Positions 1 through 64,000 of a DNA stretch of 64,000 nt are shown here, piece after piece. The stretch lies in the IMG/VR virus record IMGVR_UViG_3300034073_003542, positions 145,848 through 209,847 of that record. The stretch is one strand, 5' to 3'. The first letter of the stretch is position 1; the number at the start of each line of letters is the position of its first letter. Position numbers and translations under genes: made by a program. Under the pieces are notes generated by a model that was not told the DNA's origin, did no database searches, and was given only the letters and a program-made list of their open reading frames with translations.

Positions 1-303
1 ATCCCCCTCAACATTAATCATACATACAGACGCATCAATAGTATTATTGCGACAATATTGTGCGATTTCTTCTACAGAAAGATTCTTTAGTGTGTCTTTT
101 ACGTTGAATGAATTAAATGAGTCTGGTGACATGATTATGTATTGAGGTTTTCTAATATTTTTAGTTGCGATTTAATATTTTCTATTTCTTCTTCTGTCTT
201 TTTTATTTCTCTATATATTAGTTTATGTTCCTCGATTGTCTTGATAAAATCTGTATGAGAATAATCTCGTAACTCGATCAATTTATTTTCTAGATGTACG
301 AGT

Positions 304-669
304 TCATCCTTTTTCTTTTGAATTATTTGTTGCGGACTCATTATTGGGCCTCCAAAAGACCATTTCGTTTTTCTCATCATCCCACGCACACTCAAGCTCA
401 CCTTTTGCTGCCAAGCTTATTTGTGCTGAATTATGAATCCAAAGCACAGCTTCTTCAAATAGTTTTTGGTTTGTGTTCTCGTCAATTACTGGATTATCGT
501 TCACAAAATTAAGGGCATTACTATGGACTAGCTTTTTGACTTGATCAAGAGTTATATACTTATCAAGATCATCCATATAGTAATCTTCTGTAATAGCTTT
601 TGCTGCTTCTGTTCTAATGCGATTGCAATAACCAACAATGTCTGTAATTATGAATGATTTGTTTGACAT
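304..669 (-). CDS. hypothetical phage protein
   Basis: 121-aa ORF translationally coupled to neighbours. Confidence 0.6.
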   Translation of the reverse strand: MSNKSFIITDIVGYCNRIRTEAAKAITEDYYMDDLDKYITLDQVKKLVHSNALNFVNDNPVIDENTNQKLFEEAVLWIHNSAQISLAAKGELECAWDDEKNEMVFWRPNNESATNNSKEKG

Positions 670-1109
670 TATACAACTTCCTTAGTAACGGTTTCAACTG
701 GCTCACGACGCTTGAGTTTGAGAATCTTGTGCGGAACCTTAGTTACACCAGTCTCCTTATTATAGTATTCTGGCCCCATATAGATATGGGCGATTCCGCC
801 ACTCTTATCAATGCCCCACGCTAAAATTCCTTTATCGTCAATCGATTCAACAGAAAACTTGCCACGATAACCCATAGGAATGAGTTCACCTTCTTTTAGA
901 TAATACGGGCCTTGGGCTACCTTGATTTTATCGCCTTTCTGTAAAGATCGCCAATCAAAGTTCTTGATACCTTTATGAGTACGCTTTTCTTGGGCGGATA
1001 CGGTTGTATCTTTCTTACTAATAAAGACATGGTTACAGTTTGAACACACATAAGTTCTCGGCCCTGTTTCACCCAAACAATCCGGGCAGACCTTTTTGCC
1101 TCTCGCCAT
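669..1109 (-). CDS. hypothetical protein with N-terminal zinc ribbon
   Basis: CPDC...CSNC motif; GGAG RBS; promoter at 1146-1173. Confidence 0.65.
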   Translation of the reverse strand: MARGKKVCPDCLGETGPRTYVCSNCNHVFISKKDTTVSAQEKRTHKGIKNFDWRSLQKGDKIKVAQGPYYLKEGELIPMGYRGKFSVESIDDKGILAWGIDKSGGIAHIYMGPEYYNKETGVTKVPHKILKLKRREPVETVTKEVV

Positions 1110-1145
1110 GAAAATTCTCCAAAGTGTTATCGTTCTTATGCTGCT

Positions 1146-1173
1146 AGTATACCAGAAGAAGCTGGTGTGTCAA
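1146..1173 (-). promoter_or_regulatory. sigma70-like promoter TTGACA-N16-TATACT with extended -10 TG
   Basis: minus strand reads TTGACA caccagcttcttctgg TATACT. Confidence 0.75.
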
Positions 1174-2511
1174 CAGACTTAGGTAAACCGTCTACGATAG
1201 TCAAGTTTCCTGCTGAATAATGACAAAAATAACTTTGGGCAATTTTTCTCTTCATCAAACCTTCTTGCTCAATTTCAATATAGACATTAATACGATAACG
1301 ATTATCCCATAGATTAATAACCTTAGTCATATAGTGATGCTTAGGTTTTTTAACTTGCTTGTATAGAAGAGATTCAATTTCTAGACTCATGTTATACTCC
1401 GTTTCTATTCAAAAATTGTATCAGAATTGATAGTTAGAACAGTTTTGTCTCCAAGCCGAAATATATCTACACCTTTTTCTTCGCCCGTGTTGGCGTCGTG
1501 TAAGACTATTTCTTCTTGCCAATTAAATTCGCCCATTTTCTCCATATCATGAGCTTGATCGTACAGATAATTATAGAGGTCTAACCAGTTCAAAATATTC
1601 TCCTTTATTTAGTCTATTCTAATCATACTGCCTTTTAACCAACCGGACGTAACTGCTCCAGTAATAATTTGTCCAGATGGTGATTTTGCTCGGAAACCTG
1701 TAGAAAACGTATCTTCTTTTCCTGCCATAAATGGTCGCCAACCCGTAATTTCTATTTCGCTATATCCTTGCGATTCTAGAACCCGTGTTGCATCATCTGG
1801 TCTAATTAGTCCTTGTGGTAGTGCTATAGAAAAAAGTGTTACAAGTAAGATCACTCCAACTGATACAGCAATAATTTTTAGAACACCAGACATCATAGCT
1901 TTATTTTCATAATAAGCTCTGTTCAAAATACTTTCTCCTTATTCATATGACACTCTAAGCAATGTTGACAATGTTTACATATTGTGATTTCGACATTATT
2001 ATATTCCTCAAAATTACTACATATTTCAGGAATATTATCTGGATCAAACCAATCATCAATATCACAAATACATCCAGTAGGAATATATGACTCATCCATT
2101 AGAATAAGTTCAGATTTTGAAACTCTTTCCATACAATGAGGACAAACATGATATTGCTTTGGTGTCATTTTTGTATTGTACCAGCGATCTTGGTTTTGTC
2201 AAGTCGAGCAGGGTCGTTTGGCTGAAACTCCACATCTATTTCTGGTTGAGGTAATGTTGGAGCTATTGTCACATCTTCCTCATTAACATCAGCAACAGAG
2301 AATAATCTAATACGTTTTGGTTCTGGTTTGTTTAGTTTTTCATCCATCATTAATCTCCTCTATACTATAAACCTTAACGATATTATATATAAGCCCGCAA
2401 GTTCCCTCAAAAGCTAATTGTGCCTCTTTTTCTGTATTTGCATTAATTACGTCATTATAAAGAATTGTTTGTTTATATGGATCGGCCTTCTTATAAACTT
2501 GTGCTGTTACA

Positions 2512-3450
2512 TTAAACTGTTTCGACTGCATTATATTTTTCTCCATAATCTTTTAGGAATTGAGATATAGCCACGTTTTTTTGCTTGAACTCATAGTCTA
2601 TGGTTGCTGGTAACAAAAATAGCTCTTCGTGAAGCTCATAAACATAATCTGAATGAGCTTTGTCTGTAGGAGATGCTTTGCCATTACTAAAGTGCATAAC
2701 TGGCGTAATATCTCGCCATGTTTCATAACACATTACCATAGCAGTCTCAGGATCAATACCAACATTATTTAGTCGATGATGGTGAGAATCGTATGTTATG
2801 GGAATTTGTGTAGCAGGATGGAAAATCTCTACTAATTCTTGTACATTCCAACAATTAGGTTTGTCGTCAATTTCGATAGTAATGCGCGATTTACAATTAT
2901 CGTGCAATTGGTCAAAAGATTTGAGAAATCGCCCAATAATTTCTTCGTGGGAGCCTTGCTTGTTATTGATATGAAAGTTAATGGGCGAATTATGATTAGT
3001 TGGAAGTCCGATGCGGTCGAAAAACCAACTATAGAAATTTAGTTCTTGAATAGAGTTCTTGACGGCATTTTCATTAGTAGATGCTAATACCACATAAGGA
3101 CTCGGGTGGTTTGAAATTCTAACACTAGATTGCTCGATTGTTGATTTGATATTAGTAAATTCATTATCAATATCGTTATAATTAGGCAAATCTTCTAGCT
3201 TAACATTAGCTTCGTCCATTGTGATAAGGGGAAACAGAGAAGAAGAACAACGATAATCCCAACCTAATTGATCGCACGTTTGAATAATTTTGGTAGTTAC
3301 TTTGAGATTATTAAGAATTCGCCCACCTAATATTGCTAGGGCATCTTGTCTAGGTAAAGCTGAAAATCTAGAAAATGTCATTGTCTGGAACTCGTATCCA
3401 GATTTCTTTTTATCTGCCAAATAAATACAGCATAGAGAAGGTTTGTTCAT
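2512..3450 (-). CDS. uvsE: UV damage endonuclease (UvsE/UVDE)
   Basis: YRCSSSLFP, RISNHP..VVLAS, INFH, YDSHHH, HFS, HSDY motifs of the UVDE TIM barrel. Confidence 0.9.
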   Translation of the reverse strand: MNKPSLCCIYLADKKKSGYEFQTMTFSRFSALPRQDALAILGGRILNNLKVTTKIIQTCDQLGWDYRCSSSLFPLITMDEANVKLEDLPNYNDIDNEFTNIKSTIEQSSVRISNHPSPYVVLASTNENAVKNSIQELNFYSWFFDRIGLPTNHNSPINFHINNKQGSHEEIIGRFLKSFDQLHDNCKSRITIEIDDKPNCWNVQELVEIFHPATQIPITYDSHHHRLNNVGIDPETAMVMCYETWRDITPVMHFSNGKASPTDKAHSDYVYELHEELFLLPATIDYEFKQKNVAISQFLKDYGEKYNAVETV

Positions 3451-3480
3451 AACCCTATTATACCCTAGTCCGTGGATTTG

Positions 3481-4098
3481 TCAAGCTTCGGTTGCGTCTT
3501 GATATTCTGTGAGTAAGGCTTGTCTCATTTGTGGATTAATATTTATTGGATCAAAATAATAATTAACATCTTCAACAAATCTATCTGGCATCACTTCCAT
3601 GATTTTGGGTGTATAGATTGTATTTTTAGATTTTAGTCTTAGTTCTTTGGCGATATGGTACGACCACAAATAAGCATTTACCGCCCTAATATATTTTGGG
3701 CGATCAAAATCTTCGATTCCAAGTTGTTCAGCTAAATTAAGAACCCTTGATTCGCAATCATGTTCAAATCGGATTATTGTTTCGAGACTTTTTTGGAGTT
3801 GTTCTTCGCTGTATTCTTTATCTAAGTGCATGATCCAAGTAAATAAAAGATCATAGTCTGGTGTTTGTTCTTCCCACCCCTCTTTATTCTCTCGCCATTG
3901 TAGGTAATGACAATATTCATGAATAAAAATTTCGAAGCTTAATTTGTGTTTCATAGCGACAACAAGCTCCATTTTATCTCCAGCTTCAAACCATCCTCCA
4001 TATCCTCCTGCCAGTTGTTCTTTGTTGTGAAGAAAAACAGAGATATTGTCTCCAAGAAGTTCTTGGATAGCTTTTGCTAAGAATTCAGATTTGGTCAT
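3481..4098 (-). CDS. putative zinc metallopeptidase-like protein
   Basis: HEYCH (HExxH) motif with downstream E.DCE. Confidence 0.5.
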   Translation of the reverse strand: MTKSEFLAKAIQELLGDNISVFLHNKEQLAGGYGGWFEAGDKMELVVAMKHKLSFEIFIHEYCHYLQWRENKEGWEEQTPDYDLLFTWIMHLDKEYSEEQLQKSLETIIRFEHDCESRVLNLAEQLGIEDFDRPKYIRAVNAYLWSYHIAKELRLKSKNTIYTPKIMEVMPDRFVEDVNYYFDPININPQMRQALLTEYQDATEA

Positions 4099-4464
4099 TT
4101 TCGCTTGTTCCTTGTGCTAACCCACATAAATACGCTAGTTTCATCAATTCTTTTGGAGAAGTATTAGCTAGATCTATCTTGTTTTGAATAAATGGTTTAT
4201 TGAACCACTTTTCGAATTTCCACTCTCTTACTTTATCGTGCGTTATACAATATTTGTAGTTTAGTAGAAATACTCCAGAATGATATTCATTCGTTATTGT
4301 CACATGAAAATTAATATCATTATCAGTATTGATAATTTTACTAACATAACCTAAATGTACATAATTTCTCTCTGGAGTATGATGATCTAGAGGCATCATA
4401 TCCCACTCTTCTCCAACATATAAAGAATCTCCCGGTTGTACTTTTTGTGCTTCTTCTAGTGTCA

Positions 4465-5124
4465 TTAGATAATCCACTCCTGTTCTAGTCCGCCCAAAGC
4501 TTCACTCACTATCGGTAATTGTTCGCAGAATATCTTCTTACATCCTTTTGCTATCTCTTGATGTTCTTTTTGAGTGCCGTTCTTTTCTCTTAAAGCTATA
4601 TAGGTAATCCATGAACGAATTGTTCCATTGGCATATAGTCGCGTTGGAGTACAAAGAGGTAATACATTTCTAGCACACTCTTTAGCAACTCCGTCTTGTA
4701 ACATACCTTCATAAATAGCTTGAGATTTAGCTATATTTTCTCTTAGCTTCATATTCCACTTAAAAACAATTTCTTGATCTAAGTCATTAGTGCTGTTTTG
4801 TCTATTTTTTGTGTCTTGTTTACGAAGCTCAAATAGTGGAATTTCTTCTGCTAACAATTTTGTATTCGAATATCTTTGAGAAAATTCCTGAAATGAAAAA
4901 CTTCTATGTCTCAATATTTGTGCAGCAATAGCTCTAGTGGTATTCAGCTCTAGTATTAGGTTAGCCATTTCAAATATAGACCAGTGTTTCTTCTTTATGC
5001 AATATCTAATAAGTTTTGCTATATCGTCTGAATCTTGATTTTCTGGATTTGATACTCTCGCACAATAAGCTATTAAACTCTCTGCTTCTGGAGTTATTGC
5101 TACTAATTTTACTTTATCTGACAT
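4465..5124 (-). CDS. thyX: flavin-dependent thymidylate synthase
   Basis: HWSIFE, RHRSFSFQEFSQRY signature, KECAR; likely start MSDKVKLV at 5124 rather than 5205. Confidence 0.95.
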   Translation of the reverse strand: MSDKVKLVAITPEAESLIAYCARVSNPENQDSDDIAKLIRYCIKKKHWSIFEMANLILELNTTRAIAAQILRHRSFSFQEFSQRYSNTKLLAEEIPLFELRKQDTKNRQNSTNDLDQEIVFKWNMKLRENIAKSQAIYEGMLQDGVAKECARNVLPLCTPTRLYANGTIRSWITYIALREKNGTQKEHQEIAKGCKKIFCEQLPIVSEALGGLEQEWII

Positions 5125-6006
5125 ATTATTTTTCTCCATATTGTTTATTTGTGTAAGATATATCAAATTCATCAATACTACACATTTCTTCGTCCCAATT
5201 TCCATTACGCAAACCTAATCCTAGAAATGATTCTCCATCTCCATACAACATTGATCCACTTTTCCATGTTTTATCAAAATACTCTTGAGTTATCCTTATT
5301 GGTTTGTCTCTATTTATGTATGCTGTGGCATCAAATACTTCGGTTCCTTTGTCAAACCATTCTCCTTTAGATATAAATACCATATATTTTTTGGATGGTT
5401 TCCAAAACTTTGTGATTTGATTCCAAATTGGTCTAAATATATATGCACCAATAACGCTTGCCGCCCCACTAATCAAACCGTTAGTTACTGGAACTAAAAT
5501 TGGGGCGCAAGTATATTGGATTTCTTTTTCTTCTGATTTATCGGTCATCTTTTTCCCATCCATCACAATGCCCCCATTTGTCAATTAGTAATCTTTCTGG
5601 TAAGCCTTCTGGTGGTGGTTCTCTACCGCACCACATTTCGTCATGAAATGAATCATACTGACGGTATTTACAGTACATACATGGTTGTTCTGCATTTGGT
5701 TCAGAATACCATAAAAAATTATTTTCAGTCATTATTAATATATTCCGTTGTCATAATCTATTTCGCCCTTATCTATTCGTTCTTTATATTCTTTTTGGTA
5801 TTGAACCCACTTATAGTCTGTCATATGATTATACATTTGTAAATAAGCCTCACGAAGATTAGTGTGGCTATCAGTAACAAGAGGATCAGTCCCAGGCTTT
5901 GTCCATCTATAAATACTTGGCTCAGTATCTTTTCCTTTAATCTTTTCAAAAGAGTACCCAAATTTTTGACACCAGTTTTTAACTTCTTTTTGTGTAAGTG
6001 GCATAA

Positions 6007-6603
6007 TTATTTGTTTAGTTTATCTTTCTTATATACTTTTAATATATCAACTACATACGACCTAAATTGAATCCAACCCTCTCCAGTATAAGGATAATAT
6101 GATTCTATTCCACTAAGATAACTAATCGCAACATCTATATTTTTATGAACTATTCGCCCAAAAACAAAATTAATTAACGAATTTACTGGTGGATTTCCCC
6201 CAAAATCTTTAACGGTATCTATACCAAGATAAGATTCTGCTAAACATCGCCCACAGCTATTATAGTGATACTCACAATCTCCGCAATGAGGATTTTGTAG
6301 GTCTTCGATTAGATCTTTTATCTCTTCTTCGTTATATTCTATCTTATCAAATTTTTTCCATAAATTATCGATATTGTCTATTAGATATTTATTGGGCGAT
6401 TTACGAATGCGCGAATAGTTTTCTTCTATCCATTCATTTTCGTGTTGAGTTGTTCTAGTGGTGGCTTGATCGACATTATATTGGATATCAAAAAGATTGT
6501 TACATAATTTGTCTAATTTCACCCTATAAAACAATAGCTTCTTTTCTGTGTCGTTTAGAAAAACTTTTGTTTCAAGAGGATTTTGGGCGTATTGTATAAT
6601 CAT
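6007..6603 (-). CDS. hypothetical protein with Cys/His cluster
   Basis: HCGDC...SCGRC motif. Confidence 0.55.
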   Translation of the reverse strand: MIIQYAQNPLETKVFLNDTEKKLLFYRVKLDKLCNNLFDIQYNVDQATTRTTQHENEWIEENYSRIRKSPNKYLIDNIDNLWKKFDKIEYNEEEIKDLIEDLQNPHCGDCEYHYNSCGRCLAESYLGIDTVKDFGGNPPVNSLINFVFGRIVHKNIDVAISYLSGIESYYPYTGEGWIQFRSYVVDILKVYKKDKLNK

Positions 6604-6609
6604 ACTGTT

Positions 6610-7179
6610 TTAGACACTCATTTCGCCCGTTCTTGTTTCCATCACAGCTTTAATTTCATCGAAACTCCACGGCTCACCAAAGATTTTACCATAGTTTACA
6701 CAATTGTCAACTCCAACATCTAGAGTTTTTCTTTTAAGGATTCTATCTTCCCTATCTAGATTTCCATGAACATGACCAAAAAGATGCCAACTTCCATGAA
6801 AACTCTTTGCCCAGCTACGCATTGGGTAGTGCATCATAAATATCCATTGTCCTCGATGATTAATCTCTATATACTTATCAACTAGTTTTACTTTGCCGTA
6901 AGTCTTTTGTAGTTCATAAAGATCTTTTGCTCGGTCATGGTTCCCAATTGAAATATAGATATTATTACAGTTAAGAGTCTTAAGGTAATCTCTAACTGGA
7001 CTTCCTCTATAGCTCACATCGCCCAAAAGGTAGAGATGATCATTTTGTTTGACTACTTTATTTATTTGATCAGTCATGAATTGATTCATATCGTGTATAT
7101 TGTCAAATCCACGATTACAATGTCTATTGATATTTCCGTGGCCCCAATGCTGATCCGAACTTATATATATATCGCCCAT
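6610..7179 (-). CDS. calcineurin-like metallophosphoesterase
   Basis: SDQHWGH, LGD, GNHD, HYP, GHVH motifs. Confidence 0.9.
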   Translation of the reverse strand: MGDIYISSDQHWGHGNINRHCNRGFDNIHDMNQFMTDQINKVVKQNDHLYLLGDVSYRGSPVRDYLKTLNCNNIYISIGNHDRAKDLYELQKTYGKVKLVDKYIEINHRGQWIFMMHYPMRSWAKSFHGSWHLFGHVHGNLDREDRILKRKTLDVGVDNCVNYGKIFGEPWSFDEIKAVMETRTGEMSV

Positions 7180-7646
7180 TATCTTGCCCTCGGAGGCATA
7201 TCTCCTGTTCTTTGAATTTTATCAAGACGATCTTCTACTATATCAAGCCTATCTCTCATTTTTAGAAGTTGTTCAGTATCCTTACAGCTTTCTTTGGTAA
7301 AATAAAGCACATGCTCTACAAAACAATTAGTTTCATATTTATTGAGTTCTGCACGAACAATAGCTACTATAGAAAGCAATATAGCGCCAACAGAAACAAT
7401 CCATACGGAATAAGACTTCATAATATATTTCTCCTTTATTTATCTGTTCTAATATTTTTTACGCTATCTACTAATTCATCATTGATATAAACATCTATAT
7501 AACAATCGCAGTTTGTGCCTTCTTCATACGTTTCTACATCAATTCCGCTCTGTAGTCTAGCATTATATTTATTTAAGAGCGACTTTAATTCTTGATAAAA
7601 CGGTCCTGTTTTTTCATCAATCCACATAATATACCTCGATTAAAAA

Positions 7647-7838
7647 TATTGATGGACGTTTTGCGTGAGCTTTTCAGGCTCCACCAGAAGTGCCTGCTAG
7701 TTGTTGTAGCGTTACACACCCAAGTATACCCCTGATTAACAACCGTATACTTGCTCTATCTCTGTCGCAATTAGTCTCCCGAAGGTCAGAATACGTCTGA
7801 TCATGGCGGAATCTGCCGCCCCATCCCGTCCATCAATA
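7647..7838 (-). ncRNA. candidate ~190-nt structured ncRNA
   Basis: perfect 12-bp terminal helix TATTGATGGACG/CGTCCATCAATA, internal hairpins, promoter ending just upstream of its 5' end, no ORF. Confidence 0.6.
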
Positions 7839-7845
7839 CATACTT

Positions 7846-7873
7846 ATTATAGCACAGGGATGGGGTTTGTCAA
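7846..7873 (-). promoter_or_regulatory. promoter TTGACA-N16-TATAAT
   Basis: perfect hexamers, 16-nt spacer. Confidence 0.8.
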
Positions 7874-9481
7874 GTGAGCAGATTGACACAATTTTAGTAT
7901 CTCCATCCAGTTGTTTCACCAAAAGCATTATAAGAATTATCTCTATAAAGAGCTATTGACACTTTACCTTTTTCTCTCGCCTTATTCATTTCTCGCTCTA
8001 CTATTTTTCTGTATTTTGGTTGAAGTCTATATTGATCTGAAATATTATCGAAATAACACTCAACAAATTGGGCTAAAACTTCCGGTGGCCCCTGAATCCT
8101 CACCATAAATCCTTCTTCATCTAATTCAATATGAAGTTGATCTAATTTATCAAATTCACCTACAACCCAATCGTCCGCAGCGAGTAGTATACCACAACTC
8201 AAAATAAGTGTCAATAAGGCGCGCATTTATCTTTTTGTTTTGTAGTTTTTAAGTTTCTTTCCATTCAATTTCGTGCTATCTAATTTTGATTCTAATTGAT
8301 CTAATTCTTTAAGGGCTTCACCCAATTGTTTGTGAAGTTTTCTAATTTCTTTTACTCTGAGTTTGTGAGTGGCATCTTCTTGCCAAATATTGTAAATGTT
8401 GGACTTTACTTCTAGTTCGCCAGAACCATCCTCAAAAATATTCCCCTTAATCTGCTTACCCTCAAAATCAACCCTATAAGCAATCTTATCAGAAGGTGGC
8501 TCTGATATATAGACCTTAATCATTTATTTCTCCTTATCATATATTTCCTGTAACTTCTTTCCAAATTCTCCAAGAACAATAAGTTCTCCCAGCGTATCTG
8601 TAATATAATCATGAACCTCGTCATAAATTATATCTATAAATTCTTGTCTAAGTTTAGGTTGTGCGTTGAATAGGTCTAATACTTTTTTCTTATCTTGTCT
8701 CCATAGAAGATGTTCTACTAATTCAGATATAAGGAAATGAAACTTGAACTCAAATCCGTCTGTTTTTTTATTCATTTTTATCCTTCTTAAACCCATCATT
8801 TATCATTAGTGGTCCCGTATGAAACACAGACAGCTTTTCATTATATAGAGGTAAATGAACTCCTACAACCCTATTTGTCTCTTGACATCTAAGTAAACAA
8901 ATATCTGCCCCTTCACCCTTAATCCACTCTCCATAATGAGAAACAGTTGGATCAACTATTAATTCTACGGAATGACCATCCATATCGACATAAATAGACA
9001 TTGATGGCTCATAGTTCTTAGCTTCTTCAATCAGTTTTGACATCATATAATTAAATCTGTCTACGTCATATTTTTGTCTCTCTTTAAAATCTTCATCATT
9101 TTGATCGGTCATTTTCTGGTTCCTTCTCTATTGTTAGAACATTAAGTGGGCCAGACAAATACCAGAATCCTCCCGATCCTTTTGTAGCAAGCCATTCTTT
9201 GCCCTCAATTACAACGATAGTATATTTTATATCACTGTTTGGGTTATGTACTTTAGTAATACCTCTTTCACAACCACAAAATATCAATAATAGCATCAAT
9301 ATTAGAGAATATTTCATTTTTCGTCCTTCTTTTTCTTTTTCTTCTTTTCGCTTCCTTGTTTTAGTTCTGCATACTTCTTGACGTTTTTCTCAAGACGTTT
9401 TATATATTCTTCTTGTTCTTCGGCTTTTTTACAAACTTTTTTAATTCGCTTTTTTGTCCAGTAGTCCCAAAATCCCATGTC

Positions 9482-10042
9482 TCAAAATGGCGACAGCCTA
9501 TCCTCCTTGGTATTATCTGATAGTAATTTTAGATTTTCATATTTAGTAATAATTTCAGAAAGCTCATTAACTAAATCTGGATCTGAATTTCGTAAAGCTC
9601 CTAGTAACAGTTTTGTTTCTTCAAAATATAATTTTGCAAATGATTCATTCCAAGGAATATCGAGACAGTTATCAATACGATCTATAAGTTTGATTGAGCG
9701 ACATTCTCGCGGAATTAAAGCTAGATGTTCTCTGTCCATCCTTTTTCTTTGTTCTCTATTATATTCTGGATGTTTTTTGGATACATTTGTCAAGCACGAA
9801 ACGTAATGACCTACTGTGCTTCCAAAAATATAATCTATTTCATTTTGAGTAACTCCACAATCTTCTATAACGTCATGTAAATATGCCGCACACACAAGTT
9901 CCTCTGTGCTATAGTAAAGCATCATGGTCTTGGAGGCAACCCTCATTGGATGAAAGATATATGGATCGCCCGAATATTTACGAGTTTGATTTTTATGGGC
10001 TTCTCTAGCAAAATGGGCGGCTTGAATTATTCGGTTTTGCAT
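9482..10042 (-). CDS. HD-domain (p)ppGpp hydrolase-like protein (SpoT/Mesh1 small alarmone hydrolase)
   Basis: AH..QTRK..G.PYI.HP, AAYLHDVIED, IKLIDRIDN motifs. Confidence 0.85.
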   Translation of the reverse strand: MQNRIIQAAHFAREAHKNQTRKYSGDPYIFHPMRVASKTMMLYYSTEELVCAAYLHDVIEDCGVTQNEIDYIFGSTVGHYVSCLTNVSKKHPEYNREQRKRMDREHLALIPRECRSIKLIDRIDNCLDIPWNESFAKLYFEETKLLLGALRNSDPDLVNELSEIITKYENLKLLSDNTKEDRLSPF

Positions 10043-10620
10043 TTTTTAAGTTCCTGTTCTAGTTTTACGATATACTCTTGAAATTTTGCTAGTTTTGATC
10101 GGGTTTCTTCTAGTCTTTTCCATATTGATTGTACGCGAATATCTTCGTGATTTTGGGCAAATTCACGCATTTCTGTAATGCCAAATTTCATGTTTAAGTA
10201 TGATCTTGTTTCCATTTTTTAATTGCTGTTACAGCCTCCAACAAATAATACATACGTTCATCATCATCAAACATTCCATCTCCATTTGGTGCTGCACTAT
10301 AAATAGTTTCGCCACCACAATGAGGAACATCTACTGTAAAACGCCCATGTCTGAGTCGTAAATATCCAACCAGTTTTCCTCGACCATCAAACGCATCGTA
10401 TTGTTCAGGACAAGCAAAGCAAGTTAGTATAAGTTTTAGTCCGTCAATAATTATTTCGTTCATATTTTTACTTTTCTAATACAAAGTATGTTATCAATAT
10501 CAATATCGTTGAATATATCTGAATTACATTCTATAATATCAATAACTTCTCTAATACTATCGGCATATAATTCTTGAACTTTTATTGTTGTTCCATAGTA
10601 ATATAATATTTCAAATAATA

Positions 10621-11016
10621 TCATAACAACTTTAGATGTCCGCACAATTTATCTAATTCCTCAGAAAGATACGGCCCAAAAGCCGCACAAGTATTTGTGG
10701 GAACTCCATGAAATTCTGTAGCTCCATTATCTGTAATTAGGTGTGTTTCAATTCCTAACTCTTTTCCCTTTTCTACAAGTGCTAGTAATTCTTCTTCGGA
10801 GTCTACTGAGACACAAATTTTGGTGAAACTATTTTCGAGCCAGTGTTTTTCAACTTCTGTTAGAAGAGTAGTATATTCATACAAAAGTCCACACTCTAAA
10901 GCTTGTTGCATACGTCTAGTTATAAAAGACATTGAGGCGTGAGAAACTTGTGCTGCGATTTTTCCTTTGCGCATATTGAGCTTTTTATTTACGACAATAA
11001 CTTGTTTAGTGTTCAT
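10621..11016 (-). CDS. pth2: peptidyl-tRNA hydrolase type 2
   Basis: KQVIVV...MRKGKIAAQVSHAS, TKIC, ITDNGATEF...T motifs. Confidence 0.9.
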   Translation of the reverse strand: MNTKQVIVVNKKLNMRKGKIAAQVSHASMSFITRRMQQALECGLLYEYTTLLTEVEKHWLENSFTKICVSVDSEEELLALVEKGKELGIETHLITDNGATEFHGVPTNTCAAFGPYLSEELDKLCGHLKLL

Positions 11017-11227
11017 TTAATCAATCCGTTAAGTTCTCTAAGATGTTCACACGTTAATTTCCATTCTTCCCCATTTTGGGGAGGATATCTTTCTTTCAAA
11101 TACGCAATATATCTATCCCATGCCGCTTCTATCTTTGTTAAAATATCGGCAGCTTCGTCAATCTCTCCGTCATGACAATAATCATAGTTCATTAATCTAC
11201 TAACTAGATTTTTGGTCTTTGACATGA

Positions 11228-11548
11228 CTATACCTCTCTCCAATACTTTACAACCTTTTCGGCCTGCTGAACTTCAACAAAACCCAAATAGTTATCAAAG
11301 CGTGTAGTTTCATAGGAAGAATACCAACCATCCAATTTGAAGTATTTGGTTTCTCCATTCTTTTTTGCTGAAAAAATTACCCAATAATCTGATCCTTCAT
11401 AAGAAGTAGAACTTGCTTCAATAAAATCAAGGGTAAATCCGTGGATAATTGCGGATCGCTTATTTCCGTTATCAATAAGTGTCTTAAATCTAAGAAAATC
11501 GTTATGATTTTGCTTACCGCTAAGTGCTGCTTTTAGCTCATTGATCAT
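11228..11548 (-). CDS. hypothetical protein, paralog of 11548-11883
   Basis: shared YWV.FSA.K.G.T.YFKL.GWY.SYE motif. Confidence 0.65.
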   Translation of the reverse strand: MINELKAALSGKQNHNDFLRFKTLIDNGNKRSAIIHGFTLDFIEASSTSYEGSDYWVIFSAKKNGETKYFKLDGWYSSYETTRFDNYLGFVEVQQAEKVVKYWREV

Positions 11549-11883
11549 TATACATCCTTCCAATAGTCAATCATTTTTTGAGCCTTTTCTACTTCATTAA
11601 ACGCAAAATAATCATCGAAAGTTGAACCTTCATAAGAAGCATACCAACCTTCTAGCTTAAAGTATCGTGTTTGACCATCCTTAGTGGCTGAAAATACTAC
11701 CCAATATTCAGATCCCATATCTTCGCCGCCATATCCGTCCTCATGCTTGAGAGTAAAATCACCGAAAGTCTCTTCGCCGTAACCATCATTGATAAAATCT
11801 TGAAAATTATCGTAGTTTTCATCCTTTTCGAGCGTATTTTTCAATTCTTCCAACATTATAAGCCTCCTTAAAATCTTTGACAA
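11548..11883 (-). CDS. hypothetical protein, paralog of 11228-11548
   Basis: shared YWVVFSATKDGQTRYFKLEGWYASYE motif. Confidence 0.65.
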   Translation of the reverse strand: MSKILRRLIMLEELKNTLEKDENYDNFQDFINDGYGEETFGDFTLKHEDGYGGEDMGSEYWVVFSATKDGQTRYFKLEGWYASYEGSTFDDYFAFNEVEKAQKMIDYWKDV

Positions 11884-12721
11884 AATCTTTCTGTGTAGTA
11901 CGAATTTCCCACCAATTATCTATTGCAAAATCTCTAAACCATCCACTCGTGAGCGTGGTACAAATTTTCTCTTGCGCTGCGCTGAACGCTATTCTACCAG
12001 GCATTTGTGGTTTGTCAAGCACTAGCTTTGGAATAATAAATCTTTCCAGAGCAATAACATACGCTTCTTCTTGCACACATCGTATTTTATCTTCATGAGA
12101 TAATTCATCCCACAAATCTCGTTCGCACTTAGCGAGTTCTGGATTTCTCTTGAGTCGTTCATAAATCGGTTCCGCATAATAAGCAACTATACGATGAAGA
12201 GAATCATGGTCGAATACTTTGTCTACAAAATCATCAAAAAACTCTTCATTAGTTTTATTAAGAGAAGGAACACGATCTTTGAATTGTTCTTTGGTAAGCT
12301 TAATTCGCTCTTTTAGAATAGGATGATCCAATGAAGTAATATCACTCCCCAAAAGCTCCTTAATTTTTTGTAGTTCAGAGATATGTCTCATGAATTTGAT
12401 AGGACGCCAAACATGACTTCTTTTTTGAATATAGAGTTCTTGAGGAGTACAGACTACAAATCTAAAAATCTCCTTATCGTCAACTTTGTAAGAAGCTTCT
12501 GTGTTAGAATCGCCCACAAATTTATTATTGTTTAGAGAATCTCTATTGATAAACTCAATATTGTTATCGTATGAGACAGCAGACTTCCCCTCAAAACTTA
12601 GACCGATTTTATTTAAGTCGGCTTCTGAGGCAATAAAGTCCCAATCTGAACTATTGGAGTTAGATTCATACGAAGTGCCTTGCCAGTATCTCAAAGCTCT
12701 TGAACCAGTTAATAGAATCAT
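11819..12721 (-). CDS. putative nucleotidyltransferase-fold phage protein
   Basis: N-terminal GSRA...SDWD (GS..DxD) motif; DHDSLH. Confidence 0.6.
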   Translation of the reverse strand: MILLTGSRALRYWQGTSYESNSNSSDWDFIASEADLNKIGLSFEGKSAVSYDNNIEFINRDSLNNNKFVGDSNTEASYKVDDKEIFRFVVCTPQELYIQKRSHVWRPIKFMRHISELQKIKELLGSDITSLDHPILKERIKLTKEQFKDRVPSLNKTNEEFFDDFVDKVFDHDSLHRIVAYYAEPIYERLKRNPELAKCERDLWDELSHEDKIRCVQEEAYVIALERFIIPKLVLDKPQMPGRIAFSAAQEKICTTLTSGWFRDFAIDNWWEIRTTQKDFVKDFKEAYNVGRIEKYARKG

Positions 12722-13115
12722 TATGCTCCACCCCCAATAGCTTCTGCTCGTCCAGCTTCAATCCTGTGTTTTCTTAACTTTCCCCAATTAGTAATGGGCC
12801 ATTTCCGTCTTTTTTGTACAGCGGCTTTTGCTTCTGTAAGATTATAGGCAATCGCAAAAGCTAATCCGCCCGACCAATCCGGCTCAAAACCGTGCCATAC
12901 ATACAATTTCAGTTTTGGTTTCTTTTCCATAAGAAAATTTGGCCGGTGTGGACACATTGGGGCATCACCCCCTCCCGCCACTCCGTTTAACAATCGGGTG
13001 AAATTATACCGTGTAGTGATGTTCTTAGGTATTCACTTAACCCCTGCTCCCGCTTCCCACTACGGTCTGCTCCTGCCAATATCTCCTGTTTGTTTTGATT
13101 CTTGTCGATACACCT

Positions 13116-13143
13116 ATTATAGCATAGAAGTCGATACTGTCAA
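13116..13143 (-). promoter_or_regulatory. promoter TTGACA-N16-TATAAT
   Basis: perfect hexamers. Confidence 0.8.
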
Positions 13144-13309
13144 GCCTCAGACGATCCCAAAATGCCGCATGATCTTTTCAACTATTGCATAAATTGCGTA
13201 TGGAGGAAAAAATATAGCAAGTAATTTCCACCAACCTTGGGCAACAACCATTCCTGCAAAATACATAAACATTAACCAAACAGACGCCATATTTAAGGTT
13301 GGATATTTT

Positions 13310-13636
13310 TTAGCCTGCTTTTTTTTCTTTTTGGAGATTGGGGCGGGATTCATCGGATACTCCTTTTTCGGTAGGATTATATAGGGTCTTAATTTTAATC
13401 ATGAAGAATGTTCCGCAAAATGCTCCTGATGCTAATGGAATTAAATAGTAAACATTCTCCGAATAAGATATTACACCATAAGCAAGTAAAGAATAAATAA
13501 CGCTTGTTGTTACTGCTCCCCTTAAAGCTTTGCCTTCATTGACGCATATTATATAGTATGAATAAAGAGCATCTATAATAAAATAACATATGAAGATTTG
13601 TAGGGCTGTTATATATGAGAAGTCTGTACTATTCAT
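13310..13636 (-). CDS. small multi-pass membrane protein
   Basis: three hydrophobic segments. Confidence 0.6.
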   Translation of the reverse strand: MNSTDFSYITALQIFICYFIIDALYSYYIICVNEGKALRGAVTTSVIYSLLAYGVISYSENVYYLIPLASGAFCGTFFMIKIKTLYNPTEKGVSDESRPNLQKEKKAG

Positions 13637-13941
13637 GTTCGACCTTGGTACTTTAGATTAGACATATCAATCTGATATATCAAATATTTTCCGCCCAATA
13701 GCTCTTATTTCTTCTATGCTAATATCTTCAACAGTAGTCCAACTAACTTGGGGCAATTTTCTCCAGCCAGGAGGTTGCCAGATGCGATAAACCTGAAATA
13801 GTATTCCCCCTATTGCTCTAATTTCACCCTTTTTTAAGCCCTTTTCACTGCTTGTTAGAATTGCCCCAAATCCTCCCACCCATTCATATTCGATATGGTC
13901 AATAATAGCCGTAAAATGAGACGCTCTAAATCTTGCTTTTG

Positions 13942-14649
13942 TTAAGTCCACATTGACCCCCTTAATTCTATGAGTTTGATTAATTTTTCTGTATCTTCTT
14001 TTTCGTATTGTTCTTCTAATTCTTCCGCTTGTTTGTATCTTTGTTTTTTGTCTAAGTAGTGAGATATTGGATTTTTGTTTTCTTTTTCTTCGTAGAAGTC
14101 CATCGGATCTTTTCTATTAGGGCGATGGATTGTCCACCATTCATAAAGTTCTCGAAATTGTTTCGCTGCTTCTATTTGGTGATCGGGACAAGGATATTCT
14201 TCATTCACACTGTTTTCGGCCCAAGCGACATATCTATAAAATCCTTCCTTACCTTTTTCGTTCTTTTTTCCAGATCGCCCACCTATTTCGCCCTCACAAA
14301 ATTCATAACAGAAAGCATCAAACAAACAATGTAAGATACGAGTATCCATGTCGTACCATTCACCACGAGGAAGTTTACTTACAAGAGCGTGTGTATGATT
14401 AACGAAACGATTTCTATATTCGCACTGGATACTCCACCATAAATCACCTGGGAAGTATACAATATTTTGTAGTGTATCTAGGAATTCTTCAGCAAACCAA
14501 TATCTCCAAGAATGTTTGGCTTTTAATTCTTTTCTCCAATTATCCCATCCTTCAAAAGAAAGATAGTGTGGTTTTTTCTCACCTCTGATCCAGTTCGCAA
14601 ATTTAGAACATGACCAGTAATTGATTCGTGTGCGTTTTCTTAGCATCAT
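13942..14649 (-). CDS. conserved Trp-rich phage hypothetical protein
   Basis: 235-aa ORF ending LIELRGSMWT. Confidence 0.7.
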   Translation of the reverse strand: MMLRKRTRINYWSCSKFANWIRGEKKPHYLSFEGWDNWRKELKAKHSWRYWFAEEFLDTLQNIVYFPGDLWWSIQCEYRNRFVNHTHALVSKLPRGEWYDMDTRILHCLFDAFCYEFCEGEIGGRSGKKNEKGKEGFYRYVAWAENSVNEEYPCPDHQIEAAKQFRELYEWWTIHRPNRKDPMDFYEEKENKNPISHYLDKKQRYKQAEELEEQYEKEDTEKLIKLIELRGSMWT

Positions 14650-14664
14650 ACAATTCGTGTTTAT

Positions 14665-14702
14665 AAAAAAAGATAGCGTTTAGTCTTACAAAAGCAGCTA
14701 TC
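14665..14702 (-). terminator. intrinsic terminator-like hairpin
   Basis: GATAGC...GCTATC followed by T7 on the minus strand. Confidence 0.55.
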
Positions 14703-14783
14703 AGTAAATCTACGGTTTTGCCTCGGACTTTTATATCCTATCGGGATACCCGCGACCCGAAACTTGTGTTTGGCAATATTACT

Positions 14784-14811
14784 ATCATAGCACAACAAAC
14801 CAGTTTGTCAA
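14784..14811 (-). promoter_or_regulatory. promoter TTGACA-N16-TATGAT
   Basis: hexamers with 16-nt spacer and extended TG. Confidence 0.7.
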
Positions 14812-14847
14812 GCTCAAATCCACAGATTGCCACAATCACAATTTGGG

Positions 14848-15663
14848 TTACTTGTTTACTTTAATTAAATTTTTAACTTTGTTATATTTTCTTTTTAATC
14901 CAATATCTAAACGATCTTGATATAAATAGTTAGCTATTTTAACTACAGCATCCAAACTAGAAACACGTATTCTTGAATCTTTATGTCCTTTTTTTGATAT
15001 ATTTTTTTGAATTTTGTATTTTTTGATTTTGATCTTATTAAATAAAGATACTATACTGGACCAATCTTGCTCGTATGTAGAACCAAGAATAAACTGTTTT
15101 GCTTTATTTGTAATATAAAAACATCCGTCTCCATCAAAATATCCTCTATAAAATAGATAGTGCTTATTTTTAGGTATCAGTTTTAATAATTTATTTGGAG
15201 GAGTATAGTTTTTTTTGTTAAAGTCAAAAGATATTAATTTAGAAACAAGGGCTATATCATTAATTGCAAGTGTAATATTTTTTTGTCTTTTAACTCCTTT
15301 TTTATCCACCCTCTCTTTTCTAATAAATAAACTCCACTTTCCTACTTTAGTAAAACAGTTTTTTAGGATCTTATAGTCAGTAAATAAAATTTGACACTGT
15401 AAACTACAATATTTATGATTTTTTGATGATTTATAAAGGAATCCATCAGCCCATAAAAACCCTAAAATATAAATTTCTTCATCTGTTAAGTCTTTAAAAG
15501 ATTTATTGTACCAATCTGTTTTTCTAGGAGCATATCTTCTAATATCATATTTAGAAAGTTGACCATAAACGTGATTGGTTGTACATCCTAATTTTTTAGC
15601 TATTAGAGAAGCGGGATTATTTTCTTTAATAAATAATCTATATAATAATTTCTTTGCTATCAT
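14848..15663 (-). CDS. LAGLIDADG homing endonuclease (free-standing)
   Basis: YILGFLWADG and FYRGYFDGDG motifs; very AT/Lys rich. Confidence 0.85.
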   Translation of the reverse strand: MIAKKLLYRLFIKENNPASLIAKKLGCTTNHVYGQLSKYDIRRYAPRKTDWYNKSFKDLTDEEIYILGFLWADGFLYKSSKNHKYCSLQCQILFTDYKILKNCFTKVGKWSLFIRKERVDKKGVKRQKNITLAINDIALVSKLISFDFNKKNYTPPNKLLKLIPKNKHYLFYRGYFDGDGCFYITNKAKQFILGSTYEQDWSSIVSLFNKIKIKKYKIQKNISKKGHKDSRIRVSSLDAVVKIANYLYQDRLDIGLKRKYNKVKNLIKVNK

Positions 15664-16303
15664 GATTGTATTTTAGTCTATAAATTTCTAGCTCATTTAG
15701 GCATTTAAAAAAGGTATTGTTGTAATAAATTTCTTTTGAGATATGGTAATGACAGAAAAACCAAGCTTTAGGAGCATGAATATTCCATACTTCTTCTAGT
15801 CCCCAACCAGTTCTATTATTAAATAGTGGAGCGTTTGGAGGTATAAGTTGTGGTGTCAAAAACCTTGGACAATCATGTGTTAGAACAATATCTGGTTTAA
15901 TTTGTTTATATAGTTTAAAACATTCTTCCCATTTATCTATAGTCATTTCCTCTGTCTCAAACCAGTCCAAATTAGGAGTTCTATACATCCTATCAATAGA
16001 ATACGCTCCTCCTATTTGGAAAAATTTAACACCATTTAATTCTTCATAACTAAAATAATCTTGGTAATAATGAGGAGTAAGATGTATTAAGTCGTGCCGA
16101 CAATGATTGCCTCTAATGATGCGCACTTTATCACTATCAACATTCTTTAGAGTATCTCTTGGGTCACACATACAAAAATCGCCCAACTGAACTATAAATT
16201 TATTGCGATCCTTCTCTCTTACTATTTCGTGAAACAAACGTAGCTTCTGATGAACGTCTCCACAAAGTAAAATTTCACCAAATTGTTGTTTTTTTATAGT
16301 CAT
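15638..16303 (-). CDS. metallophosphoesterase
   Basis: GDVH, LGD, GNH, GGAYSID, THDCP, HYH motifs. Confidence 0.85.
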   Translation of the reverse strand: MTIKKQQFGEILLCGDVHQKLRLFHEIVREKDRNKFIVQLGDFCMCDPRDTLKNVDSDKVRIIRGNHCRHDLIHLTPHYYQDYFSYEELNGVKFFQIGGAYSIDRMYRTPNLDWFETEEMTIDKWEECFKLYKQIKPDIVLTHDCPRFLTPQLIPPNAPLFNNRTGWGLEEVWNIHAPKAWFFCHYHISKEIYYNNTFFKCLNELEIYRLKYNHDSKEIII

Positions 16304-17710
16304 TTTATTGCCTTAAATTATGCTTTATCTTGTCTGTCTTGATAGTCTCTTCCTTCTCTAAATCCAATACAATATGCGTTTTTAATCCAAAAATGAATCA
16401 TATCCCATTGTTTATCTTTATCTTCATTGCGTGGAACCATGATATCATTGTATATTCGCTCACCACGAATACTAAATCCTTCAATGTCTTGATACCAATT
16501 TTTGAAATGTTCTTCTGTGTCGATATCTTCTTTAGACACTTTCTTGCCTCTTCTCCAATTCGTCCTGTACAATCAATGCCATAACATAATGTGCAGTAAA
16601 TGGCACTTCTCTACCCTCAAGCAAATAACCTCCAATAAAATCATAAAACCGCCCAGGATTCTTCTGAAATTCCTCATAAACAGAAGGATATTCCCATGCC
16701 AAATATCGCCCAACAGAAATCATATAATCATCAATTTGATGTCGCAGTTTCTTAGACATTATATTGCTCCAAAGTTGTGTTTGTTTCTCAACTACTGTGT
16801 ATCGAGTATACCATACATCTAACCTTTGTCAAGCGTCACTTATGGGAATAGATTTGATCTTTTTTATTTTATTTTGTTTGTCTTCGTTTATAAGTTCAGC
16901 TATTTTTGCTCTCGCCATTTTTTCAAGAGGGTATTTTTCAATTTCTTTATAATATCCAACGACAGCACTTGCATATGTCTCTTTATAATACCAACTAAAA
17001 ATAAACCAATGTTTCTTTATCTGAAACCAAGATTCTCCAGTACCGTCTTCAAATTGTACGATAGAATATCGAGTCATTCATAGCCTCCAGACTTATATTG
17101 ATTTGTTTTGAATCTTGATTCTTTCTTTTTCTTGGTTTTATGTCTATATCCACAAACTTTACATATTTCTCCATCCCCTATAATATTCCGATCACAACCA
17201 CAGCACCAACTTTCTCCTAATTTTGCTATACGGCTTTTTTGTCTATTAGACAGAATTTCTTCTTCGTTATAGTCTAAATCGAAATCTTTTGAGCTTGACA
17301 TACTTATATTTTATCACACAGTCTGAGATTTGTCAACTAAAGCTCTATATTGGGTGGAGAAATTTCTACTCGCCATCCATTTGGAATATGTTCTTTATTG
17401 CTTCCTAATCCTTTTGGATAAGTTTTTAAGAAAGATACTCCTTCGTCTGCTTCTACTTCTGGTATATTTCTACTTTGAACTTGATATGTTCTATAAACTT
17501 CTCCATCTGGTTTAACTAAGGCTATATTATATGTTAGAATAGGTTTTGCTTTTTCTGCTTGGATACCTAAATATACTATAGTAGGAGTACCTATAAACAG
17601 TAATACAAACACAAAATGTAATAGAACTGCTAAAAATCTATCCAATAAAAAATCAATATCAAACCAACGCATAAATCTTTCCCATCTTTTTTGTCTAAGG
17701 TATTCTCGTA

Positions 17711-18271
17711 TCATTTAAAAGCTAACTCCCAATGACTTGCACAAACAGGCAAATATTTTTCTTCGCATCCTAATTCCACAGAATTACCTTCGATGGTAGG
17801 AATCCCATCTATCATTTTCAGATTGAATACAGCCTTTTGTCTACAATAAAAACACGTAGTCTTAATTTCATCAATAACATCAGCTATAGATAATAATAAA
17901 GCAGAAGCAGGAAATGGTTCTTTTCTAAAATCAGTTCTTAAACCATAACAAATAATAGGTGGACTACCTGTATATGTAGCTCTCCTCATACATTTAATGA
18001 TTTCGGTTGATAAAAATTGTACTTCATCAACTAAAATAATATCAGCATCTTCATGCCAGCCAAACATAGTTTGGTCTTGTTGAATAATAAAATCCGCCTC
18101 GGTTTCTAATCCGGCTCTAGATTTTACCGTTCTTTCTCCAAAACGAGTATCAATAGCTGGCTTAACTACATCTACTTTCTTACCTTGTTGACGATAAGAA
18201 TGAGCGGTTGCTAATAAATCAAGCGTTTTGGCACTTCCTACAACCCCATACTTAAAATAGAGTTTAGCCAT
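17711..18271 (-). CDS. tdk: thymidine kinase
   Basis: GVVGSAKT P-loop, DTR, VDEVQF, YGLRTDF, zinc Cys motifs. Confidence 0.95.
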   Translation of the reverse strand: MAKLYFKYGVVGSAKTLDLLATAHSYRQQGKKVDVVKPAIDTRFGERTVKSRAGLETEADFIIQQDQTMFGWHEDADIILVDEVQFLSTEIIKCMRRATYTGSPPIICYGLRTDFRKEPFPASALLLSIADVIDEIKTTCFYCRQKAVFNLKMIDGIPTIEGNSVELGCEEKYLPVCASHWELAFK

Positions 18272-19140
18272 TATTTATATTCCTTATAACATTTATTGTT
18301 AGCTATTGAATTAATTATTCCATGACTGATATTATAGTCCTTAGCTATATGTCTATGTGTTTCTTTTCCTTTAGATAGTCTTTTTCTTATTTCTTTAACT
18401 TGTGTAAGATTTAATTTTCTTTGACTTAATAAATATTGTTCATATTTTATTCTTTGTTTTATTATCTTATCAAAATTTTTCTTTTTTCTTTTTAGGAATA
18501 TTGTTGCGTCCTTATACATAAAATCCATTAGTTTTTTAATTTCTTTGTACCCATATAATCTAATATCGCAAGTATAAGTGTTTTGTTTGGTTTTTTTATA
18601 TTTTACCATAAAAGAAGATATATTTAATTTTCTTTTAAAGAACCTTAATAAATATTCACTAAAGTCACTATTAGAAATAATCATAAAGGTATATTTATTT
18701 TGATTTTTACTCTTCGTAACAGATATACCTCCATCACCATCAAAATATCCTCTTATAAAGTGATGAATTAAATTTTTAGGTATGTGTCTGTATGGAAATT
18801 TTAAGGTATAACTTTTTTGATTATCTAATCCCTTATTAATTAAGTGATTAGTAAAAATTTCTCCGTATATTTTGATATATTTATATTTACTTTGTTTATT
18901 TTTGTTGTTTGGAGTATAATGTTTCGAATCTCCTATTTTCCCAGAATATTTTGTGTACTTTTTAAAGTAACGCAATATCTCTATATCTCTAGCCTGTAAT
19001 TCAATTTGAACGTACTTATTACTTTTCTTAGTAGAGATATGACCATCTGCACATATAAATCCAAATAAATACGCTTTATCTTCTGTATCTATGACTTTAA
19101 AATAATCGTGATCTTTATTATGTATATGTTTATTATTCAT
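18271..19140 (-). CDS. LAGLIDADG homing endonuclease with C-terminal HTH
   Basis: YLFGFICADG and FIRGYFDGDG motifs; C-terminal HRHIAKDYNIS. Confidence 0.85.
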   Translation of the reverse strand: MNNKHIHNKDHDYFKVIDTEDKAYLFGFICADGHISTKKSNKYVQIELQARDIEILRYFKKYTKYSGKIGDSKHYTPNNKNKQSKYKYIKIYGEIFTNHLINKGLDNQKSYTLKFPYRHIPKNLIHHFIRGYFDGDGGISVTKSKNQNKYTFMIISNSDFSEYLLRFFKRKLNISSFMVKYKKTKQNTYTCDIRLYGYKEIKKLMDFMYKDATIFLKRKKKNFDKIIKQRIKYEQYLLSQRKLNLTQVKEIRKRLSKGKETHRHIAKDYNISHGIINSIANNKCYKEYK

Positions 19141-20158
19141 TTTCTTTTAGCAGAAAGTTATTGTTGATGACTTTAAAACTTATATCTGAATCTTTACTTC
19201 TAACAACTATCCCCTCTGCTTGTTGTTGTGGAGAAGCGTTTGGAAAGAAGTCTTTATATTTTATGTCGGATAAAGTAAATAGCTCATTAATTGTATATTT
19301 AAAATTATCTCCTTGTTCGATAATTGGAACAAATTTAAGTTCTATTCTCTTTATAATATCTAACGCATCGTCAATTGGTAGCTTTTTATTTGTTTCAATA
19401 TCTACAACGTTGAATATATAGATGTCTGGTTCTGTTACCTTCATCTTATTTCCTTGTATATTTCCAATTACCTCTCCCTGAATAGCTACTTTAAATCCAT
19501 CTTGATGTAATTTTCTAAGCTTATTTTCTATGTCATACTTCTCGCTTAGTTTCCAGAACATATGGTCGGGTTTTTCTTTGTATGAATAATTTCGCCCACA
19601 AACATGATAATCTCCCGCTGCATCAATTAAAAATGTGGATGATGTACCATCCAGCTTTAATGATATATAGTATGGGCGACCCCAAAGAGCCTCGATAAAA
19701 CGATACTTGTCGTTATTCTGAACTCTTTCTTCGTCTGTCTTAGAAATAGGCCAACTAAATCCGCCCTTAACATCTCCTTGAATAGCTGTTGGTACTGGTG
19801 GTTCATATTTTTCTATTCCTAGAAACTCTGTAACATCAGCACCTTCAACCGCTAAACCTATTTCTGGGAATTTATCTATAGGCATAGCAACGCCTTGGGA
19901 TAAGACTTTTTTTAATTTTATGCTCTTGAGTCTATACTTGTTGATACCATCACGCCAGCAGGATTTTTTAAGAAATTCGTAGCGAGGCTCGTCTGGCAAT
20001 AGGCTGTCTATCTCAAAAAACAAACAGAGGTCGTCTACATTAAATTCATCTTTCTTGACAACGCATTGCCAATCAAGAATCTTAGCAAGAACAATCTGAT
20101 CTGCCACCTCAATAGGAAGAATTTCTTTGATTTTTTGTATTGATGCTAGCTGACGCAT
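19133..20158 (-). CDS. RNA ligase, DRB0094 family
   Basis: MRQLASIQ N-terminus, FEIDS, KTDEERVQN, KLDGTS, QGE, EGIV, FKVI motifs. Confidence 0.9.
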   Translation of the reverse strand: MRQLASIQKIKEILPIEVADQIVLAKILDWQCVVKKDEFNVDDLCLFFEIDSLLPDEPRYEFLKKSCWRDGINKYRLKSIKLKKVLSQGVAMPIDKFPEIGLAVEGADVTEFLGIEKYEPPVPTAIQGDVKGGFSWPISKTDEERVQNNDKYRFIEALWGRPYYISLKLDGTSSTFLIDAAGDYHVCGRNYSYKEKPDHMFWKLSEKYDIENKLRKLHQDGFKVAIQGEVIGNIQGNKMKVTEPDIYIFNVVDIETNKKLPIDDALDIIKRIELKFVPIIEQGDNFKYTINELFTLSDIKYKDFFPNASPQQQAEGIVVRSKDSDISFKVINNNFLLKENE

Positions 20159-20347
20159 TTTATTTCTTTCTTGTAAAATCCACCCAAAGCTCTTTTCCGA
20201 CAGTAATTAGTAGAGCTAATGTAGTGAATAGATGAACTATTATAGCAAAAGCTATTCTGTTTTTGTTTTCTAGAGTTTGTGGGATAGCTAAAAGAATTTG
20301 TCCAACGATATAGTTTATCAACAACAAATACGTTAGATATGACATTA

Positions 20348-20656
20348 TTAAACTTCTACCTTATCTATAAAATCGCCCAATTCTCTCTTAAAAGCATTCC
20401 CAATATTCCTATTATAGTTGATAAGACGGATGTTCGCCCCAAAAAATTCTTCCCCCTGTTCCTTTAAAATCCGCCCAAGGCAATTCTCAATCCAAGATTT
20501 AGATACAGAATCAACATCCTTAAAATCAAGCTCAATATGCAATTCTGTGTCAATTTCTTCCATCATAGACAGATAAAGCTCTTTACTCTGCTTAACGGAT
20601 TTCAAAGTTTTTCCCTGTATTTCTTCCAATGGATAGTAAATTACTGGACCCTTCAT
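20348..20656 (-). CDS. STAS-like domain protein
   Basis: IELDFKDVDSVSKSWIENCLG resembles DUF4325/STAS. Confidence 0.5.
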   Translation of the reverse strand: MKGPVIYYPLEEIQGKTLKSVKQSKELYLSMMEEIDTELHIELDFKDVDSVSKSWIENCLGRILKEQGEEFFGANIRLINYNRNIGNAFKRELGDFIDKVEV

Positions 20657-22235
20657 TTTAGCTCCTGTTCTGCTTTGTTATATATAGGCTGGATTAATAC
20701 CCATACTCCGTTCTCGTCTGATTTAACTTGTATATTATTTTTAGTATTTTGTAGTATTGCTAGTTTTTGACATTCGTATGAATATCCACACCAAATAGCA
20801 AATAAGATAACAGCAAATATCCCACTAATAATTACTGTTAGACAAATATTATCATAATCTCTCATCTTCGATTAACCTTTCTTGCTGGATCGCGTATAGG
20901 AGTTTTTGCAATTTGTGGATTAGGAAGTTCTGTTGTAAATTTTGTAAAATGCCATTGATTAATAGGATTATGATATTCTCCCCATCCTTGTTTATCGTAT
21001 AAGTCTTGTATCTTTTCGTCAATTTCTTTTGATAGTTCTTTATATGATTTTGATGGAAGTATCCAGCTAAAAATTGAACACATTCCTTCTCCAATACTTT
21101 GAAATCCCTTCATTATAGACATTATGATACTTCCTTCTCTGTTACATTAGTAAGTTTGGTTAAATAAACCTCAAAGATGTTAATATGGGAGTATTTAAAA
21201 ATATGATTATCTAAAAGTTCAATTATAACACCTTCTCCTATACAATCTTTAGCAGATGAGAATTTTCCGCAAACTCTTGCTTTGCCCTCATAAATACATG
21301 GATGATTAACTTGTACAATATCTCCAAACTGTAGATTCAATAAACTATCCATCAAACACTTCTCCTCATACACAGGGTCTTTGTCTCGATTGTACCATAA
21401 TCTTTGTGTTTGTCAAGCTTAGTCGAAAACGCCCCCAAAAACTATTTTTCTAAATCCTCTTTCATCAAATGTATTTAAGTCCTCAAGATTTCTCTTAGCA
21501 AATAGACCATCCTCTTTGTCGATTTGTTCGCTCAATTCTTTTCGATATTGATTAATGTCGAAATCGCAATAATCTATAACGGTACATACAATTGACTGAG
21601 GTTTCTTTTCTTTCATTAGAACCATAATAACAGTCATTCTCTTAACTACTTTTCCTTCTTCGTATTCGCTTTCTTCTGTTTCTTTTATGATTTGTATATC
21701 GGAATTGTTATCATAATACGCTTGAGGAAAATGGCTATAATAATCTTTTCTAGGTTTACCATCTAGTATCGGATCATCTGTTTTTACTCCTACATCTATC
21801 CACGGTTCTATAATATGTTCTTTATTTGCTGAACACCCTCCACCTCCAATAGAAATTACTTCTCTATCTGCTTTGATATTAACCCACGCTTCTTTTACTG
21901 GCATTATAGTTGTGCGACCCCATATATGACCTATTTCGCACTCTCCTGTCACATTTTGTGTACGATATACTTGTCCTATATGTTTGCCTCCAACTTTAAT
22001 TTGACCGTAGGCTACATCTATATATCCAATTAGATATCCAAATAACAAAACTCCGACTGTTATTGTTAATATGAATAATAGAGTTTGCCAACGAGTTAAT
22101 TCTTTTGGTTGTTTGATCATGATTTTTATAGTTTGTTAATTGTTCCTATAATATGTAAATACATGATAACAAAAGGAAGTAGTATAAAAACTATTTGACC
22201 TATTATATCTAATATTTTGTAGATCATTTCTTTTC

Positions 22236-22263
22236 TTGACAAGTCTTAATTTGGTTTTATAAT
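22236..22263 (+). promoter_or_regulatory. promoter TTGACA-N16-TATAAT for the plus-strand HNH gene
   Basis: perfect hexamers. Confidence 0.7.
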
Positions 22264-22383
22264 AAGGTGCCGCGATGTATGAGCAGATACTTCACGAATA
22301 CTACCATATATTCTACCAGACACCCAGGGTTTTGTCAACTGCTCTTGACATTATCTTGGGTTGTTTGTTTTTGGGATGTTAGG

Positions 22384-23229
22384 ATGAAAAAAACAAAGAA
22401 ATGTAAACAGTGTGGAAAAAGAAAATCTATAGACAAATACTATAAACACAAGACTTGTAAAGATGGATATAGAGATATTTGTAAGATATGTATTAATAAA
22501 TTATCTAAAGAATATGTAGAGAAAAATAAAGAAAAAATTGCCCAACGACAAAAAAAATATAGAGAAAAAAATAAAGAAAAGCTTTCTCAACAAAGAAAAG
22601 ACTATAGAGAGAAAAATAAAGAAAAGGTCAAAAAACAAAAACAGGCCAACTATTTAAAACACAAAAATAAGACATTACAAAAAAGTAAAGAATATAAAGA
22701 AAAACTTAAAAAAGAAAATCCAGAAAAATTAAAATTATGGCGAAAAAATTATTGTATTAGACATAAAAATAAATTAAAAGAATATAAGCGAAACTATCAC
22801 CAAAAAAACAAAGTAAAAATAAGAAATATAAGGAATAAATATAGAAAATATAAATACGATTCAGATATTGGATATAGAATGCAAGAGAATATTAGGAGTA
22901 GAATGAGATATCTCTTGAAAGGATATTATAAAAGTAAAGCCACACTAGAATTATTAGGATGTTCGGACGATCAACTTAAAAAACATCTAGAAAAACAATT
23001 TGAGCCAAGTATGACTTGGGATAATTACGGATATTATGGGTGGCATATTGACCATATCAGACCATGTTCTAGTTTTGATTTATCTGATCTAGAACAACAA
23101 AAACAGTGCTTTCATTATACGAATTTACAGCCATTATGGGCAAAAGACAATTATATTAAAGGTAATAAGATACCTATTTCTTCCAGTGATGATCTTCATG
23201 GCCTGCCATTAAACACCCATACGGAATAA
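22384..23229 (+). CDS. HNH homing endonuclease with Lys-rich helical repeats
   Basis: N-terminal CxxC pairs, repeated YREKNKEK, C-terminal WHIDHIRP...NLQPLWAKDN; ATG at 22384. Confidence 0.85.
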   Translation: MKKTKKCKQCGKRKSIDKYYKHKTCKDGYRDICKICINKLSKEYVEKNKEKIAQRQKKYREKNKEKLSQQRKDYREKNKEKVKKQKQANYLKHKNKTLQKSKEYKEKLKKENPEKLKLWRKNYCIRHKNKLKEYKRNYHQKNKVKIRNIRNKYRKYKYDSDIGYRMQENIRSRMRYLLKGYYKSKATLELLGCSDDQLKKHLEKQFEPSMTWDNYGYYGWHIDHIRPCSSFDLSDLEQQKQCFHYTNLQPLWAKDNYIKGNKIPISSSDDLHGLPLNTHTE

Positions 23230-24553
23230 TTTCATCCACTATATTTCCAAGATTAAATTTTTGGATTTGGTTCTTTACTTTTTCAGCATTTTTATAAGCA
23301 GATGGAAGTTCTGTTATATCCATTTTTCCTGTGTAGAATCTTACATCTAGACCCCTAGTATCTTCATCAAACAATTCATATCCTGTTTTGTTTTGTAGAG
23401 ATATTTTAGTGTATTCAGTTCTACTCATTTCGCGGCCAGCACCATGACTTGTAAAACCTAAATTAGTTTCGGTTTCTTCTCCATTAACAATAAGAATACC
23501 ATCTCTCATATTAAGAGGTATTAATCTTAGACCATTAGTTGAGTCAGGAACAAATTCATTTAATAATGGTGTTGCTCCTTTGGCATGGATGTAAGTATTA
23601 TCTTTTTTAAACACAAAATTATGTTCATTCCAATAATTGTCATGTATATTTACATTAATTTTACTAGCAATTTCCGTATGAATAAGCGTATGATTTAGCT
23701 TTGTCCATTCTCTAACTACTTGTAAAGCGTTCCAATATGTAACACCTTCTTCTGTGTCCATTGGAATCCAGCCTAAATTATCATTAACGTTTGGAGCTAT
23801 TTCTTTACGAAACTTCTCAGCTATGTCATTTCCCTTCTTGAATAATAAAGCTCCGAAAGAGCGACTGCCATGATGAGTAACTAATACTGTTTCTCCAGAG
23901 CTTTTTAAGTAGCCTACAAATAGGAAATGGTTGCCGTTTCCTTGAGTTCTTAAATCTTTTTGGGCTTTATCTAGACTTTTTTCTCCAGATAAATATAGAT
24001 TGTTAAGAATATCGTTCTTTAAAGGTTCTGGTATAATATCTTTTGGATTTTGTCTTCCACCAGCACCAAAATGTGTTATTTTTTCTGCTTTATCTAGGAC
24101 AATTTTTGGATCTATTTTTCCTAGATTAGAAAACATAACTGAACAACATACGTCGGCACTGTGAAATTTTGGGTGGATTGCATTTAAAGTTTGTATGACT
24201 CCACCCACAGGAATATCAAACTCGCCCGTAGGGCAAGCGTCAGGCATCACAGCAGCATTTATAGCGGTTGGAGCCACCAAAATATTGTGCATAGCCCGCG
24301 TGACCGAAAACATATTGTTAACTTCGGCCTCATTTTTTGGGTCGATTTCTATATTGCAATGAAAATTGATTGGTTCATCCCTTGGTTCCATTGTTTTTGG
24401 TGGAAGAGGAACAAAACGTGTCTGAATTTCGTTATACAGATTTTCTTCGCTGTACTTGTCTCGATTTTGATTTGCCCACTCAATAGCTGACTTAAACCAT
24501 TTCCCAGGGGTAAAACCCATACTGATTAAAGATTGACCAGTAATTGACATCAT
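23174..24553 (-). CDS. rtcB: RtcB RNA 3'-phosphate/5'-OH ligase
   Basis: MPDACP, GNGNHF, HHGSR, HAKGATP, HGAGR, ELPSAYK motifs. Confidence 0.92.
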   Translation of the reverse strand: MMSITGQSLISMGFTPGKWFKSAIEWANQNRDKYSEENLYNEIQTRFVPLPPKTMEPRDEPINFHCNIEIDPKNEAEVNNMFSVTRAMHNILVAPTAINAAVMPDACPTGEFDIPVGGVIQTLNAIHPKFHSADVCCSVMFSNLGKIDPKIVLDKAEKITHFGAGGRQNPKDIIPEPLKNDILNNLYLSGEKSLDKAQKDLRTQGNGNHFLFVGYLKSSGETVLVTHHGSRSFGALLFKKGNDIAEKFRKEIAPNVNDNLGWIPMDTEEGVTYWNALQVVREWTKLNHTLIHTEIASKINVNIHDNYWNEHNFVFKKDNTYIHAKGATPLLNEFVPDSTNGLRLIPLNMRDGILIVNGEETETNLGFTSHGAGREMSRTEYTKISLQNKTGYELFDEDTRGLDVRFYTGKMDITELPSAYKNAEKVKNQIQKFNLGNIVDEIIPYGCLMAGHEDHHWKK

Positions 24554-24599
24554 ACACCTCACTTAAACACAACCGAGCCAGGATTCGACACGATATCCT

Positions 24600-24627
24600 A
24601 TTATATCGGAATGGATGTGTCTGTCAA
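24600..24627 (-). promoter_or_regulatory. promoter TTGACA-N16-TATAAT upstream of rtcB
   Basis: perfect hexamers. Confidence 0.8.
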
Positions 24628-24828
24628 TCTACGAGTTTTTTCTCGGTGATTATTACTCGTATGGGTGCTGGCCTATATTGTATAACAGTTGGTACTTCAA
24701 ACATACCTGGCCTATATGCGTTCATATCGTAAACTTCAACTTCTCCAGTTTCAGTATTACAATAAGTGCAGTAATTTATAGGAACACCTTCTGCATCAAA
24801 CAATATAGTTGGTTGACCAACCGTATTT

Positions 24829-25770
24829 TCAAGTGTTAGAATCATGATTATTTTCTAAATATGATTCCATAATCTTAGAAAACTCTTCTGGTTCTTCCTT
24901 AAATAGCCACATTAGCCAATCGGGCAATCTTTGGTCTTTTGGTTTATGTCGTAGCATACGACGCCACAATTCTGCTCCAATTTGGATCAAACGAGGTTCA
25001 TCCTCTACCCTATCTGCAAATGAATAAATCGTGGCGAGTTCTTCTTCATCAAAACATTCTAGGGAATGGAATGAAATTACTTCAAGAACCCCCTTAGCAA
25101 TCTCCTGGCATAAAACAGGGAATGTCAAAGCATGAGCCGATACTTTTGGTTGATCTTCTTCGTATTCTACTTTTTCGCTACCAACAGCAGGAATAATTCC
25201 CATCATGCTCATCATTGCAGAATAATCTGTTACATAATAAGAAAGAAGCGACTCTAAGGTAAGATGAGAATATATAGTAGGTAAATCCTTATTAAGCTCT
25301 TTTAGTTCCTCACTAACCAAATGGTGCATACTGATATAAATATGCGTGGATGCACCTTGAAGGATTGCATTTATCAAAATTCGTTTGTGAATTTCGTCTT
25401 TTATATACTGAGGAAGTTCTTCATAAGACTTAGTTGGCTCAGGAGTATTATTCAATTCTACTTGAGCGTTTTCATTAAGCTGTGCTTCGATATTGATTTC
25501 ATCTAAATCAAACTCAAGACATTCGCTCACAGCTTTTTTGGCTAATTCTTGTAACGCTTGAGTGTGCGGGCGTTCTGCTCTTGGTAATTTGTCTCTCAAC
25601 CCTCCTCCACCAAGATAATCTAGTTTTTGGTATCTCTCTACTAGATATTCGTATCCATCACAAAACAAATCTTTTCCAAAAAATACCATATGAGGATTGT
25701 AACAATATACATGATCCTTATGGGATTTTAACTGACTCCAGAAATTTAGCAGACTATTGTTCATCGTCAT
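24829..25770 (-). CDS. conserved large-phage hypothetical protein
   Basis: 313-aa ORF; KRILINAILQG, FPVLCQEIAKG blocks. Confidence 0.7.
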   Translation of the reverse strand: MTMNNSLLNFWSQLKSHKDHVYCYNPHMVFFGKDLFCDGYEYLVERYQKLDYLGGGGLRDKLPRAERPHTQALQELAKKAVSECLEFDLDEINIEAQLNENAQVELNNTPEPTKSYEELPQYIKDEIHKRILINAILQGASTHIYISMHHLVSEELKELNKDLPTIYSHLTLESLLSYYVTDYSAMMSMMGIIPAVGSEKVEYEEDQPKVSAHALTFPVLCQEIAKGVLEVISFHSLECFDEEELATIYSFADRVEDEPRLIQIGAELWRRMLRHKPKDQRLPDWLMWLFKEEPEEFSKIMESYLENNHDSNT

Positions 25771-26346
25771 ACACTTCGTACAGTTTGGATTAGTGATTTG
25801 AGTATCATTCTACTACAGCTTCTTCTTTTGTCAATGCTTGTGCGTTAGCATGAGGATATTCTAGCTGAAACTTTCTATAGTATTTCTTTAGTTCATAATC
25901 ATCAGAACTATCTTTAGCTACATTCTGTTTAGCCCAATATTCTTCGGCATCCATCCATCTTTCCTTCAAAACGTCACACACATAACAATACATAGTTTTA
26001 GGATCAGTCATTATGATTGGTTCTGCTTCCGGCCAACGTCCCCCAATAATGAATGTCGCATATACAGCCAAGTTGTATGGCTTAGTATTATTGTAAAGAA
26101 TAGTTTGTTCGGCTTCTTCCCATCTTGATTCAATATAAAAGATAGAATAAGCAAGTAGAAGATCGGCTCGGCCAGATGCTAAAATCTTTTTGCGTAATTC
26201 TGGAGAGTCTTGCGTAGAATAATATTCGAGACACTTCAAAAATTCTTTGTGTGTAGCTTCTTTAATAGCGAGATCAATGTCAGTAAACTTTGGTACGTAT
26301 TTCTCAAACATCATACACCTTTCTTTTGCGATACTTTTCTAAAGTA

Positions 26347-26460
26347 TCAGTTCTTTGGTTCTGGAAGTTTTGCTGGTTGCGGTGGATTAAATGGCGACTC
26401 TGTTTTATCTGGAGATTTAGTAGGAGTAGTTGTAGGTGTTGTTGTTGGAGCAGTTGTCAT
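26347..26460 (-). CDS. 37-aa Pro/Thr-rich peptide (below ORF-track cutoff)
   Basis: AAGGA RBS; MTTAPTTTPTTTPTKSPDKTESPFNPPQPAKLPEPKN. Confidence 0.6.
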   Translation of the reverse strand: MTTAPTTTPTTTPTKSPDKTESPFNPPQPAKLPEPKN

Positions 26461-26462
26461 TG

Positions 26463-27251
26463 TTATTCCTTAAAAAGAGATTCTAAAATTTCGATCAGTT
26501 CAGCCTTGAGAGTATCAACTGAGCGGTCATCAGTATCCATGAATTGTCCCACACTATTATTCTTAATAGAGAATTGATAGAGAGGCTTACCTTCTTTCCA
26601 AACGGCATAGATATCATCATGAATATAGTATGAGTAGTATGTTCCTACTGGATTTGCCGTACACCACTTAGTATCCTTACCAATAACGCAATACTTTAGG
26701 TGCTGCAATTCCTTTTCTTCTTCTGTTGGATTTGGTTGAAGTTTGGCTACTTTGAAAACCTTATATATTTTATCTTCATAAGCAACATCAATTTTGGTTC
26801 CCTTTGGGAGAGTACCATCGGTCTTCATTTTAATCCACTGATTTTTGCTGGTTTGCTTAATTTCCAGCATAGTTGCTTGCAATTGATCATGTGATAATCC
26901 TAATTGAGTAGGAGTAGCTTCGTTAAGCTTATCGTAGCCCTTTTCTTCATAGAGATGTTTATTTTCTCGGAAAAATTTTGCTGTATCAATAGCAGCTTCA
27001 ATATCTTCGATATAAGCATTGGGTTTAGTAGTAAGATAACCCAAAACATAGTCGATATAATATTGCTGATGCTTTTCGTTAGAGACTTTGCTCTCAATTG
27101 AGCAAATAATATCCTTCTTTAATTTTTCTAGTTGTGGATGAAATTCACGATTTCCTGCGACCATTCCCAAATAAGATTCTTGGGTGAATTCTTCTTTTTT
27201 ACCTTTGAGTCGCTTAATTGTTTCTGCAAACTTTTCTTCAAGATTCATCAT
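26463..27251 (-). CDS. hypothetical protein with G..TKWCTA motif
   Basis: 262-aa ORF; motif recurrent in large-phage proteins. Confidence 0.6.
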   Translation of the reverse strand: MMNLEEKFAETIKRLKGKKEEFTQESYLGMVAGNREFHPQLEKLKKDIICSIESKVSNEKHQQYYIDYVLGYLTTKPNAYIEDIEAAIDTAKFFRENKHLYEEKGYDKLNEATPTQLGLSHDQLQATMLEIKQTSKNQWIKMKTDGTLPKGTKIDVAYEDKIYKVFKVAKLQPNPTEEEKELQHLKYCVIGKDTKWCTANPVGTYYSYYIHDDIYAVWKEGKPLYQFSIKNNSVGQFMDTDDRSVDTLKAELIEILESLFKE

Positions 27252-27813
27252 ACACTCCGTTTGAGTTGGCTTCCCGTGCTTTGTCTCAATTGTACCACAA
27301 CCAAACTATCTGTCAATCGCCCAATTCATTTTCTTGAATAGGCCCAAAAACATCAGCAAAAGTAAATCCTTCTAAATGGGTAAATAGTGATGGAATGTTA
27401 TACATAGGTATTTTAATAGTAAATGACAGATCCATTCCGTCTGGTGGATCATTTGTTGTCCAGCTAATATTTGTTACTTGTTGATCTAAAATAAACTTTT
27501 TTAGAGCTATTCGTTTTTTCTTACGGTCCTTAAAATATCTACGAATCATTGGAACAAGTTGTGGGCTTTTTGGGTCCAAGCAATACTAAAAGAAAAACAA
27601 TCTCTACTAATTCTTAAATCTATAAGATTCATTTCTATCGCTAGTCCTGCTTTTTTCTGGTTACAAAATTTTGTTAAAAGGTCTTGATGATTTATTTCTG
27701 GAGATTTATATATCTCGCGTAATATTTCTATTACATATTTCTTTTCATTAAAATATTCTTCAATCATATTATCTCTATTATAATGTGGTGTATTTATAAC
27801 AAAGGAGAAAATT

Positions 27814-28146
27814 ATGTGTGATAATAGTTACCCAATATGTTCTACTATTTTACCTATTCCACCTATAGAGGTGTTTGAAAAAGCTATTGATCCTTCTGAT
27901 CGGCACTTTTTAACCAGTTATCCTCATGCTACATTTTTTAGAGACATTGGTCAATTTAATCACTGGTTTTATGAATACAAAATAGATTCCCTAGAAATTT
28001 ATCAACCTATGATTATGCCACCCTTTGTTATTCCTGTTGTTTTATCTCCGCATCCTGTTCCAGAACCTTCTTTATTTATGGTGGCTCCTATTGTCTTTCT
28101 AAGTATTTTTGGGGGCAGATTTCTACTAAAATCCATACGGATATAA
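27814..28146 (+). CDS. PEP-CTERM sorting-signal protein
   Basis: PVPEPS + hydrophobic segment + basic tail; AAGGAG RBS. Confidence 0.7.
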   Translation: MCDNSYPICSTILPIPPIEVFEKAIDPSDRHFLTSYPHATFFRDIGQFNHWFYEYKIDSLEIYQPMIMPPFVIPVVLSPHPVPEPSLFMVAPIVFLSIFGGRFLLKSIRI

Positions 28147-28174
28147 CCGTATTGTATCAGACCTGGGCGATCTG

Positions 28175-28867
28175 TCAAGTTCTATTCTTTGTCTTATAAT
28201 ATAGAATAAGACCCAATGGTATAATTCCATAGATTAAAATATTTAACGATGGCTCTGGAACTATAACCCAAGATATAGTTGATGCAATATTGCTGCTAAT
28301 ATTTAATCCATTACTTCCTTGTCTTATATCGTTAATAATGAAACTAAATGTATAGTTTGTTCCTCCTAATAGGGGAAATACGATATTGCTATTGTTGTTT
28401 AATGTTTGAGAATCTCCATAGTTATTTTGAACTGTTAGACCATTAATTCCGGTATTACTTCCAGATATTTCTCTTGCGTATGATACCAAAAATTCTCCAT
28501 CATAAATAGGAATAAAAGAATATGACCATACTAAATTATTAGATACTCTAGCTAATGTACCTGACCCGTTTGTATTGCTACTCCAACCATATTCAATATT
28601 GATATTTCCAGTAATTTCGTTTATAATATCTGACTCAAGATTAATATATGACGTAGTTGTTCTAGCTCCAGAAGTTAGTTGAGCAAATGTTGCAATATCT
28701 GTAGGATTTGATAGGGAGGAATTATTGCTAACAAAAGTATTTGATAATTGAGTAACCGATGAAGATATTGTTGAATTAGAAGTCGATCCAGGCAAAAGAA
28801 TAGAAGAATAGCCATATTGAGATAGGGCTAGAAAAATAGACAAAAAAAGAATCGTTGTTTTTAGCAT
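28175..28867 (-). CDS. secreted Ser/Thr/Asn-rich PEP-CTERM protein
   Basis: N-terminal signal peptide; C-terminal IVPEPS + TM + KTKNRT. Confidence 0.8.
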   Translation of the reverse strand: MLKTTILFLSIFLALSQYGYSSILLPGSTSNSTISSSVTQLSNTFVSNNSSLSNPTDIATFAQLTSGARTTTSYINLESDIINEITGNINIEYGWSSNTNGSGTLARVSNNLVWSYSFIPIYDGEFLVSYAREISGSNTGINGLTVQNNYGDSQTLNNNSNIVFPLLGGTNYTFSFIINDIRQGSNGLNISSNIASTISWVIVPEPSLNILIYGIIPLGLILYYKTKNRT

Positions 28868-29936
28868 TTTAGGTAGGATTTTGTTAAAGGTAGGAAGCGT
28901 ATAATTAACTTATACACCAATTTGTTTATATTCCAGCTTTGGAATCAGTTCATTGGTTTCCGAGGCAATTGTCTCGATTGATATTTTTAAGACTTTGTTA
29001 GTGTTTGGATTTTCTGTGTTAGCTATATTTACGATCTTTTGAATTGCTTCTATAATCTTATTGCCGTCAAGATTTTTATTAAGAGAGAAATAAGTAGTAG
29101 TCAATCCTCTTCTCCTAAATCTCGTAGTCTTTCTCCTGTTTCTGGATGACAATATAGGTTTCCTATATATTCACCATAAATTTTTTCTGATCCAGAAATA
29201 TGTTTTCCCATCCATAATGATCCCTCAATTTCGCCACCTAGTGATCTGATAAATTCCGCAACTTTATCGTAACAGCTTTCACATAAATCGCATGAGTGTG
29301 TTTGACAATCTTTGTTAGATGAAAATCCCCAAGAAGCAAACATTGAACAATATTCAACATTTCCAAATTCGTCTACGCAACTATTTTTGCAGACATTACA
29401 GATAACGTCTGTGACTGTTTCTATTTGTTTTTGTCCGAAGGTTTTCATTTGCCCTTTGTTCTAATTGCTATGAACAAATCTAGTAGTTTCGATAAAAATT
29501 TCATGGTGAGCTAAATATAACGAATAATAGGAGAGCTATCACGAATGTTATTATTTGGGCTTCTTGCATTATTTTGTCTCGGGCGGTTTATATCCGCATG
29601 TCCAGTTTTCTACTCCTGCATCAATTAAAGATTGTGTTTCTTTGTCTTTTTCTGAGATAGTATAACCCTTAGTTTCTTTAGAAGTTCTGACAAATTCTTC
29701 ATCCCATGATCCAACGGGACCATCACCAATCAAAGATTTCCATTCATCTATTTTTTTTTGTGAAAGAGGCGGGACATAATGAAATCTCTTATCTTTTAGT
29801 TCTAATTCCGTTAGAGTTTCCAATAGCTTTTTTTCTATAGTTGGCTCTACTTTTTCAAAAGATTCCATATATCCTTTTAGCCAATAACAGAAATTTTCCG
29901 GCGTCATCTAATATGTCCTTTTATAAAGTAAAAATA

Positions 29937-30008
29937 AGACCGCAGTTGGAATCGAACCAACAAATGCTGTTTTGCAGACAGCCACCAACGCCAATTGATT
30001 TTGCGGCC
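29937..30008 (-). tRNA. tRNA-Cys(GCA)
   Basis: GGCCGCA/TGCGGTC acceptor, U discriminator, loop CTGCAAA, TTCGA T loop. Confidence 0.9.
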
Positions 30009-30066
30009 AGACCGGCGAACGTCCTAGCAATTCTATATTACACCAATTTGCCGGTTTGTCAATGGT

Positions 30067-30714
30067 TTAATTTTGACCTCCCATTGCACTAAGTTCTTCT
30101 GGAGTATAAGAGCAATTAACTTCTGCTCCCCTACTTTTAGCCGTTCTCATTCTCTTGACGTTAGAAGCCGCAGAACTAAATGCTGCAAAAGAATTTGCCG
30201 CCGCATAATTTGCCACTCCAAGAGCATTAATTCCCATAGAAGTAGCATTAGAGAAAGCGTCTTGATTAGCTCCAAGGAATGTAAATTTCCAACTATAAAC
30301 ATTAGTCTGATGTTCAATCATTTGTTTAATTTGGTCTAATTTAAATTCATGGCTAGAATTTTCTCCTCCATCAGTAACTATAACAAAAGTTACCAATCCT
30401 GGGCGGTCTTTTTCTTCCATATTACTTAATCTTGCACCAGCTTCATTAATAGAACGTCCTACTGCATCTAGAAGTGCCGTCATTCCGCGAGGAACAAGAT
30501 TATATTCTTTTACATTTTGAATAGATTCACCCTTATATACAAAATTATATTCATTATCAAACTCTACAAGAGTAAGCAAACATTCTCCAGGTTCCTTTTT
30601 TTGTTCAGAAATAAAGTGGTTGATACCGTTTTGTGCTTCTATTTTTGTAGCCTCCATTGAACCACTTCTGTCAACAATTAATGTTACGTCTGTTAAATCG
30701 TTTCTCATTTTCAT
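30067..30714 (-). CDS. von Willebrand factor A domain protein
   Basis: DRSGSM MIDAS, TALLDAVG, VTDGGENSS, FLGAN. Confidence 0.9.
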   Translation of the reverse strand: MKMRNDLTDVTLIVDRSGSMEATKIEAQNGINHFISEQKKEPGECLLTLVEFDNEYNFVYKGESIQNVKEYNLVPRGMTALLDAVGRSINEAGARLSNMEEKDRPGLVTFVIVTDGGENSSHEFKLDQIKQMIEHQTNVYSWKFTFLGANQDAFSNATSMGINALGVANYAAANSFAAFSSAASNVKRMRTAKSRGAEVNCSYTPEELSAMGGQN

Positions 30715-30725
30715 ACTCCTTTTGT

Positions 30726-31004
30726 TTAATATCTAATTGCTAGATTGTTAATTCTTTTTTCTGTTTCTTCTAGTTTCGCTTCTATCTTCTTAAGTTTTTT
30801 AAGTACGGCTTCCAATACTTCATCTTCACCTATAGGATAATTTTCATCCTCGTATATTTCGATTGCGTCTATTATATCGTAAAATAGATCATTACCACTA
30901 TCCTCTGATGTAAGAGTTGTGTCATCCATATATCTCATACATAAATCAATAAAAGATGTTGCTCTTTCCAAATCTTCATCGTTTTCAATTACAAATTTCA
31001 TCAT
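30726..31004 (-). CDS. protein resembling HigA antitoxin N-terminal region, no HTH
   Basis: IENDEDLERA...IDAIEIYEDENYPI; GGAGG RBS before ATG at 31004. Confidence 0.45.
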   Translation of the reverse strand: MMKFVIENDEDLERATSFIDLCMRYMDDTTLTSEDSGNDLFYDIIDAIEIYEDENYPIGEDEVLEAVLKKLKKIEAKLEETEKRINNLAIRY

Positions 31005-31462
31005 ACCTCCTCGTCTGGCTCGTGCGATAAATATAAAGCTGCTGATATTTGACGAATAGCATTGCGTTCGTTTTCTGTCATAGCATACCAAGGGGCGTCT
31101 AATATGTCGCGCAAATCATCTGCTTCTGGATGGTCGCCTTTTCCTGCCACTATTAATTTATGTAACTCTATACATCCATAGAGTGACTTGAGAAAGTTTT
31201 CGCTCATATTTTAAAGTCCTTGAAATCATCCCAAGCGGCAAACCCACACAAATATCTTCTACTACATTCCCAATCTAAAGTCCACAAACAAGTTCCCACA
31301 GCACCCCAATGGTCGCTTAATCTAATTACTCCGTTTTCTAAATGCCAGTAAGAAGAACCAGAAAAAGACCAATAATCTGGATTAGTTCTTGGCGTTTTAC
31401 ACGATTGATAATTTGCCCATGTTCTAAAAAAGAAGTTTGTTTTGTCGTACCCCATCAATATA

Positions 31463-31915
31463 TTATAGGTTTGGTTTGGTGTTTGTCAAGTAGTTCCATA
31501 GACAATTTGGTGTAATTTGATCCGTCTTGGATTGGATTAAATTTTCCATTATCAAAGATCGCCCGCAAATTTCCGAACAAAACCATTTTGATCTTGTATT
31601 TGTTTGTTTTTTGATGGAAAATCTGCTTCCAGCAATTATTGCTCCAAACCAATCATAGGGTTTTCCGACTTGAGATTCGCACCAGACATACATCCTAAAT
31701 TCTTGTGAGTCTGAAACTTCAATTGTTGTATAATCCCAATGTTCAGGATTGGGCATAATTTTTTTGAATCTTACTCCTCCATCTCTTGTTGATGAAGAAA
31801 ACCATTCGCCAGTTTTGAAAATTAGTTCAACATGAGAATATTTACCTCCTGTAGCCCACGCTATCAATTTATCTTGATAGTCTCCATATTTAGCTAGATA
31901 AAAAGCTAACTGCAT
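31463..31915 (-). CDS. permuted papain-like (YiiX/YebB, NlpC/P60) enzyme
   Basis: YSHVEL, GKPYD, WFCSE, ITP motifs. Confidence 0.8.
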   Translation of the reverse strand: MQLAFYLAKYGDYQDKLIAWATGGKYSHVELIFKTGEWFSSSTRDGGVRFKKIMPNPEHWDYTTIEVSDSQEFRMYVWCESQVGKPYDWFGAIIAGSRFSIKKQTNTRSKWFCSEICGRSLIMENLIQSKTDQITPNCLWNYLTNTKPNL

Positions 31916-32427
31916 ATAATTTCCTCTAATTCCTTAAGCTCCTTTTGTTCAGCTATATAGGTTTTTCCATAACCTAGTGACCCTAATCTTTTGGGTGTTA
32001 GCAATTCTCCTGCCCTCATAAATCCCTTAAATGTATAGCTTGGAAAAACTCCCACCATTAAAGCAAATAAGTCTATATGACGAGATTTCCACGGCACAGC
32101 CAAAAGTTTACCTGTAGCATATTTGGTAGTTTTTACATCAACTGATTTTCCACACGGTAATAGGGCATCGCCCTTATCTTCTTGAGAAGTTCTAGTATAA
32201 ATAGAAAAGTCTAGAAAAACATTGAATAGTTTACAGAAAGCCCACTCTGCTCCAATTCCTTCTATATCGGTTTCTTCGTTTGATTGATTGCCTATTTTAG
32301 AGTTTTTAATTTCTTCTAATCTATTGTTGTCATATCTCATTTTAGCTAGAAGTAGACATATATCTTGTTCTATTTTAGAGAGATAAACTTTGGAATTAAT
32401 AGGAACTCGCATTGACATAACTATCAT
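31906..32427 (-). CDS. PD-(D/E)xK nuclease-like protein
   Basis: G..AE, D.GD, VDVKTT motifs. Confidence 0.5.
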   Translation of the reverse strand: MIVMSMRVPINSKVYLSKIEQDICLLLAKMRYDNNRLEEIKNSKIGNQSNEETDIEGIGAEWAFCKLFNVFLDFSIYTRTSQEDKGDALLPCGKSVDVKTTKYATGKLLAVPWKSRHIDLFALMVGVFPSYTFKGFMRAGELLTPKRLGSLGYGKTYIAEQKELKELEEIICS

Positions 32428-32858
32428 CCGTTTAAGTGATTAATGACTTTCTCTGCAATCCTAGCTGTTAATCCTTCATCCATATATGTTTGAAAATAAC
32501 TATCCTCTCGGCTAACACCAGCATAAATATCATCATCCAAAATAGCATATTTATTAACTGGTAAACAAGCTTTTTCTTCAAGCCATAAACCTATTTCATG
32601 TCCTCTATGTCCACCAAAAGTTTGTGGTGTAACATCATATATTTCCATTCCGTGAGATAGTAATACAGCTTTTACCATATCAAAATCTTCTTTACGGATT
32701 CTCCATGTGCTACTTAATACTATTTTTGCGTCAGTAGCATAAACTATTGCTTTCAATAAGGAGACTCTATCCGCATCTATATAATGGATTCCATATTGGG
32801 AAAGACCTTCCCAGGTATTCAAAACTCCGTCAATATCGAGCATCAGTACCTTCATCAT
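32424..32858 (-). CDS. HAD-superfamily phosphatase (Swiss Army Knife RNA-repair type)
   Basis: LDIDGVLN, IVLSSTWR, RGHEI..WL, ILDD motifs. Confidence 0.85.
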   Translation of the reverse strand: MMKVLMLDIDGVLNTWEGLSQYGIHYIDADRVSLLKAIVYATDAKIVLSSTWRIRKEDFDMVKAVLLSHGMEIYDVTPQTFGGHRGHEIGLWLEEKACLPVNKYAILDDDIYAGVSREDSYFQTYMDEGLTARIAEKVINHLNG

Positions 32859-33844
32859 TCACTTCCTTAGTTTTTTTAGTATATCTATGTATTATAGCAT
32901 ACTGATGGAGTCTGTCAATAGTGATAAATATTTCCTGGCATCCTTGGCTCACAAGGATATGTACTTGGTGGTTGTTGTAGTGGATAATATGTGGGCGTCA
33001 ATTTTTGATTTTGTGTTGTAAATAGCATTAAATTAGTTTCTAGAATATTAATTCTTCCTATTAGGTCTTTAGTTACTAATTCTAGGTTTAGCAGGGAGGA
33101 TAAGATAACATCTAATTTTTGGTCAGTTGTTGGTGGTTTGATAGCTTTCTTTTTGGGCGATTTTGTTTTAGTTTGTTTTGTTTTCTTTTTCATTAGACCA
33201 CTCTCGTTTAGTTAATTGACTAATTAAATCCATTAAAAGTACTGGAACTATAAAAATTGCTCCAATAAAAAATACTGAAAACCAATATAGTCTTTCATAT
33301 CCTTCTTCAATCATTCCTTCTCTATTCCAAGATAGAAAAATAATAATTGTTGTATAGACTAATAAATAATTTAATAGTTTTGTCATATTATTTATAGATA
33401 AATTCCTATCATATATCCAACTATATAAGCAAAAAAAGCTATCATAGCCAGTGTCATGAATTCTTTCATCTCATTATATTCCTAACAAACATCCCAAACC
33501 CAATTAAAACGTGTAGCACGAATACATACCATAAAACAGGAAATAAAAACGCTCCACAAAATAATCCGGCAAAAAGTACCTGAAATGTTAGATTAAAAAA
33601 ACTGGCTGTTTTATCTGTAATTTTCATTATAGATAGAAACGGATTAAAATATATCATTAATAGAGTTGAGATTAACGATATCATTATTTTGGCTCAAATT
33701 TAAGAGATAAAATTAGTAATGTTGGAACCCATATACCAATAAAAATTCCTGTTTCATGATTAATAGAGTACCATGCAGATATACTTGTAGCTATACTAAC
33801 AAGTCCACACACAAAACATATATCGCTAAGAAGTTTATTCATTA

Positions 33845-34696
33845 TTATATTGTAACCTTTTGTTTAGATGAAATAGTGTAACTTTTAATAATATCTTGAA
33901 ATCGCCAAAAATCTTTAAAACAGCACAAAAATCCAGACGCATGAGTAAAATGAGAGTAAGGATTTGGTTGAATCTTGATGTTGTCAGTATTGATTGAGAT
34001 TAAACGATATCCTGAATCTTCTCTACTATCTTGAGTTAAAATTAAAGAAATGTCAAGTTTCTTCATTTTACAGAAATATTGCGTAGGTAGCTTATCAAAA
34101 TCGTTACGGTTAACACCAACGCATCCTGTTACATCTAATATATTGTGTCCGCTAACTTCACCAAGAACATAGCCGTCCTCGATTATATCAATTAGATTTT
34201 TCTGTTCTTCTATTGTACGACAGATATTTTCTCCGATCTTAGCCATCAAAATTAAGATTGGGCCATTAACTCTACAATCTTGAAATTCGCTGAATATTTC
34301 AAGTACACCCTCAACAATGGGTGATCTTGTCATCTTAACAGACTCAATATCAGTTTTGATTAACTTAGCTGCGGCAGTAGGACCGAATGAATCACAAACT
34401 TCAATAAATCTTAGCTCTGGCATGAAATCTCTAAATTCAATATCTCCATAAAAATATTCCAGAATTTGTGTAAAAGAACAAATTTCTTGCTTGAATTGGT
34501 GATGGTCAAAATTCTTTAAGTTAGGATTAAACTGTAGACCTTGATCTATTACCCAAATATTAGGATCGCCCAAATCTTCTTGGGTGAAATCACGCCGATA
34601 GATTTCACATTGAGGTAATTTATAGAGAAGCACACAAGCCGCCAAAAAATCGTCGGAATGAGCCGAATACTTGTGAACTATAACTTTTTCAATCAT
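33845..34696 (-). CDS. MYG1-family 3'-5' exonuclease-like protein
   Basis: H..AHSDD..A, ID.G, FDHHQ, F.HASGF motifs. Confidence 0.75.
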   Translation of the reverse strand: MIEKVIVHKYSAHSDDFLAACVLLYKLPQCEIYRRDFTQEDLGDPNIWVIDQGLQFNPNLKNFDHHQFKQEICSFTQILEYFYGDIEFRDFMPELRFIEVCDSFGPTAAAKLIKTDIESVKMTRSPIVEGVLEIFSEFQDCRVNGPILILMAKIGENICRTIEEQKNLIDIIEDGYVLGEVSGHNILDVTGCVGVNRNDFDKLPTQYFCKMKKLDISLILTQDSREDSGYRLISINTDNIKIQPNPYSHFTHASGFLCCFKDFWRFQDIIKSYTISSKQKVTI

Positions 34697-36729
34697 TTGA
34701 TCCCAATAAAACTAATGCCTGCTCAACAAAGTCTTTCGTTTCTTGTTCATGCCACGAGTATTGTAAATCCCAATCCCTGTCTCTGATAAAAGCATGAAGT
34801 TCTTCCTTAGAATCATACCATAATATAGAATTAAAAAGAGATTCTCGTAACTCTTCAATTTCCTTGAATGATTCACACGCTTGTAAAGCATCACAACCCG
34901 AACAACTTCCCCATCCAAAAATCAACATACCATAACGGTTTCCGTCACGCAAAATTAAACGAGAATCACCCTGATAATCACTATCATCAACCTGTAAAAG
35001 TGTTTCAAAACCCATAGAGTTAATTAAAGCCCCATAATCTCCTGGGCCATAAAATCGCCCATATTTCTCTTCATCCTCTGCTAAACAAGGATAAACTTCT
35101 CTAATAGGTTGCATCATTCACTCCATTTTTCCTCAATGTAAAACATTGTCTCTTCTGCTTTCATTGTGTCGTAAAAACAATCAATATCTGTCTCGTATGT
35201 AATTTCGTCATACAGTTTTCTATCAACCGTATGTAGAGTATCCATAAGAGCTTGCCCAAATCTTAGGTCAGGATTATTGCAATACTTTTCGTCAACAAGC
35301 TCCATAAAATCAGAAAATTTACTCATTCAATCGCCCTTATTATCCATCCTGCACCAGTATTCAAATGAACTAACTGGTGGTGATATATGTGTCGTTCTTT
35401 CATGGTCATTTTTTGTCATATACATAATATTAGGCGGAAGTTTACCGGGTGGCGAAACCCAAGGTTTGTTATCTTCTGGATCAGGAATATACGGCCATGT
35501 TTTCTTTTTAGGATATTCTGGGAGAGGAATAGCTGGAGGAATAATCTTGATTGGTTCACTATTAGCTAATATAAATCTTCCATTACTTTCAATGGTTGCA
35601 TGAATCTCAACAGATTGTATCGGACTATCAACGAGTTGCTCTAGTTCTGCTAAATCTCTAGCTACATAGAATGATGTATGATTTACTTTATATACATATT
35701 GAATAGTAACAGATACTTCTTTATTTACTTGTTTTCTAGCCATTGCTTGCCTTTCTTTCTATTATACGGGAGTTCCTGTGTTTGTCAACTACCTAGTTAA
35801 GTTCATGCACTCTTTTTGGGCGGATTTATAATATCTGGGGTTTTCTGTTTTGAGATATGTTATATATAGATCGAATATTCCTTTTGTTACTTGTTTGTAT
35901 GTATTTGTCGATCCACAAATCCTGTCAACAAAACTCTTTTTATCAGTATTGATTGTATAAAGAGGAAATGGATCGTGTGGTTTCTTGCCATCAAATCTGA
36001 TATAATATTTAGTGTTAGTTGGATTAACTTCTCTAACATCTCTATTTAATCCTGCAACCAATTCTTTAGCGAATACTTTATCGTCATCCTTATTTCGTAG
36101 AGAATTTTCATATTCATCTTCCAATTCTTGATATTGTAGAGTAGTATAGAATTTATTTTGTTTTGGTACTTTACTCATTTGCCTTAATTTCTTCTTGAGT
36201 GGAAGTGGTTCGATCTTGAGTGATTGGGTGATACAAACTCACCACATATTTCGTTGAGAACACACCAAAGACCGTTAAAAATAGGGCCACTAATAAAGTT
36301 CTTGTGAAACTTTCAGTATAATCAACATCATGTTCGCTGCTCATATTTTCATCCTATAAGTAAAGGTATTCTGTCTTATTATAACAGAAGTAGAGAGATT
36401 GTCAACCTTCCTTGATAGTTTTTTCTGTTATTTTCCCCGTTTTTTCTAGTCTCTCTTGTTCTTCATACTCCATTAATCCAACTACAAGTAAAGATATTTT
36501 ATCAGCTATTGTTTGTCTTTCTTCTTCCGTCCAACTATCAAAAAAATGATCTATACTATCTTCAGCCATTGTAATTCAGTTTCTATGATTTTCTTTGTTA
36601 TTTTTTCGCCTTTTTCTAATTGAGTTAATTCTGTTTGGTCAACAATTCGTCTCATAAATTTAGTCCAATAGTCCATAACATTAGTGGTGTTTTCTTGATT
36701 GCTTGGAAATTTGTCGAAATATTCTTCGT

Positions 36730-37698
36730 TCATTGTATTGTTTTTCTTGTCTGATATCCTTCTTGATATCCTTCTGGACTAAAACTGTGAGATATACATT
36801 CAGGAACAAATTGCCAATCCCTACTAACGTATTTTACATATAGCCCAGTATTATTGTCAATATATCCTCCATCTACAATTACTGTAACTTTATCTGGCGA
36901 CGATTTTTCTGGTTTCAAAGCCATGTTGATATCCTTCTTCGTAAATATTATGTGGATCTCTATATTCTATACTTCTAGTTGTTCCATCTAAGTATGTGAT
37001 ATCAATATTGTGTGTCATTCTACCAGCAATATCAGCAATGTTTGGAGCAAATCCATCCCATATTTGGTCTATTTCTCTTGTACTAGAAATAGTTAGACCT
37101 GAAATATTTACAGCTTCTTCTCTTGATATACCAAATGACGCTAATATTGATATGGTTGCTTCATCCATTGATTATTCTTGTATAATAAGTCTTGTCTGGT
37201 ATCCTTTTCGATATCCCATTTTATATCTGTCAAGAAAAACATTTTCAAAACAACCAGAACCCATAAAAGCAAAATCGCCCAATAAATATTCAAAATTAAC
37301 AACTCCAGATGAAAAAGGTAGAGGTTCTTCTATTTGCATCTCTGGTATCCCTGGTATTGTTACGCTTTCAGGTTGCAATAATTTTTCTTGTTTCATAGCC
37401 ATGAGTATATCCTGCTTCTAATTTTTGTAGAGAACCAAATAGAAAATCCATTAATCGTTTAGTATATGGCTTCTCTTCGTTAGCTTCACAGTAACGATAT
37501 ATTGATTCAATATTGTAAGATTTTTCTTGTTTCATAACCTTCCTCGTAACCTTCTGGATTACCCAATTCATAATTAATGAATTGAAGACTTCTTCTATCC
37601 ATAATAATTGGACCCATTGTTTGGTAAGCAAAAAAGGGCATTCTATAACGATCTTCGTTTTCTGGTATTTCTGGTTTGACTAATCCTCCTGTTGCCAT
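36730..37698 (-). repeat. array of five small ORFs sharing C-terminal GYxxG[YF][EQ]TR[KL] motif
   Basis: motif at the C-termini of ORFs 36730, 36890, 37172, 37368, 37507. Confidence 0.8.
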
Positions 37699-40600
37699 TA
37701 TTATTCACTCTCGATCTTTTTTAGTGTTTCTTTTCCTGGGATATATCCTTCCCAATCAGTCATGTCATCCAAAATTATAGTAGCGGCTGATCTTTCAAAA
37801 GCCAACTCCAGTTCTCTGAACAAAATAGCTGTAAGGTCTATATGACACGCCCAAAAATTGTCGATTTCATCAGGCATCATTTCCGCCCCAAAACTCTTTT
37901 AACACTATCTTTAAGTTTATATTATTTTTTCTGTTATATATACGAGCCATTAATCTTTTATCAGATGGATCAGACGGCCTCCAAAATTCAACAACATTAT
38001 CATTAGGAAATCTATAACTATGTGGTGGATCATATTGTCGTATATAAGATATTTCTCTACTATATCTTTCATAAACATAATATAGTTGCTCTTTAGCTTC
38101 ATCAAGTAATTGTTTTCTGTTTTCGAAATATTGTTTGATCATATATTATTTATAGCAACGATTGTTGAAGCTATTTCTATAATTAGAAAAGATATCAATA
38201 AAGCCATTGATCCTAATATAAAACCCGTTGCACTTATAATAATAGTCTGTAAGGCTATATAACCATATTTTTCTCTTCGTTTTCGTTTAAAGTATTGTCG
38301 AATCATTATACGGTAGCACCAATTATTTCTATCAAAGTAGTTTGTTTTGATTCTATTTCAGATAGGTCTTTCTCTATAAGATCAAGAATGTTTGATTTGA
38401 AATAGACTTCTTGTAGATGAGCATAAAGAGTTCCGTGATATTCTGACTCAAAACCTGACTCACACATAAGAGGAGAGGTTGAATATGGATCTTTTTCCCA
38501 TACATAAAGATATCCTCTTCTGTCATATTCGCCCAATCTAAGAAGATTTGAATATTTTCCCAGTTCTTTATATCCATATTTTATTACTGCTACATATAAA
38601 TCTTCTATAAAGGTTAGTTTTTCTATTATATTATTGAGAATCTTAAAACCAAAATGTCTTTTAATAGCTCCGTATTCTGGTAATTTTAACTCACTAATAG
38701 TAGTATAGATTTGATTTATTCTATTTCTTATTGAATCAATCTGTGAAGATTTAGTTTCTAGTTGTAACATATAGCTGGACTTCTTGTTTGATTTGTTTTA
38801 GGTCTTGATTCAAAAGATCAATAAGATTATCTTTAAAAGAGCATATAATATCTCCATTTGGATCTATTCTTAGAACCTCAAGATATTTTTTGTATTCATG
38901 ATATACACTCTCATGTACAGGAAATGTATTAAGCATAGAATAATTTATACTATTATTAATCATATCTAACTTTCTTTCAAAGAAGTATCTCTTAATAAGA
39001 CTCATATCTTTGATTAGATATTTAAGTTCGGTGATCTTATCGTATATTGCTATCATATCATTTTATCTAGTTCTTTCTCGATAAGGTCTAATACATTTGG
39101 CTTAAAGTACATATCTGGAAGTAACGATTGACCAAATTGATTGCAATAATGTCCTATGTCAATATATTTATCTGATATAATCATATTAAATGTTTCGTAT
39201 GTATCGTAATTATATATTACGAAACTAAGTTCTGTAGTTACGCCACATTCTTCATAAGAACAATATTGAGATATAGTAGTACAATATCTATTAAGATTTT
39301 CTTCTCCATACATATCAAAAAGAGTTAATACGGATTTAAACTCATTTAGTTTATCAAATACACTTCTTCTTTTTATTGTCTCGAAATGTTTTTTAATCAT
39401 TCCAAGCTTAGAATAATCACCACCAACAAGAGAATTTCTAGTTTGATGAATTTTATGGAGAAGCTCTTTGATAGTCATACATTTTCTTTCTCTTGATTCT
39501 GTTAGATATAATCTGTTTGGTTTGATCTTTATTGATAACCCCAATATAATTCAAACCCAATAAATAAGACAAATCTTCTGGATCAATACCGCACTGATCT
39601 ACTTTGACTCGCTCTTTTTTGCAGATTCCTAGAAAATCATTTAGAAAAAATCCCGAGACAAATTGATTAAAAGTTTTCATCAGACACCTTCTTTTTTCCC
39701 TGAAACTAAAGTTAGCGGGCCTTTAGAAATCCATACAAAGTCATCAAAACTATAAGGAAAGATTTCATTATGTCTGTATATTTGTACGTGTTTTCCTGGT
39801 TCTCCAGGCATCATATCTCTAACCAGAATTATCTCTGATCCAGCACACGAATGTCTTTTTGCCCAATAATATCCAGGCTTTCTAGTTTTAGTCATTATTA
39901 TTGCCTTCCACAATAATTAAGTTTCTATCGCTCCCAAAATCGTAATCGTCATTATCGGCCAGAATCTCTATCTGTTTGATTCTCCAATCCAACTCATTCG
40001 TATAGTAATCAGCTATAGCATTTAGACTTGGGCCGACTACCCAATCAGTTGTTTCTTGTTTAGTTGCGGTTGCGTGAGTAATTTTACAAAGTATCATATC
40101 TCAATTGGCGATGGCCTTTTTTGCGATACTTTTCTAAAGTATCTCTCAAACGGCGACGGCCTGCTGCTCCTATTTTAGTTTCTCTATTACTTGTTCTGGA
40201 GAAAATCCTTCGCTTAAAACATCAACGATTTCAAAACTATATCTTTGATGTGATCCTGGTGCAATAAACATATTGTCATTTTGACATTGTATGATATCTT
40301 TTGCTTTACTGGCTCGAAATTCTACGACATAATACTTCCCAGGAATCAATTTAGGCTTAGGTTCTGGAATTGGGTTTGAATCAATCCAATCAATTTCTGA
40401 AAGATAAAATCCAACACCGCAATGAAAATACCAAGTACCATCAAATCTAATAATTACATTAGTTTTATCTCCCCTGAATCTCGCCCAATAATATCCCGGT
40501 TTACGTTCCTCTTTGCTCACAAAGCACCTCCAAAAAGTCTCTTACGATTTCTGTTTCGCTCAACCATCCCCTTAATATCTTTTAGATTCCACTTATTAGC

Positions 40601-41895
40601 CCACTGAAAATGCCACGCATCACCAAGGGGAAGATGAATCAAAGTTAAAGGCTTAGACTTAAATACCATATATTGAGCGTATCCATCTGCCACTCCCTCG
40701 CGGACTATTTCTCCGCAAAGATCGCCAGAACCATTTGCGAGACACCATTCTCGCATCTTATCAAGCCATGCTTCTTCACGTTGCTTCCAATTTTCGATTG
40801 GAAAAAGGTCGGGCGTTTCTCTTAGTTCTTGCGGCGGCGAATAAATCTGAGCCATTATTTTCTCCTGTGTTTCTTGAACGATTCAGTTTTCTACAACAAC
40901 TTCTTTTGTATTGTTCAATATTCTCAGAAATTTATTACCATCAGTATGAGGATCACAACAAACCATAGTAAAATCTTCTCCTCTATAAACCCATTTTGGT
41001 AGGAATCGTTGTGTATAAATGCTATCACTATAGTAATCGCCTGTTTCGTTTACTAATTCTTCTTTGGTTTTAGCGTAATGTAATTCTCCTCCTCGACCCT
41101 CTCCGTCCAATCTCCAATACATTTCGCGGCAATCATCCAAAGGAATAACTACCCAATCTTCTACATATCCAAAATACTCGTAAATTTTTTGTTGAATTTC
41201 AAAGTATTGATCTAACAGCTTCATAGTTGTCTCCGTTGTTCCCTCTATCGTACCACACCTTATTGGTTTGTCAAACGCTCACGAAAATCAAGTAATTTAT
41301 CTAAATGTTTTTGTTCTATATCTGTTCTTTTTCTTTGCCATTTTATTCTATTATCCAAATCTTCTTGAGTTGCTAAACGGATATATTTGCATGGTCGTAA
41401 TCCATAGTACCAATCTTTTGATCCAAACCAACCCTCTGCATAAACGGGATCATGTTCTGCCTCAGAAATACATACAACATTACCAGTATAATCATGCAAA
41501 GAAGCAATTATATCTCCCTTTTTCCAGTTTGGTTCATTTGTCATTTAAAATATCTCCTCGTAATTTACCACGATTCCAACTAATAGGTGAATCTTTCTCC
41601 ATTTTATCCCAATTAGCATAAATTTCTCGTACCTTCTTCATAGCCTCTTCTTTGGCTAGTTCGGCGTGTAGTAATTCCATACGAGCATAATACATAGCTT
41701 TATGTCTACCTTGTTTGAGAAAAAGAGGTTCTGTTTCTCTTGTTGGAATAGATACTTCTTCATCTTCAAGATCGTATTCCCAAGAAATTAAGTTCATATG
41801 CGACATAATAGCCATAAAACTTTCTTGTGGCAACCCTTGAATTTGATCCACAATTTTTTGTTCCGCTTCGTTTAGTTTTGGTAAAGGTGCTGTCA

Positions 41896-42600
41896 TTAAA
41901 TTGCCTCCTCAAATACGTATGACCAATAACGACTATCGGGTTTGTCTTGAATACCATCCCAATAGATCGACCTTGCTATATAGGACGGAACCTTTAGTCG
42001 CCCACAATTTACTTGCCAATGCCGTTCTAGTTTTTTGTAAAGTTGCAATCCTGTGCCAGTTTTATACTTCAAATCTTCCGCTCCATACAATCTTAAGATA
42101 TGAACATCTGAACAAAGAACTCGACACTCATTTGGATGAATCATTTCAAGACTAAAACTAACTTTAGCTTGAGCAATTCCCTTAATCTTACTAACAATAG
42201 CATCACGCTTTTTTACATGATATCTTTTTGTGGTAAAATAGAAATCTTTGGGATTCGCCCAAAACTTCTGACTAAAATCCCAGATATATTCGGTGCGGTT
42301 ATTATGAAGTCCCACTCCAGAATTTTTGAGCTTTTCCCTCAGAAGTTCCTTGTCATCAATCCATTCGTTAAAATCGCGCATAGCCATATATCCACGCACA
42401 TTTCCTTGCCATGAAGTATGTACGCTAGCGAAACTAAAAAGATACCGTCGAAAAATATCGTCATTGGAAGTTGGACGAACCGACTCCCAATATTGGACAT
42501 AATCTTTTACCTTTTCCATTGGAAAGGCTTTGAAAAATGCGTCGGCTTTCTTTGTGTCAATAATTGGCTGAGTGAGACAAGTTGTGTTAGAGACTATCAC
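41896..42600 (-). CDS. helix-hairpin-helix DNA glycosylase (8-oxoguanine glycosylase-like)
   Basis: IKGIAQAKVSF HhH motif and DVHILR. Confidence 0.65.
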   Translation of the reverse strand: MIVSNTTCLTQPIIDTKKADAFFKAFPMEKVKDYVQYWESVRPTSNDDIFRRYLFSFASVHTSWQGNVRGYMAMRDFNEWIDDKELLREKLKNSGVGLHNNRTEYIWDFSQKFWANPKDFYFTTKRYHVKKRDAIVSKIKGIAQAKVSFSLEMIHPNECRVLCSDVHILRLYGAEDLKYKTGTGLQLYKKLERHWQVNCGRLKVPSYIARSIYWDGIQDKPDSRYWSYVFEEAI

Positions 42601-43650
42601 TTAAAATCCTTTCGTTTCAGTCGGTGTTATGTCTCTAGTATACCAGACTATACTGGACTGTCAACTACAGCTATATGTTACTTCACCATTCTTATAGAAT
42701 GTAGCAGGATTGAAAAACACACAATAATCCTCTGCAACAAATTCATGTTGGTCAATCATTTCTTCGTATGGTTCAACTCCATATTCAGAAACCAATTTAC
42801 AAAACAATTCAATAGCTGAATCTTCTGACTCACACACAAAAGAATTAGTAGTTATAGGATTATAACCAACTGCTTCGGTAACGATCCATAGATTCGGCAA
42901 CTGACTTGACATTATACAGACTCCCAAGTGGTAATGGTTTTAGTAATAGGTTTAACTTCACAAATATTAGAAAATTCAAGTCTGAAAAATCTATCAGCAA
43001 CCTTATAGATAACAAATTCGGGATCATCTATAGACTCATAAGGCAAACCAATAGAATACCATGTTTCTGCATAGGTTCTGTTTGAATCTTTTTGGTCTTG
43101 ATAAAGTCTGATAATATCAGAAGAGGACAGAATATTAAGCATACCGTTACACTTAATATCTTCGATAAATTCTCGCCAAGTCATCTGGTCAAGCGAGGCT
43201 TTGATGTGTTGGCGGATCAAATCATACCTAGCACTTCTATATTTTTTATCTCCAATCCAATCCATCACTGTGTCAAGATATTTTTCTTTTAGTTCTTCAA
43301 ACATATTTATATTCCTTATTTTTAACTATTTAGTAGGTCTGTATATTGGTCAATTTTATCGGATAGGTTTTCGTTAGATGTATCTTCCAAATCTTCATAA
43401 ACATAACTAGAAACCATATCTCTTATCTCTTCTATATCCATAGAATCAATTATGTTCTGTAGTTCCTCAAAACCAGAAACATAGAGCCTATTGACTAGAT
43501 TATCTATAGCATCATGTCTATTTCTAAGATTTATTTTCATCTTTTATCCAAAAATCCAAGGTCCAACAAAAAACCACCCGAATATAAATCCAATAGCAGC
43601 ACTAATAGTAAAGATAACTTCGCTAGTGTCAACAGGTTCTATGTCGTTTT

Positions 43651-43860
43651 TCATTCGACATTTTCCGTAGAGCAAAGATTGAATGTCAGACTATCTGGAA
43701 CCTCAAAAACAGTGGCGGGCTTTCCCTTGCCCGTAAGAGAAGTCTTAACTTTTCCTACTTCTGTTACCAGACCCATATGGAGAGCCAGCTTTAGCAGATT
43801 GGAAACCAGTAGGTAATCCATCTTGAGCTTTTGGGCGAGTTGTTTAGTTGTGACTTGCAT
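43651..43860 (-). CDS. small winged-helix DNA-binding protein
   Basis: TTKQLAQKL...LL....GLV...G...GKPATVF pattern. Confidence 0.55.
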   Translation of the reverse strand: MQVTTKQLAQKLKMDYLLVSNLLKLALHMGLVTEVGKVKTSLTGKGKPATVFEVPDSLTFNLCSTENVE

Positions 43861-44138
43861 CAGACACTTCTCCTTTATTGTGTTGTTCTTGTCTTGCCTA
43901 TGGATGGTATTGTACTATAGGTGTAGCATTTGTCAACTAAGGTCTTTTCTTTCCCACAAAATAACTTCTTTTGAATCTCCGACAAAAAAGATAAACATAG
44001 GTATCAATAAAAGAGGACCGAGAACAAGACCACAAAGAAGCCCAATTATAATACCCTGTATTGTTATTTTACTTTGCATCTGTGTCTGAAAAAGTACAAG
44101 CAAAATAAAACCAATAGTATACCAAATTAAAAACGGTA

Positions 44139-44417
44139 TCATTCTTGTTCGACCTTTCTGGTTAGGCACGGACAATCTGGATGGTGAGTTAAAGATTCTC
44201 TATAAGCTATCCATTTATGGTTTTCATAATTTATTACCTTGATAGTATATCCGTGAACATATTGCTCGTTTTCAACTTGTGTAGGATTAGATTGTTTGGC
44301 TTTAACCCCTTCCCGTGCTTGATTAATAGCTGGAATCAATAGAGCGGCTAATGTTCCAATAATCGCTATAACTACTAAGAGTTCGACAAGAGTAAAAGCT
44401 TTTCTCATTTTATTCAA
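44139..44417 (-). CDS. prepilin-type N-terminal methylation domain protein
   Basis: [31 protein letters not shown]; short C-terminus ending HHPDCPC. Confidence 0.85.
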
Positions 44418-44673
44418 TAGGTGTAATAACTAGATCACCAGTAATACGAACCAATTTCTTAGTCTCAGAATCCATGAAAAAGTATCCATCACTTTCTCTC
44501 TCACTCAAAACTTTACCAGTAGAAATCCATTCGTGAACCTTTTGACCTCCCGACCAAAACTCCACACGATGTTTCGCTCCATAAGCATCAAACTGAGAAC
44601 GATAAGCGTCGGTACATCCAGCTCCAACAAAAAGAATCAAGCATAGTACAAAGTATCTCATGTGTTTCTTCAT
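44410..44673 (-). CDS. putative lipoprotein
   Basis: signal peptide with GAGC lipobox. Confidence 0.6.
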
Positions 44674-47379
44674 AATCTTTTTTCCTGTAGATTCCTATTC
44701 CAATACAAGCATAGTACCAAAGTTGTTCGGTTTGTCAAGCTGTCTCAATATACTATTTGTTTAAGTTCGTCTATAATAGCTTCGGCGTCTTTTCTAAATA
44801 GTTCTATTGCTGGTTTTGTACCATAACTACTTTCTTGATAAAATACAGTAAATGTATTCTTATCTTTTTCCATTGGACTAAAAACTAACTGATTCCAGTT
44901 CTGAGTGTTTGTGTTAAAAATATATCCACTCAATCCACTATTGTCATCAGTATATCCTCTACTAATTTCAATCTTGAGCTTTGTACCAATATCGTCTACT
45001 ATCAAAGAATAGTCCCATCTTTGACCGCTACGATTATAGAGTTTTTCAGAAATAGTTTTCACAGAATGACAACCTCTTTTCCTAGTGTTATATTTCCTTC
45101 ATCACTTCCCCAATGAACTTTTCTTCGACCTCCATTATGGTAAACCCAAGGCCAATCAGAATCTCGGGCAATCTTTTTGGCTTCTTCTATATCGGGTCCA
45201 GAATAAAGTTCAATACCATTATTATCATATACTACATAAGGATCATTATTATGAGACATATTCAGTCCTTTCTTCAAGATATTCACTCAATTCTTGAATA
45301 TAGTCAAAATCGCCCCCAAAATCCTCTTTAGTAGCAATATAACTATTAATTAGGTCGCCCATATACATTCGTTCTCTTGCTAATGCTTTGATAATTAACT
45401 CAAGGTCTTTGTGAGTCAAACTAACTGTGTAATCCATTATGGCCTCCCTCTTTTATCAATCCATCCCATTTGGGCAGAATCAAAAGACTCCTCTGATTCT
45501 TCTGATTGGACTTGAGCATTTGCTTCTGCTTCGGCACAATCTGCATAGCACTTATCCCATGCTTCACATTCACTCATTAATTGAGCCATTTCTTCATCGG
45601 TCATATTGTCTCTGTATCGTATCACCTCAATATATGCTCCAAGTAATGTTCGTTACAAGACCAAGTATACCACAAAGAGTAGAAGTGTCAAGCAAGCGAC
45701 TGTTCAATTTCGGCCAATTCTTCTTCAATAATGTCTAAGATATTTTTCTTGAATTTGAGTCTGGGCGATTTTCTAAACCAAGTATATGAAACATCTACAT
45801 ATTTTCGACTATCATCTAACTCCATATCAAGACACACATAAAAAGAACCAAAAAGAATAAATTCTATCCGTTTAATAGTATTATTTACTATAATAGATGA
45901 AATATGTCTGTCAGCCTTCATTTTCCTGAACTTATATTGGGTAAATAGGTCAAGTGCTATAGCAGTTCGGTGAATTTTATCTTTATTATTGTCGTATAAT
46001 TTTTGTCTTAAGTACTTAGATATTACCCCTGTTGATTTTTGTGGAAGATTTAGTCTAGGCCAATTCAAAACTTGAATATCTATATGGAGCCGCCTAATTC
46101 TTTCAGAGATTGATTCGATTCGTTTTTGTTGTGTCATTTAGATTAGCTCCCAAATTCTTCAATTAGATCAGTTAGACGACAATCAGTAATGATAAAACCA
46201 GTTATTCCATCAAATAAAGCACAATAAGTCCAATCAACAAATCTATAAAATTCTATATCGTAAAATCTCAATATTCTTCCATATTCTAAATTATCTACTC
46301 CTTCTTTATGAGACAAATAAAACTTATAGATTTGCTCTCGATCATTTTTGCGTTTTTCTAAATAGTTTTTGATCATTATATAATCTCTTTTTTAATTCTG
46401 GGAATAAATATTTGCTCACAATAATATAGACTCAAAGCCTCCTCTATTTCTTCGATAGATTCATAAAAAGCTAGTTCTTTATGAAATTGAGTACAAAGAT
46501 TTCCGGTTTTTTCCAAATAATAAACACCCATCATACAAGTATATCCATATTTATGTGTGTCTTTATAAGAATAGTCATCAAGATTCGATACAACAGCAGA
46601 CATAATATCGAAATCTCTGAAAAATATTAAAATCATTTTATTTCTTTATTTGTTATTTTGCCGTCATTAAGTAATTCAAGTCCATCGCCGGGAACCATAT
46701 CAATCCACTTATATCTTTCATCGATTATTTTATATACATTAATCCCATAATATTTCTTTTCTATCTCATAAATTACGTCATAGCTAGTATGCTTCAAATG
46801 AACTTTTTGTCCGATTTGAAAATTAGTTTGTGTCATTTTCGCCCAACTTTCTTTCCAGTTCGCCCAATTTCTCTTCAAGAATATCTAAAAAGTTTTCTGC
46901 ATAATAGTGTGGCATTTTGCAATACTCATAGAAATCCAACATTAGATCACAATAACAAAGATAAAAACTCTCATTAAGGTTTATCTTTAAACATTTCCTA
47001 ATTATTCCCTTTATATTTGGTACTTGTTCTATTTGGTTGTCTATCGACCTTTTAATTTTTCTTAATCTTTCTTGTACCCTAAGTGTTTGTTTGGCGGCAG
47101 GATTAAGTTGTGTCATTTAATTTGCCCAAATTCTTTTATCAGATCATCAATACAGATTATCTTCTTCTATAATTTTATTTGTTATTTTTCCATCATAAAG
47201 TAACACAAGATCATCACCAGAAATCTTACTATAAAAGAAAAACGAATCATATACATTCTGAACTATATGATATGTACCATCACCATGATCTTCCCCTATA
47301 ACGTATTCTATCAAAAAATGTGGCGAGTTAATTTTAACTTTCTGTCCTATTTGGAACTTTTGATTTTCGCCCATAATAC

Positions 47380-48617
47380 TCGCTTTTCCTGCTCAATTCC
47401 TATTTTGTCTAAATTAGGTAAGTAATTAGTCCTTTTGTGGGTTCTATTCCATGCCAAATAGGTCTAATTGGGTTTCTTGTGGGGAATTCACCATAATTTA
47501 TATATTGGTCTTAGATCGAGAGTATGGGCCTATTAGGGCTATTGTATGACCAATTTTTGGTCTGTCAAGAGGGAGTATTTCCTTCCATTAATTATTTCAA
47601 AACAAGACAAAAACAACATAAATATAGTATAATACCCACCATAAACATACCTAGTATACCTATACCAAGATAACCTTTTAAAGTTAGAAGAAATGTCATT
47701 TATTATAAGTAAGAAAACCCTCTATTTCCTCCTCGGCAAAATATACTAAAAAAAATCTGTCAATATTGATTTGAAAAACATTGTTTTCACGGCAAAAATG
47801 CATGTTTTTGATGCAGATAGGAATTTTAATAGGGAAAATCACGGCATTTTCATACATTTCTAATTAAAAACATACAATTTCTCGGCAATTTTGATGCTTT
47901 TTGAATCAAAAGTCACAAAGATTCAAAGGTTCTTGGGCGAAATTAGACGAAATTTTCATCAAAAAATAATCGTTCAAATTCCCCGAAAGTAAGTGCGAAG
48001 TGTATGGTATATTCCTCAGTGAAAAAGTGTATTAACTCTCGGGAAAAATGAGTTTTTTGAAAAATGACACTTGCCAAAAACTGGGCCTCTCTTATAATGA
48101 TTTATAGGCTCTGACTGCCACAAGGTCTAAGATGAACCTAAAGATGGGCCGCGATCTGCCATCAACAAATCCATCCAGCCTCTTTTTGGCGAACAATTTG
48201 TCACTTTAGTAATTGGTCTGTTGGCGGTGAAAACCCGCAATGATTTGTAACGATGTTGTCTACTGCCCTGGTTACAAACATAGAAAATGTCAGCAGAACA
48301 GATAGGGATTAGTTGGTCATCTGTGTAAAAGACCATCAGTAAAGCTCAGTCGCTCACTCTCAAGAGAAGTCGCTTGATCTTAATACTTTCTTCCTAATTT
48401 TGGAAGGGAGTATTCTAGAACGCTAGCTCTAAGAGAAATCATCGTGTGAAGAAAAGGTTTTGAGAAGAATGGGGCGAAAAGGTAATTGGGAGATGAAGAG
48501 TAGTGCAGGCTGAAGATTTCCTGAATAGTAAGGAAATCAGAAGCCAAACGGAACTTAGGAAGAGTAAGAATAGAAACTAATAGAATCTAGTATAGAGAAG
48601 AATTTAGGAAACTCATG
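47380..48617. other. ~1.2-kb non-coding region (origin or ncRNA candidate)
   Basis: no credible ORF; A/T tracts, divergent promoters, hairpins. Confidence 0.5.
48071..48098 (+). promoter_or_regulatory. promoter TTGCCA-N16-TATAAT
   Basis: near-consensus hexamers, 16-nt spacer. Confidence 0.55.
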
Positions 48618-49738
48618 TTATGTAATAAGTTTCTTCTCAGTGACGCCCAGGTGAACGGGCGAATCTTGGGATAGGTTATAGAAAATCCTAAGAGCTTTTT
48701 TTAGAGTCGCCAAATCTTCAAATAATCCTACGTCTGGGTCTATAAATTTCCCATCAGCATTATTAGAATTTATTGCTAATTTGAGCTTGCCACTTGGTCT
48801 TAAATAAAAGAGCGAGTCTTCTGTAGTTGTACAAAAAACATACTTAAATTCTTTTTCTGTATGGATAAGTTTTCCGTTTGTACCAAAAATATATGGATAT
48901 ACGGAAATATAAAATTCCCGAAAATACATAGTAGTTCCGTCAAACATAAATTTCTTTTTTAGTAATAGGTATATCTAGCACCACATTACTCTTATAAAAT
49001 AAAGAGAGGGCCGCTTCTATTTCAAAAAATTCATGAAAGGTATGTGTCGCTGCATCAATAATAATTCTAGGATTAGTTACTTCTCCCGCTTTACTTAAAT
49101 AACCCATTTCACACCAACAAAAATAATATTCATTAGTGGTCTCTCCCTCAGAATTATATGGGCCTGTGTATATCTCAAAATCTTTATATCTCCCAATCAT
49201 ATTAACTCCTTTTTGGTTCTTTGTATATGGGTGGGCGATCCATAATATTTAGCCAAAGTCTCTTCTACTGCTTCAATAGAAGGAAAATATGTTCTAATAC
49301 CTATTATAAGTTTTCCTTCCTCATCTAGATAAGTGTTAGATTGATTTGTTGTCGCCCAGTATAATGTGACACTATTTGTTTTTCCTAAATTGAATATTGA
49401 TACTCCCACCCAAAAGTCTTTATATCGTAATATGTTCATACTAATTCTTTGTGGGTTCTAGGAATATCTAATTTGATGGGCGAATTATAATAAAGAGAAA
49501 GAGCTGACTCTACTTCTTCCAGAGAATAGAACCTATGTATCTCTGCATTAAATGCGGTATCTAGTGACCCTTCCTTAGATAAGTGCTTGTAAAAATAAGT
49601 AGAAGGAGTTCCATAAAAATAAATAGTTGCCCAGTATAAAGTTCTAAAATCATTAATAGAGTCAATAGGAGGTCTACCAGAAGTTATTTCAAAATCTCTA
49701 AATTGAACTCTTATAAACATATCCATCCATTCTACCAT
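48618..49738 (-). CDS. four tandem paralogous small ORFs (fifth member at 46376-46636)
   Basis: shared [FY][RK][DE]F...[YH]L...G...E.AL..[YF]Y...T.K[EK][LI] pattern. Confidence 0.75.
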
Positions 49739-49872
49739 AAACCCAATGGGTTGTCAAACTCGCTGACTATCGCGCATGTTCCGAACTTATTAGTTTAGGA
49801 GGAACACGCCCACCCGTCTTTTTGGTGTACTATATTAGTGAATCAATATCTACCAATTAGGAGCACCCCCTT

Positions 49873-50202
49873 ATGGCCTTCAACTCTGCACCATCTGGTT
49901 ATTTTCCAAATATTAATGTAGGAGAAGTTGTAGGAGGAGTAACAGGTGTCTTTATTCCTTGGTCAGACTTAGAAGCTTTTGATACTTCTACTTCTGGAGA
50001 TATACGCCAATTAGCTTATGCTTTTAATCAAGGAATGTATAATGGATATTCTGGTTTAGCAACGGCAGATAAGCCTGACGAAATGACAATCAGACTCGCT
50101 AAAACTTTTCCAACTCCTGCTACTATTCGTCATACTTATACTAACATCTTCAATCTTGATTTTAATGCCGAACTAGTAATGACTCCGGAACCAACAGGCT
50201 AA
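49873..50202 (+). CDS. hypothetical protein, possibly late/virion
   Basis: AGGAG RBS; TGGTGTA motif upstream. Confidence 0.6.
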   Translation: MAFNSAPSGYFPNINVGEVVGGVTGVFIPWSDLEAFDTSTSGDIRQLAYAFNQGMYNGYSGLATADKPDEMTIRLAKTFPTPATIRHTYTNIFNLDFNAELVMTPEPTG

Positions 50203-50412
50203 AATGGATGAAAAAATTAAAAAACATATTCTAGAAATAGAACATAACATTTCTCAGATTCATAAGTTGTCTGAGTGTGTAGCTAATGTTTTAAATAATG
50301 AATGTGCCTTAATTAAGAATAATAATCCATTAGAAGATACAGAAAGTAAATGTAATTGTATTAAGCAGAACATTGCTAATGTTGAACAACTACTAGATGA
50401 AACAAAAAATAC

Positions 50413-50745
50413 ATGAAACTATTTGGATTTAATTGGGGACTTACCAAAAAATCGTCAGAAGAACTTTTTGGCGGACGCGACCCTCAATGGGATGGGGTTC
50501 GTAAGCAACATCTTAAAAAAGAAAATTTGTGCCAAGCTTGTTTGACTAAAGATAATTTAGAAGTACATCATATAATTCCTTTTCATTTAAGGCCAGACTT
50601 AGAACTAGATCCAGCAAATCTAATAACTTTGTGTGCTCAAAAATGTCATTTGTTATTTGGCCATCTAATGAATTATAAATCCTATAATAGTAATGTTATT
50701 GAAGACTGTAAAAAGATGCAAGAAAATATCAAAAATCGCCCTTGA
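50413..50745 (+). CDS. small HNH endonuclease
   Basis: CQAC, LEVHHIIP, NLITLC...CH motifs. Confidence 0.85.
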   Translation: MKLFGFNWGLTKKSSEELFGGRDPQWDGVRKQHLKKENLCQACLTKDNLEVHHIIPFHLRPDLELDPANLITLCAQKCHLLFGHLMNYKSYNSNVIEDCKKMQENIKNRP

Positions 50746-50769
50746 CACACGTTTTTCTTATGGTACAAT
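50742..50769 (+). promoter_or_regulatory. promoter TTGACA-N16-TACAAT
   Basis: hexamers with extended TG. Confidence 0.7.
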
Positions 50770-51553
50770 GGGTGGATGGAACAAGAATGGGCGGTTGTTA
50801 ATAAAGATAGCAATTCCGTTTTTCTAGATCGCTCATTTCCAACACAAGAAAAAGCTCAAGAAGCTATACTACTATATTCAGTATATTTTGTTATTCCTGA
50901 TGTTAAAATTATTCCAAATAATGAAGTTAAGATTACTTTAAAAACATTGTCATGAAAGAAGCGATTCCTATAAGTGTCTATTATTGCGCAGATAGAGACA
51001 TTTTTTGCTGGAAATTTATTCATTCCATAGGAAAGCCAGCATTTTATCCTTACCCAAAATATACAGACTTTCATAAGAAATGGATTGGGCGAAAAGAAGA
51101 ATTTCCTCCCCTACAAATAACAGAAAAAACATTAATATGATAGAAGGTATTCCACCCGATACTTATTGGGATGATGAACTAGATCTATTTTATCATATTT
51201 TTGAATTCTATGGACTACCCGCCAAATCATTTGAAAATATATATTTCACCCAAAAATGGATTGGACGAAAAGATGAATTTCCCAAACTGCCAAAAACTGA
51301 GAAAACTATAGTATGACACTAATACAATATTCAGAGTGGTTGTTTTTGGGCGGATTATTTTTATGTGTGTGGCCCATTATATATCTTTTAATCTTCAAAA
51401 AATTATCAGAAGACTTAATGATCGCCTCTTTCATACTAGGAGCAATCATAGCAAACATAGGATTCTGGGTTTCCTTAGTGAAATGGATTGTATGGTTAGC
51501 TATTATTTCTATTGAAAATCGCCCATAGAACTCTTTTCTGCGTAACCAACCCC

Positions 51554-51581
51554 TTGACAGGCCGGATTTTTTAGATATAAT
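51554..51581 (+). promoter_or_regulatory. promoter TTGACA-N16-TATAAT
   Basis: perfect hexamers. Confidence 0.75.
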
Positions 51582-54500
51582 AGGATGACAGCTAAGAGTC
51601 CTAAACATTTGGCTGACTATGAGCAACTAAAGCAAATCCGAAGGATCGGCTGGAACATCTGACTATAGGAATTTTTATGAAGAAAAATCATGACGAATTA
51701 GAAGTTTATCCAATAGGCACTCAAGTTCTTATGTCAACAATGGAAGGTACTATTATTGGTATTCAAATCAGACATAACAATTATGTCTTGTATGAAGTTA
51801 GTTATTTTGATAAGGGCGAAAAGAAAACTCAGTGGTTAGAATCTCTGGAGATTAATCCTGAAGTTAAAGATAAGAAAAAGATAGGATTCCTATAAGAGTC
51901 CTCAATAACTCGCTGACTACGAGCAACTGGGGCAAATCCGAAGGATAGGGAGAAACAAATTATGCAACTTCGTTGGTTACAAAATATTCTTCAATATTCT
52001 ACAATAGAAGTTGACGATAAGAATAATAGTAGAGAAGTCTGGCATGCGGTTCCCAGAGTAGAAGGGGACCAAATAGAAGTTGCTAGAAAAGTTATGCAGG
52101 AAGATAAGGAAGTACTTGATAAACTAGCCAAGAATTATTTGGGCGACTAATCAAGTGATCCTCAAATCTCGCTGACTATCATATTTTGGCTGACTACCGC
52201 CAACATTCCGAATCCGAAGGATTGGCTCAGACACGCCCATTATTGTCTGGCGCTGTCAAATATTTCCATCTTTTCGATAGTCTTAATGGGAATATAAACA
52301 ACAGAACCACCATCAATAACCATAATCAAATTAGGATTCTGACATCCTTCTGAGGGCGAGTCATAAATTTTTCGCCCACCGCCTTTTGTTACAATAAGAA
52401 CTTTTGGGTCTTTCATCTTTGAAACCAAATCAACAGCACTAATCAACATTTTAGCTCCTTATACTATATACTTGCGGCGAACTTTAAGAGAACAGATATT
52501 CTCTTTATAAATTTGGTCAAACAATTCTGTGTCTACCATTTCTGCGTCTAGAGATTCAAACATCCACTTAGGAATTTCAATATGGTGAAACTCCCATGTG
52601 TTGTTGTGGAATAGAACATAAACCTCGGCCATATATCGCATTATCTTAACCTATAAATTCCGTGATTTTCTTCAAATTCTTTCATATGATCAACAACAAT
52701 TTGACAAGCCATATCTTTTACATCTTCAAGATATTCTACTTCACCAAATTGTGACTCAAGTAAAACAATTAAGTCTTCCTGAATCTGTTCACTAATTTCT
52801 CTAATACTTTTACTCATCATCTTCTTCCTTTTCATAAAGATTACTCTCTAATGATTCCGCCCAATCTCTAACATTAGAATCGCGTATAAAATCAATAAGG
52901 GCATCACACGCCGCCGAGTTGTCTGACAGAAATACTTCGACCAGACTTCCAAAACGAAACCCATGAGGCTTATAGCCGAGAGCTTCAATGATTCTTTCCA
53001 AGTTTTTAAGGCCGCTATCGCCCTCAAAATTATGAATCTTTTCTTGATCCATAAACTCTTCAAGAAGTTCATTCATCATCTTCTTCTACTCCAAGTATTT
53101 CTGGATAATACTCTAAAATCTCTGTTTCAAGTTGTTTGTGCGTATATTCATCTTTATCTTTACTTAAATAATCATAAGCTAATGAAGCTAGAGTATCTAT
53201 ATCCATACCATCAATCATCTGTTGGATATATTCATCTTGAATCTTATCACGATTTTCTGCGTTTATCAACATTTTTTGCTCCGTGTGTACTGTACGAATC
53301 CTATTCTACCACCCTACTAAGGATTGTCAATAGTGGGCTTATTAGTATCGAAATATTGACAATTCACTAATTGGGTATGACAATAGTATCTATCGTATTC
53401 TATTCTAGACATATGTTCAATAGAATCATTAATAATAGAATCCCACTGCCAATCTTTTGGATTAGTATAAGTGTCATCAAATTCGATATTGAGCGTAACT
53501 ACACAGATTTTTTTCAAGTCACAACTCCCTTACTTTCCTACGCAACATTGACAATATCCACAAATCACACATAGACCAAAAATCAAGTATACCATAGACG
53601 CCTCCTTTGTCAAGTAATGTAACAGGGCCAGAAGCCACCATTGTACCACAGACGCCTGCTAGTCGCAAGTCGTTGGCATTACTAGACTTAGGTTAGGTCA
53701 TTCTTCTTGGAGGTTTGATGAAACTGCCCCTCATTCCTTTCAAACTGGACAACTTCTCTATAAGTAGGCACAGTTAGCTGTCCAAAATAAAGATCGCAGT
53801 CCCTCAATACTACTTCACCATTTCTTTTTAACAGAAAATTAGTTACATTATCAAGCGAGTACGGGTCTAATGCTCCTTCGTGAAGGGCAATTACCTCATA
53901 ATGAATAGTGTCGAATTGATATTGGGCGATTACAGTTTGCATTATGTCCCTTTCAAAAATTATAGAGAATACTCACAAAAAGATTTTAATGTATTATTAT
54001 ACACAGGAGAATGATAAACTCCAACACTCAACCCCCTTTGTTGATAAAAGACTCCCTTACGAAAGTCTATGGGGCCAATTTCGTGATCTATTTTTTGTAT
54101 AAAATCATTAGCATAATCTTCAGCCGCCCAATAATCAATAAATGACTTACAGTCTTCCACAGAATTGTCTCTTACTACAACAAAGGTATACATTATATTT
54201 CTCCTAAATAGTAATTAACCAAAGCCAAGCTACACAAACACCAAAAATAAGCGATATATCAGTTATCATTTATTTTCTCCATTAGTTTATCAAATTTTAT
54301 CTGACACTCTTCCATAGTTCCTTCCCATATAAAATGACCACCACAAAAAAACTCAATAGCCCCATCACACTCCTCATAAGAATCACACTGGAGAACTGGT
54401 CCCATTTCATTCATTATGGTGAATTTCATTTTTTTCTCCGTAGAGGGTTGGTTTTCTGGTTTTTCGCCCAAAACAATACTATTTTCTTTCTGCATAACCA

Positions 54501-55062
54501 AAGAGTCCCAAGGGGACGCAGACTATCCCAGACTATTCACTATACCACACAAAACCAAAAAGTCAAGGGGTCAGCCTAACCTTACTTTTCGTACAGTTTT
54601 AGAATTAGAGGATTTTATAATAGATATTCTACAATTATTTTTTCTAATCCTCATATTATAGCACCTCTGCCTACTATTATACCACAGACGCCCACCCGCC
54701 ACAAGTCTAGCATTATCAAGGGGTTACATCGAATCATTAGTCGCAATTTGGAAGGGGTCGAAACTAGTGATTGATTAGTAGGCAATATGTCATTTTGGCA
54801 GGGGGTTGCCATTTTGGCAGACGCGGTACAAAAGCTGCCATTTTGGCATACAGACTCAAATCCTCTAAGAGTCTTCAACTGGCTGACTGTGCCATATCTG
54901 CCGAATCTGAAAGATTGGGCTGGACAAAACTGTAATGTATGCTATGTGAGACGTTAAGTATGGTTAGTGTCTCATATAGATAACATTATGCCATTTTGGC
55001 AGGAGGCGTCCCCGGCCTGCCATTTTGGCAGTCGCCAAGCTGCCATTTTGGCACCCAGGAAT

Positions 55063-55097
55063 GAAAAGGGGGCCGCCAGCCTATGCCAGCAGCCCCC
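55063..55097 (-). terminator. intrinsic terminator downstream of the DUF932 gene
   Basis: GGGGGCTGCTGGC ATAG GCTGGCGGCCCCC followed by TTTT. Confidence 0.7.
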
Positions 55098-55125
55098 AAT
55101 TTAAACCAGGCGATTTTATTCGATC

Positions 55126-56076
55126 CTAGAGAGCGTTCGCAAACTCCAGAGCCGAAGTAAAGGCGTCCGAATTATCGTTCGCACCTTGACCGAACCAGAG
55201 CGAGTCGATCCGGTTGTCGGCGTTGCGACCCTTGGCATAGTTCAGGTATTCATTGACACCATTATATGCCGCCCACCAAGTTCCCTTGACACCGGGGAGC
55301 GACTGACGCGGACCTTCGATCCGGGTCATAATATCAGCGATGATATTCTTGGTACGAGTCGAGATGTCCTCGATAGGAGTTTTCTCAACACCCAAAACCA
55401 CCTTGACATAAGCATCGATGTCTCTTGCACTGAAATTCTTGGACGCAAGAAAGCGATACTGTTCAGCGGTCGCTTCAAACTGGACATTGATATTATCCAT
55501 AATGTCACGTACCTTTTCCAGATTGACTTTCTGCGAACGAGTATGTCGGATGCGAATAAGCTGAGAGCCAGAATCCTTGCTATGAGCCATAGCCATAGTG
55601 TTCGCACACACAACTCGGATGGGAGTATATCCCACGCGAATAGCGGTCGTACCATTGTGACTATTGGAAAGCAGGATGAACTTGCAGACAGTATCATCGC
55701 CAACAATTTCGGAGCAATCGCGGTTCAGTTGGGCAAGAACCCAAACCTTTTCGCCGTTATGGAGCGATCCGGCGGTATGCAGATTGCACTCGCCAGCATC
55801 CAGAAACGGCTGGAACCAATCGAAAGCGTCTTTATTCTGAAGTGGCACATAACGTGGGCCGACTACAGAGAAAATACGCCCATCGCTCACGCGATAGGTA
55901 GCCTTTTCCGGCAGAGCTTCGCCGTCAACAGTCTGAATAGCCTTCAGACCAACTTCCCAATTCAATCCCGACGCATCAATAGCGTCAGCAATAGTAATCT
56001 TGTCATCGACCTTATTGCCAAGACCATGCCAAGGGGTTTCACCAGCGAACATCATCGTTTCAACAGCAGCACTCAT
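55126..56076 (-). CDS. DUF932 family (phage/plasmid-like TIGR03299) protein
   Basis: ETPWHGLG, TAGSL.NG.KVW, NSHNG, TPIRVVCANT, IRHT, GTWWAAYN motifs. Confidence 0.9.
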   Translation of the reverse strand: MSAAVETMMFAGETPWHGLGNKVDDKITIADAIDASGLNWEVGLKAIQTVDGEALPEKATYRVSDGRIFSVVGPRYVPLQNKDAFDWFQPFLDAGECNLHTAGSLHNGEKVWVLAQLNRDCSEIVGDDTVCKFILLSNSHNGTTAIRVGYTPIRVVCANTMAMAHSKDSGSQLIRIRHTRSQKVNLEKVRDIMDNINVQFEATAEQYRFLASKNFSARDIDAYVKVVLGVEKTPIEDISTRTKNIIADIMTRIEGPRQSLPGVKGTWWAAYNGVNEYLNYAKGRNADNRIDSLWFGQGANDNSDAFTSALEFANAL

Positions 56077-56117
56077 CTTCGTTTCCTCTTCTTGTGGGTT
56101 ATCGTTCCGTTTCATGG

Positions 56118-56145
56118 ATTATACCAGAGCATTCGGGGGTGTCAA
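56118..56145 (-). promoter_or_regulatory. promoter TTGACA-N16-TATAAT
   Basis: perfect hexamers with TGG extension. Confidence 0.8.
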
Positions 56146-56255
56146 GGGTCTGGTTTGCGGAAAAATAAAGTTTTCGAGTCACTACTTTTGGCATGGGAGT
56201 TGCTGGGGCGTCTGCCATTTTGGCAGGCCCGGTAGGTGATCTGCCATTTTGGCAG

Positions 56256-56615
56256 TCACGCAACGGCTTCTTTTTCCAGTTCCTTAGAAAGCCTCTGAGG
56301 TTTATTCATCCAAGGTTGTGGAGCGATATTTATAAACCAATCTTGGATAGATGGAATAAATCCACAATCTTCTTGAACGTGCTGTTCTCCCACCCATCGA
56401 GTTGGGATTACCTTACCAGTAGAAAGAGTAATGGTATTACCAAATACTCTGGCACATTCATAGATACCCTGAGAATGATGTCGCAAAGCACGATGGCGAA
56501 AGTCACCAAACATTTCTTTAGAGGCATCAAACCATTCATGAATATCCATATAGTCAGCAACTTCTCCACCCCACTTCTTTACGGATGAAAGAGAATGATG
56601 ATAAGGATTAGACAT
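56256..56615 (-). CDS. DUF6915-like protein
   Basis: PYHH..SS..KWGG...H.WFD.SK...HRALRHH..GI pattern. Confidence 0.7.
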   Translation of the reverse strand: MSNPYHHSLSSVKKWGGEVADYMDIHEWFDASKEMFGDFRHRALRHHSQGIYECARVFGNTITLSTGKVIPTRWVGEQHVQEDCGFIPSIQDWFINIAPQPWMNKPQRLSKELEKEAVA

Positions 56616-56950
56616 TAGAGAATCTCCTCAAAATCGTTCCAAACTTCTTCACTTTCTTGACCAGACATAACCGCTGTCTCTTTTTCTACATCATACTCAA
56701 CAGTTCCATTTACATAAAACTCACCAGCAAAAGAGTAATATCTGTCATAAACAGGTTTAGAAAGTTGATCTGCAAGTTCTCCGTCGATACCTTCTCCGCC
56801 CCAAGCTGGCAACGTTCCAATAGGAAAACCCGTCTCTGATAGGAGTTGAATATTTTCAACACCACCTTCGTCTCCACCACCACTAAACTGAACTACTACC
56901 TTAGCAGCACCACGCTTACGAAGTTCTGCGAATATCTCTTTGCGATCCAT
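56615..56950 (-). CDS. DUF6878-like protein
   Basis: VVQFSGGGDEG motif; likely start MDRKEI. Confidence 0.55.
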   Translation of the reverse strand: MDRKEIFAELRKRGAAKVVVQFSGGGDEGGVENIQLLSETGFPIGTLPAWGGEGIDGELADQLSKPVYDRYYSFAGEFYVNGTVEYDVEKETAVMSGQESEEVWNDFEEIL

Positions 56951-57453
56951 TTCTTTTCTCCGGGTTATCGTTTCCTGTTCACTGATTATAGCATAGGTGC
57001 AGTGGCTGTCAACAGTTTTTTCGCTGGCTATCGTCATAATTTCGAATCTGGTAGATTGAGTGGAACATAATCGTTGGAGATAGAATATTCAAAAGCTTTT
57101 ATCTGATCTAGATTATCAATACTCAGAATAAGCTTTCCAGTTTTTCTAATTTGATTTTCTTGCCACTTTACATTAGCAGTAGCATTCTTGCTCATTCTCC
57201 AACCAGGCCATTGATGATCATTATATCTATTGAGAATAACAATCAGAGAATTTACATCGCCCCTAACATGGGCGTATTGAGCGAATGGAAATCCACCAGT
57301 TTTTTGGAATTTAAAAGTACTAGCTTTTGGTCCCTGAATTGTATTGATATTGATTTTTAATCTAGCGTCATTAATATGAACACTAGAAGCAATACATATA
57401 GACGAGAAGTGTATCGAGAAGAGAATGAAGAGAGTTAAGATGGGTTTCATAAG

Positions 57454-57527
57454 TAGCTGCGGTGAGGGTCGAACTCACACTGTTCGGATTTTAAGTCCGA
57501 TTTCTCTGCCTGTTGGAATACGCAGCC
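57454..57527 (-). tRNA. tRNA-Leu(TAA), short variable loop
   Basis: TCGGA CTTAAAA TCCGA anticodon arm. Confidence 0.9.
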
Positions 57528-57531
57528 ATAA

Positions 57532-57606
57532 TACCGGGAACTGGATTTGAACCAGCACTGTTATGCTTCTAAGGCATATGTCTCCTGCCAATTGGACTAC
57601 CCCGGC
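57532..57606 (-). tRNA. tRNA-Leu(TAG), short variable loop
   Basis: TATGC CTTAGAA GCATA. Confidence 0.9.
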
Positions 57607-57614
57607 GTGTCAAG

Positions 57615-57688
57615 TAGGAAGTATTGGAGTCGAACCAATCTTTTGAGTACCTTATAAGAGTACGTGCCACTACCGGCGGCAACTTCCC
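57615..57688 (-). tRNA. tRNA-Ile(TAT)
   Basis: GTACT CTTATAA GGTAC. Confidence 0.85.
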
Positions 57689-57727
57689 ATGTTTTTTATT
57701 ATACACCGACGCTGGAGAAAAGTCAAG

Positions 57728-57800
57728 TAGACCGGGTGAGAGTCGAACTCACGATAGGCGGATTAAAAGTCCGCTACTTTAGCCGCTAAGTTACCGATCC
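57728..57800 (-). tRNA. tRNA-Lys(TTT)
   Basis: GCGGA CTTTTAA TCCGC. Confidence 0.92.
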
Positions 57801-57908
57801 ATGTTCAGTCAAGTATACCATACCCTTCTCTGTTGTCAACCCCTCAATTTTGTGTCTGCCATTTTGGCAGCCTCGCTACTCCGCCTGTCAAATTGGCAGT
57901 GTCTGAAG

Positions 57909-57979
57909 TGAGTGATGAAAGAATCGAACTTTCGTCGAGATGTTAAGAGCATCCTATAATACCATTATACTAATCACCC
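57909..57979 (-). tRNA. tRNA-Lys(CTT)
   Basis: GGATG CTCTTAA CATCT. Confidence 0.9.
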
Positions 57980-57983
57980 GAAA

Positions 57984-58068
57984 TGCAGAGTTGGGGAGTC
58001 GAACCCTATCCTTCCGTCCAGTTCATTAAGGAACGAGCTTAGAACGCACGTACTGGCTGCAACCCTGC
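57984..58068 (-). tRNA. non-canonical D-armless tRNA-Arg(TCT)
   Basis: GCAGGGT/ACTCTGC acceptor, ACGTGC GTTCTAA GCTCGT anticodon arm, TTCGACT T loop; own promoter at 58079-58106. Confidence 0.65.
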
Positions 58069-58107
58069 GTGTCGATACATTATACATTACCGAATCGAAC
58101 TGTCAAG

Positions 58108-58197
58108 CGAAGGACAAGAGGATTGAACTCTCACCGGGTTTTTAATCCGGCCTACTTTTCCAAAGTAGTGCAGCAAACCAATATCTGCCTATCCTTC
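58108..58197 (-). tRNA. tRNA-Ser(GGA)
   Basis: CTACT TTGGAAA AGTAG; long variable arm. Confidence 0.9.
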
Positions 58198-58212
58198 ATA
58201 GAACCAAACAAG

Positions 58213-58298
58213 CGGAGGCGAAAGGAATCGAACCTTCGAGGGTTTTTTAGGCCCCAGCTATTTTCAAGATAGTGTCCTCGACCTACCGGACCACCTCC
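58213..58298 (-). tRNA. tRNA-Ser(TGA)
   Basis: CTAT CTTGAAA ATAG; long variable arm. Confidence 0.9.
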
Positions 58299-58311
58299 AT
58301 ATATTATCAAG

Positions 58312-58396
58312 CGGAAGTAGCAGGGTTCGAACCTGCAAGCCTTTTTAGGGGCCAACTCTTTAGCAAAGAGCTTCCTCACCAACTCGGATTACTTCC
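58312..58396 (-). tRNA. tRNA-Ser(GCT)
   Basis: GCTCT TTGCTAA AGAGT; long variable arm. Confidence 0.9.
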
Positions 58397-58401
58397 ATTA
58401 G

Positions 58402-58483
58402 CACTAGAAGTAGGACTCGAACCTACAGTGTCTTTCGACGGGAGATTAACAGTCTCCTGCGTTTACCATTCCGCCACTCTAGT
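58402..58483 (-). tRNA. tRNA-Asn(GTT) with long variable arm
   Basis: GGAGA CTGTTAA TCTCC; extra GTC GAAA GAC arm. Confidence 0.85.
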
Positions 58484-58497
58484 ATGATTATCGTCAG

Positions 58498-58570
58498 GGT
58501 GGCTAATGGGAGTCGAACCCATATCACTTGATTCACAGTCAAGCCGCTTCACCAGTTAGCGTATAACCAC
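58498..58570 (-). tRNA. tRNA-His(GTG)
   Basis: CTTGA CTGTGAA TCAAG; C discriminator. Confidence 0.9.
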
Positions 58571-58572
58571 AG

Positions 58573-58643
58573 TTCCGGGGCTACGATTCGAACGTAGAAT
58601 AAATGGTCCAAAGCCATTTGTGATACCATTTCACTACCCCGGA
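58573..58643 (-). tRNA. tRNA-Gln(TTG)
   Basis: AATGG CTTTGGA CCATT. Confidence 0.9.
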
Positions 58644-58898
58644 ATGTTAAGCGTCTCTATGCGATCCGCTTAGTTTTTTACTTTCTCTCAAATACTCAGC
58701 AATCTCTATGAGCTTCTTTCCAAGTTCTTCAATGTTGTCTGCTTCTTTTTTAGTAAGCCACGAAGCAACGTGCATGAAAAGATAATTCTCTTTACCTTTG
58801 GTTCTCACTCCAGCAACCCCGACAGACGGGTTATTAAACTCTTGTGGAAAGTTTCTCATCATGCACCTAGTTTAGCATAACTTCAAGAAGTTGTCAAG

Positions 58899-58971
58899 TG
58901 GAGCAAGTCAGAGTCGAACTGACATGGCGAGATTTTCAGTCTCGTGCCGTGACCGCGTAGGCTATTGCTCC
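58899..58971 (-). tRNA. tRNA-Phe(GAA)
   Basis: CGAGA CTGAAAA TCTCG. Confidence 0.9.
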
Positions 58972-58982
58972 ATAATTATCAG

Positions 58983-59056
58983 TCCTCAATGTAGGCATCG
59001 AACCCACTACCTTCTCGGTGTAAACGAGACGCTCTAGCCGAATGAGCTAATTGAGG
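58983..59056 (-). tRNA. tRNA-Val(TAC)
   Basis: TCTCG TTTACAC CGAGA. Confidence 0.9.
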
Positions 59057-59061
59057 ATATA

Positions 59062-59133
59062 TCTAGAATGTCGAAATCGAATCGCTCTTGCTTGCCCCAA
59101 ACAAGCCGTGCAAACCATTACACTTCATTCTAG
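59062..59133 (-). tRNA. tRNA-Pro(TGG)
   Basis: GCTTG TTTGGGG CAAGC; weak T stem. Confidence 0.8.
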
Positions 59134-59153
59134 TTATTTAACAGTCTTGAACA

Positions 59154-59225
59154 AGTTGATGATAGGAGTTGAACCTACAACTAACTTCATACCAAGAAGC
59201 TACTCTACCATTGAGTTACATCAAC
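59154..59225 (-). tRNA. tRNA-Thr(GGT)
   Basis: GCTTC TTGGTAT GAAGT. Confidence 0.9.
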
Positions 59226-59228
59226 ATA

Positions 59229-59299
59229 AGCCAATACGAGGAATCGAACCCCGGTGTTCTCATTACAAGTGAGACGTAATTCCACTATACGATACTGGC
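59229..59299 (-). tRNA. tRNA-Thr(TGT)
   Basis: TCTCA CTTGTAA TGAGA. Confidence 0.9.
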
Positions 59300-59305
59300 A
59301 AATTA

Positions 59306-59379
59306 TGCGTCTATCCAGATTCGAACTGGAACATTCAGTTTGGAAGACTGACAGGCTAGCCGTTGAACCTCATAGACGC
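59306..59379 (-). tRNA. tRNA-Gly(TCC)
   Basis: TCAGT CTTCCAA ACTGA. Confidence 0.9.
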
Positions 59380-59385
59380 GTTTAG

Positions 59386-59457
59386 TGACCCTACTGAGAA
59401 TCGAACTCAGATTGCTAGATTGAAAGTCTAGATTCCTAACCATTAGAAGATAGGGCC
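59386..59457 (-). tRNA. tRNA-Glu(TTC)
   Basis: CTAGA CTTTCAA TCTAG. Confidence 0.9.
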
Positions 59458-59496
59458 ATATCATTTCATTATACCAACTCTTTTCATTCTGTCAAG

Positions 59497-59567
59497 TGGA
59501 CCGTAAGAGAATCGAACTCTTATTTGAAGCTTGCAAAGCTACCGTTCTCCCGTTGAACTAACAGCCC
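59497..59567 (-). tRNA. tRNA-Ala(TGC)
   Basis: AGC TTTGCAA GCT; G3:U70. Confidence 0.9.
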
Positions 59568-59574
59568 ATATCTA

Positions 59575-59648
59575 TCCGCTAGGAAAGAGTCGAACTTTCG
59601 TCTCGAACTTATCAGGTTCGCATTCTAAAACCGTTGAAATACTAGCGG
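59575..59648 (-). tRNA. tRNA-Ile(GAT)
   Basis: CGAAC CTGATAA GTTCG. Confidence 0.9.
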
Positions 59649-59655
59649 TCAAAAG

Positions 59656-59741
59656 TCCCCCGTAGAAGAATTGAACTACCCGGCAGCCACCTATTAATTT
59701 AATGCCCCGTGTTTTACAGACACAGAATAGGAGTACGAGGG
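59656..59741 (-). tRNA. non-canonical D-armless tRNA-Tyr(GTA)
   Basis: CCCTCGT/ACGGGGG acceptor, CTGTGT CTGTAAA ACACGG anticodon arm, TTCAATT T loop. Confidence 0.7.
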
Positions 59742-59763
59742 AAATTATCATCATACATATCAG

Positions 59764-59836
59764 CGATTCTACCGGGAATCGAACCCGGATTTCCAGATGG
59801 ACAGTCTAGCGTCGTGAACCGTTGGACCATAGAACC
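59764..59836 (-). tRNA. tRNA-Asp(GTC)
   Basis: CTAGA CTGTCCA TCTGG. Confidence 0.88.
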
Positions 59837-59842
59837 GTTAAG

Positions 59843-59914
59843 TGGGTCGTGAATGATTTGCACATTCGTCTCTGGTTTCGTAGACCAGTATACTATCTAC
59901 TATACTAACAACCC
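59843..59914 (-). tRNA. tRNA-Arg(ACG)
   Basis: CTGGT CTACGAA ACCAG. Confidence 0.88.
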
Positions 59915-59920
59915 ATATTA

Positions 59921-60003
59921 TGTCGGCGGCGGGATTTGAACCACTTTAATGCGATTTCAAGTTTATGAGACTTGCGAGGACGACCAGACTCCTCTACGCC
60001 GAA
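59921..60003 (-). tRNA. tRNA-Met(CAT), initiator-like, with T-stem insertion
   Basis: CAAGT CTCATAA ACTTG; 1:72 mismatch. Confidence 0.75.
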
Positions 60004-60004
60004 A

Positions 60005-60075
60005 TGCCTCTTGCTTGAATTGAACAAGCGTCAACTTCGTATGAAAAAGTTAGATTACCACTATCCTAAAGAGGC
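60005..60075 (-). tRNA. tRNA with CAT anticodon (elongator Met or Ile2)
   Basis: ACTTT TTCATAC GAAGT. Confidence 0.8.
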
Positions 60076-60080
60076 GAAAG

Positions 60081-60151
60081 CATACTCACAAGGATTCGAG
60101 CCTTGACCAACTGTTTTGGAGACAGTGATGCTACCGTTACACCATGAGTAT
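60081..60151 (-). tRNA. tRNA-Trp(CCA)
   Basis: ACTGT CTCCAAA ACAGT; G discriminator. Confidence 0.88.
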
Positions 60152-60172
60152 GTGTTTTTTATGAAACCCGAA

Positions 60173-60184
60173 TTGTCAAAGAGC
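60173..60184 (-). promoter_or_regulatory. boxA-like antitermination signal ahead of the tRNA operon
   Basis: GCTCTTTGACAA, close to rrn boxA TGCTCTTTAACA. Confidence 0.55.
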
Positions 60185-60547
60185 GAAACTATTTGTACTC
60201 TCTGATATTCCCCAAGAGAAGGCTCAAGGGGTTCTCACCCCGAGCACAAAGGGGCAAGAATTAGCCTTCGCAGGCTGGATTTTGGCGATATCCAAAGCCT
60301 GAATGACTACGGACGTTCCACGATGTTTTCGTGGTATCAATCGTGTTGTAGTTAATTCTGGACATTTGAAATTCGTTACCCTTAATGTTGTTTTTCCTGA
60401 CCTCTACCATTATAGCCGACCCGACACCCGTTGTCAAGTGGTCCGTTTCTTTCCTTACACCATTATTATAAAAGTCGTCTAATATTTCTGCCATTATGGC
60501 AGTCTCGCTACCCGCCCTGCCATTTTGGCAGTTTAGAAAAGTCTACG

Positions 60548-60578
60548 AAAAAACCCGCAGGATTCAAAGTCCCACGGG
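60548..60578 (-). terminator. intrinsic terminator
   Basis: CCCGTGGGA ctttgaa TCCTGCGGG followed by T6. Confidence 0.75.
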
Positions 60579-60782
60579 CTTCTCGCCTCAATAGCGGTAA
60601 TGAGTCTCTATTTTATACTAAGCTAACCGCTATTCCGCAGTCGGTCAAGACGTAAGATTGTTGACTAGACTAGCTTAGGCAAAGTTGCGCATCCTTTGCA
60701 TTTTCTACGCAAGACGGAATGGATACCGTCCTGCCGCTTTGGGCCTAAAGTCTGTTTATTCTCGCCCAAACGAGCCGCTGAT

Positions 60783-61073
60783 TCACTCAGCCGCAGCTTC
60801 CGCAGGAGCTTCAAGGTTCGGAGCCTTGACCTTCTTCGGATTGGCCGAATCGCCAGCCTGCTCCGCAGTCTCACCCGTCACACGAGCACGCCACACCTTG
60901 TAGCCCTGCTCCGTAAACGTCTTGACTGCACCAGCCTTGACGCCAATGTTCTCAACCGAATCACCAAACCGCTCGTCCAGAAAATCCGCAATCGCCTGAG
61001 CAACCGCTTCACGATCAACGCTACCAGCGGCAGCAACCAGACTCACATCAAACGCACACTTTTCACGCACCAT
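60783..61073 (-). CDS. small Ala-rich protein, probably highly expressed
   Basis: GGAG RBS, own promoter near 61124-61151, GC-richer codon usage. Confidence 0.7.
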   Translation of the reverse strand: MVREKCAFDVSLVAAAGSVDREAVAQAIADFLDERFGDSVENIGVKAGAVKTFTEQGYKVWRARVTGETAEQAGDSANPKKVKAPNLEAPAEAAAE

Positions 61074-63685
61074 TGCTATTTACTCCAAAAGACTATCGTT
61101 TCCAATCACTCACTACTACAACCATTATAGCAGCGTTTTACCACTTGTCAAGTCACATGAGCGAGTTTTGTTATTTGTGCTCTCGTCAGCGTCTTGTCTT
61201 GTGATACATGGATTATACCATACACTTCGTGTTAGTCAAGAGGGTAGGTCAAAAATCTTTTGTCTCAAACGGCGACGGCCTTTTTGGCACAGCGTTTGCT
61301 GTCGCGGTGTATGCTGCCATTTTGGCAGGCCTGGTAGCGAAGCTGCCATTTTGGCAGCCTAGTAATCTATTGATTCTGGATCAAAGTTTTCAATAATACT
61401 AGCTATATTATTTAGTGTCTCTGTTGCGTTTTCGCCACAAAAAGATTCGTCACCACATCGATCCCAGGTACGTTCTACTTCTGTATTGCGAATCATGTCA
61501 GCTAATACAGCACGGTCTTCCACAGCTATCTTACTGAGTACTTCTTCTTGTTCTATTGTTAATCTTATCATGATATTATACCGAGAAATTCATCTCCACA
61601 CACATATCAATAATCTCTTGAGCAGTAATATTGTGCTCTTTGATTGTGTTAGCAATTTCTTCTTGAGTTTTTTGGCTCATAAGAGCCATTCTGTTCCTAA
61701 TCGAAATAATTACTTTGAGAATTGCTTTGTTGCGTTCGCTACACATCATTTATTTCCGTATACGTATTTGTGGATTCGTTTTGATGCCTGCATATCTCGC
61801 CTTTTGAGTTCACCGTGGCAATACAGGATTTCGTCCGTGTAATAACCCACGTTCTCGCCATCAGGCATTGCAGCAATAACCTCGCGGCAATCTTGGATAG
61901 TGTATTCCAGTTCACTTTCCGACATCTTCTTTACTTTCCGCATATAAGCGGCGTGATCCATAATCTTTTTCATATTGGTATTATACCACAAGGAAATCGT
62001 TTGTCAAGTGCTCCTTATTTTGGCTGACTACGACCACTAAAACCGAATCCGAAGGATTGGCCGAGACAAGGGGAAGCCATAGCCCTTCATCAAAAGATTT
62101 GGAGTCTTTCGAAGGTTGCAATAAGGGCGGGTTTTCTGATTCCCTGTTCTCGACCAAATATTACCTATTCGTTATCGACAACACCCACATAGACCGCAAA
62201 CTACGCATAGAGTGAAAATACAATATACCATACTTTTCTCCTAGTGTCAAGTGGCCCAAAACCACATTATACCAGAAGGGCGGTTGTCCACAAGTGTTTG
62301 AGATATCTAGGGTTACGTTGGGTCTGCCTTTTTGGCAGCGAGGGCAGAGTGTCTGCCATTTTGGCAGTTACACAATTACTTCTACTTTAGATAGAATGTC
62401 TGAGGAAATTTCACTATAACATTCCCTAATAGTTTTACATTCCCCAATTATACTATGATCCCTATCATTCCACCATTGGTAAATCCGCCCAACTTTCTCA
62501 ACGTGGTAGCCGTACTGTTCGGCAAAAATCTGTAGTTTTCGTAATTGCATCTTATTGTCCGTGGAAAAGATATAAGCCAAATGAAAAAATCATCACAGAC
62601 ATTATCATATCAAGTGCCGGATATTTAGCCTCTTTAGGACTGATAGTAAATATCAGTAGTTGCCCAACAATCCACCCGATATTCATAGCGACAAGCGAGC
62701 TAATGCTAAATGTAATCATTTTTCATTCCAGTCGTTGAAACACACAGTACAAATTAAGCAATTCATTCCACAAATCATCGTATTACCAATCAAATATTGA
62801 TAACTAGGACTATTCATAGAAAAAATAGCAATGAGAGAAGTGACAACGAAACACACATATCGAAGCATTTTTGTATTCATATTTGTCCTTTATACCAATA
62901 GTTTATTGACTAGGCAATTCGCCCCAAACTTCTTTATTGCGTCAGTTTCGGCAGCTTGTTGACAAAACGCCAAAACATAACCGACAAAACGACCTTCCTG
63001 CACAACTCTGTAAGTGATTTCTAGCATAATAGGATTATATCATAATGGTTGGAGTTGTCAATAGGCTTATTCATCCATTATCCATTTTCCAAGTTTTTGT
63101 GTTTTTCTGCCAAGTCCCTTGCCAAGTCTGTAGCTCGTAGATTGCTGATCTGCTGGCTTAAAGATAATATACCAAATAAAGCCAAACACCAAAATCGCAC
63201 CTAATACTTCCATTATACTAAATCGCCTTTCTTTTTTTTATTTATTATTTATATGTATTCTACTCAGAAACGTCACCAAATAACTCATCCCAATCAGACA
63301 CAGAAAATCCTGTTAGTAGTAGCTCTCGTTCGTCTGCTGTTAAATATGGAAAACAGTGCTGTATAGCCTTTTCTCCATTACAAAAATCTACAAAATCTTC
63401 CTTATTGACTACCATAGTGAACGGCACGCCATCCCGACTACTGCCCATGAATGTAACATCCCCAGAATTATCACATTCGTACACATGCACATATTCACTT
63501 AGACCATAGCACTTACGTTTGCAATTAGTGACAAGCATCGTAGCACCTCATGTTGTTTAGCAGTAACGGAATTATACCATATGGATACACCATGTCAAGC
63601 TCTATGCCATTTTGGCAGTGCCTCGACCGAAACTGCCAGATTGGCAGTAAGCCGTAGCTCACCACCGATCTGGAGTCGGATTTTA

Positions 63686-63895
63686 CTATGCGGACGGCAG
63701 CCGCCGCGTGTTGGCTGTACGCTCCGCGTAAACATTCATCAGTTTTCGATCAAGCGTGTGAATCGTAACCAGATGCCTAGTTCGGATGAAGTTGGGATCA
63801 TTGGCACGATATTCGCTATCACGATGAATCCTACCAATAGACTTGTCAGACAGACGACGTACCGAAAGAACCTTTCCTTCGATTACCGTTGGCAT
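63686..63895 (-). CDS. hypothetical protein (reading frame may extend past the window edge)
   Basis: GC-richer ORF at window end. Confidence 0.5.
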   Translation of the reverse strand: MPTVIEGKVLSVRRLSDKSIGRIHRDSEYRANDPNFIRTRHLVTIHTLDRKLMNVYAERTANTRRLPSA

Positions 63896-64000
63896 AGTCG
63901 CCGTAGGCTGAAGATAAGTGAATCGGTAATACTTGCCGACTTGAGCCTTGACAAGCGTATTGTCGATGCCATAGACGAGACTAAAGACAATATAAGCAAG

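What the first reader, a model, noticed from the sequence alone, without database searches (positions are those of the whole stretch)
780..62930. Strong genome-wide over-representation of GGGCGA/TCGCCC
Seen: by eye I counted roughly 60-65 occurrences on the two strands (e.g. near 787, 2928, 2982, 6154, 6247, 6393, 7019, 16179, 27317, 34566, 46839, 46860, 51087, 52141), mostly as TGGGCGA[T/A], in all reading frames and in intergenic DNA. At an assumed ~33% GC the zero-order expectation is about 5 per 64 kb. Inference: a highly iterated non-palindromic signal analogous to Chi, HIP1 or uptake sequences. It could be a site for DNA modification, a protective DNA-binding protein, recombination, or packaging/ejection.
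Basis: partly seen in the sequence, partly recalled or inferred. Interest (0 to 1): 0.7.

Follow-up and report, generated by a model that had tools for sequence, protein, structure and literature searches.

The report
Over-represented TGGGCGA motif in jumbo phage
An uncultivated 210-kb phage has packed its genome with a short asymmetric DNA word (core GGGCG, best form TGGGCGA) by choosing unusual synonymous codons, which shows a selected DNA-level signal that looks most like the 'Chi' sites some phages collect to tame the host's DNA-end nuclease, although its reader is not identified.

Summary
GGGCGA occurs 65 times in the window (about 8 expected) and 154 times in the 209,847-bp phage genome. 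The true core is the pentamer GGGCG/CGCCC: 306 copies against about 75 expected, while every one-base neighbour sits near 1x. Preferred flanks give (T)TGGGCGA, at 12.7x.

The excess survives synonymous-codon shuffling (306 vs 105±7) and amino-acid/codon/dinucleotide-preserving shuffling (163±8). It is about 4x in all six frame and orientation classes, in intergenic DNA and in every genome module, so it is a DNA-level, strand-symmetric signal and not a coding artefact. Glycine codon GGC rises from 12-15% to 42% exactly where it completes the word.

Relatives with 60-72% identical DnaE lack the excess. A distant relative carries its own word, GGGCT (5.8x).

The phage encodes no DNA methyltransferase of the four Pfam families searched, no TGT/DpdA and no Gam.

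Best reading (confidence about 0.35): a Chi-like sequence that modulates a host AddAB-type helicase-nuclease, as in Chi-rich P1, LLS and MD8. Against it: there is no orientation bias, the phage has its own RecA and nuclease, and none of about 450 Bacteroidota genomes shows a comparable excess. The host is unknown.

Rivals are a site for an unidentified DNA-binding factor, a repair or mutation bias, and a modification target.

The parts
788..62924 (.). The set of 65 GGGCGA/TCGCCC copies (19 on +, 46 on -) and 107 GGGCG/CGCCC cores in the window. This is the right-hand 64 kb of a genome-wide set of 154 and 306.
   Evidence: About 4x over the synonymous-shuffle null in every genome module and in both orientations.
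44001..54500 (.). Densest stretch: 22 GGGCGA copies in 10.5 kb on both strands, in a region of short ORFs and spacers. Genome bin 190-200 kb has 28 GGGCG cores, 9.8x.
   Evidence: Intergenic copies listed lie at no fixed distance from gene starts.
46839..46865 (-). Two TGGGCGAA copies in direct orientation, 21 nt apart (46839-46844 and 46860-46865).
   Evidence: genome 192686 and 192707.
14275..14293 (-). Two GGGCGA copies in direct orientation, 13 nt apart.
   Evidence: genome 160122 and 160135.
52354..52377 (.). The only close inverted pair in the window (GGGCGA at 52354-52359 on + and at 52372-52377 on -). It could form a short hairpin. This arrangement is exceptional, so the motif is not a stem-loop element.
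57453..60151 (-). Array of 24 tRNA genes that holds no GGGCGA copy (neighbouring copies lie at 57257 and 60762). Genome bin 200-210 kb, which contains it, is only 1.5x for the GGGCG core. This sequence cannot be recoded synonymously.
2929..2988 (.). Copies inside the UvdE-like gene (2512-3450, - strand), one in sense (2929-2934) and one in antisense (2983-2988). They illustrate that both orientations occur within one gene.

Best explanation
Shown: the phage lineage has accumulated, by selection acting on the DNA itself, about 300 copies of an asymmetric 5-nt core, GGGCG. The optimum context is (T)TGGGCGA. Copies are spread over both strands, all reading frames and intergenic DNA, and were created largely by synonymous codon choice. 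Inferred: the most likely role is Chi-like. The word would be read on single-stranded DNA by the host's DNA-end-processing helicase-nuclease (AddAB type in Bacteroidota) as it enters a free end of the phage chromosome or of replication concatemers. Recognition would switch the enzyme from degradation to producing a 3' tail for RecA. That would protect phage DNA and feed recombination-dependent replication. Copies on both strands would serve ends facing either way, as expected if the ends are variable (headful or permuted packaging).
For: GGGCG is the top outlier word: 306 vs 73-77 expected, z about 26, with all 15 one-base neighbours at 0.7-1.6x. It survives synonymous and dicodon shuffles. 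It is enriched in all six frame/orientation classes and in intergenic DNA, at about 4x in each module. GGC is 42% of Gly codons only in the G_G context, against 12-15% elsewhere. Flank preferences are the same in sense, antisense and intergenic copies. Relatives keep the amino acids but not the word in 56 of 63 orthologous comparisons. The trait is absent from 60-72% DnaE relatives. A distant relative has a similar but distinct word, GGGCT, with the same T-rich 5' flank. This resembles the way Chi differs between related hosts. Known Chi-rich phages (P1, LLS, MD8) show the same signature: Chi is the most frequent oligomer, lies in ORFs and non-ORFs alike, and is sporadic among relatives. AddAB-type Chi sequences are 5-7 nt, G-rich and contain GCG (AGCGG, GAAGCGG, GCGCGTG). 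No Gam-type inhibitor, no DNA methyltransferase of the four Pfam families searched and no TGT were found. The RtcB gene places the phage among Bacteroidota, whose Chi was unknown as of the 2010 study read here.
Against: There is no orientation bias beyond coding constraints and no strong terminal clustering, unlike LLS and MD8. Only the perfect 7-mer is about 2x denser in the right third. The phage has its own RecA (with an intein) and a PD-(D/E)XK nuclease, whereas Chi-rich lambdoids lack Rec modules. Relatives with the same genes lack the motif. Spacing is clustered, not regular. None of about 450 sampled Bacteroidota genomes shows a comparable excess, and three checked at sequence level are unremarkable. 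The host is unknown. No biochemical link to any nuclease exists.
Confidence: 0.35

Rival explanations
1. The motif is the recognition site of an unidentified sequence-specific duplex-DNA-binding or DNA-processing protein, phage- or host-encoded. Possible roles are genome compaction or organisation, marking of phage DNA as self for a phage nuclease that destroys host DNA, or a replication or priming factor. It would act independently of orientation.
For: Enrichment is equal on both strands and uniform across modules, as expected for duplex recognition. Flank preferences are graded and PWM-like: TGGGCGA 12.7x, TGGGCGG 6.8x, others 1-4x. A related but distinct word in a distant relative suggests a diverging specificity. 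Most of the roughly 270 genes have no assigned function.
Against: There is no candidate gene. The conserved primase, helicase, RecA and nuclease are shared with relatives that lack the motif. No known precedent has about 300 five-to-seven-nt sites for a phage DNA-binding protein. Spacing is irregular.
Confidence: 0.25
2. The excess is a neutral by-product of a context-specific mutation or repair bias. An example is very-short-patch-type repair that restores this word after deamination, which would raise its equilibrium frequency in an AT-rich genome without the word having a function.
For: The excess is uniform, strand-symmetric and context-independent in coding and non-coding DNA. Spacing is not regular and there is no positional pattern within genes. 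The trait varies between lineages, as expected if it depends on one enzyme.
Against: No C5 methyltransferase was found in the phage. The transition-derived neighbours that such repair would deplete are near 1x: AGGCG 0.8, GAGCG 1.2, GGACG 0.7, GGGCA 1.0, GGGTG 1.2. A 4-13x effect with extra flank specificity far exceeds my recollection (unchecked) of the Dcm/Vsr effect in E. coli. Sampled Bacteroidota genomes show no such excess, which argues against a host repair bias.
Confidence: 0.12
3. The word is the target of a site-specific DNA modification (methylation, deazaguanine or glycosylation) that protects the phage.
For: The genome encodes several glycosyltransferases and a radical-SAM/B12 enzyme of unknown substrate. 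The relative L064, which has its own word, carries an N6/N4 DNA methyltransferase.
Against: G000 has none of the four main DNA methyltransferase families and no TGT/DpdA. Modification targets are not normally selected to be more frequent. The complete avoidance of many 6-bp palindromes argues that the DNA is exposed to restriction, not globally protected.
Confidence: 0.06
4. The excess is a coding artefact: a Gly-Asp/Gly-Glu, Trp-Ala or Gly-Arg codon-pair or amino-acid bias.
For: The commonest single class is xxG-GGC-Gxx in the sense frame (115 of 306), often Leu-Gly-Asp/Glu.
Against: Shuffles that preserve protein sequence, codon usage and dinucleotides still leave a 1.9-2.9x excess at z 14-27. 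Antisense frames and intergenic DNA are as enriched as sense frames. Relatives encoding the same residues lack the word.
Confidence: 0.02

Closest known systems
Chi-enriched phage genomes (P1; lambdoid LLS; Pseudomonas phage MD8)
   Same: A short asymmetric G-rich word is the most over-represented oligomer of the phage. It is not explained by codon usage and is present in ORFs and non-ORFs. It is abundant in some phages and absent from close relatives.
   Different: Here the invariant core is 5 nt (7 with flanks), not 8. Both orientations are equally enriched and there is no marked end clustering, whereas LLS and MD8 have nearly all sites on one strand near one end. This phage carries RecA and a nuclease, whereas LLS-type phages lack Rec modules. 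The host enzyme and the host itself are unknown.
AddAB-type Chi sequences (B. subtilis AGCGG, S. aureus GAAGCGG, L. lactis GCGCGTG)
   Same: Length is 5-7 nt, G-rich, containing GCG. A 5-nt core is extended by flanks, as the B. subtilis core is extended in S. aureus.
   Different: The sequence is different. No activity assay exists. The chromosomal property (replication-co-oriented excess in the host) could not be tested. Sampled Bacteroidota genomes show only 1-3.5x and no outlier rank.
HIP1 of cyanobacteria and DNA uptake sequences (USS/DUS)
   Same: These are highly iterated short words spread through coding and non-coding DNA at many times the chance level.
   Different: HIP1 is an 8-bp palindrome tied to methyltransferases. 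USS and DUS are 9-12 nt, belong to competent bacteria and often sit as inverted pairs in terminators. This motif is asymmetric, 5-7 nt, in a phage that lacks the four methyltransferase families searched, and has one inverted pair in the window.
Very-short-patch repair footprint (Dcm/Vsr in E. coli)
   Same: It produces a strand-symmetric, genome-wide excess of a short word irrespective of coding.
   Different: It requires a C5 methyltransferase and Vsr and depletes the deamination neighbours. Neither is seen here, and the effect size here is far larger than I recall for Dcm/Vsr.

Membership tests
Chi sites / Chi-enriched phage | Short (5-8 nt), non-palindromic, G-rich word | tested here: met
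   Core GGGCG, optimum TGGGCGA; all one-base neighbours about 1x.
Chi sites / Chi-enriched phage | Most over-represented oligomer of the phage, beyond codon usage | tested here: met
   Top z at k = 5, 6, 7 and 8. 306 vs 105±7 under the synonymous shuffle and 163±8 under the dicodon shuffle.
Chi sites / Chi-enriched phage | Similar density in ORFs and non-ORFs and weak frame dependence (as Chi in P1) | tested here: met
   1.8-7.5x over the synonymous-shuffle null across the six frame/orientation classes (weakest: antisense frame 0, 1.8x). Fully intergenic DNA has 37 vs 11.2, or 3.3x.
Chi sites / Chi-enriched phage | Sporadic among related phages | tested here: met
   109 related loci pooled give 1.29x; none approaches 4x except the same phage.
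Chi sites / Chi-enriched phage | One active orientation relative to the DNA end, with clustering near that end | tested here: not met
   Sense and antisense are equally enriched in + and - gene modules. Only the perfect 7-mer is about 2x denser in the right 30%. The contig ends carry no repeats and may be arbitrary.
Chi sites / Chi-enriched phage | Phage lacks its own recombination module | tested here: not met
   RecA (with a LAGLIDADG intein) and a PD-(D/E)XK nuclease are present. They are also present in motif-free relatives.
Chi sites / Chi-enriched phage | Phage lacks a RecBCD/AddAB inhibitor | tested here: inconclusive
   No lambda Gam or Mu Gam family match. Unknown inhibitors cannot be excluded.
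Chi sites / Chi-enriched phage | Word is frequent and replication-co-oriented in the host chromosome | tested here: inconclusive
   The host is unknown. About 450 Bacteroidota genomes show no comparable excess. G005, G122 and G293 checked in sequence are unremarkable.
Chi sites / Chi-enriched phage | Recognised by RecBCD/AddAB with attenuation of nuclease activity | not testable with these tools
   This needs biochemistry or a rolling-circle plasmid assay.
HIP1-type iterated palindromes | Palindromic word with a cognate methyltransferase | tested here: not met
   GGGCG is asymmetric. No match to PF00145, PF01555, PF02086 or PF02384.
DNA uptake sequences | 9-12 nt word of a competent bacterium, often as inverted pairs in terminators | tested here: not met
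   No information beyond about 7-9 nt. One close inverted pair in the window. The replicon is a virus record.
VSP-repair footprint | C5 methyltransferase/Vsr present and deamination neighbours depleted | tested here: not met
   No PF00145 match. Neighbours are at 0.7-1.2x. The Vsr family itself was not searched.
Phage regulatory repeats (stoperators, start-associated sequences) | Repeats of 13 bp or more, at fixed positions or orientation relative to genes | tested here: not met
   The metagene profile is flat. Intergenic copies lie 1-2495 nt from starts in either orientation.

The most novel reading that the evidence does not exclude
The word is not Chi but a phage 'self' mark read in an orientation-independent way by a still unknown phage- or host-encoded factor. 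Its specificity drifts quickly within one clade of Bacteroidota-type jumbo phages (GGGCG here, GGGCT in the phage of locus L064). This would be a new kind of genome-wide identity signal in viruses.
Probability: 0.2. Interest if true: 0.8.

Novelty: new variant of a known kind. Interest (0 to 1): 0.6.

Why it matters
If the Chi-like reading is right, this phage gives the first candidate Chi sequence for a Bacteroidota AddAB enzyme. The Bacteroides fragilis Chi was reported as unknown in the 2010 study read here (PMC2887965). It would also show that the top over-represented word of an uncultivated phage can reveal the recombination hotspot of an uncultivated host, which makes a long-open question testable with a simple nuclease assay. 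If the reading is wrong, the data still document unusually strong lineage-specific selection on a 5-7-nt word. The selection reaches into synonymous codon choice (GGC use tripled in one context), and its reader remains to be found. In practice, such words confound codon-usage and host-prediction methods based on k-mers.

Tried and rejected
1. Apparent extreme strand polarity of TGGGCGA in Bacteroidota chromosomes. The all-'+' runs in the place lists were a listing artefact. Real sequence of G005:C1 1-400 kb has 36 on + and 56 on -, spread evenly. The lead was withdrawn.

2. Host genomes. Ratios to the reversed word looked high in G293, but that genome is 58% GC and the word is at 0.9x there. 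G122 had the highest share of TGGSSGA words, but it is 49% GC and the word ranks 1011th. G005 shows 2-2.9x and no skewed words. A class-level survey of a further 150 genomes gave nothing comparable.

3. Host identification. The UvdE search in genome contigs found nothing. RtcB points only to the phylum Bacteroidota, at about 50-56% identity everywhere. The protein atlas gave only viral clusters. Sequencing runs say only subsurface or soil metagenome.

4. Closer relatives for a gain/loss analysis. None is closer than about 72-78% DnaE identity in viral or metagenome contigs. L009 and L010 are 100% identical copies.

5. Population variation. 44 variant positions were found in 6 kb, none inside a motif, but only about 0.7 were expected, so the test has no power.

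6. Tenacibaculum phage PTm1, a cultured relative by RtcB only. It has no GGGCG excess (0.46x).

7. Motif-free long genes as recent imports. The gaps are explained by amino-acid content.

8. Genes present in relatives but absent here. These were only an RNR fragment, glycosyltransferases, unknowns and a methyltransferase confined to the distant L064 group. No inhibitor candidate emerged.

One fetch from genomes was largely wasted on a 10-kb contig.
Full report
What the sequence is. The window is the last 64 kb (145,848-209,847) of a single 209,847-bp virus record with 35.4% GC. CheckV rates it complete, and it has no terminal repeats. It carries a split DnaE polymerase, a Toprim primase, a DnaB helicase and a RecA interrupted by a LAGLIDADG intein. 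It also carries a PD-(D/E)XK nuclease, ribonucleotide reductase, RIIA, tail-fibre genes and a 5,102-codon ORF. The window holds 25 tRNA genes. The phage occurs in subsurface and soil metagenomes. Its RtcB is 50-56% identical to Bacteroidota proteins only, and weak DNA matches go to Tenacibaculum, Cellulophaga and Flavobacterium phages. It is therefore an uncultivated jumbo phage, probably of a Bacteroidota host. That host assignment is an inference.

The observation. GGGCGA/TCGCCC occurs 65 times in the window, against 8.15±2.88 in dinucleotide-preserving shuffles (maximum 18). The genome holds 154 copies against about 24 expected.

The real unit. Among all words, GGGCG/CGCCC is the strongest outlier: 306 copies against 73-77 expected. 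Even the maximal-order Markov model expects only 174. All 15 single-base neighbours lie between 0.7x and 1.6x. Longer words are explained by the pentamer plus flank preferences. T is found at -1 in 62% of sites, and A or G at +5 (219 of 306 copies). This gives TGGGCGA at 12.7x, TGGGCGG at 6.8x and the other flank combinations at 1-4x. The T-rich 5' flank and the A at +5 appear equally in sense, antisense and intergenic copies, so they belong to the DNA signal and not to a Leu-Gly-Asp codon string. No conservation extends further out, so this is not a longer repeat or a mobile element.

Not a coding artefact. Shuffling synonymous codons within each gene leaves 104.7±7.4 GGGCG (observed 306, z = 27). 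A shuffle that also preserves dinucleotides leaves 163±7.7 (z = 19). The excess appears in all three sense frames (3.3-4.1x), all three antisense frames (1.8-7.5x) and fully intergenic DNA (37 vs 11.2). The 2:1 sense bias is what coding constraints predict. Against the null, sense and antisense are each about 4x, both in the plus-strand structural module and in three blocks of minus-strand genes. Glycine codon GGC makes up 12-15% of glycine codons in general but 42% when the preceding base and the following base are both G. In orthologous genes of relatives, where the amino acids are identical, the relative lacks the word in 56 of 63 comparisons, for example TGG-GCG here against TGG-GCA there. 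RNA-level and translation-level explanations are thereby excluded.

Distribution. Copies are flat along gene length, and intergenic copies show no fixed distance or orientation to gene starts. Spacing is somewhat clustered (CV 1.29). There are 13 empty 2-kb windows against 5.6 expected for a Poisson process, so there is no sign of selection for regular spacing. Long motif-free genes are explained by their amino-acid content. The tRNA array carries no copy. The perfect 7-mer is about twice as dense in the window as elsewhere: 45 of 96 copies lie in 30% of the genome.

Relatives. The DnaE search returned 75 viral and 80 metagenome loci. Two of them are identical copies of this phage. The others, up to 72-78% identical in DnaE, show 1.29x when pooled, and no locus approaches this phage. 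Relative to the family's typical word usage, the only comparable outlier is L064 (46% DnaE identity). There GGGCT/AGCCC has 87 copies against 15 expected in 22 kb, on both strands, with neighbours low and again a T-rich 5' flank. Weaker G-rich outliers occur in L066/L067, L058 and L063. The trait is thus lineage-specific, and the word itself differs between lineages.

Gene content bearing on mechanism. No C5, N6/N4, D12 or N6_Mtase methyltransferase was found. There is also no TGT/DpdA, no UvrD-type helicase, and no lambda or Mu Gam. The PD-(D/E)XK nuclease, primase, DnaB and RecA are shared with 47-56 related loci that lack the word, so they do not explain it. L064 and its group carry an N6/N4 methyltransferase that this phage lacks.

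Host-side test. The Chi of Bacteroides AddAB was reported as unknown in 2010 (PMC2887965). I counted TGGGCGA, its reversed word and the four TGGSSGA words in 301 Bacteroidota genomes, and counted TGGGCGA and its reversed word in 150 genomes of one class, which partly overlap the first set. In the phage the word makes up 64% of TGGSSGA words and is 16 times as frequent as its reversal. No genome exceeds 54%, and the few with high ratios owe them to depletion of the reversed word or to high GC content. In sequence samples the word is at 0.9x in G293, 1.6-2x in G122 and 2-2.9x in G005, never an outlier, and G005 shows no strongly skewed words. An apparent perfect strand polarity in the tool's place lists was a listing artefact, and I withdrew it. 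The host itself was not identified, so this test is inconclusive. Published cases also show that Chi can be the top word in a phage while being unremarkable in its host. The Chi of phage MD8 ranks 43rd among octamers in Pseudomonas aeruginosa.

Interpretation. Two things are shown: strong lineage-specific selection (or bias) acting on duplex DNA for one asymmetric word, and its independence from transcription, translation and gene position. What reads the word is inferred.

The closest documented phenomenon is the accumulation of Chi by phages that depend on, or must survive, the host RecBCD/AddAB enzyme. [quoted passage not shown] AddAB-type Chi sequences are 5-7 nt, G-rich and contain GCG, which this word matches in kind.

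I therefore rank a Chi-like role first, at about 0.35. Several points count against it. Orientation is symmetric, which is compatible only with variable DNA ends. The phage has its own RecA and nuclease. Spacing is irregular. No host evidence exists.

The rivals are as follows. A site for an unknown duplex-binding or processing factor is at 0.25. A neutral repair or mutation bias is at 0.12; it is weakened by neighbours near 1x and by the absence of a C5 methyltransferase. A modification target is at 0.06; it is weakened by the absence of the four methyltransferase families searched and of TGT, and by the complete avoidance of many 6-bp palindromes, which shows the DNA is exposed to restriction. 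A coding artefact is at 0.02 and is refuted.

Novelty and score. Chi-rich phages are known. This case is a variant: a 5-nt core, no orientation bias, a jumbo phage with its own RecA, and a host phylum for which the one study read here (2010) reported no known Chi. Function is unproven, so interest is 0.6.

Noticed in passing
whole genome G000 (window included): Eight 6-bp palindromes are completely absent (CACGTG, CGATCG, CTCGAG, CTGCAG, GACGTC, GAGCTC, GGTACC, GTGCAC; about 21 sites of each expected). Several more are nearly absent (GGATCC, GTCGAC, CGTACG, TCGCGA, ATGCAT). This is strong restriction-site avoidance in a phage lacking the four methyltransferase families searched.
   Followed up: partly
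window 57453-60151 (-) and 29937-30008 (-): An array of 24 tRNA genes, plus a separate tRNA-Cys, covers most amino acids.
   Followed up: no
window 2512-3450, 19133-20158, 23174-24562 (all -): A UvdE-like UV endonuclease, an RNA ligase with a PHA02142 OB-fold domain, and RtcB together suggest a nucleic-acid repair toolkit. LAGLIDADG homing-endonuclease ORFs lie at 14848-15663 and 18271-19140.
   Followed up: partly
L004:11712-13757 (-) = genome 68712-70757: A bacterial-type RecA is interrupted by a LAGLIDADG-containing intein. DnaE is split into two ORFs, L004:3697-5592 and L004:1197-2834.
   Followed up: partly
L007:5136-6245 (-) = genome 119136-120245: A strong match to the Volactin family (actin-like protein; E = 6e-58) in a phage.
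   Followed up: no
L002:652-15960 (+) = genome 19652-34960: A single open reading frame of 5,102 codons lies in the structural module.
   Followed up: no
L005:6443-7423 (-): A 326-aa protein has a Major tropism determinant N-terminal domain. This hints at a receptor-binding protein of the type diversified by retroelements. No reverse transcriptase was looked for.
   Followed up: no
window 45458-45577, 46140-46193, 46263-46289: Short hypervariable patches, with many clustered substitutions in alternative contigs of runs X2 and X4, lie inside otherwise identical sequence. Alternative contigs also skip 44661-45112 and 45805-46108.
   Followed up: no
L064:1-21902: This distant relative has GGGCT/AGCCC at 5.8x, no GGCC at all (GGGCC and GGCCT both 0), and an N6/N4 DNA methyltransferase at L064:7130-7936. 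That methyltransferase is shared with L058, L066, L067 and L078.
   Followed up: partly
G001 (Bernardetia sp. chromosome, reached through L091): The reversed word AGCGGGT occurs once in about 6 Mb, while TGGGCGA occurs 240 times. This is an unexplained near-absence in a bacterial genome.
   Followed up: no
The genome search pattern output: The 'place' lists are truncated unevenly per strand and can mimic perfect strand polarity. The whole-genome counts in the same output are reliable (checked).
   Followed up: yes

What the first reader, a model, noticed from the sequence alone, without database searches (positions are those of the whole stretch)
44139..44417. Planctomycete-style prepilin leader fused to a short phage domain
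Seen: [32 protein letters not shown], then ~55 aa ending HHPDCPC. Established: [26 protein letters not shown] is the hallmark N-terminus of the expanded DUF1559 family of Planctomycetota. Inference: a pilin mimic that may poison pilus/T2SS assembly (superinfection exclusion), and strong host evidence.
Basis: partly seen in the sequence, partly recalled or inferred. Interest (0 to 1): 0.6.

Follow-up and report, generated by a model that had tools for sequence, protein, structure and literature searches.

The report
Phage mini-protein with planctomycete pilin leader
A 210-kb phage, very probably of Planctomycetota, encodes an 89-residue protein that joins a host-style pilin signal-anchor to a tiny His/Cys domain found almost only in phages; other phages put the same domain on lipoprotein or plain membrane anchors, so the domain rather than pilin mimicry looks like the working part.

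Summary
The ORF is real: window 44142-44408 (-), 89 aa from the ATG. Its N-terminus passes Pfam N_methyl and TIGR02532. From position -1 it is 18-24/30 identical to DUF1559 N-termini of a candidate host genome.

It is not a DUF1559 protein: it has no SBP_bac_10 domain and no H-X9-DG motif.

The C-terminal 35-45 residues form a confidently modelled three-stranded beta-meander ending in H...HHPDCPC. This unnamed family has 859 cluster representatives. The proteins are small and the domain is always C-terminal. It was absent from 401 sampled Planctomycetota genomes, and its structural neighbours are viral clusters.

By a home-made rule, only about a third of the best 149 members carry a prepilin-type leader. 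The rest have lipoboxes or plain membrane anchors.

My best reading is a phage accessory envelope protein. A host-adapted class III signal-anchor displays a probable metal-binding mini-domain on the periplasmic side, perhaps for superinfection exclusion. Pilus poisoning remains possible but is not the family's common denominator.

Host evidence is strong, but it comes mainly from a second phage gene (398 aa). That gene is 78-84% identical to a conserved chromosomal gene of one Planctomycetota family.

The parts
44142..44408 (-). CDS of the 89-aa mini-protein (stop codon at 44139-44141). The longest ORF from the TTG at 44417 is probably not the start that is used.
   Evidence: The homologues begin at the equivalent Met.
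44292..44408 (-). Class III (prepilin-type) signal-anchor. Residues 1-4 are a short basic leader ending in Ala(-1). Then come Phe(+1), Glu(+5) and a hydrophobic helix to about residue 39, including the DUF1559-style extension [11 protein letters not shown].
   Evidence: PF07963 at 31.2 bits and TIGR02532 at 28.2 bits. The AF2 helix spans residues 7-39 with pLDDT above 90. It is 18-24/30 identical to host DUF1559 N-termini.
44244..44291 (-). Low-complexity linker (residues 40-55), variable in length and predicted to be disordered.
   Evidence: pLDDT is about 51 and no secondary structure is predicted. These alignment columns are gappy.
44142..44243 (-). C-terminal mini-domain (residues 56-89): a three-stranded beta-meander plus a knuckle and a short charged tail. 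It belongs to an unnamed family that is largely confined to phages.
   Evidence: The domain-only AF2 model has pLDDT 85.6, with the core above 90. The profile search finds 859 representatives. There is no Pfam, NCBIfam, PHROG or PDB match.
44166..44186 (-). HHPDCPC motif (residues 75-81). Together with the invariant His64 (window 44217-44219) it forms a probable metal-binding cluster.
   Evidence: H20, H31, H32, P33, C35 and C37 are invariant across 125 domain sequences. The motif is present in 130 of 149 representatives, and the variants keep the H..C.C pattern.
44410..44673 (-). Upstream 87-aa probable lipoprotein (signal peptide ending ...VGAGC). Its stop codon lies 1 nt before the ATG of the mini-protein. 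The gene is not conserved next to family members elsewhere.
   Evidence: It matches no family. It is not conserved in relatives.
43933..44142 (-). Downstream small protein with two hydrophobic segments (about 69 aa from the ATG at 44142). Its start overlaps the mini-protein's stop as ATGA. It is not conserved with the family.
   Evidence: It matches no family. It is not conserved in relatives.

Best explanation
This is a stand-alone phage accessory gene, probably expressed early, whose product is sent to the cell envelope of a Planctomycetota host. The N-terminal 35-39 residues copy the class III (prepilin-type) signal-anchor that this host puts on dozens of its own DUF1559 proteins. That anchor inserts the protein in the cytoplasmic membrane with the C-terminus on the periplasmic side. 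It is probably trimmed by the host prepilin peptidase, since the phage encodes none. A flexible linker then displays a 35-residue beta-meander carrying one invariant His plus HHPDCPC, most simply read as a Zn (or Cu) binding knuckle. That mini-domain is the working part. Other phages deliver the same domain to the same compartment with lipoprotein signals or plain membrane anchors. The most likely job is to bind and modify or mask an envelope component of the infected cell, which would be superinfection exclusion or a related takeover function. Shown here: the architecture, the leader's similarity to the host's, the family's distribution, the interchangeable anchors and the host link. Inferred: topology, processing, metal binding and the exclusion function.
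For: The leader passes the N_methyl and TIGR02532 thresholds and is on average 70% identical to host DUF1559 N-termini. The phage has no Peptidase_A24, whereas 4 of the 5 closest candidate host genomes do, along with 25-30 PF07596 matches each. The C-domain is the conserved unit. It has 859 representatives, all small, with the domain always C-terminal. His and Cys positions are invariant. By a home-made rule, the anchors of the best 149 are class III in 39, degenerate class III in 13, lipobox in 39 and TM/SP in 52. Anchor type is interspersed on the domain tree, with 40 changes over 125 tips. Models are confident: pLDDT 80.6 for the whole protein and 85.6 for the domain. Distribution is viral: at least 25 IMG/VR contigs, ESM Atlas neighbours that are 71-100% Viruses, 0 of 401 Planctomycetota genomes with a 5/5 positive control, and one hit in the host family that sits on a 1.4-kb contig beside a terminase-like ORF. 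The context in this phage and in relatives is arrays of tiny co-directional ORFs with TK, ThyX, UvdE and Pyr_excise, not lysis or structural modules. Kin phages attach N_methyl leaders to other cargos: true DUF1559, a 398-aa H-X9-DG-type protein and a 283-aa protein with a weak DUF4886 hit. This fits the leader acting as a general targeting device.
Against: There is no experimental or expression evidence; no RNA run holds the phage. Metal binding is inferred from the residue pattern only, and I could not inspect the model's coordinates. Gly/Ala(-1), Phe/Tyr(+1) and Glu(+5) are retained in most of the 18 class III members despite 25-50% overall identity. That hints at selection for more than simple anchoring, for instance engagement of the pilus machinery. 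The exclusion function is an analogy, not a result. Absence from bacteria was tested only in samples of one phylum and with one narrow pattern over GTDB.
Confidence: 0.5

Rival explanations
1. This is a true pilin mimic. After cleavage by the host prepilin peptidase, the alpha-1 helix with Glu(+5) enters the host type IV pilus, T2SS-like or DUF1559 fibre machinery. There the protein either caps or poisons assembly, or is built into the fibre and masks a phage receptor. The result would be superinfection exclusion.
For: The class III signal is canonical and Glu(+5) is conserved in most class III members. The best NCBIfam hit, though below its cut-off, is the short pilin ComGC across residues 6-77. 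There is a precedent: prophage FimU-like minor pilins are incorporated into the pilus and block tip-binding phages. In addition, truncated 60-residue PilA-like proteins occur in six virulent Pseudomonas phages, with function untested (PMC12952977). The candidate host genomes encode the peptidase.
Against: About two thirds of family members lack a pilin-type N-terminus yet keep the C-domain. Some members have decayed cleavage sites. The model shows a disordered linker and a mini-domain that does not pack on the helix, so there is no pilin head. PDB matches are weak (Foldseek E>=2.3, XcpGHIJK TMq 0.42, from the helix alone). Beyond the leader there is no similarity to any host pilus subunit.
Confidence: 0.25
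2. The protein is a lysis-related envelope factor, spanin-like or antiholin-like. It would act with the translationally coupled upstream lipoprotein and the downstream small membrane protein with two hydrophobic segments.
For: Three tightly coupled genes all encode envelope-targeted small proteins: a 1-nt spacer on one side and an ATGA overlap on the other. In a subset of high-GC phages, lipoprotein-anchored members sit directly downstream of a secreted protein of about 100 aa.
Against: The two neighbours are not conserved next to family members in related phages. The periplasmic part is a beta mini-domain, not the coiled coil typical of i-spanins. No endolysin lies nearby; the surroundings are small ORFs of unknown function and nucleotide-metabolism genes. 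The same domain occurs on both inner-membrane-type and lipoprotein anchors, which does not fit a two-component spanin.
Confidence: 0.08
3. The protein is a periplasmic metal-handling or thiol-redox factor. The CPC motif would act as a redox or Cu/Zn-transfer site that serves phage or host envelope proteins during infection.
For: One His plus HH..C.C is invariant. The domain is always exported or anchored outside the cytoplasm. The phage also encodes an exported thioredoxin-like protein and a trypsin-like protease near its other pilin-like gene.
Against: No sequence or fold similarity to any known metallochaperone or oxidoreductase was found. A 35-residue domain is more typical of a structural metal knuckle.
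Confidence: 0.07

Closest known systems
DUF1559 / SBP_bac_10 proteins of Planctomycetota (N_methyl + PF07596 + H-X9-DG). There are at least 41 genes per Planctomycetales genome (PMC8567305) and 68 paralogues in Planctopirus limnophila (PMC10632474).
   Same: The N-terminal 30-35 residues are shared: a basic leader, (G/A)[14 protein letters not shown], then LL.PA..xARE. The mini-protein is 18-24/30 identical to 12 such N-termini in the candidate host genome.
   Different: It has no SBP_bac_10 domain and no H-X9-DG motif. It is 89 aa rather than 300-400 aa. Its C-terminal domain is unrelated and phage-specific.
Prophage-encoded FimU-like minor pilins (P-FimU) and the truncated PilA-like proteins of virulent Pseudomonas phages (Sztanko et al., Cell Rep 2026, PMC12952977).
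   Same: All are phage-encoded proteins with a type IV pilin N-terminus. The short ones have about 60 residues and come from virulent phages. The proposed role is exclusion of competing phages.
   Different: P-FimU resembles a host pilus subunit along its whole length and is shown to be incorporated into the pilus. Here only the leader is host-like, and the C-terminal domain also occurs on non-pilin anchors. In this phage the better counterpart of P-FimU is the separate 398-aa gene, which is 78-84% identical to a host chromosomal gene.
Small envelope-targeted exclusion proteins of phages, such as T5 Llp and phi80/N15 Cor lipoproteins and T4 Imm and Sp (from my own knowledge, not tested here).
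   Same: They are small, anchored or exported to the envelope, encoded as stand-alone accessory genes, and act on envelope targets.
   Different: No sequence or fold similarity was detected. The target and the effect of the HHPDCPC domain are unknown.
Short type IV pilins such as ComGC (NF040999).
   Same: The length is similar, with a class III signal plus a small C-terminal part. ComGC is the best NCBIfam hit at 35.8 bits over residues 6-77.
   Different: The score is far below the family cut-off of 75 bits. The His/Cys domain is absent from ComGC.

Membership tests
Type IV pilin-like proteins (class III signal peptide; PF07963 / TIGR02532) | The profile match exceeds the curated threshold. 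| tested here: met
   PF07963 scores 31.2 bits against 21.2, and TIGR02532 scores 28.2 against 16.3.
Type IV pilin-like proteins (class III signal peptide; PF07963 / TIGR02532) | A short basic leader with Gly (rarely Ala) at -1, a hydrophobic or aromatic residue at +1, Glu at +5, and about 20 hydrophobic residues forming alpha-1N. | tested here: met
   The sequence reads M-R-K-A | F-T-L-V-E followed by a hydrophobic helix, and AF2 models a helix over residues 7-39. Ala at -1 also occurs in 5 of 13 host leaders examined.
Type IV pilin-like proteins (class III signal peptide; PF07963 / TIGR02532) | Cleavage and N-methylation by a prepilin peptidase. | not testable with these tools
   The phage has no Peptidase_A24, while 4 of the 5 closest candidate host genomes have one. 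Processing is therefore feasible but not shown.
Type IV pilin-like proteins (class III signal peptide; PF07963 / TIGR02532) | A globular alpha/beta head packed on alpha-1C (the pilin fold). | tested here: not met
   The model has a disordered linker (residues 40-55) followed by a 3-stranded mini-domain. Foldseek finds no PDB match at E<=0.001.
DUF1559 (PF07596 SBP_bac_10 with H-X9-DG, TIGR04294) | An SBP_bac_10 domain following the leader. | tested here: not met
   The protein has no PF07596 hit at E<=1, and the whole phage has none either. The same model scores 84-164 bits on DUF1559 genes of kin viral contigs and finds 25-30 matches per host genome.
DUF1559 (PF07596 SBP_bac_10 with H-X9-DG, TIGR04294) | A C-terminal H-X9-DG motif. 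| tested here: not met
   The mini-protein has no TIGR04294 hit.
DUF1559 (PF07596 SBP_bac_10 with H-X9-DG, TIGR04294) | The characteristic N-terminus (G/A)[24 protein letters not shown]. | tested here: met
   It is 18-24/30 identical to 12 host DUF1559 N-termini. About 85% of leader-only database hits carry PF07596.
Unnamed 'HHPDCPC' phage mini-domain family (defined here) | A C-terminal beta-meander of about 35 aa with one invariant His, then H-H-P-x-C-x-C, and a short tail. | tested here: met
   The profile matches the window's gene at E 2.2e-14. The invariant columns are listed.
Unnamed 'HHPDCPC' phage mini-domain family (defined here) | A small protein (median 87 aa) with an N-terminal envelope anchor or signal, encoded on viral DNA. 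| tested here: met
   Searches give size and anchors. Searches give the viral contigs. One search gives the Atlas taxa. Searches show 0 of 401 Planctomycetota genomes against 5 of 5 viral controls.
Phage pilin replacements of the P-FimU type | Resemblance to a host pilus subunit along the whole length. | tested here: not met
   Host-like similarity ends at about residue 35, and all full-length relatives are viral or metagenomic small proteins.
Two-component spanins | An i-spanin with an N-terminal TM segment and a coiled-coil periplasmic domain, paired with an o-spanin lipoprotein in a lysis cassette. | tested here: not met
   The periplasmic part is a beta domain. The lipoprotein neighbour is not conserved with the family. 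No lysis genes are adjacent.

The most novel reading that the evidence does not exclude
The HHPDCPC mini-domain would be a previously unrecognised periplasmic effector module that is essentially exclusive to phages, with more than 850 sequence clusters. Phages would re-address it to the envelope of very different hosts by swapping the N-terminal anchor. In phages of Planctomycetota the anchor has been taken from the host's huge DUF1559/pilin-like family. The effector could then ride on, or block, the still enigmatic DUF1559 or pilus fibres of these bacteria. Together with the phage's host-derived 398-aa pilin-like gene, this would be a phage tool-kit for remodelling planctomycete surface fibres. 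It would also be the first genomic handle on jumbo phages of this phylum.
Probability: 0.3. Interest if true: 0.75.

Novelty: new variant of a known kind. Interest (0 to 1): 0.6.

Why it matters
1. It defines a large, unannotated phage protein family. The family has a very simple, testable architecture: an anchor plus a 35-residue His/Cys domain. The anchor swapping suggests that the periplasmic location is what matters.

2. It links a 210-kb, tRNA-rich, 35% GC phage to one family of Planctomycetota whose chromosomes are about 65% GC. Related low-GC viral contigs share genes with this phage and carry true DUF1559 genes. The paper library searched holds essentially nothing on phages of this phylum.

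3. It shows that these phages carry several proteins with the host's class III leader: the mini-domain, DUF1559, an H-X9-DG-type protein and a protein with a weak DUF4886 hit. This gives a natural entry point for studying what the expanded DUF1559/pilin-like system of Planctomycetota does. It also allows a test of whether phages use or block that system.

Tried and rejected
- **Family scans of the C-domain.** Pfam, NCBIfam and PHROGs gave nothing; all hits were to the leader only.
- **Structure and sequence searches.** The PDB sequence profile had a best E of 0.055. Foldseek against the PDB found nothing at E<=0.001. VIA-align wide had a best Z of 2.4. The ESM Atlas returned only unnamed viral clusters.
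- **Conserved gene neighbourhood.** The window's lipoprotein and the small membrane-protein neighbour are not conserved with the family. A secreted protein of about 100 aa ('cluster 7') sits beside the lipoprotein-type members in some high-GC phages. It matches no family and is absent from this phage.
- **GenBank phage records (INPHARED).** There was no match for the mini-protein, for a lipoprotein-anchored member or for the 398-aa protein. A domain query at E<=10 gave only chance-level rows.
- **GTDB-wide scan.** The tool chose the narrow pattern HHPDCPCxxR and returned three weak matches, at least two with no ORF start. It does not show absence from bacteria.
- **Tool limits.** I reached host genomes through locus L070 instead.
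- **Phage hallmark genes.** Eight of the ten large ORFs scanned had no PHROG hit. The others matched a DNA polymerase family (phrog_405) and a glycosyltransferase family, and Terminase_6N gave only a weak hit at 16 bits. The structural genes were not identified. The 'virus record, 100% complete' label is IMG/VR's and CheckV's.
- **Expression.** No RNA run holds the phage.
- **Genetic code.** Only table 11 was used.

Full report
**1. The observation**

The ORF exists at window 44139..44417 on the minus strand, 92 aa from a TTG. Homologues start at the equivalent of the ATG at 44408. The upstream gene's TAA stop lies 1 nt before that ATG. The product is therefore 89 aa, encoded at 44142-44408.

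The N-terminus passes curated thresholds. Pfam N_methyl scores 31.2 bits against a cut-off of 21.2, and TIGR02532 scores 28.2 against 16.3.

One detail of the finding needs correcting. HHPDCPC is at residues 75-81 (window 44166-44186) and is followed by 8 more residues, so it is not the end of the protein.

**2. The genome**

The window is bases 145848-209847 of a 209,847-bp IMG/VR virus record that CheckV rates 100% complete.
- GC is 0.35.
- The window holds 25 tRNA genes, 24 of them in one array at 57.4-60.2 kb.
- A phage-type DNA polymerase (phrog_405) is present.
- Most large ORFs match nothing in Pfam or PHROGs, so this is a poorly known phage lineage.
- The phage DNA occurs in four runs of one subsurface/soil study. 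No RNA run holds it.

**3. The leader**

A word search with the 89-aa protein gave two kinds of hit.
- Six were full-length relatives of 78-99 aa at 38-49% identity.
- Hundreds were leader-only matches at 68-89% identity over the first 30-45% of the query. About 85% of the listed ones carry PF07596 (DUF1559). Every source name but one is Planctomycetota, including Pirellulaceae and Planctomycetaceae.

I then fetched 12 DUF1559 genes from a candidate host genome (G001, see section 6). Counted from position -1, the phage leader is 18-24/30 identical to them. Three share an identical 17-residue core.

The literature agrees that N_methyl plus SBP_bac_10 is a heavily expanded family of Planctomycetales (PMC8567305; PMC10632474).

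The protein is nevertheless not a DUF1559 member. It has no PF07596 hit and no H-X9-DG hit.

**4. The C-terminal domain**

The six full-length relatives and the window protein share H..W...HHPDCPC..R..E.

Scanning IMG/VR found 52 loci.
- At least 25 encode full-length relatives, on contigs with GC from 0.33 to 0.63. These include jumbo records of 323 kb and 251 kb.
- Other loci carry the same C-terminal module behind lipoprotein signals (...LASGC) or plain signal or membrane anchors.

A profile of the domain alone, searched against 1.84 billion representatives, found 859 proteins at E<=1e-3 and 56 at E<=1e-10. The listed 150 are 52-185 aa long (median 87), with the domain C-terminal.

By a home-made rule, the best 149 split as follows:

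| Anchor type | Number |
|---|---|
| Class III leader | 39 |
| Degenerate class III-like | 13 |
| Lipobox | 39 |
| Plain TM or signal peptide | 52 |
| Unclear | 6 |

On a weak FastTree of the 45-column domain alignment, anchor type changes at least 40 times over 125 tips. The first ten of 200 label shuffles gave 52-62 changes. Anchors are therefore interspersed, with only modest clustering.

Invariant positions are one His, then H-H-P, C and C. This invariance is partly seeded by the search pattern. However, it also holds in the profile hits, where 130 of 149 have the exact motif and the variants keep H..C.C.

AlphaFold2 models show the following.
- Whole protein (pLDDT 80.6): a helix over residues 7-39, a disordered linker over 40-55, three short strands, and the knuckle.
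- Domain alone (pLDDT 85.6): the core is above 90.

No known fold or family matches. The nearest ESM Atlas clusters are unnamed 63-91-aa proteins that are 71-100% viral, and one of them has a lipoprotein motif.

**5. Is the domain phage-only?**

- The domain profile hit 0 of 401 genomes sampled evenly from the phylum of G001.
- The same search hit 5 of 5 viral records at E 1e-12 to 1e-17, which serves as the positive control.
- In G001's own family there was 1 real hit in 151 genomes. It sits on a 1.4-kb contig beside a terminase-like ORF, and it is a lipoprotein-anchored variant.
- No GenBank phage record matches, so the family is so far confined to uncultured phages.
- The GTDB-wide pattern scan was too narrow to prove absence from bacteria.

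**6. The host**

The phage holds a second N_methyl ORF outside the window, at G000:C1:129580-130776 (398 aa).
- It has 2,062 relatives, the best at 70-83% identity over the full length.
- NCBI names for them include Planctomycetaceae and Planctomycetota MAGs. JGI calls them 'prepilin-type ... H-X9-DG protein'.
- Three of these relatives lie in clearly chromosomal DNA. One context is GyrB, DciA and sugar catabolism. A recurring one is ADH, a small ORF, this gene, a P-type ATPase and Band_7.
- Those loci have GC 0.64-0.68. In the two loci measured the gene's GC3 is 0.84, against 0.22 for the phage copy, and nucleotide identity is 65%. The phage copy is therefore old and compositionally adapted, yet strongly conserved.
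- In an even sample of the phylum, only G001 has a close match (81%).
- In G001's GTDB family, 65 of 151 genomes have a match, grading from 84% down to 41%.
- The five closest genomes each have 25-30 PF07596 matches, and four of them have a prepilin peptidase. The phage has none.
- Low-GC viral contigs that share 8-14 ORFs with this phage carry genuine DUF1559 genes.

I conclude that the host is very probably a member of this Planctomycetota family. The leader alone would be only moderate evidence for that.

The large GC gap has precedents among jumbo phages; phiKZ is one example from my own knowledge. It also fits the phage's near-complete tRNA set.

**7. Context and mechanism**

The gene is translationally coupled to two neighbours. 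Upstream is an 87-aa probable lipoprotein. Downstream is a small membrane protein with two hydrophobic segments. Neither neighbour accompanies family members in related phages.

In relatives the gene sits in long arrays of tiny co-directional ORFs with TK, ThyX, UvdE and Pyr_excise. That is the look of an early or accessory region, not a lysis or virion module.

The two jumbo relatives each pair a mini-protein with another N_methyl protein. In one of them I read this protein: it is 283 aa with a weak DUF4886 hit, below the cut-off.

Taken together, these phages use the host's class III leader as a general address label for several cargos. The HHPDCPC domain is one such cargo, and other phages address it differently.

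My preferred mechanism has three steps.
1. The protein inserts in the membrane, and the host peptidase probably cleaves the leader.
2. The metal-stabilised mini-domain is displayed on the periplasmic side.
3. The domain binds an envelope target, which gives exclusion of other phages or envelope takeover.

Steps after the architecture are inference.

The class III features are well kept within that subfamily. Phage pilin mimics are now a documented defence (PMC12952977). In this phage, however, the 398-aa host-like gene is the better candidate for that role.

**8. Novelty**

Phage-encoded pilin-like proteins and small envelope exclusion factors are known kinds. The HHPDCPC domain, its anchor modularity and the DUF1559-type leader on a phage protein are not described in Pfam, NCBIfam or PHROGs, and no paper in the library holds both 'DUF1559' and 'phage'. 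A phrase search for phages of Planctomycetes found only one passing mention. I rate this a new variant of a known kind, with interest 0.6.

Noticed in passing
Outside the window: G000:C1:129580-130776 (+) = L001:5581-6777: This is a second phage gene with a prepilin leader (398 aa, only N_methyl in Pfam, weak H-X9-DG). It is 78-84% identical to a conserved chromosomal gene of one Planctomycetota family. GC3 is 0.22 in the phage against 0.84 in the bacteria. It is a better candidate for a P-FimU-like host-subunit replacement than the mini-protein.
   Followed up: yes
window 57453-60151 (-) and 29937-30008 (-): The window holds an array of 24 tRNA genes plus a lone tRNA-Cys. The phage has 35% GC while its candidate host chromosomes have 64-68% GC. 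The tRNA set may offset the codon-usage gap.
   Followed up: partly
L013, L015, L018, L020, L030-L033 (IMG/VR contigs): These viral contigs encode genuine DUF1559 proteins (PF07596 at 84-164 bits). The low-GC ones share 8-14 ORFs with this phage per 20 kb or less. No paper in the library mentions DUF1559 together with phage.
   Followed up: partly
L091:202-1053 (+), from the 323-kb viral record G402; a second N_methyl hit in a 287-aa frame also lies at G403:C1:202974-203054 (fetched as L092): The L091 ORF carries an N_methyl leader (24.1 bits) fused to a 283-aa protein with a weak DUF4886 hit (22.8 bits, below the 26.7 cut-off). DUF4886 is SGNH-hydrolase-like by my own knowledge. This is another cargo on a class III leader in jumbo kin that also carry the mini-protein. 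I did not read the G403 ORF.
   Followed up: partly
L044:9624-9923, L047:4328-4717, L051:9603-9908, L075:734-994 (also L010, L037): A secreted protein of about 100 aa (...EGIGFS...CC...RGWFAV.RY) lies directly upstream of the lipoprotein-anchored HHPDCPC genes in high-GC phages. It has no Pfam or PHROG match and is absent from this phage. It may be a partner.
   Followed up: partly
L065:10001-10291 and L065:11547-11858: One 61-kb contig (GC 0.55) carries two paralogues of the mini-protein about 1.3 kb apart. P0142 (185 aa) carries two tandem copies of the domain in one protein.
   Followed up: no
window 43933-44673 (-): Three translationally coupled small envelope genes sit together: a probable lipoprotein, the mini-prepilin, and a protein with two hydrophobic segments. 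The junctions are a 1-nt spacer and an ATGA overlap. The two outer genes match no family.
   Followed up: partly
Outside the window: G000:C1:19652-34960 (+): The phage has a single ORF of 5,102 aa. Nearby are an FGE-sulfatase-domain protein (854 aa) and a mannosyltransferase-like protein.
   Followed up: no
L001:7522-8271 (-) and L001:8335-8712 (-): A trypsin-like protease and a thioredoxin-like protein, both with signal-peptide-like N-termini by eye, lie about 750 bp beyond the 3' end of the 398-aa pilin-like gene on the opposite strand. They may be further envelope-directed phage proteins.
   Followed up: no
window 55126-56235: Long ORFs overlap on both strands (329 aa on the minus strand, 349 aa on the plus strand). 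They lie in a stretch of higher GC (0.44) just before the tRNA array. I did not work out which one is real.
   Followed up: no

What the first reader, a model, noticed from the sequence alone, without database searches (positions are those of the whole stretch)
49762..62061. Dispersed bipartite element: GCTGACT box plus a GAA-triloop hairpin 22-23 nt downstream, with covariation
Seen: copies at 51612, 51912, 52189, 54882, 62023 (degenerate at 49762, possibly 48110), all on the plus strand regardless of flanking gene direction. The core is AATCC GAA GGATT; the 54882 copy has the compensatory AATCT GAA AGATT. The spacer varies in sequence but not length. Established: C-GNA-G triloops are unusually stable in single-stranded DNA and are used by N4 virion RNA polymerase promoters and some priming signals. 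Inference: an ssDNA-hairpin recognition site (primase, phage polymerase or HUH nuclease) or a small RNA motif.
Basis: partly seen in the sequence, partly recalled or inferred. Interest (0 to 1): 0.7.

Follow-up and report, generated by a model that had tools for sequence, protein, structure and literature searches.

The report
Phage gene-boundary hairpin cassette
The repeated box-plus-hairpin is a real, previously undescribed signal that an uncultured group of giant phages places between their early genes, tRNAs and promoters, most likely to mark where one transcription unit ends and the next begins.

Summary
The 209,847-bp phage genome has five full copies, all in this window and all on the + strand. 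There are also two decayed copies.

The element belongs to a large family: about 190 distinct copies in more than 100 uncultured viral contigs. Complete relatives of about 230 kb carry 6-7 copies each, on one strand, within about 15 kb. It is absent from Rfam, from cultured phages and from the papers searched.

The motif strand is almost always opposite to the tRNA and protein genes. Read on the gene strand, the element starts 0-5 nt after a tRNA, a small RNA or an ORF. In two thirds of copies it ends about 15 nt before a near-consensus sigma-70 promoter.

A subclass extends the hairpin into a textbook terminator, with G.U pairs on the gene strand only. Homology between related phages breaks at the element. 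No phage RNA polymerase, HUH nuclease, DnaG-type primase or recombinase gene was found.

Best reading: a unit-boundary cassette like the PeSLs of T4-like phages, but with an invariant 8-mer and a weak hairpin that is probably recognised by a factor.

One feature stays unexplained. Two pentamers (NNSCA) 9 nt apart covary by identity, and this is stronger than the hairpin covariation.

The parts
62015..62069 (+). Copy E, the best copy (box GCTGACTA, pentamers GACCA/AACCG, hairpin AATCC-GAA-GGATT, tail ending AC). On the - strand it follows a short promoter-driven unit, and its hairpin is followed by UUUU.
   Evidence: Covariance model 67.4 bits, E 2.6e-15; sequence read on the - strand.
61980..62007 (-). 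Consensus sigma-70 promoter (TTGACA-16-TGnTATAAT). Its -35 lies 15 nt beyond the box of copy E and it fires away from the element, towards the pistol ribozyme and the tRNA array.
   Evidence: 12 of 12 consensus match. The same arrangement is seen in 69 of 110 copies, with spacing peaking at 13-16 nt.
54874..54927 (+). Copy D, with the compensatory AATCT-GAA-AGATT stem and box GCTGACTG. It lies between - strand genes, 140 nt beyond a canonical terminator, and is flanked by three TGCCAAAATGGCA repeats on each side.
   Evidence: 48.4 bits; context.
52181..52234 (+). Copy C, between convergent gene blocks, 6 nt past the stop of the - gene 52240-52449. The box is duplicated 18 nt upstream, at 52171-52177.
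   Evidence: 57.7 bits.
51904..51958 (+). Copy B, between two + strand genes. Its tail supplies the ribosome-binding site of the + gene 51962-52150. The hairpin is shortened (GGAT-A).
   Evidence: 57.0 bits; coding scores.
51604..51658 (+). Copy A, in the 5' leader of the + gene 51677-51895, about 15 nt downstream of the start point of a consensus + strand promoter (51554-51581). Its outermost stem pair is mismatched (GGATC).
   Evidence: 54.0 bits; promoter 12 of 12.
49754..49807 (+). Decayed copy. The box GCTGACTA is kept 4 nt from the -35 of the - strand promoter 49729-49757; the hairpin is replaced.
   Evidence: 18.1 bits, E 0.037.
57015..57068 (+). Decayed copy. It overlaps the junction of two - strand ORFs and abuts the - strand promoter 56985-57012. 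It keeps an AATCT/AGATT-type stem; the box has one or two changes.
   Evidence: 24.5 bits, E 7.5e-4.

Best explanation
The element is a transcription-unit boundary cassette that works in the orientation of the genes, which is the - strand of this window.

Read on that strand it is: GU, five variable bases, C, a weak 5-bp hairpin (AAUCC-UNC-GGAUU) extended by one C-G pair, two pentamers UGSNN 9 nt apart, then the invariant UAGUCAGC, then an A/U-rich stretch.

Shown:
- It begins 0-5 nt after a tRNA, a small RNA or an ORF stop.
- In about two thirds of copies it ends about 15 nt before the -35 of a near-consensus sigma-70 promoter. In others it ends a few bases before the next ribosome-binding site.
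- It occurs only in the roughly 15-kb region of small ORFs and tRNAs.
- Related phages differ by modules whose homology breaks at or inside it.

Inferred:
- The hairpin half closes the upstream unit. It would form or protect the RNA 3' end, acting as a terminator, attenuator or processing site. The stem is only about -4 kcal/mol and its sequence is conserved rather than just its pairing, so it probably needs a protein that recognises it.
- The box half belongs to the downstream unit.
- As a conserved patch of about 55 nt, the element also serves as the crossover point for module shuffling.

Copies A-C here would then be three tandem stops for - strand read-through into a small convergent + operon. 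The identity between the two pentamers is not explained by this model.
For: - 271 box-bearing copies have 418 tRNAs within 3 kb, all on the opposite strand. About 45 copies have a tRNA 3' end 0-5 nt beyond the tail, and three fill inter-tRNA spacers.
- Flanking genes called by coding potential are antisense to the motif in 149 copies and sense in 7.
- Long ORFs on the gene strand stop within 25 nt in 42 copies, 12 of them at a TAA inside the stem.
- 69 of 110 copies have a TTGACA-N16-18-TATAAT-like promoter on the gene strand, with spacing peaking at 13-16 nt. Only 4 have a promoter in the motif's own direction.
- The 15 copies of the long-hairpin subclass fold 6 kcal/mol better on the gene strand in 15 of 15 cases (-11 to -26, most below -20 kcal/mol). 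Most of those listed run on into a U-rich stretch such as UUUGGUUUU.
- In at least 35 relatives a promoter-driven structured RNA of about 105 nt ends in the element.
- Copy E follows a promoter-driven unit of about 150 nt, and UUUU follows its hairpin.
- Mosaic pairs have one flank at 85% identity or more and the other at 45% or less, with breakpoints at the left edge, in the hairpin or at the right edge.
- Complete relatives have 6-7 copies on one strand within about 15 kb.
- No locus has copies on both strands.
- PeSLs are described as stem-loop plus AT-rich stretch plus sigma-70 early promoter, sitting at module boundaries (PMC2839356, PMC4122927).
Against: - The common hairpin is too weak for an intrinsic terminator and has no U tract: -4.4 kcal/mol as RNA, equal on both strands.
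- Some copies sit between two tRNAs or directly before a ribosome-binding site with no room for a promoter, so transcription must pass through them.
- Copy D lies 140 nt after a separate canonical terminator.
- Wobble counts in the short stem do not pick a strand: 7 against 3, and most of the 7 come from the subclass.
- The G-N-A loop has a known structural rationale (a sheared G.A pair) only on the motif strand (own knowledge).
- The greater folding stability of the gene strand over the whole motif may simply reflect its G+U richness.
- Copies A and B are transcribed in the motif's own sense from a consensus promoter.
- No expression data could be found.
- The identity covariation of the pentamers has no role in the model.
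Confidence: 0.5

Rival explanations
1. Single-stranded DNA signal on the motif strand. The C-GNA-G mini-hairpin extrudes or forms on the strand that is the template for the flanking genes. An N4-like polymerase, a primase or a nuclease reads it. The two identical pentamers would serve a start-and-realign step.
For: - The loop is GNA in 82% of copies, with G first in 95% and a C-G closing pair. This is the unusually stable DNA triloop (own knowledge).
- Strand use is strict even where genes are inverted, as at copies A and B.
- The motif strand is the template strand, so an N4-type start would yield gene-sense RNA.
- Identity covariation at a 9-nt period is what a realignment step would need.
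Against: - The genome has no T7/N4-type or multisubunit RNA polymerase, Y1 HUH nuclease or DnaG zinc ribbon. The giant ORF is a tape measure protein.
- The loop centre is a pyrimidine in about 45% of copies (GTA 56, GCA 13 and others), whereas N4 promoters need a purine there (own knowledge).
- Sigma-70 promoters already serve the region.
- The hairpin is worth only about -2.5 kcal/mol as DNA.
- The subclass shows G.U selection on the other strand.
- Copies are confined to 15 kb, unlike lagging-strand priming sites.
Confidence: 0.15
2. Double-stranded DNA operator. The invariant 8-mer and the 5-3-5 palindrome are binding sites for a phage or host transcription factor that controls the adjacent early promoter.
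For: - Spacing to the -35 is fixed at 13-16 nt in many copies, which places the box near -55.
- The sequence itself is conserved, not just the pairing.
- A second 5-3-5 palindrome, TGCCAAAATGGCA, is dispersed in the same regions, often upstream of promoters and in pairs 29 bp apart.
Against: - About 40% of copies have no adjacent promoter. These include high-scoring copies followed directly by a ribosome-binding site and a start codon, and copies between tRNAs.
- Paired changes in the two stem arms outnumber single changes.
- The subclass evolves a long RNA-type stem.
- The pentamers differ between copies of one genome, so no single protein could read them.
Confidence: 0.15
3. RNA element on the motif strand: a nut-like leader (box plus hairpin) or a signal that stops antisense transcripts.
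For: - Copy A lies about 15 nt after the start point of a consensus promoter, and copy B lies in the next leader, both in the motif's sense.
- The box-spacer-hairpin order and the GNA loop recall boxA/boxB (own knowledge).
- The spacer is C-rich and G-poor, as Rho-binding sites are.
Against: - Only 4 of 110 copies have a promoter in that direction, and only 7 of 188 have a sense neighbour.
- Elsewhere such an RNA would be antisense to tRNAs and genes.
- The box is not a boxA match (own knowledge), and no Rfam family matches.
Confidence: 0.1
4. The element has no function of its own. It would be a selfish or passively spread repeat that persists because recombination copies it along with gene cassettes.
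For: - Homology breaks at the element.
- The box is duplicated in tandem at copy C and in L010.
- Decayed copies exist.
Against: - The 8-mer is invariant, the stem changes by compensatory pairs, and the pentamers stay identical across about 190 diverged copies from many samples.
- Position and orientation relative to gene ends and promoters are fixed.
Confidence: 0.05

Closest known systems
PeSLs (promoter-early stem-loops) of T4-like phages RB49/phi1, PST and nt-1 (PMC2839356, PMC4122927)
   Same: Both are small composite cassettes made of a stem-loop, an AT-rich stretch and a strong sigma-70-type early promoter. Both are repeated in one orientation in regions of small ORFs and tRNAs, and both sit at the boundaries of modules exchanged between related phages. 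In PeSLs the crossovers were mapped in or beside the stem-loop.
   Different: PeSL stems are G/C runs that terminate well, and each is conserved only within a close phage pair. Here the stem is weak and A/U-rich, with a conserved sequence and triloop. An invariant 8-mer and two identity-covarying pentamers lie between the stem and the promoter. A third of copies have no promoter. The same sequence is shared by more than 100 diverged contigs. The host phage is not T4-like.
Rho-independent terminators
   Same: The position is the same, directly after tRNAs, small RNAs and ORFs. The subclass has long stems of -20 to -26 kcal/mol followed by U-rich stretches on the gene strand.
   Different: The common form has a stem of -4.4 kcal/mol and no U tract, and it carries a conserved box 20-28 nt downstream.
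RNase III processing sites of the phage T7 early region
   Same: Both are conserved intergenic hairpin signals, in one orientation between early genes, that would leave a 3' hairpin on the upstream RNA (own knowledge).
   Different: This element has no double-stranded stretch of about 20 bp that RNase III could use. Cleavage here has not been tested.
N4 virion RNA polymerase hairpin promoters
   Same: Both have a 5-bp stem with a 3-nt loop closed by C-G, on the template strand of the neighbouring genes.
   Different: This genome has no such polymerase gene. The loop centre is often a pyrimidine, and sigma-70 promoters are present.
Lambda-type nut sites (boxA plus boxB)
   Same: Both are bipartite: a conserved single-stranded box, a spacer, then a short hairpin with a G-started, A-rich loop.
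   Different: Nut sites lie on the sense transcript just downstream of an early promoter. Only copy A and a few others do that here. The box sequence also differs from boxA.
REP/BIME elements with RAYT, and IS200/IS605 ends
   Same: Both are dispersed intergenic hairpins next to a short conserved word. Half of the copies here read CTAC at the end of the box.
   Different: The genome has no Y1 HUH gene. The element uses a single orientation, is confined to a 15-kb region and occurs only in viral contigs.

Membership tests
PeSL-type terminator/promoter cassette | Stem-loop followed by an AT-rich stretch and a sigma-70-type early promoter on the same strand | tested here: met
   69 of 110 copies, with spacing peaking at 13-16 nt. 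In the window: copy E with promoter 61980-62007, and decayed copies at 49754 and 57015.
PeSL-type terminator/promoter cassette | Lies in a hyperplastic region of small ORFs, at boundaries of modules that differ between related phages | tested here: met
   The cluster is confined to about 15 kb with tRNAs and small ORFs. Mosaic breakpoints fall at the element.
PeSL-type terminator/promoter cassette | The stem-loop is an effective transcription terminator | tested here: inconclusive
   The common stem is -4.4 kcal/mol without a U tract. The subclass has -20 to -26 kcal/mol stems with U-rich tails. No assay was possible.
N4-type hairpin promoter | 5-7-bp stem with a 3-nt loop on the template strand | tested here: met
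   5-bp stem and 3-nt loop in 165 copies. The motif strand is the template for the flanking genes.
N4-type hairpin promoter | Purine at the centre of the loop (own knowledge of the N4 promoters) | tested here: not met
   Loops are GAA 60, GTA 56, GCA 13, GGA 7 and others.
N4-type hairpin promoter | A cognate single-subunit virion RNA polymerase is encoded | tested here: not met
   PF00940 gave no hit, though its control search also found nothing. There are no Rpb1 or Rpb2 domains. The only giant ORF (5102 aa) is a tape measure protein.
REP/RAYT or IS200/IS605 HUH site | A Y1 HUH transposase or RAYT gene in the genome | tested here: not met
   PF01797 gave no hit, while its control found it in 6 of 14 genomes.
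Rho-independent terminator | Stable G+C-rich stem followed directly by a U tract | tested here: not met
   Not met for the common form. Met only for the 15-copy subclass, and partly for copy E, which has UUUU.
Lambda-type nut site | Lies on the sense transcript shortly downstream of an early promoter | tested here: not met
   4 of 110 copies have a promoter in the motif's direction. 149 copies are antisense to their neighbours.
Any Rfam 15 family | Covariance-model match | tested here: not met
   No hit to the element at gathering score or at E up to 10, on either strand.

The most novel reading that the evidence does not exclude
The element is a new kind of strand-specific nucleic-acid signal, and its core is not the hairpin but the two pentamers that must be identical. 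The pentamers are 9 nt apart, which is the length of a transcription hybrid. Such a signal would work by a realignment step: a nascent RNA or primer made on one pentamer re-pairs with the other. That step could serve factor-dependent termination, priming on the hairpin-bearing template strand, or a programmed 9-nt skip. An as yet unrecognised phage or host protein would read the signal.
Probability: 0.15. Interest if true: 0.85.

Novelty: new variant of a known kind. Interest (0 to 1): 0.55.

Why it matters
- It gives a sequence-defined marker, and a covariance model, for the early or hyperplastic region of a widespread but uncultured group of 200-240-kb phages.
- It shows that composite stem-loop/promoter cassettes, so far described only in T4-like phages, exist elsewhere in a far more conserved form.
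- That conservation makes it testable whether such cassettes have a dedicated protein partner.
- The identity covariation of two short words next to a hairpin is a constraint that ordinary RNA-structure or protein-site models do not predict. If it reflects a mechanism, that mechanism would be new.

Tried and rejected
- **Rfam.** Searches at gathering score and at E up to 10 gave nothing on the element.
- **Coding.** Reading it as coding sequence is ruled out by 1-nt length variants and by the lack of a start codon.
- **Known ribozymes.** Hammerhead, hairpin, twister and pistol-like readings do not fit. The cores do not match, and apart from the hairpin there is no complementary covariation.
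- **A partner for the pentamers.** I looked for one within 200 nt. There was only a weak downstream excess (40 against 19), which one related small-RNA family explains. Pentamer-to-tail and pentamer-to-box pairing showed no covariation.
- **Slippage.** Homogenisation of a 9-nt tandem unit is rejected, because only 3 of the 9 positions show excess identity.
- **Second hairpin.** A hairpin (GATTAG/CTAATC) as a general switch is rejected. It occurs only in a small subclass.
- **Wobble counts.** They do not decide the strand for the short stem.
- **Folding-energy asymmetry.** Over the whole motif it is confounded by base composition.
- **Expression data.** Four DNA metagenome runs hold most of the stretch (81-100% of its sampled words) and seven more hold a few per cent; no RNA run was listed. 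I therefore did not use read laying.
- **Bacterial and archaeal genomes.** The scan returned only chance matches, with 0 of 120 carrying the full motif.
- **Cultured phages.** No copy was found. There is also none in Tenacibaculum phage PTm5, the nearest RtcB relative.
- **Chi-like or packaging-end role.** Rejected, because in complete relatives the cluster is internal.
- **Crude strand calls.** Calls from the longest ORF were too noisy, so I replaced them with coding-potential calls.

Full report
**What is there**

The window is the last 64 kb of a 209,847-bp viral record with 35% G+C.
- The bipartite pattern of the finding occurs five times in the whole genome. All five are in the window and on the + strand. 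There are none on the other strand and none for a backwards control pattern.
- The copies lie at 51604-51658 (A), 51904-51958 (B), 52181-52234 (C), 54874-54927 (D) and 62015-62069 (E).
- A covariance model (R1) built from relatives scores them at 48-67 bits.
- The model also finds two decayed copies, at 49754-49807 and 57015-57068.
- No Rfam family matches on either strand, even at E up to 10.

**A large family**

- Two pattern scans of the viral collection and the model search recovered about 190 distinct copies in more than 100 contigs, from subsurface, lake, freshwater and marine samples.
- Five complete relatives of 229-244 kb hold 6-7 copies each, all on one strand, within about 15 kb.
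- Of 140 loci with copies, 67 hold at least two, and none has copies on both strands.
- No copy turned up in cultured phage genomes, in Tenacibaculum phage PTm5, or among the 120 loci returned from bacterial and archaeal genomes, which were all chance hits.
- No paper in the library holds the core sequence.

**Anatomy, written on the motif strand**

- An invariant GCTGACT, followed by A.
- Then Y and a pentamer NNSCA.
- Four variable bases, then a second pentamer NNSC(A/G).
- The stem-loop AATCC-GNA-GGATT, extended by a purine-purine mismatch and a C-G pair.
- About five variable bases, then an invariant AC.

The loop is GNA in 82% of 165 distinct copies, and G comes first in 95%. The stem is AATCC/GGATT in 127 copies, AACCC/GGGTT in 11 and AATCT/AGATT in 7. 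Paired changes beat every one of 500 shuffles.

The hairpin is weak: -4.4 kcal/mol as RNA and -2.3 to -2.8 as DNA, the same on both strands.

**The strongest signal is not the hairpin**

The three variable bases of the first pentamer equal those of the second.
- Identity at the three positions is 70%, 80% and 93%, against 32%, 28% and 72% expected.
- Mutual information is 1.06, 0.72 and 0.59 bits, against about 0.3 for the stem pairs.
- Counting each distinct pair of triplets once, 12 of 48 are identical against 2.1 expected (0 of 20,000 shuffles).
- The other positions of the 9-nt unit show no excess identity, so slippage homogenisation does not explain it.
- I found no complementary partner within 200 nt.
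- The pentamers differ between copies of one genome, so a single protein cannot be reading them.

This remains unexplained.

**Which strand matters**

- All 418 tRNA genes within 3 kb of 271 copies lie on the opposite strand.
- With genes called by coding potential, 149 copies have antisense neighbours and 7 have a sense neighbour. A and B of this window, with their near-identical relative, are the only copies with sense genes on both sides.
- On the gene strand the element starts 0-5 nt after a tRNA 3' end in about 45 copies, and three copies fill inter-tRNA spacers.
- Long ORFs stop within 25 nt in 42 copies, 12 of them at a TAA inside the stem.
- In at least 35 relatives a promoter-driven RNA of about 105 nt ends in the element. 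By eye, two of its helices change by compensatory pairs between subgroups; RNAalifold did not recover them on the alignment.
- Beyond the box, 69 of 110 copies have a near-consensus sigma-70 promoter on the gene strand that fires away from the element, with spacing peaking at 13-16 nt. Only four have a promoter in the motif's own direction.
- Other high-scoring copies are followed within about 10 nt by a ribosome-binding site and a start codon.
- A subclass of 15 copies extends the hairpin to stems of -20 to -26 kcal/mol. These fold 6 kcal/mol better on the gene strand in every case, because their G.U pairs lie on that strand, and most of those listed run on into U-rich stretches such as UUUGGUUUU.

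The subclass is the clearest evidence that the structure is selected as gene-strand RNA and that a terminator fits this position.

**In the window**

- The region from 49.7 to 63.1 kb carries at least 17 near-consensus promoters, nearly all on the - strand.
- E follows a unit of about 150 nt driven by the promoter at 62222-62250. On the - strand, UUUU follows its hairpin. Its box lies 15 nt from the -35 of promoter 61980-62007, which leads to the pistol ribozyme and the tRNA array.
- D lies between - strand genes, 140 nt after a canonical terminator.
- C lies 6 nt after the stop of the last gene of a - strand block.
- B and A follow C in the same direction, inside a small convergent + operon whose genes have good coding scores and a consensus + promoter at 51554-51581.

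Read on the - strand, C, B and A are three boundary signals in series facing that operon. A and B also have slightly damaged stems. Read on the + strand, A and B are leaders, so a motif-sense role cannot be excluded for these two.

**Mosaicism**

Many pairs of copies from different phages share one flank at 85% identity or more while the other flank is unrelated. The breaks fall at the left edge, in the hairpin or at the right edge. The tail tends to travel with the upstream gene, and the pentamers and box tend to travel with the promoter side.

This is how PeSLs behave in T4-like phages, where crossovers were mapped in or next to the stem-loop (PMC2839356, PMC4122927).

- The genome gives no hit for a Y1 HUH nuclease, a DnaG zinc ribbon, tyrosine or serine recombinases, or multisubunit RNA polymerase domains. 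The controls rang for each of these.
- It gives no hit for a T7/N4-type polymerase either. That control found nothing in any genome, so this negative is weak.
- The 5102-aa ORF is a tape measure protein.
- The loop centre is a pyrimidine in nearly half of the copies.

The ssDNA reading keeps some weight for three reasons. The GNA loop has a structural rationale only on the motif strand. That strand is the template of the neighbouring genes. And identical words at a 9-nt period are what a realignment step would need.

**Verdict**

The element is real, conserved and undescribed. It is most likely a unit-boundary cassette of the PeSL kind, read on the gene strand. Its weak, sequence-conserved hairpin probably needs a protein. 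Its box and identical pentamers have no known counterpart. No expression data were available, so the molecular step (termination, processing, or binding to DNA) is inferred, not shown.

Noticed in passing
window 54788-63617, - strand: A second dispersed repeat, the 5-3-5 palindrome TGCCAAAATGGCA. It has 16 copies (0.17 expected), all on the - strand, often in pairs 29 nt apart. Three copies lie on each side of copy D, and several lie upstream of early promoters. The repeat is also present in 32 related loci, where checked on the strand opposite to the motif.
   Followed up: partly
window 60703-60775, - strand: A pistol self-cleaving ribozyme (Rfam RF02679, 60.6 bits against a gathering score of 34.5) sits between promoter 61980-62007 and the tRNA array. 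Pistol hits also occur in relatives L007 and L035, on the tRNA strand.
   Followed up: partly
window 57453-60151, - strand (plus 29937-30008): An array of 24 tRNA genes. Several are directly followed by a consensus sigma-70 promoter for the next tRNA (the ...CCAC-TTGACA junctions).
   Followed up: partly
L006:3790-3905 (- strand) and at least 34 other related loci; not in the window: A conserved RNA of about 105 nt with its own sigma-70 promoter, which ends in the element. A closing helix and a second helix appear by eye to change by compensatory pairs between subgroups, though RNAalifold did not recover them. One loop reads ACAAUGAUAUCAAA and another hairpin reads GYC-GAGUAU-GGC. It has no Rfam match.
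   Followed up: partly
window 62070-62215, - strand: A short unit of about 150 nt between promoter 62222-62250 and copy E, holding only 15-17-codon ORFs. Its 3' part (GGGCUAUGGCUUCCCC) resembles sequence upstream of the element in L019 and L067. It may be a small RNA or a micropeptide gene.
   Followed up: no
window 23174-24562 and 19133-20158, - strand: An RtcB-type RNA ligase (nearest cultured relative is Tenacibaculum phage PTm5, 54% identity) and a second RNA ligase. Together with the large tRNA set and the ribozyme, this suggests an RNA repair or processing theme.
   Followed up: partly
window 55126-57037, - strand: Three adjacent genes with DUF932, DUF6915 and DUF6878 domains. A strong canonical terminator follows at 55068-55097.
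   Followed up: no
window 50413-50745, + strand: An HNH endonuclease gene inside the small + strand block that carries copies A-C. This block is the only place in the family where genes run in the motif's direction on both sides of a copy.
   Followed up: no
genome 19652-34960 (L086), outside the window: A 5102-aa ORF with a phage minor-tail (tape measure) domain, an unusually long tape measure protein. The genome has a + strand arm (0-43 kb) and a - strand arm (45-210 kb).
   Followed up: partly
genome 54760-57627 (L088:760-3627), outside the window: A 955-aa ORF with weak intein-splicing and LAGLIDADG hits, so it may be an intein-bearing gene. The DNA polymerase appears split into two adjacent ORFs (L088:4197-5834 and 6697-8592).
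   Followed up: no

Follow-up and report, generated by a model that had tools for sequence, protein, structure and literature searches.

An element at positions 59656-59741, on the minus strand of a 64,000-nucleotide stretch of viral DNA, is likely to be a real gene for a working tyrosine tRNA with the anticodon GUA and a rewired core, a reading to which we assign a probability of roughly 0.75. The stretch, referred to below as the window, covers positions 145,848 to 209,847 of IMG/VR record IMGVR_UViG_3300034073_003542. Comparison of 84 distinct homologous sequences shows the architecture of the encoded RNA, which consists of an 8-bp acceptor stem, a 2-nt linker, a 6-bp D' (D-replacement) helix, a 6-bp anticodon stem, a variable stem of 3-4 bp, a UGG-N segment and a 4-bp T stem. 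Only 8 nt, namely the linker (2 nt) and one strand of the D' helix (6 nt), separate the acceptor stem from the anticodon stem, and there is no D hairpin. The variable stem crosses the D' helix and the fold is therefore a pseudoknot, both of whose helices are supported by covariation. That the gene works as a tRNA gene is inferred, there being no expression, processing, aminoacylation or probing data. The segments of the window copy, given in the 5' to 3' order of the RNA, and two features beside the gene are as follows.

59656..59741, minus strand: whole gene for the non-canonical tRNA-Tyr(GUA), 86 nt, without an encoded CCA here
59734..59741, minus strand: acceptor stem, 5' strand CCCTCGTA (tRNA positions 1-8), paired with 59657-59664
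59732..59733, minus strand: 2-nt linker CU; in the family mostly UU, with U at the second position in 80/84
59726..59731, minus strand: D' helix, 5' strand CCTATT, paired with 59690-59695
59707..59725, minus strand: anticodon arm, 6-bp stem CTGTGT/ACACGG and 7-nt loop CTGTAAA, with GTA at 59715-59717
59703..59706, minus strand: variable-arm stem, 5' strand GGCA, paired with 59682-59685
59696..59702, minus strand: A/U-rich spacer TTAAATT of the variable loop; 5-10 nt in the family, mostly 7, and variable in sequence
59690..59695, minus strand: D' helix, 3' strand AATAGG, in the variable-arm loop, paired with 59726-59731
59686..59689, minus strand: UGG-N segment TGGC, 3' of the D' helix; UGG in 84/84, as imposed by the search patterns
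59682..59685, minus strand: variable-arm stem, 3' strand TGCC, paired with 59703-59706
59665..59679, minus strand: T arm, 4-layer stem GTAG/CTTC (one U.U) and loop TTCAATT, the loop being imposed by the search patterns
59656..59664, minus strand: acceptor stem, 3' strand, with the discriminator A (59656), TACGGGGG; A73 in 83/84
59763..59836, minus strand: tRNA-Asp(GUC), the upstream neighbour, called by ARAGORN; the Asp-Tyr module is common to a related phage
60409..60437, minus strand: sigma-70-like promoter match (12/12), the nearest perfect one upstream; a consensus match only

Taken by itself, the window sequence makes the D'-helix observation real yet merely suggestive, and it is the comparative data that settle the matter. 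The two strands of the helix, CCTATT (59731-59726) and AATAGG (59695-59690), are perfect Watson-Crick complements, and TGG (59689-59687) comes next in the variable-arm loop. An initial annotation, made from sequence alone, had reported this exact complementarity and a GG after AATAGG, and its transcription of the minus strand proves letter-exact. By our own arithmetic (84 placements x 4^-6), a 9-nt 5' segment and a 26-nt variable region would share a perfect 6-mer complement by chance about 2% of the time, and the MFE fold of the single window sequence is unremarkable (z = -1.08). The element occupies a 114-nt gap between tRNA-Asp (59763-59836) and tRNA-Ile-GAU (59575-59648). ARAGORN called 25 tRNAs across the window and none at 59656-59741, as the initial annotation had predicted in saying that the program would miss the gene or score it poorly. 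Rfam misses it too: model RF00005 gave no match there at its gathering score (29 bits) or at E<=10, and the tRNA-Sec model RF01852 gave none for the window copy. The covariance model of the family described below (R1) scores the same copy at 80.7 bits (E = 3.6e-25). A hidden canonical cloverleaf, with another anticodon or in another register, was rejected, no acceptable D or anticodon arm being present in the sequence. The window copy is atypical within its family in that its acceptor stem starts at C1, paired with the equivalent of G72, a pair found in only 5 of 84 members. Directly after the discriminator it has CTT where CCA stands in most members, and its T stem (layers G-C, U.U, A-U, G-C) contains one U.U mismatch.

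The surrounding tRNA array, as called by ARAGORN, spans 57453-60151, with a further tRNA-Cys lying apart at 29937. The 25 ARAGORN genes represent 18 amino acids, Pro and Tyr being absent, and the window has another non-standard gene, at 59062-59133, for Pro (UGG). The claim of the initial annotation that this is the only Tyr tRNA in a set covering the other 19 amino acids holds only if that Pro gene is accepted. The promoter match at 60409..60437 precedes the block Trp-Met-Met-Arg-Asp-Tyr-Ile-Ala, and the next perfect sigma-70-like site (59468-59495) is downstream of the Tyr gene. Rfam identifies a self-cleaving Pistol ribozyme near the array, and the window also has, at 57984-58068, a second candidate of the 8/4 type (8-bp acceptor stem, 4-bp T stem) without a D hairpin, with anticodon UCU and 24.9 bits against R1. 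Other genes of the window encode RtcB (23174-24562), an RNA ligase (19133-20158), UvdE and a LAGLIDADG endonuclease. The window belongs to a large phage, probably of Bacteroidota, judging from its G+C content of about 33%, its gene content and layout (many small genes, single strand), and the 54% identity of its RtcB to that of the jumbo Tenacibaculum phage PTm5.

An identical Tyr gene is present in three IMG/VR contigs of the same phage, one of them of 209,847 bp, and a search of IMG/VR with the exact 19-mer of the anticodon arm returned only these three contigs, with zero variation. Among 50,697 GenBank phage records, megablast and blastn searches with the array and with three family members as queries revealed no homologue, the sole matches being short ones between the anticodon arm and ordinary tRNAs. 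A match of the T-arm 19-mer in contig L062 was discarded as a chance match inside a coding region. When neighbouring proteins were used as anchors, the DUF6915 protein (56256-56615) led only to unrelated contexts. The DUF932 anchor led to about 40 phage contigs with tRNA arrays, in which the tRNA-Tyr is ordinary and without sequence similarity to the window gene; matches to CTGTAAA in the array gaps of these contigs turned out to be homing-endonuclease ORFs and were rejected. Contigs L063-L068 have a homologue, 72% identical, of a 71-aa ORF that lies within the array (58647-58862), and they carry a syntenic array with an ARAGORN gap again after tRNA-Asp and the same Tyr gene in the gap. Between the window and L063 the Tyr gene has 2 differences in 86 positions, the 22-nt Asp-Tyr spacer has 3 substitutions and 1 indel, tRNA-Asp has one compensatory double change, and the flanking tRNAs are unrelated. 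From the two differences, set against the divergence of the spacer, the Tyr gene is as constrained as a bona fide tRNA, and its greater conservation relative to the adjacent spacer points to purifying selection.

The family was extended by pattern scans. A variable-gap pattern gave zero matches in a metagenome scan, although it fits the window, and a tolerant fixed-length pattern found a homologue in an unrelated array (L070), where all acceptor pairs are changed yet paired and CCTATT/AATAGG has become CCTACT/GGTAGG. Looser patterns found many more homologues in IMG/VR, and members were also found on six GTDB MAG contigs (Planctomycetota and Proteobacteria) with up to 39 tRNAs in 8 kb. The family as scanned comprises 84 distinct sequences from 119 fetched loci on more than 100 contigs (about 100 from IMG/VR, the 6 from GTDB MAGs, plus JGI, ENA and Logan contigs), and every member sequence is of metagenomic or MAG origin. 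Member lengths range over 84-90 nt, with G+C contents of 41-59% and pairwise identities of 44-99% (median 64%). The search patterns imposed the UGG, the two G's preceding it and the T-loop sequence, so that invariance at these places is no evidence. A covariance model built on the family scores its members at 66-95 bits and canonical tRNAs at no more than 31 bits; intermediate matches were a gene of the same fold with an Arg-UCG anticodon (L073:240-321, 41.6 bits) and a variant of 100 nt whose anticodon loop has 16 nt (L093:727-826, 43.7 bits). RF00005 matched none of the family members tested. The only weak Rfam matches of the family are to tRNA-Sec, for which RF01852 gave 26-30 bits with five members, without reaching its gathering score of 47.

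Pairs were counted on a structure-blind MAFFT alignment (A6) of the 84 distinct sequences. Over all helices, 94.4% of cells are paired, as compared to 69% in shuffled and 39-52% in slid controls, and the covariation score of 0.698 (0.194 for shuffled alignments) was reached by none of 500 shuffles. The D' helix, with the consensus CCNNNN/NNNNGG, has 99.2% of its cells paired and compensatory changes at 4 of its 6 pairs: two C-G pairs are invariant, and each of the other four occurs as CG, UA, AU and GC as well as the wobble UG. The CC (positions 11-12) was also invariant in 45 sequences from a scan without a CC requirement, and RNAalifold independently predicts the helix. Its 5' strand leads directly into the anticodon stem, which has 98.6% of cells paired and covariation at 5 of 6 pairs; the pair of positions 17 and 35 is formed in 79 of 84 members. 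The variable stem has a G-N-C core in which the middle pair covaries (GC27/CG33/UA13/AU6); the 77% pairing reported by the counting tool for this stem was lowered by a one-column MAFFT slip in one subfamily. In the T stem, 90.2% of cells are paired and 2 pairs covary.

The acceptor stem has 98.4% of cells paired and covariation at 8 of 8 pairs. Its eighth pair is formed in 83 of 84 members (GC66/AU10/UA4/UG3) and was found de novo by RNAalifold. It is here that the initial annotation was in error. It had drawn a 7/5 arrangement with G62.U78 as first T pair, and this was rejected in favor of 8/4 on the basis of the pair counts and RNAalifold, the would-be first T pair being unpaired in 68 of 84 members. 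Its stem lengths are replaced by an 8/4 acceptor/T arrangement that includes an A8-U78 pair, a 6-bp anticodon stem and the linker CU. Its central claims, namely that a D hairpin is absent, that an enlarged variable arm offers its loop as the pairing partner of the 5' strand, and that the fold is pseudoknotted, held across the 84 homologues. It had also named covariation in homologues as a way to check the pairing, and in the pair counts the D' pairing is conserved with compensatory changes.

These results bear on the possibility that the element is a decayed tRNA pseudogene in which CCTATT and AATAGG match by chance. Degenerate tRNAs do occur in phage arrays, and both the unremarkable fold energy and the chance of about 2% for the 6-mer match would allow such an interpretation. 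Against it, the pairing is kept in 84 diverged homologues by compensatory changes, the adjacent spacer has diverged further than the gene itself, and CCA is encoded in most members. The pseudogene interpretation is thereby excluded.

The identity of the tRNA rests on several features of the family. An anticodon-free scan, in which only U33 and R37 were fixed within the loop, gave 49 distinct matches, all of them family members and all (49/49) with the anticodon GUA. The discriminator is A73 in 83 of 84 members, a position that was imposed by the anticodon-free pattern and not by the scan that yielded the 45 sequences. U33 and A37 are found in all members, in part because the scans imposed them. 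CCA stands directly after the discriminator in 61 of 84 members, compared to about 1/64 expected by chance, and no pattern required it. There is also a long variable arm with its 3-4-bp stem at the place usual for tRNA-Tyr, the enlarged loop being engaged in the D' helix. The Tyr identity proposed in the initial annotation thus held on GUA and A73, with charging by TyrRS and use in translation remaining inferences.

The genomic setting of the family fits a tRNA gene in general, the members sitting in tRNA arrays and usually being the sole tRNA-Tyr there. Of 60 member loci, 50 are without an ARAGORN call for tRNA-Tyr, and arrays of 32-39 tRNAs are among these. In eight member loci a canonical tRNA-Tyr is also present, in L078 and L084 immediately behind the odd gene, and the odd gene is therefore not always needed for decoding. 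A rival explanation that makes use of this fact is that the RNA is a non-translated mimic of tRNA-Tyr, a decoy or sponge that titrates a host factor such as a tRNA-Tyr-directed nuclease. In support, over-expressed tRNA-Tyr neutralises PtuA-PtuB toxicity (PMC12673091), a canonical tRNA-Tyr accompanies the odd gene in those eight arrays, and the rewired core might not suit some step of translation. Arguing against a decoy, the gene is the sole tRNA-Tyr in most arrays, which otherwise cover nearly all amino acids, and the features used in charging and decoding are kept (a paired acceptor end, A73, CCA in 61/84, U33, GUA and A37), as are the 12-bp acceptor/T branch for EF-Tu and the 6-bp anticodon stem. 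Furthermore, if the RNA served to attract a nuclease that cuts the variable arm, one would expect that arm to have stayed normal. We consider the decoy unlikely, though it cannot be excluded without biochemistry, and a working tRNA-Tyr remains the preferred reading.

Among known tRNAs, the family stands closest to the 8/4 group related to tRNA-Sec, and it is the strand topology that is new. Mukai et al. (2017; PMC5389517) described (8/4) allo-tRNAs, as well as phage (8/4) tRNA-Ser and tRNA-His, in bacteria and phages; the definition of the group, which also admits 9/3 and 8/5 branches, asks further for a long anticodon stem and a long variable arm. Like (8/4) allo-tRNAs and tRNA-Sec, the Tyr family has an 8-bp acceptor stem and a 4-bp T stem that together make a 12-bp branch, a 6-bp anticodon stem, a long variable arm, and a 6-bp D helix followed by 4 nt; like the allo-tRNAs, it occurs in bacteria and in phage tRNA clusters. 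These proportions fit with the finding that its only weak Rfam matches are to tRNA-Sec. The difference lies in where the D arm is built. In allo-tRNAs and tRNA-Sec it is an ordinary hairpin, with a 6-bp stem and a tetraloop, placed between the acceptor and anticodon stems, whereas in the Tyr family the ascending D strand and the "tetraloop" UGG-N lie inside the variable-arm loop, which produces the pseudoknot. The identities also differ, being Tyr (GUA, A73) for the family and Ser, His, Cys or Sec for allo-tRNAs and tRNA-Sec.

The canonical class II tRNA-Tyr (RF00005) shares with the family the GUA in a CUGUAAA/C loop, A73, a UUCRAUU T loop, a stem at the variable-arm position and placement in tRNA arrays, and is set apart by its D hairpin and its 7/5 rather than 8/4 arrangement. 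Metazoan tRNA-Ser-AGY and nematode mitochondrial tRNAs likewise lack the D stem-loop that usually separates the acceptor stem from the anticodon stem. Mitochondrial D-armless tRNAs are shortened, with an unpaired replacement loop, and are served by adapted mitochondrial factors (PMC4013460, PMC7609411). In contrast, the Tyr family is full length (84-90 nt), its replacement strand is paired with a distant strand, and it is found in phages of bacteria. The tRNA-like structures (TLS-Val/His/Tyr) of plant RNA viruses also involve pseudoknot-based tRNA mimicry. Their pseudoknot lies at the 3' end of an RNA genome, where it forms the acceptor arm. The Tyr family is encoded by a free-standing gene of a DNA phage and has an acceptor arm of the usual kind; what its pseudoknot reconstructs is the D/variable core.

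The similarity to the allo-tRNA D arm raises the question of whether the unusual topology exists only in a precursor. If a precursor were cut and re-ligated, for example by a phage RtcB or RNA ligase, so that NNNNGG-UGG-N was moved to a place before CCNNNN, the result would be an ordinary D hairpin with a 6-bp stem and a 4-nt loop. In favor of this rival, the product would be exactly a Sec-like D arm, the phage of the window encodes both RtcB and an RNA ligase, and its array has a Pistol ribozyme nearby. On the other side, no pathway is known to us that transposes an internal segment of a tRNA, and the alignment contains no conserved cleavage motif (bulge-helix-bulge or ribozyme) flanking the segment. 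In addition, the two strands of the variable stem, which lie on either side of the segment, covary in the way that a stable mature structure would, and members occur in very different phages and in MAG arrays, where the presence of repair enzymes has not been checked. Re-ligation is very unlikely in our judgment, and the pseudoknot is taken below as the structure of the mature tRNA.

A picture of such a tRNA at work can be inferred from the geometry of tRNA and tRNA-Sec, in which the 6-bp D stem of tRNA-Sec fills the space of the 4-bp D stem plus the 8-14 and 15-48 layers. In the proposed model, the 6-bp long-range D' helix would stack on the anticodon stem in place of a D arm of the tRNA-Sec/allo-tRNA type and would fill the same space. 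The UGG would then act as G18G19 at the elbow, docking on the T loop so that the L shape is kept, and the chain would return to the T stem by way of the 3' strand of the variable stem. The part given to the UGG rests on analogy with tRNA-Sec and allo-tRNAs, whose D arm has a 6-bp stem and a 4-nt loop (PMC5389517). The initial annotation had made the same suggestion for the GG, and it remains an inference, the UGG having been imposed by the search patterns. Maturation would involve RNase P and CCA addition, charging would be by a bacterial-type TyrRS through A73, G34-U35 and the variable stem, and the tRNA would decode UAY codons on the ribosome during infection. RNase P, the CCA enzyme, EF-Tu and TyrRS make use of the acceptor/T branch, A73, G34-U35 and a stem at the variable-arm position. 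All of these elements are kept in the family.

Why such a fold should persist is a separate matter. The variable arm of tRNA-Tyr is a target of anti-phage defense: Septu and retron-Eco7 PtuAB defend E. coli by cutting it (PMC13096335, PMC12673091), and the tRNA-Tyr of T5-like phages escapes through a different variable loop (PMC11555353, PMC12673091, PMC13096335). The fold may likewise persist in phage and mobile arrays by being a poor substrate for host nucleases of this kind. The T5/SP15-type tRNA-Tyr resembles the family in being phage-encoded and in having an altered variable arm as the relevant feature when confronted with retron-Eco7 or Septu, but it is a canonical cloverleaf with a somewhat longer variable loop (PMC11555353, PMC12673091, PMC13096335). 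Unlike in that case, the hosts of the family are not E. coli, and the resistance of its members to these nucleases is untested. The initial annotation had raised nuclease evasion as a possibility, and Septu and retron-Eco7 PtuAB supply a concrete precedent, by analogy only, without resistance having been shown. A counter-defense benefit of the fold is accordingly speculative, and the balance at present tips slightly against it.

The competing account holds that the gene is a functional tRNA-Tyr whose fold confers no counter-defense benefit: an 8/4 Sec-like lineage would have spread along with mobile arrays, and the fold would be its frozen accident. Other phage 8/4 tRNAs (Ser and His) have no known link to defense (PMC5389517), and the same fold occurs sporadically with Arg anticodons (L073:240-321; window 57984-58068). 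Weighing against this account, the fold, when found with the Tyr-family signature, is exclusive to GUA (49/49 in the anticodon-free scan), and tRNA-Tyr is the very tRNA attacked at its variable arm by defense nucleases (PMC13096335, PMC12673091). We are inclined, by a small margin, not to favor the frozen accident. Either account leaves the gene a working tRNA-Tyr. A bolder reading, which we regard as no more than possible, is that the family represents a new structural class of elongator tRNA with a pseudoknot core, the first natural non-mitochondrial one without a D hairpin, which arose in phage and mobile arrays as a counter-defense, being neither recognised nor cut by tRNA-Tyr variable-arm nucleases of the host (Septu, retron-Eco7 PtuAB and relatives) and yet still accepted by TyrRS, EF-Tu and the ribosome.

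The initial annotation had not recognised the fold as described, and this held within the sources searched. Rfam 15 has no family for it, and no description was found in the open-access literature searched, which included the 2017 allo-tRNA paper (PMC5389517) and a 2020 review of non-canonical tRNAs; an earlier report elsewhere is not ruled out. According to a 2024 paper, all known bacterial tRNAs are canonical cloverleaves (PMC11551756), and a widespread, covariation-supported tRNA of another strand topology would be a natural counter-example. The family would thereby show what TyrRS, EF-Tu, RNase P, the CCA enzyme and the ribosome need of the tRNA core. ARAGORN and Rfam miss the entire family, and therefore arrays annotated as lacking tRNA-Tyr may have one; a new model is needed if tRNAs of phages and MAGs are to be counted correctly. 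A compact and probably orthogonal tRNA-Tyr scaffold would also be of interest to genetic-code engineering. Finally, since anti-phage nucleases are known to attack tRNA-Tyr at its variable arm, a testable hypothesis of structural escape follows from the family.

A second tRNA-like gene without a D hairpin lies in the same window as the odd tRNA-Tyr, the GUA gene with a pseudoknotted pairing between its D strand and variable arm. Neither ARAGORN nor Rfam detected it, nor the tRNA-Pro-like gene listed with it:

57984-58068, minus strand, tRNA-like gene with UCU (Arg)
59062-59133, minus strand, tRNA-Pro(UGG)-like gene

The Arg candidate has an acceptor stem of 8 bp (GCAGGGTT/AACTCTGC) and a T stem of 4 bp (GGGG/CCCC), and carries UCU in its anticodon loop. 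A strand reading CCAGT has its complement, ACTGG, in the variable region; this pairing is crossed by a TTCC/GGAA stem. The covariance model of the odd tRNA-Tyr family gives the gene 24.9 bits, and the corresponding place in a related phage with a syntenic array (L063) is occupied by an ordinary tRNA-Arg-UCU. The Pro-like gene has a normal D arm and anticodon arm; its T stem (AGCGA-TTCGATT-TCGAC) combines only three Watson-Crick pairs with an A.C and a G.A. In the array of another related phage, a homologue (at about L069:574-645) has an identical T arm, and the acceptor and anticodon stems covary between the two.

The fold of the odd tRNA-Tyr was also seen with different anticodon loops on two contigs:

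L073:240-321, minus strand, Arg-UCG gene with the D-hairpin-less fold, 41.6 bits
L093:727-826, minus strand, 100-nt variant of the same fold, 43.7 bits

In the longer of these, the anticodon loop has 16 nt and UGG is replaced by AGG.

In a few arrays an ordinary tRNA-Tyr follows the odd one within 10 nt (L078:6273-6453 and L084:5255-5427). The two genes of such a pair might share out the work between them, or the arrangement might be an intermediate stage of evolution. Two contigs from Planctomycetota metagenome-assembled genomes, L131 (CAVPVK010000006.1, 337,775 bp) and L133, pack 32-39 tRNA genes into 8 kb and could be chromosomal islands, plasmids or binned phages. The sole tRNA-Tyr of both arrays is the odd gene.

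Two further tRNAs of the window were noted:

58401-58483, minus strand, tRNA-Asn(GUU), 83 nt, whose variable arm forms a stem-loop
59919-60005, minus strand, tRNA-Met(CAU) of 87 nt, 28.6 bits, just below the Rfam threshold

A variable arm of this kind is unusual for Asn, and long Asn genes are also present in L038, L051, L052 and L069. Several tRNAs in L069:1-1600 have non-standard T loops (ATCGTCC, GTCGTCG, GTCGGCA and TGCAAAT) instead of TTCRA, and ARAGORN left several of these genes uncalled.

Repeats and a hairpin accompany the array:

60487-60530 and 57852-57898, minus strand, paired copies of a CTGCC-N-GGCAG palindrome (e.g. CTGCCAAAATGGCAG)
60222-60245, minus strand, hairpin GCTCGGGGTGAGAACCCCTTGAGC, just upstream of tRNA-Trp

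The palindrome pairs adjoin promoter-like sites, one at each end of the array; ORF translations hint at further copies near 54.8, 56.2 and 61.3 kb. The hairpin has a counterpart at the equivalent position in the syntenic relative (L063:77-100).

The window also encodes a self-cleaving ribozyme and three proteins:

60703-60775, minus strand, Pistol self-cleaving ribozyme, 60.6 bits
19133-20158, minus strand, RNA ligase with a PHA02142 OB-fold domain
23174-24562, minus strand, RtcB
18271-19140, minus strand, LAGLIDADG endonuclease

The ribozyme lies upstream of the tRNA array, at a distance of about 550 nt, and follows immediately on the stop codon of an ORF of 96 aa (60783-61073). The RNA ligase and RtcB probably constitute a tRNA-repair set, carried by the same phage as the odd tRNAs.
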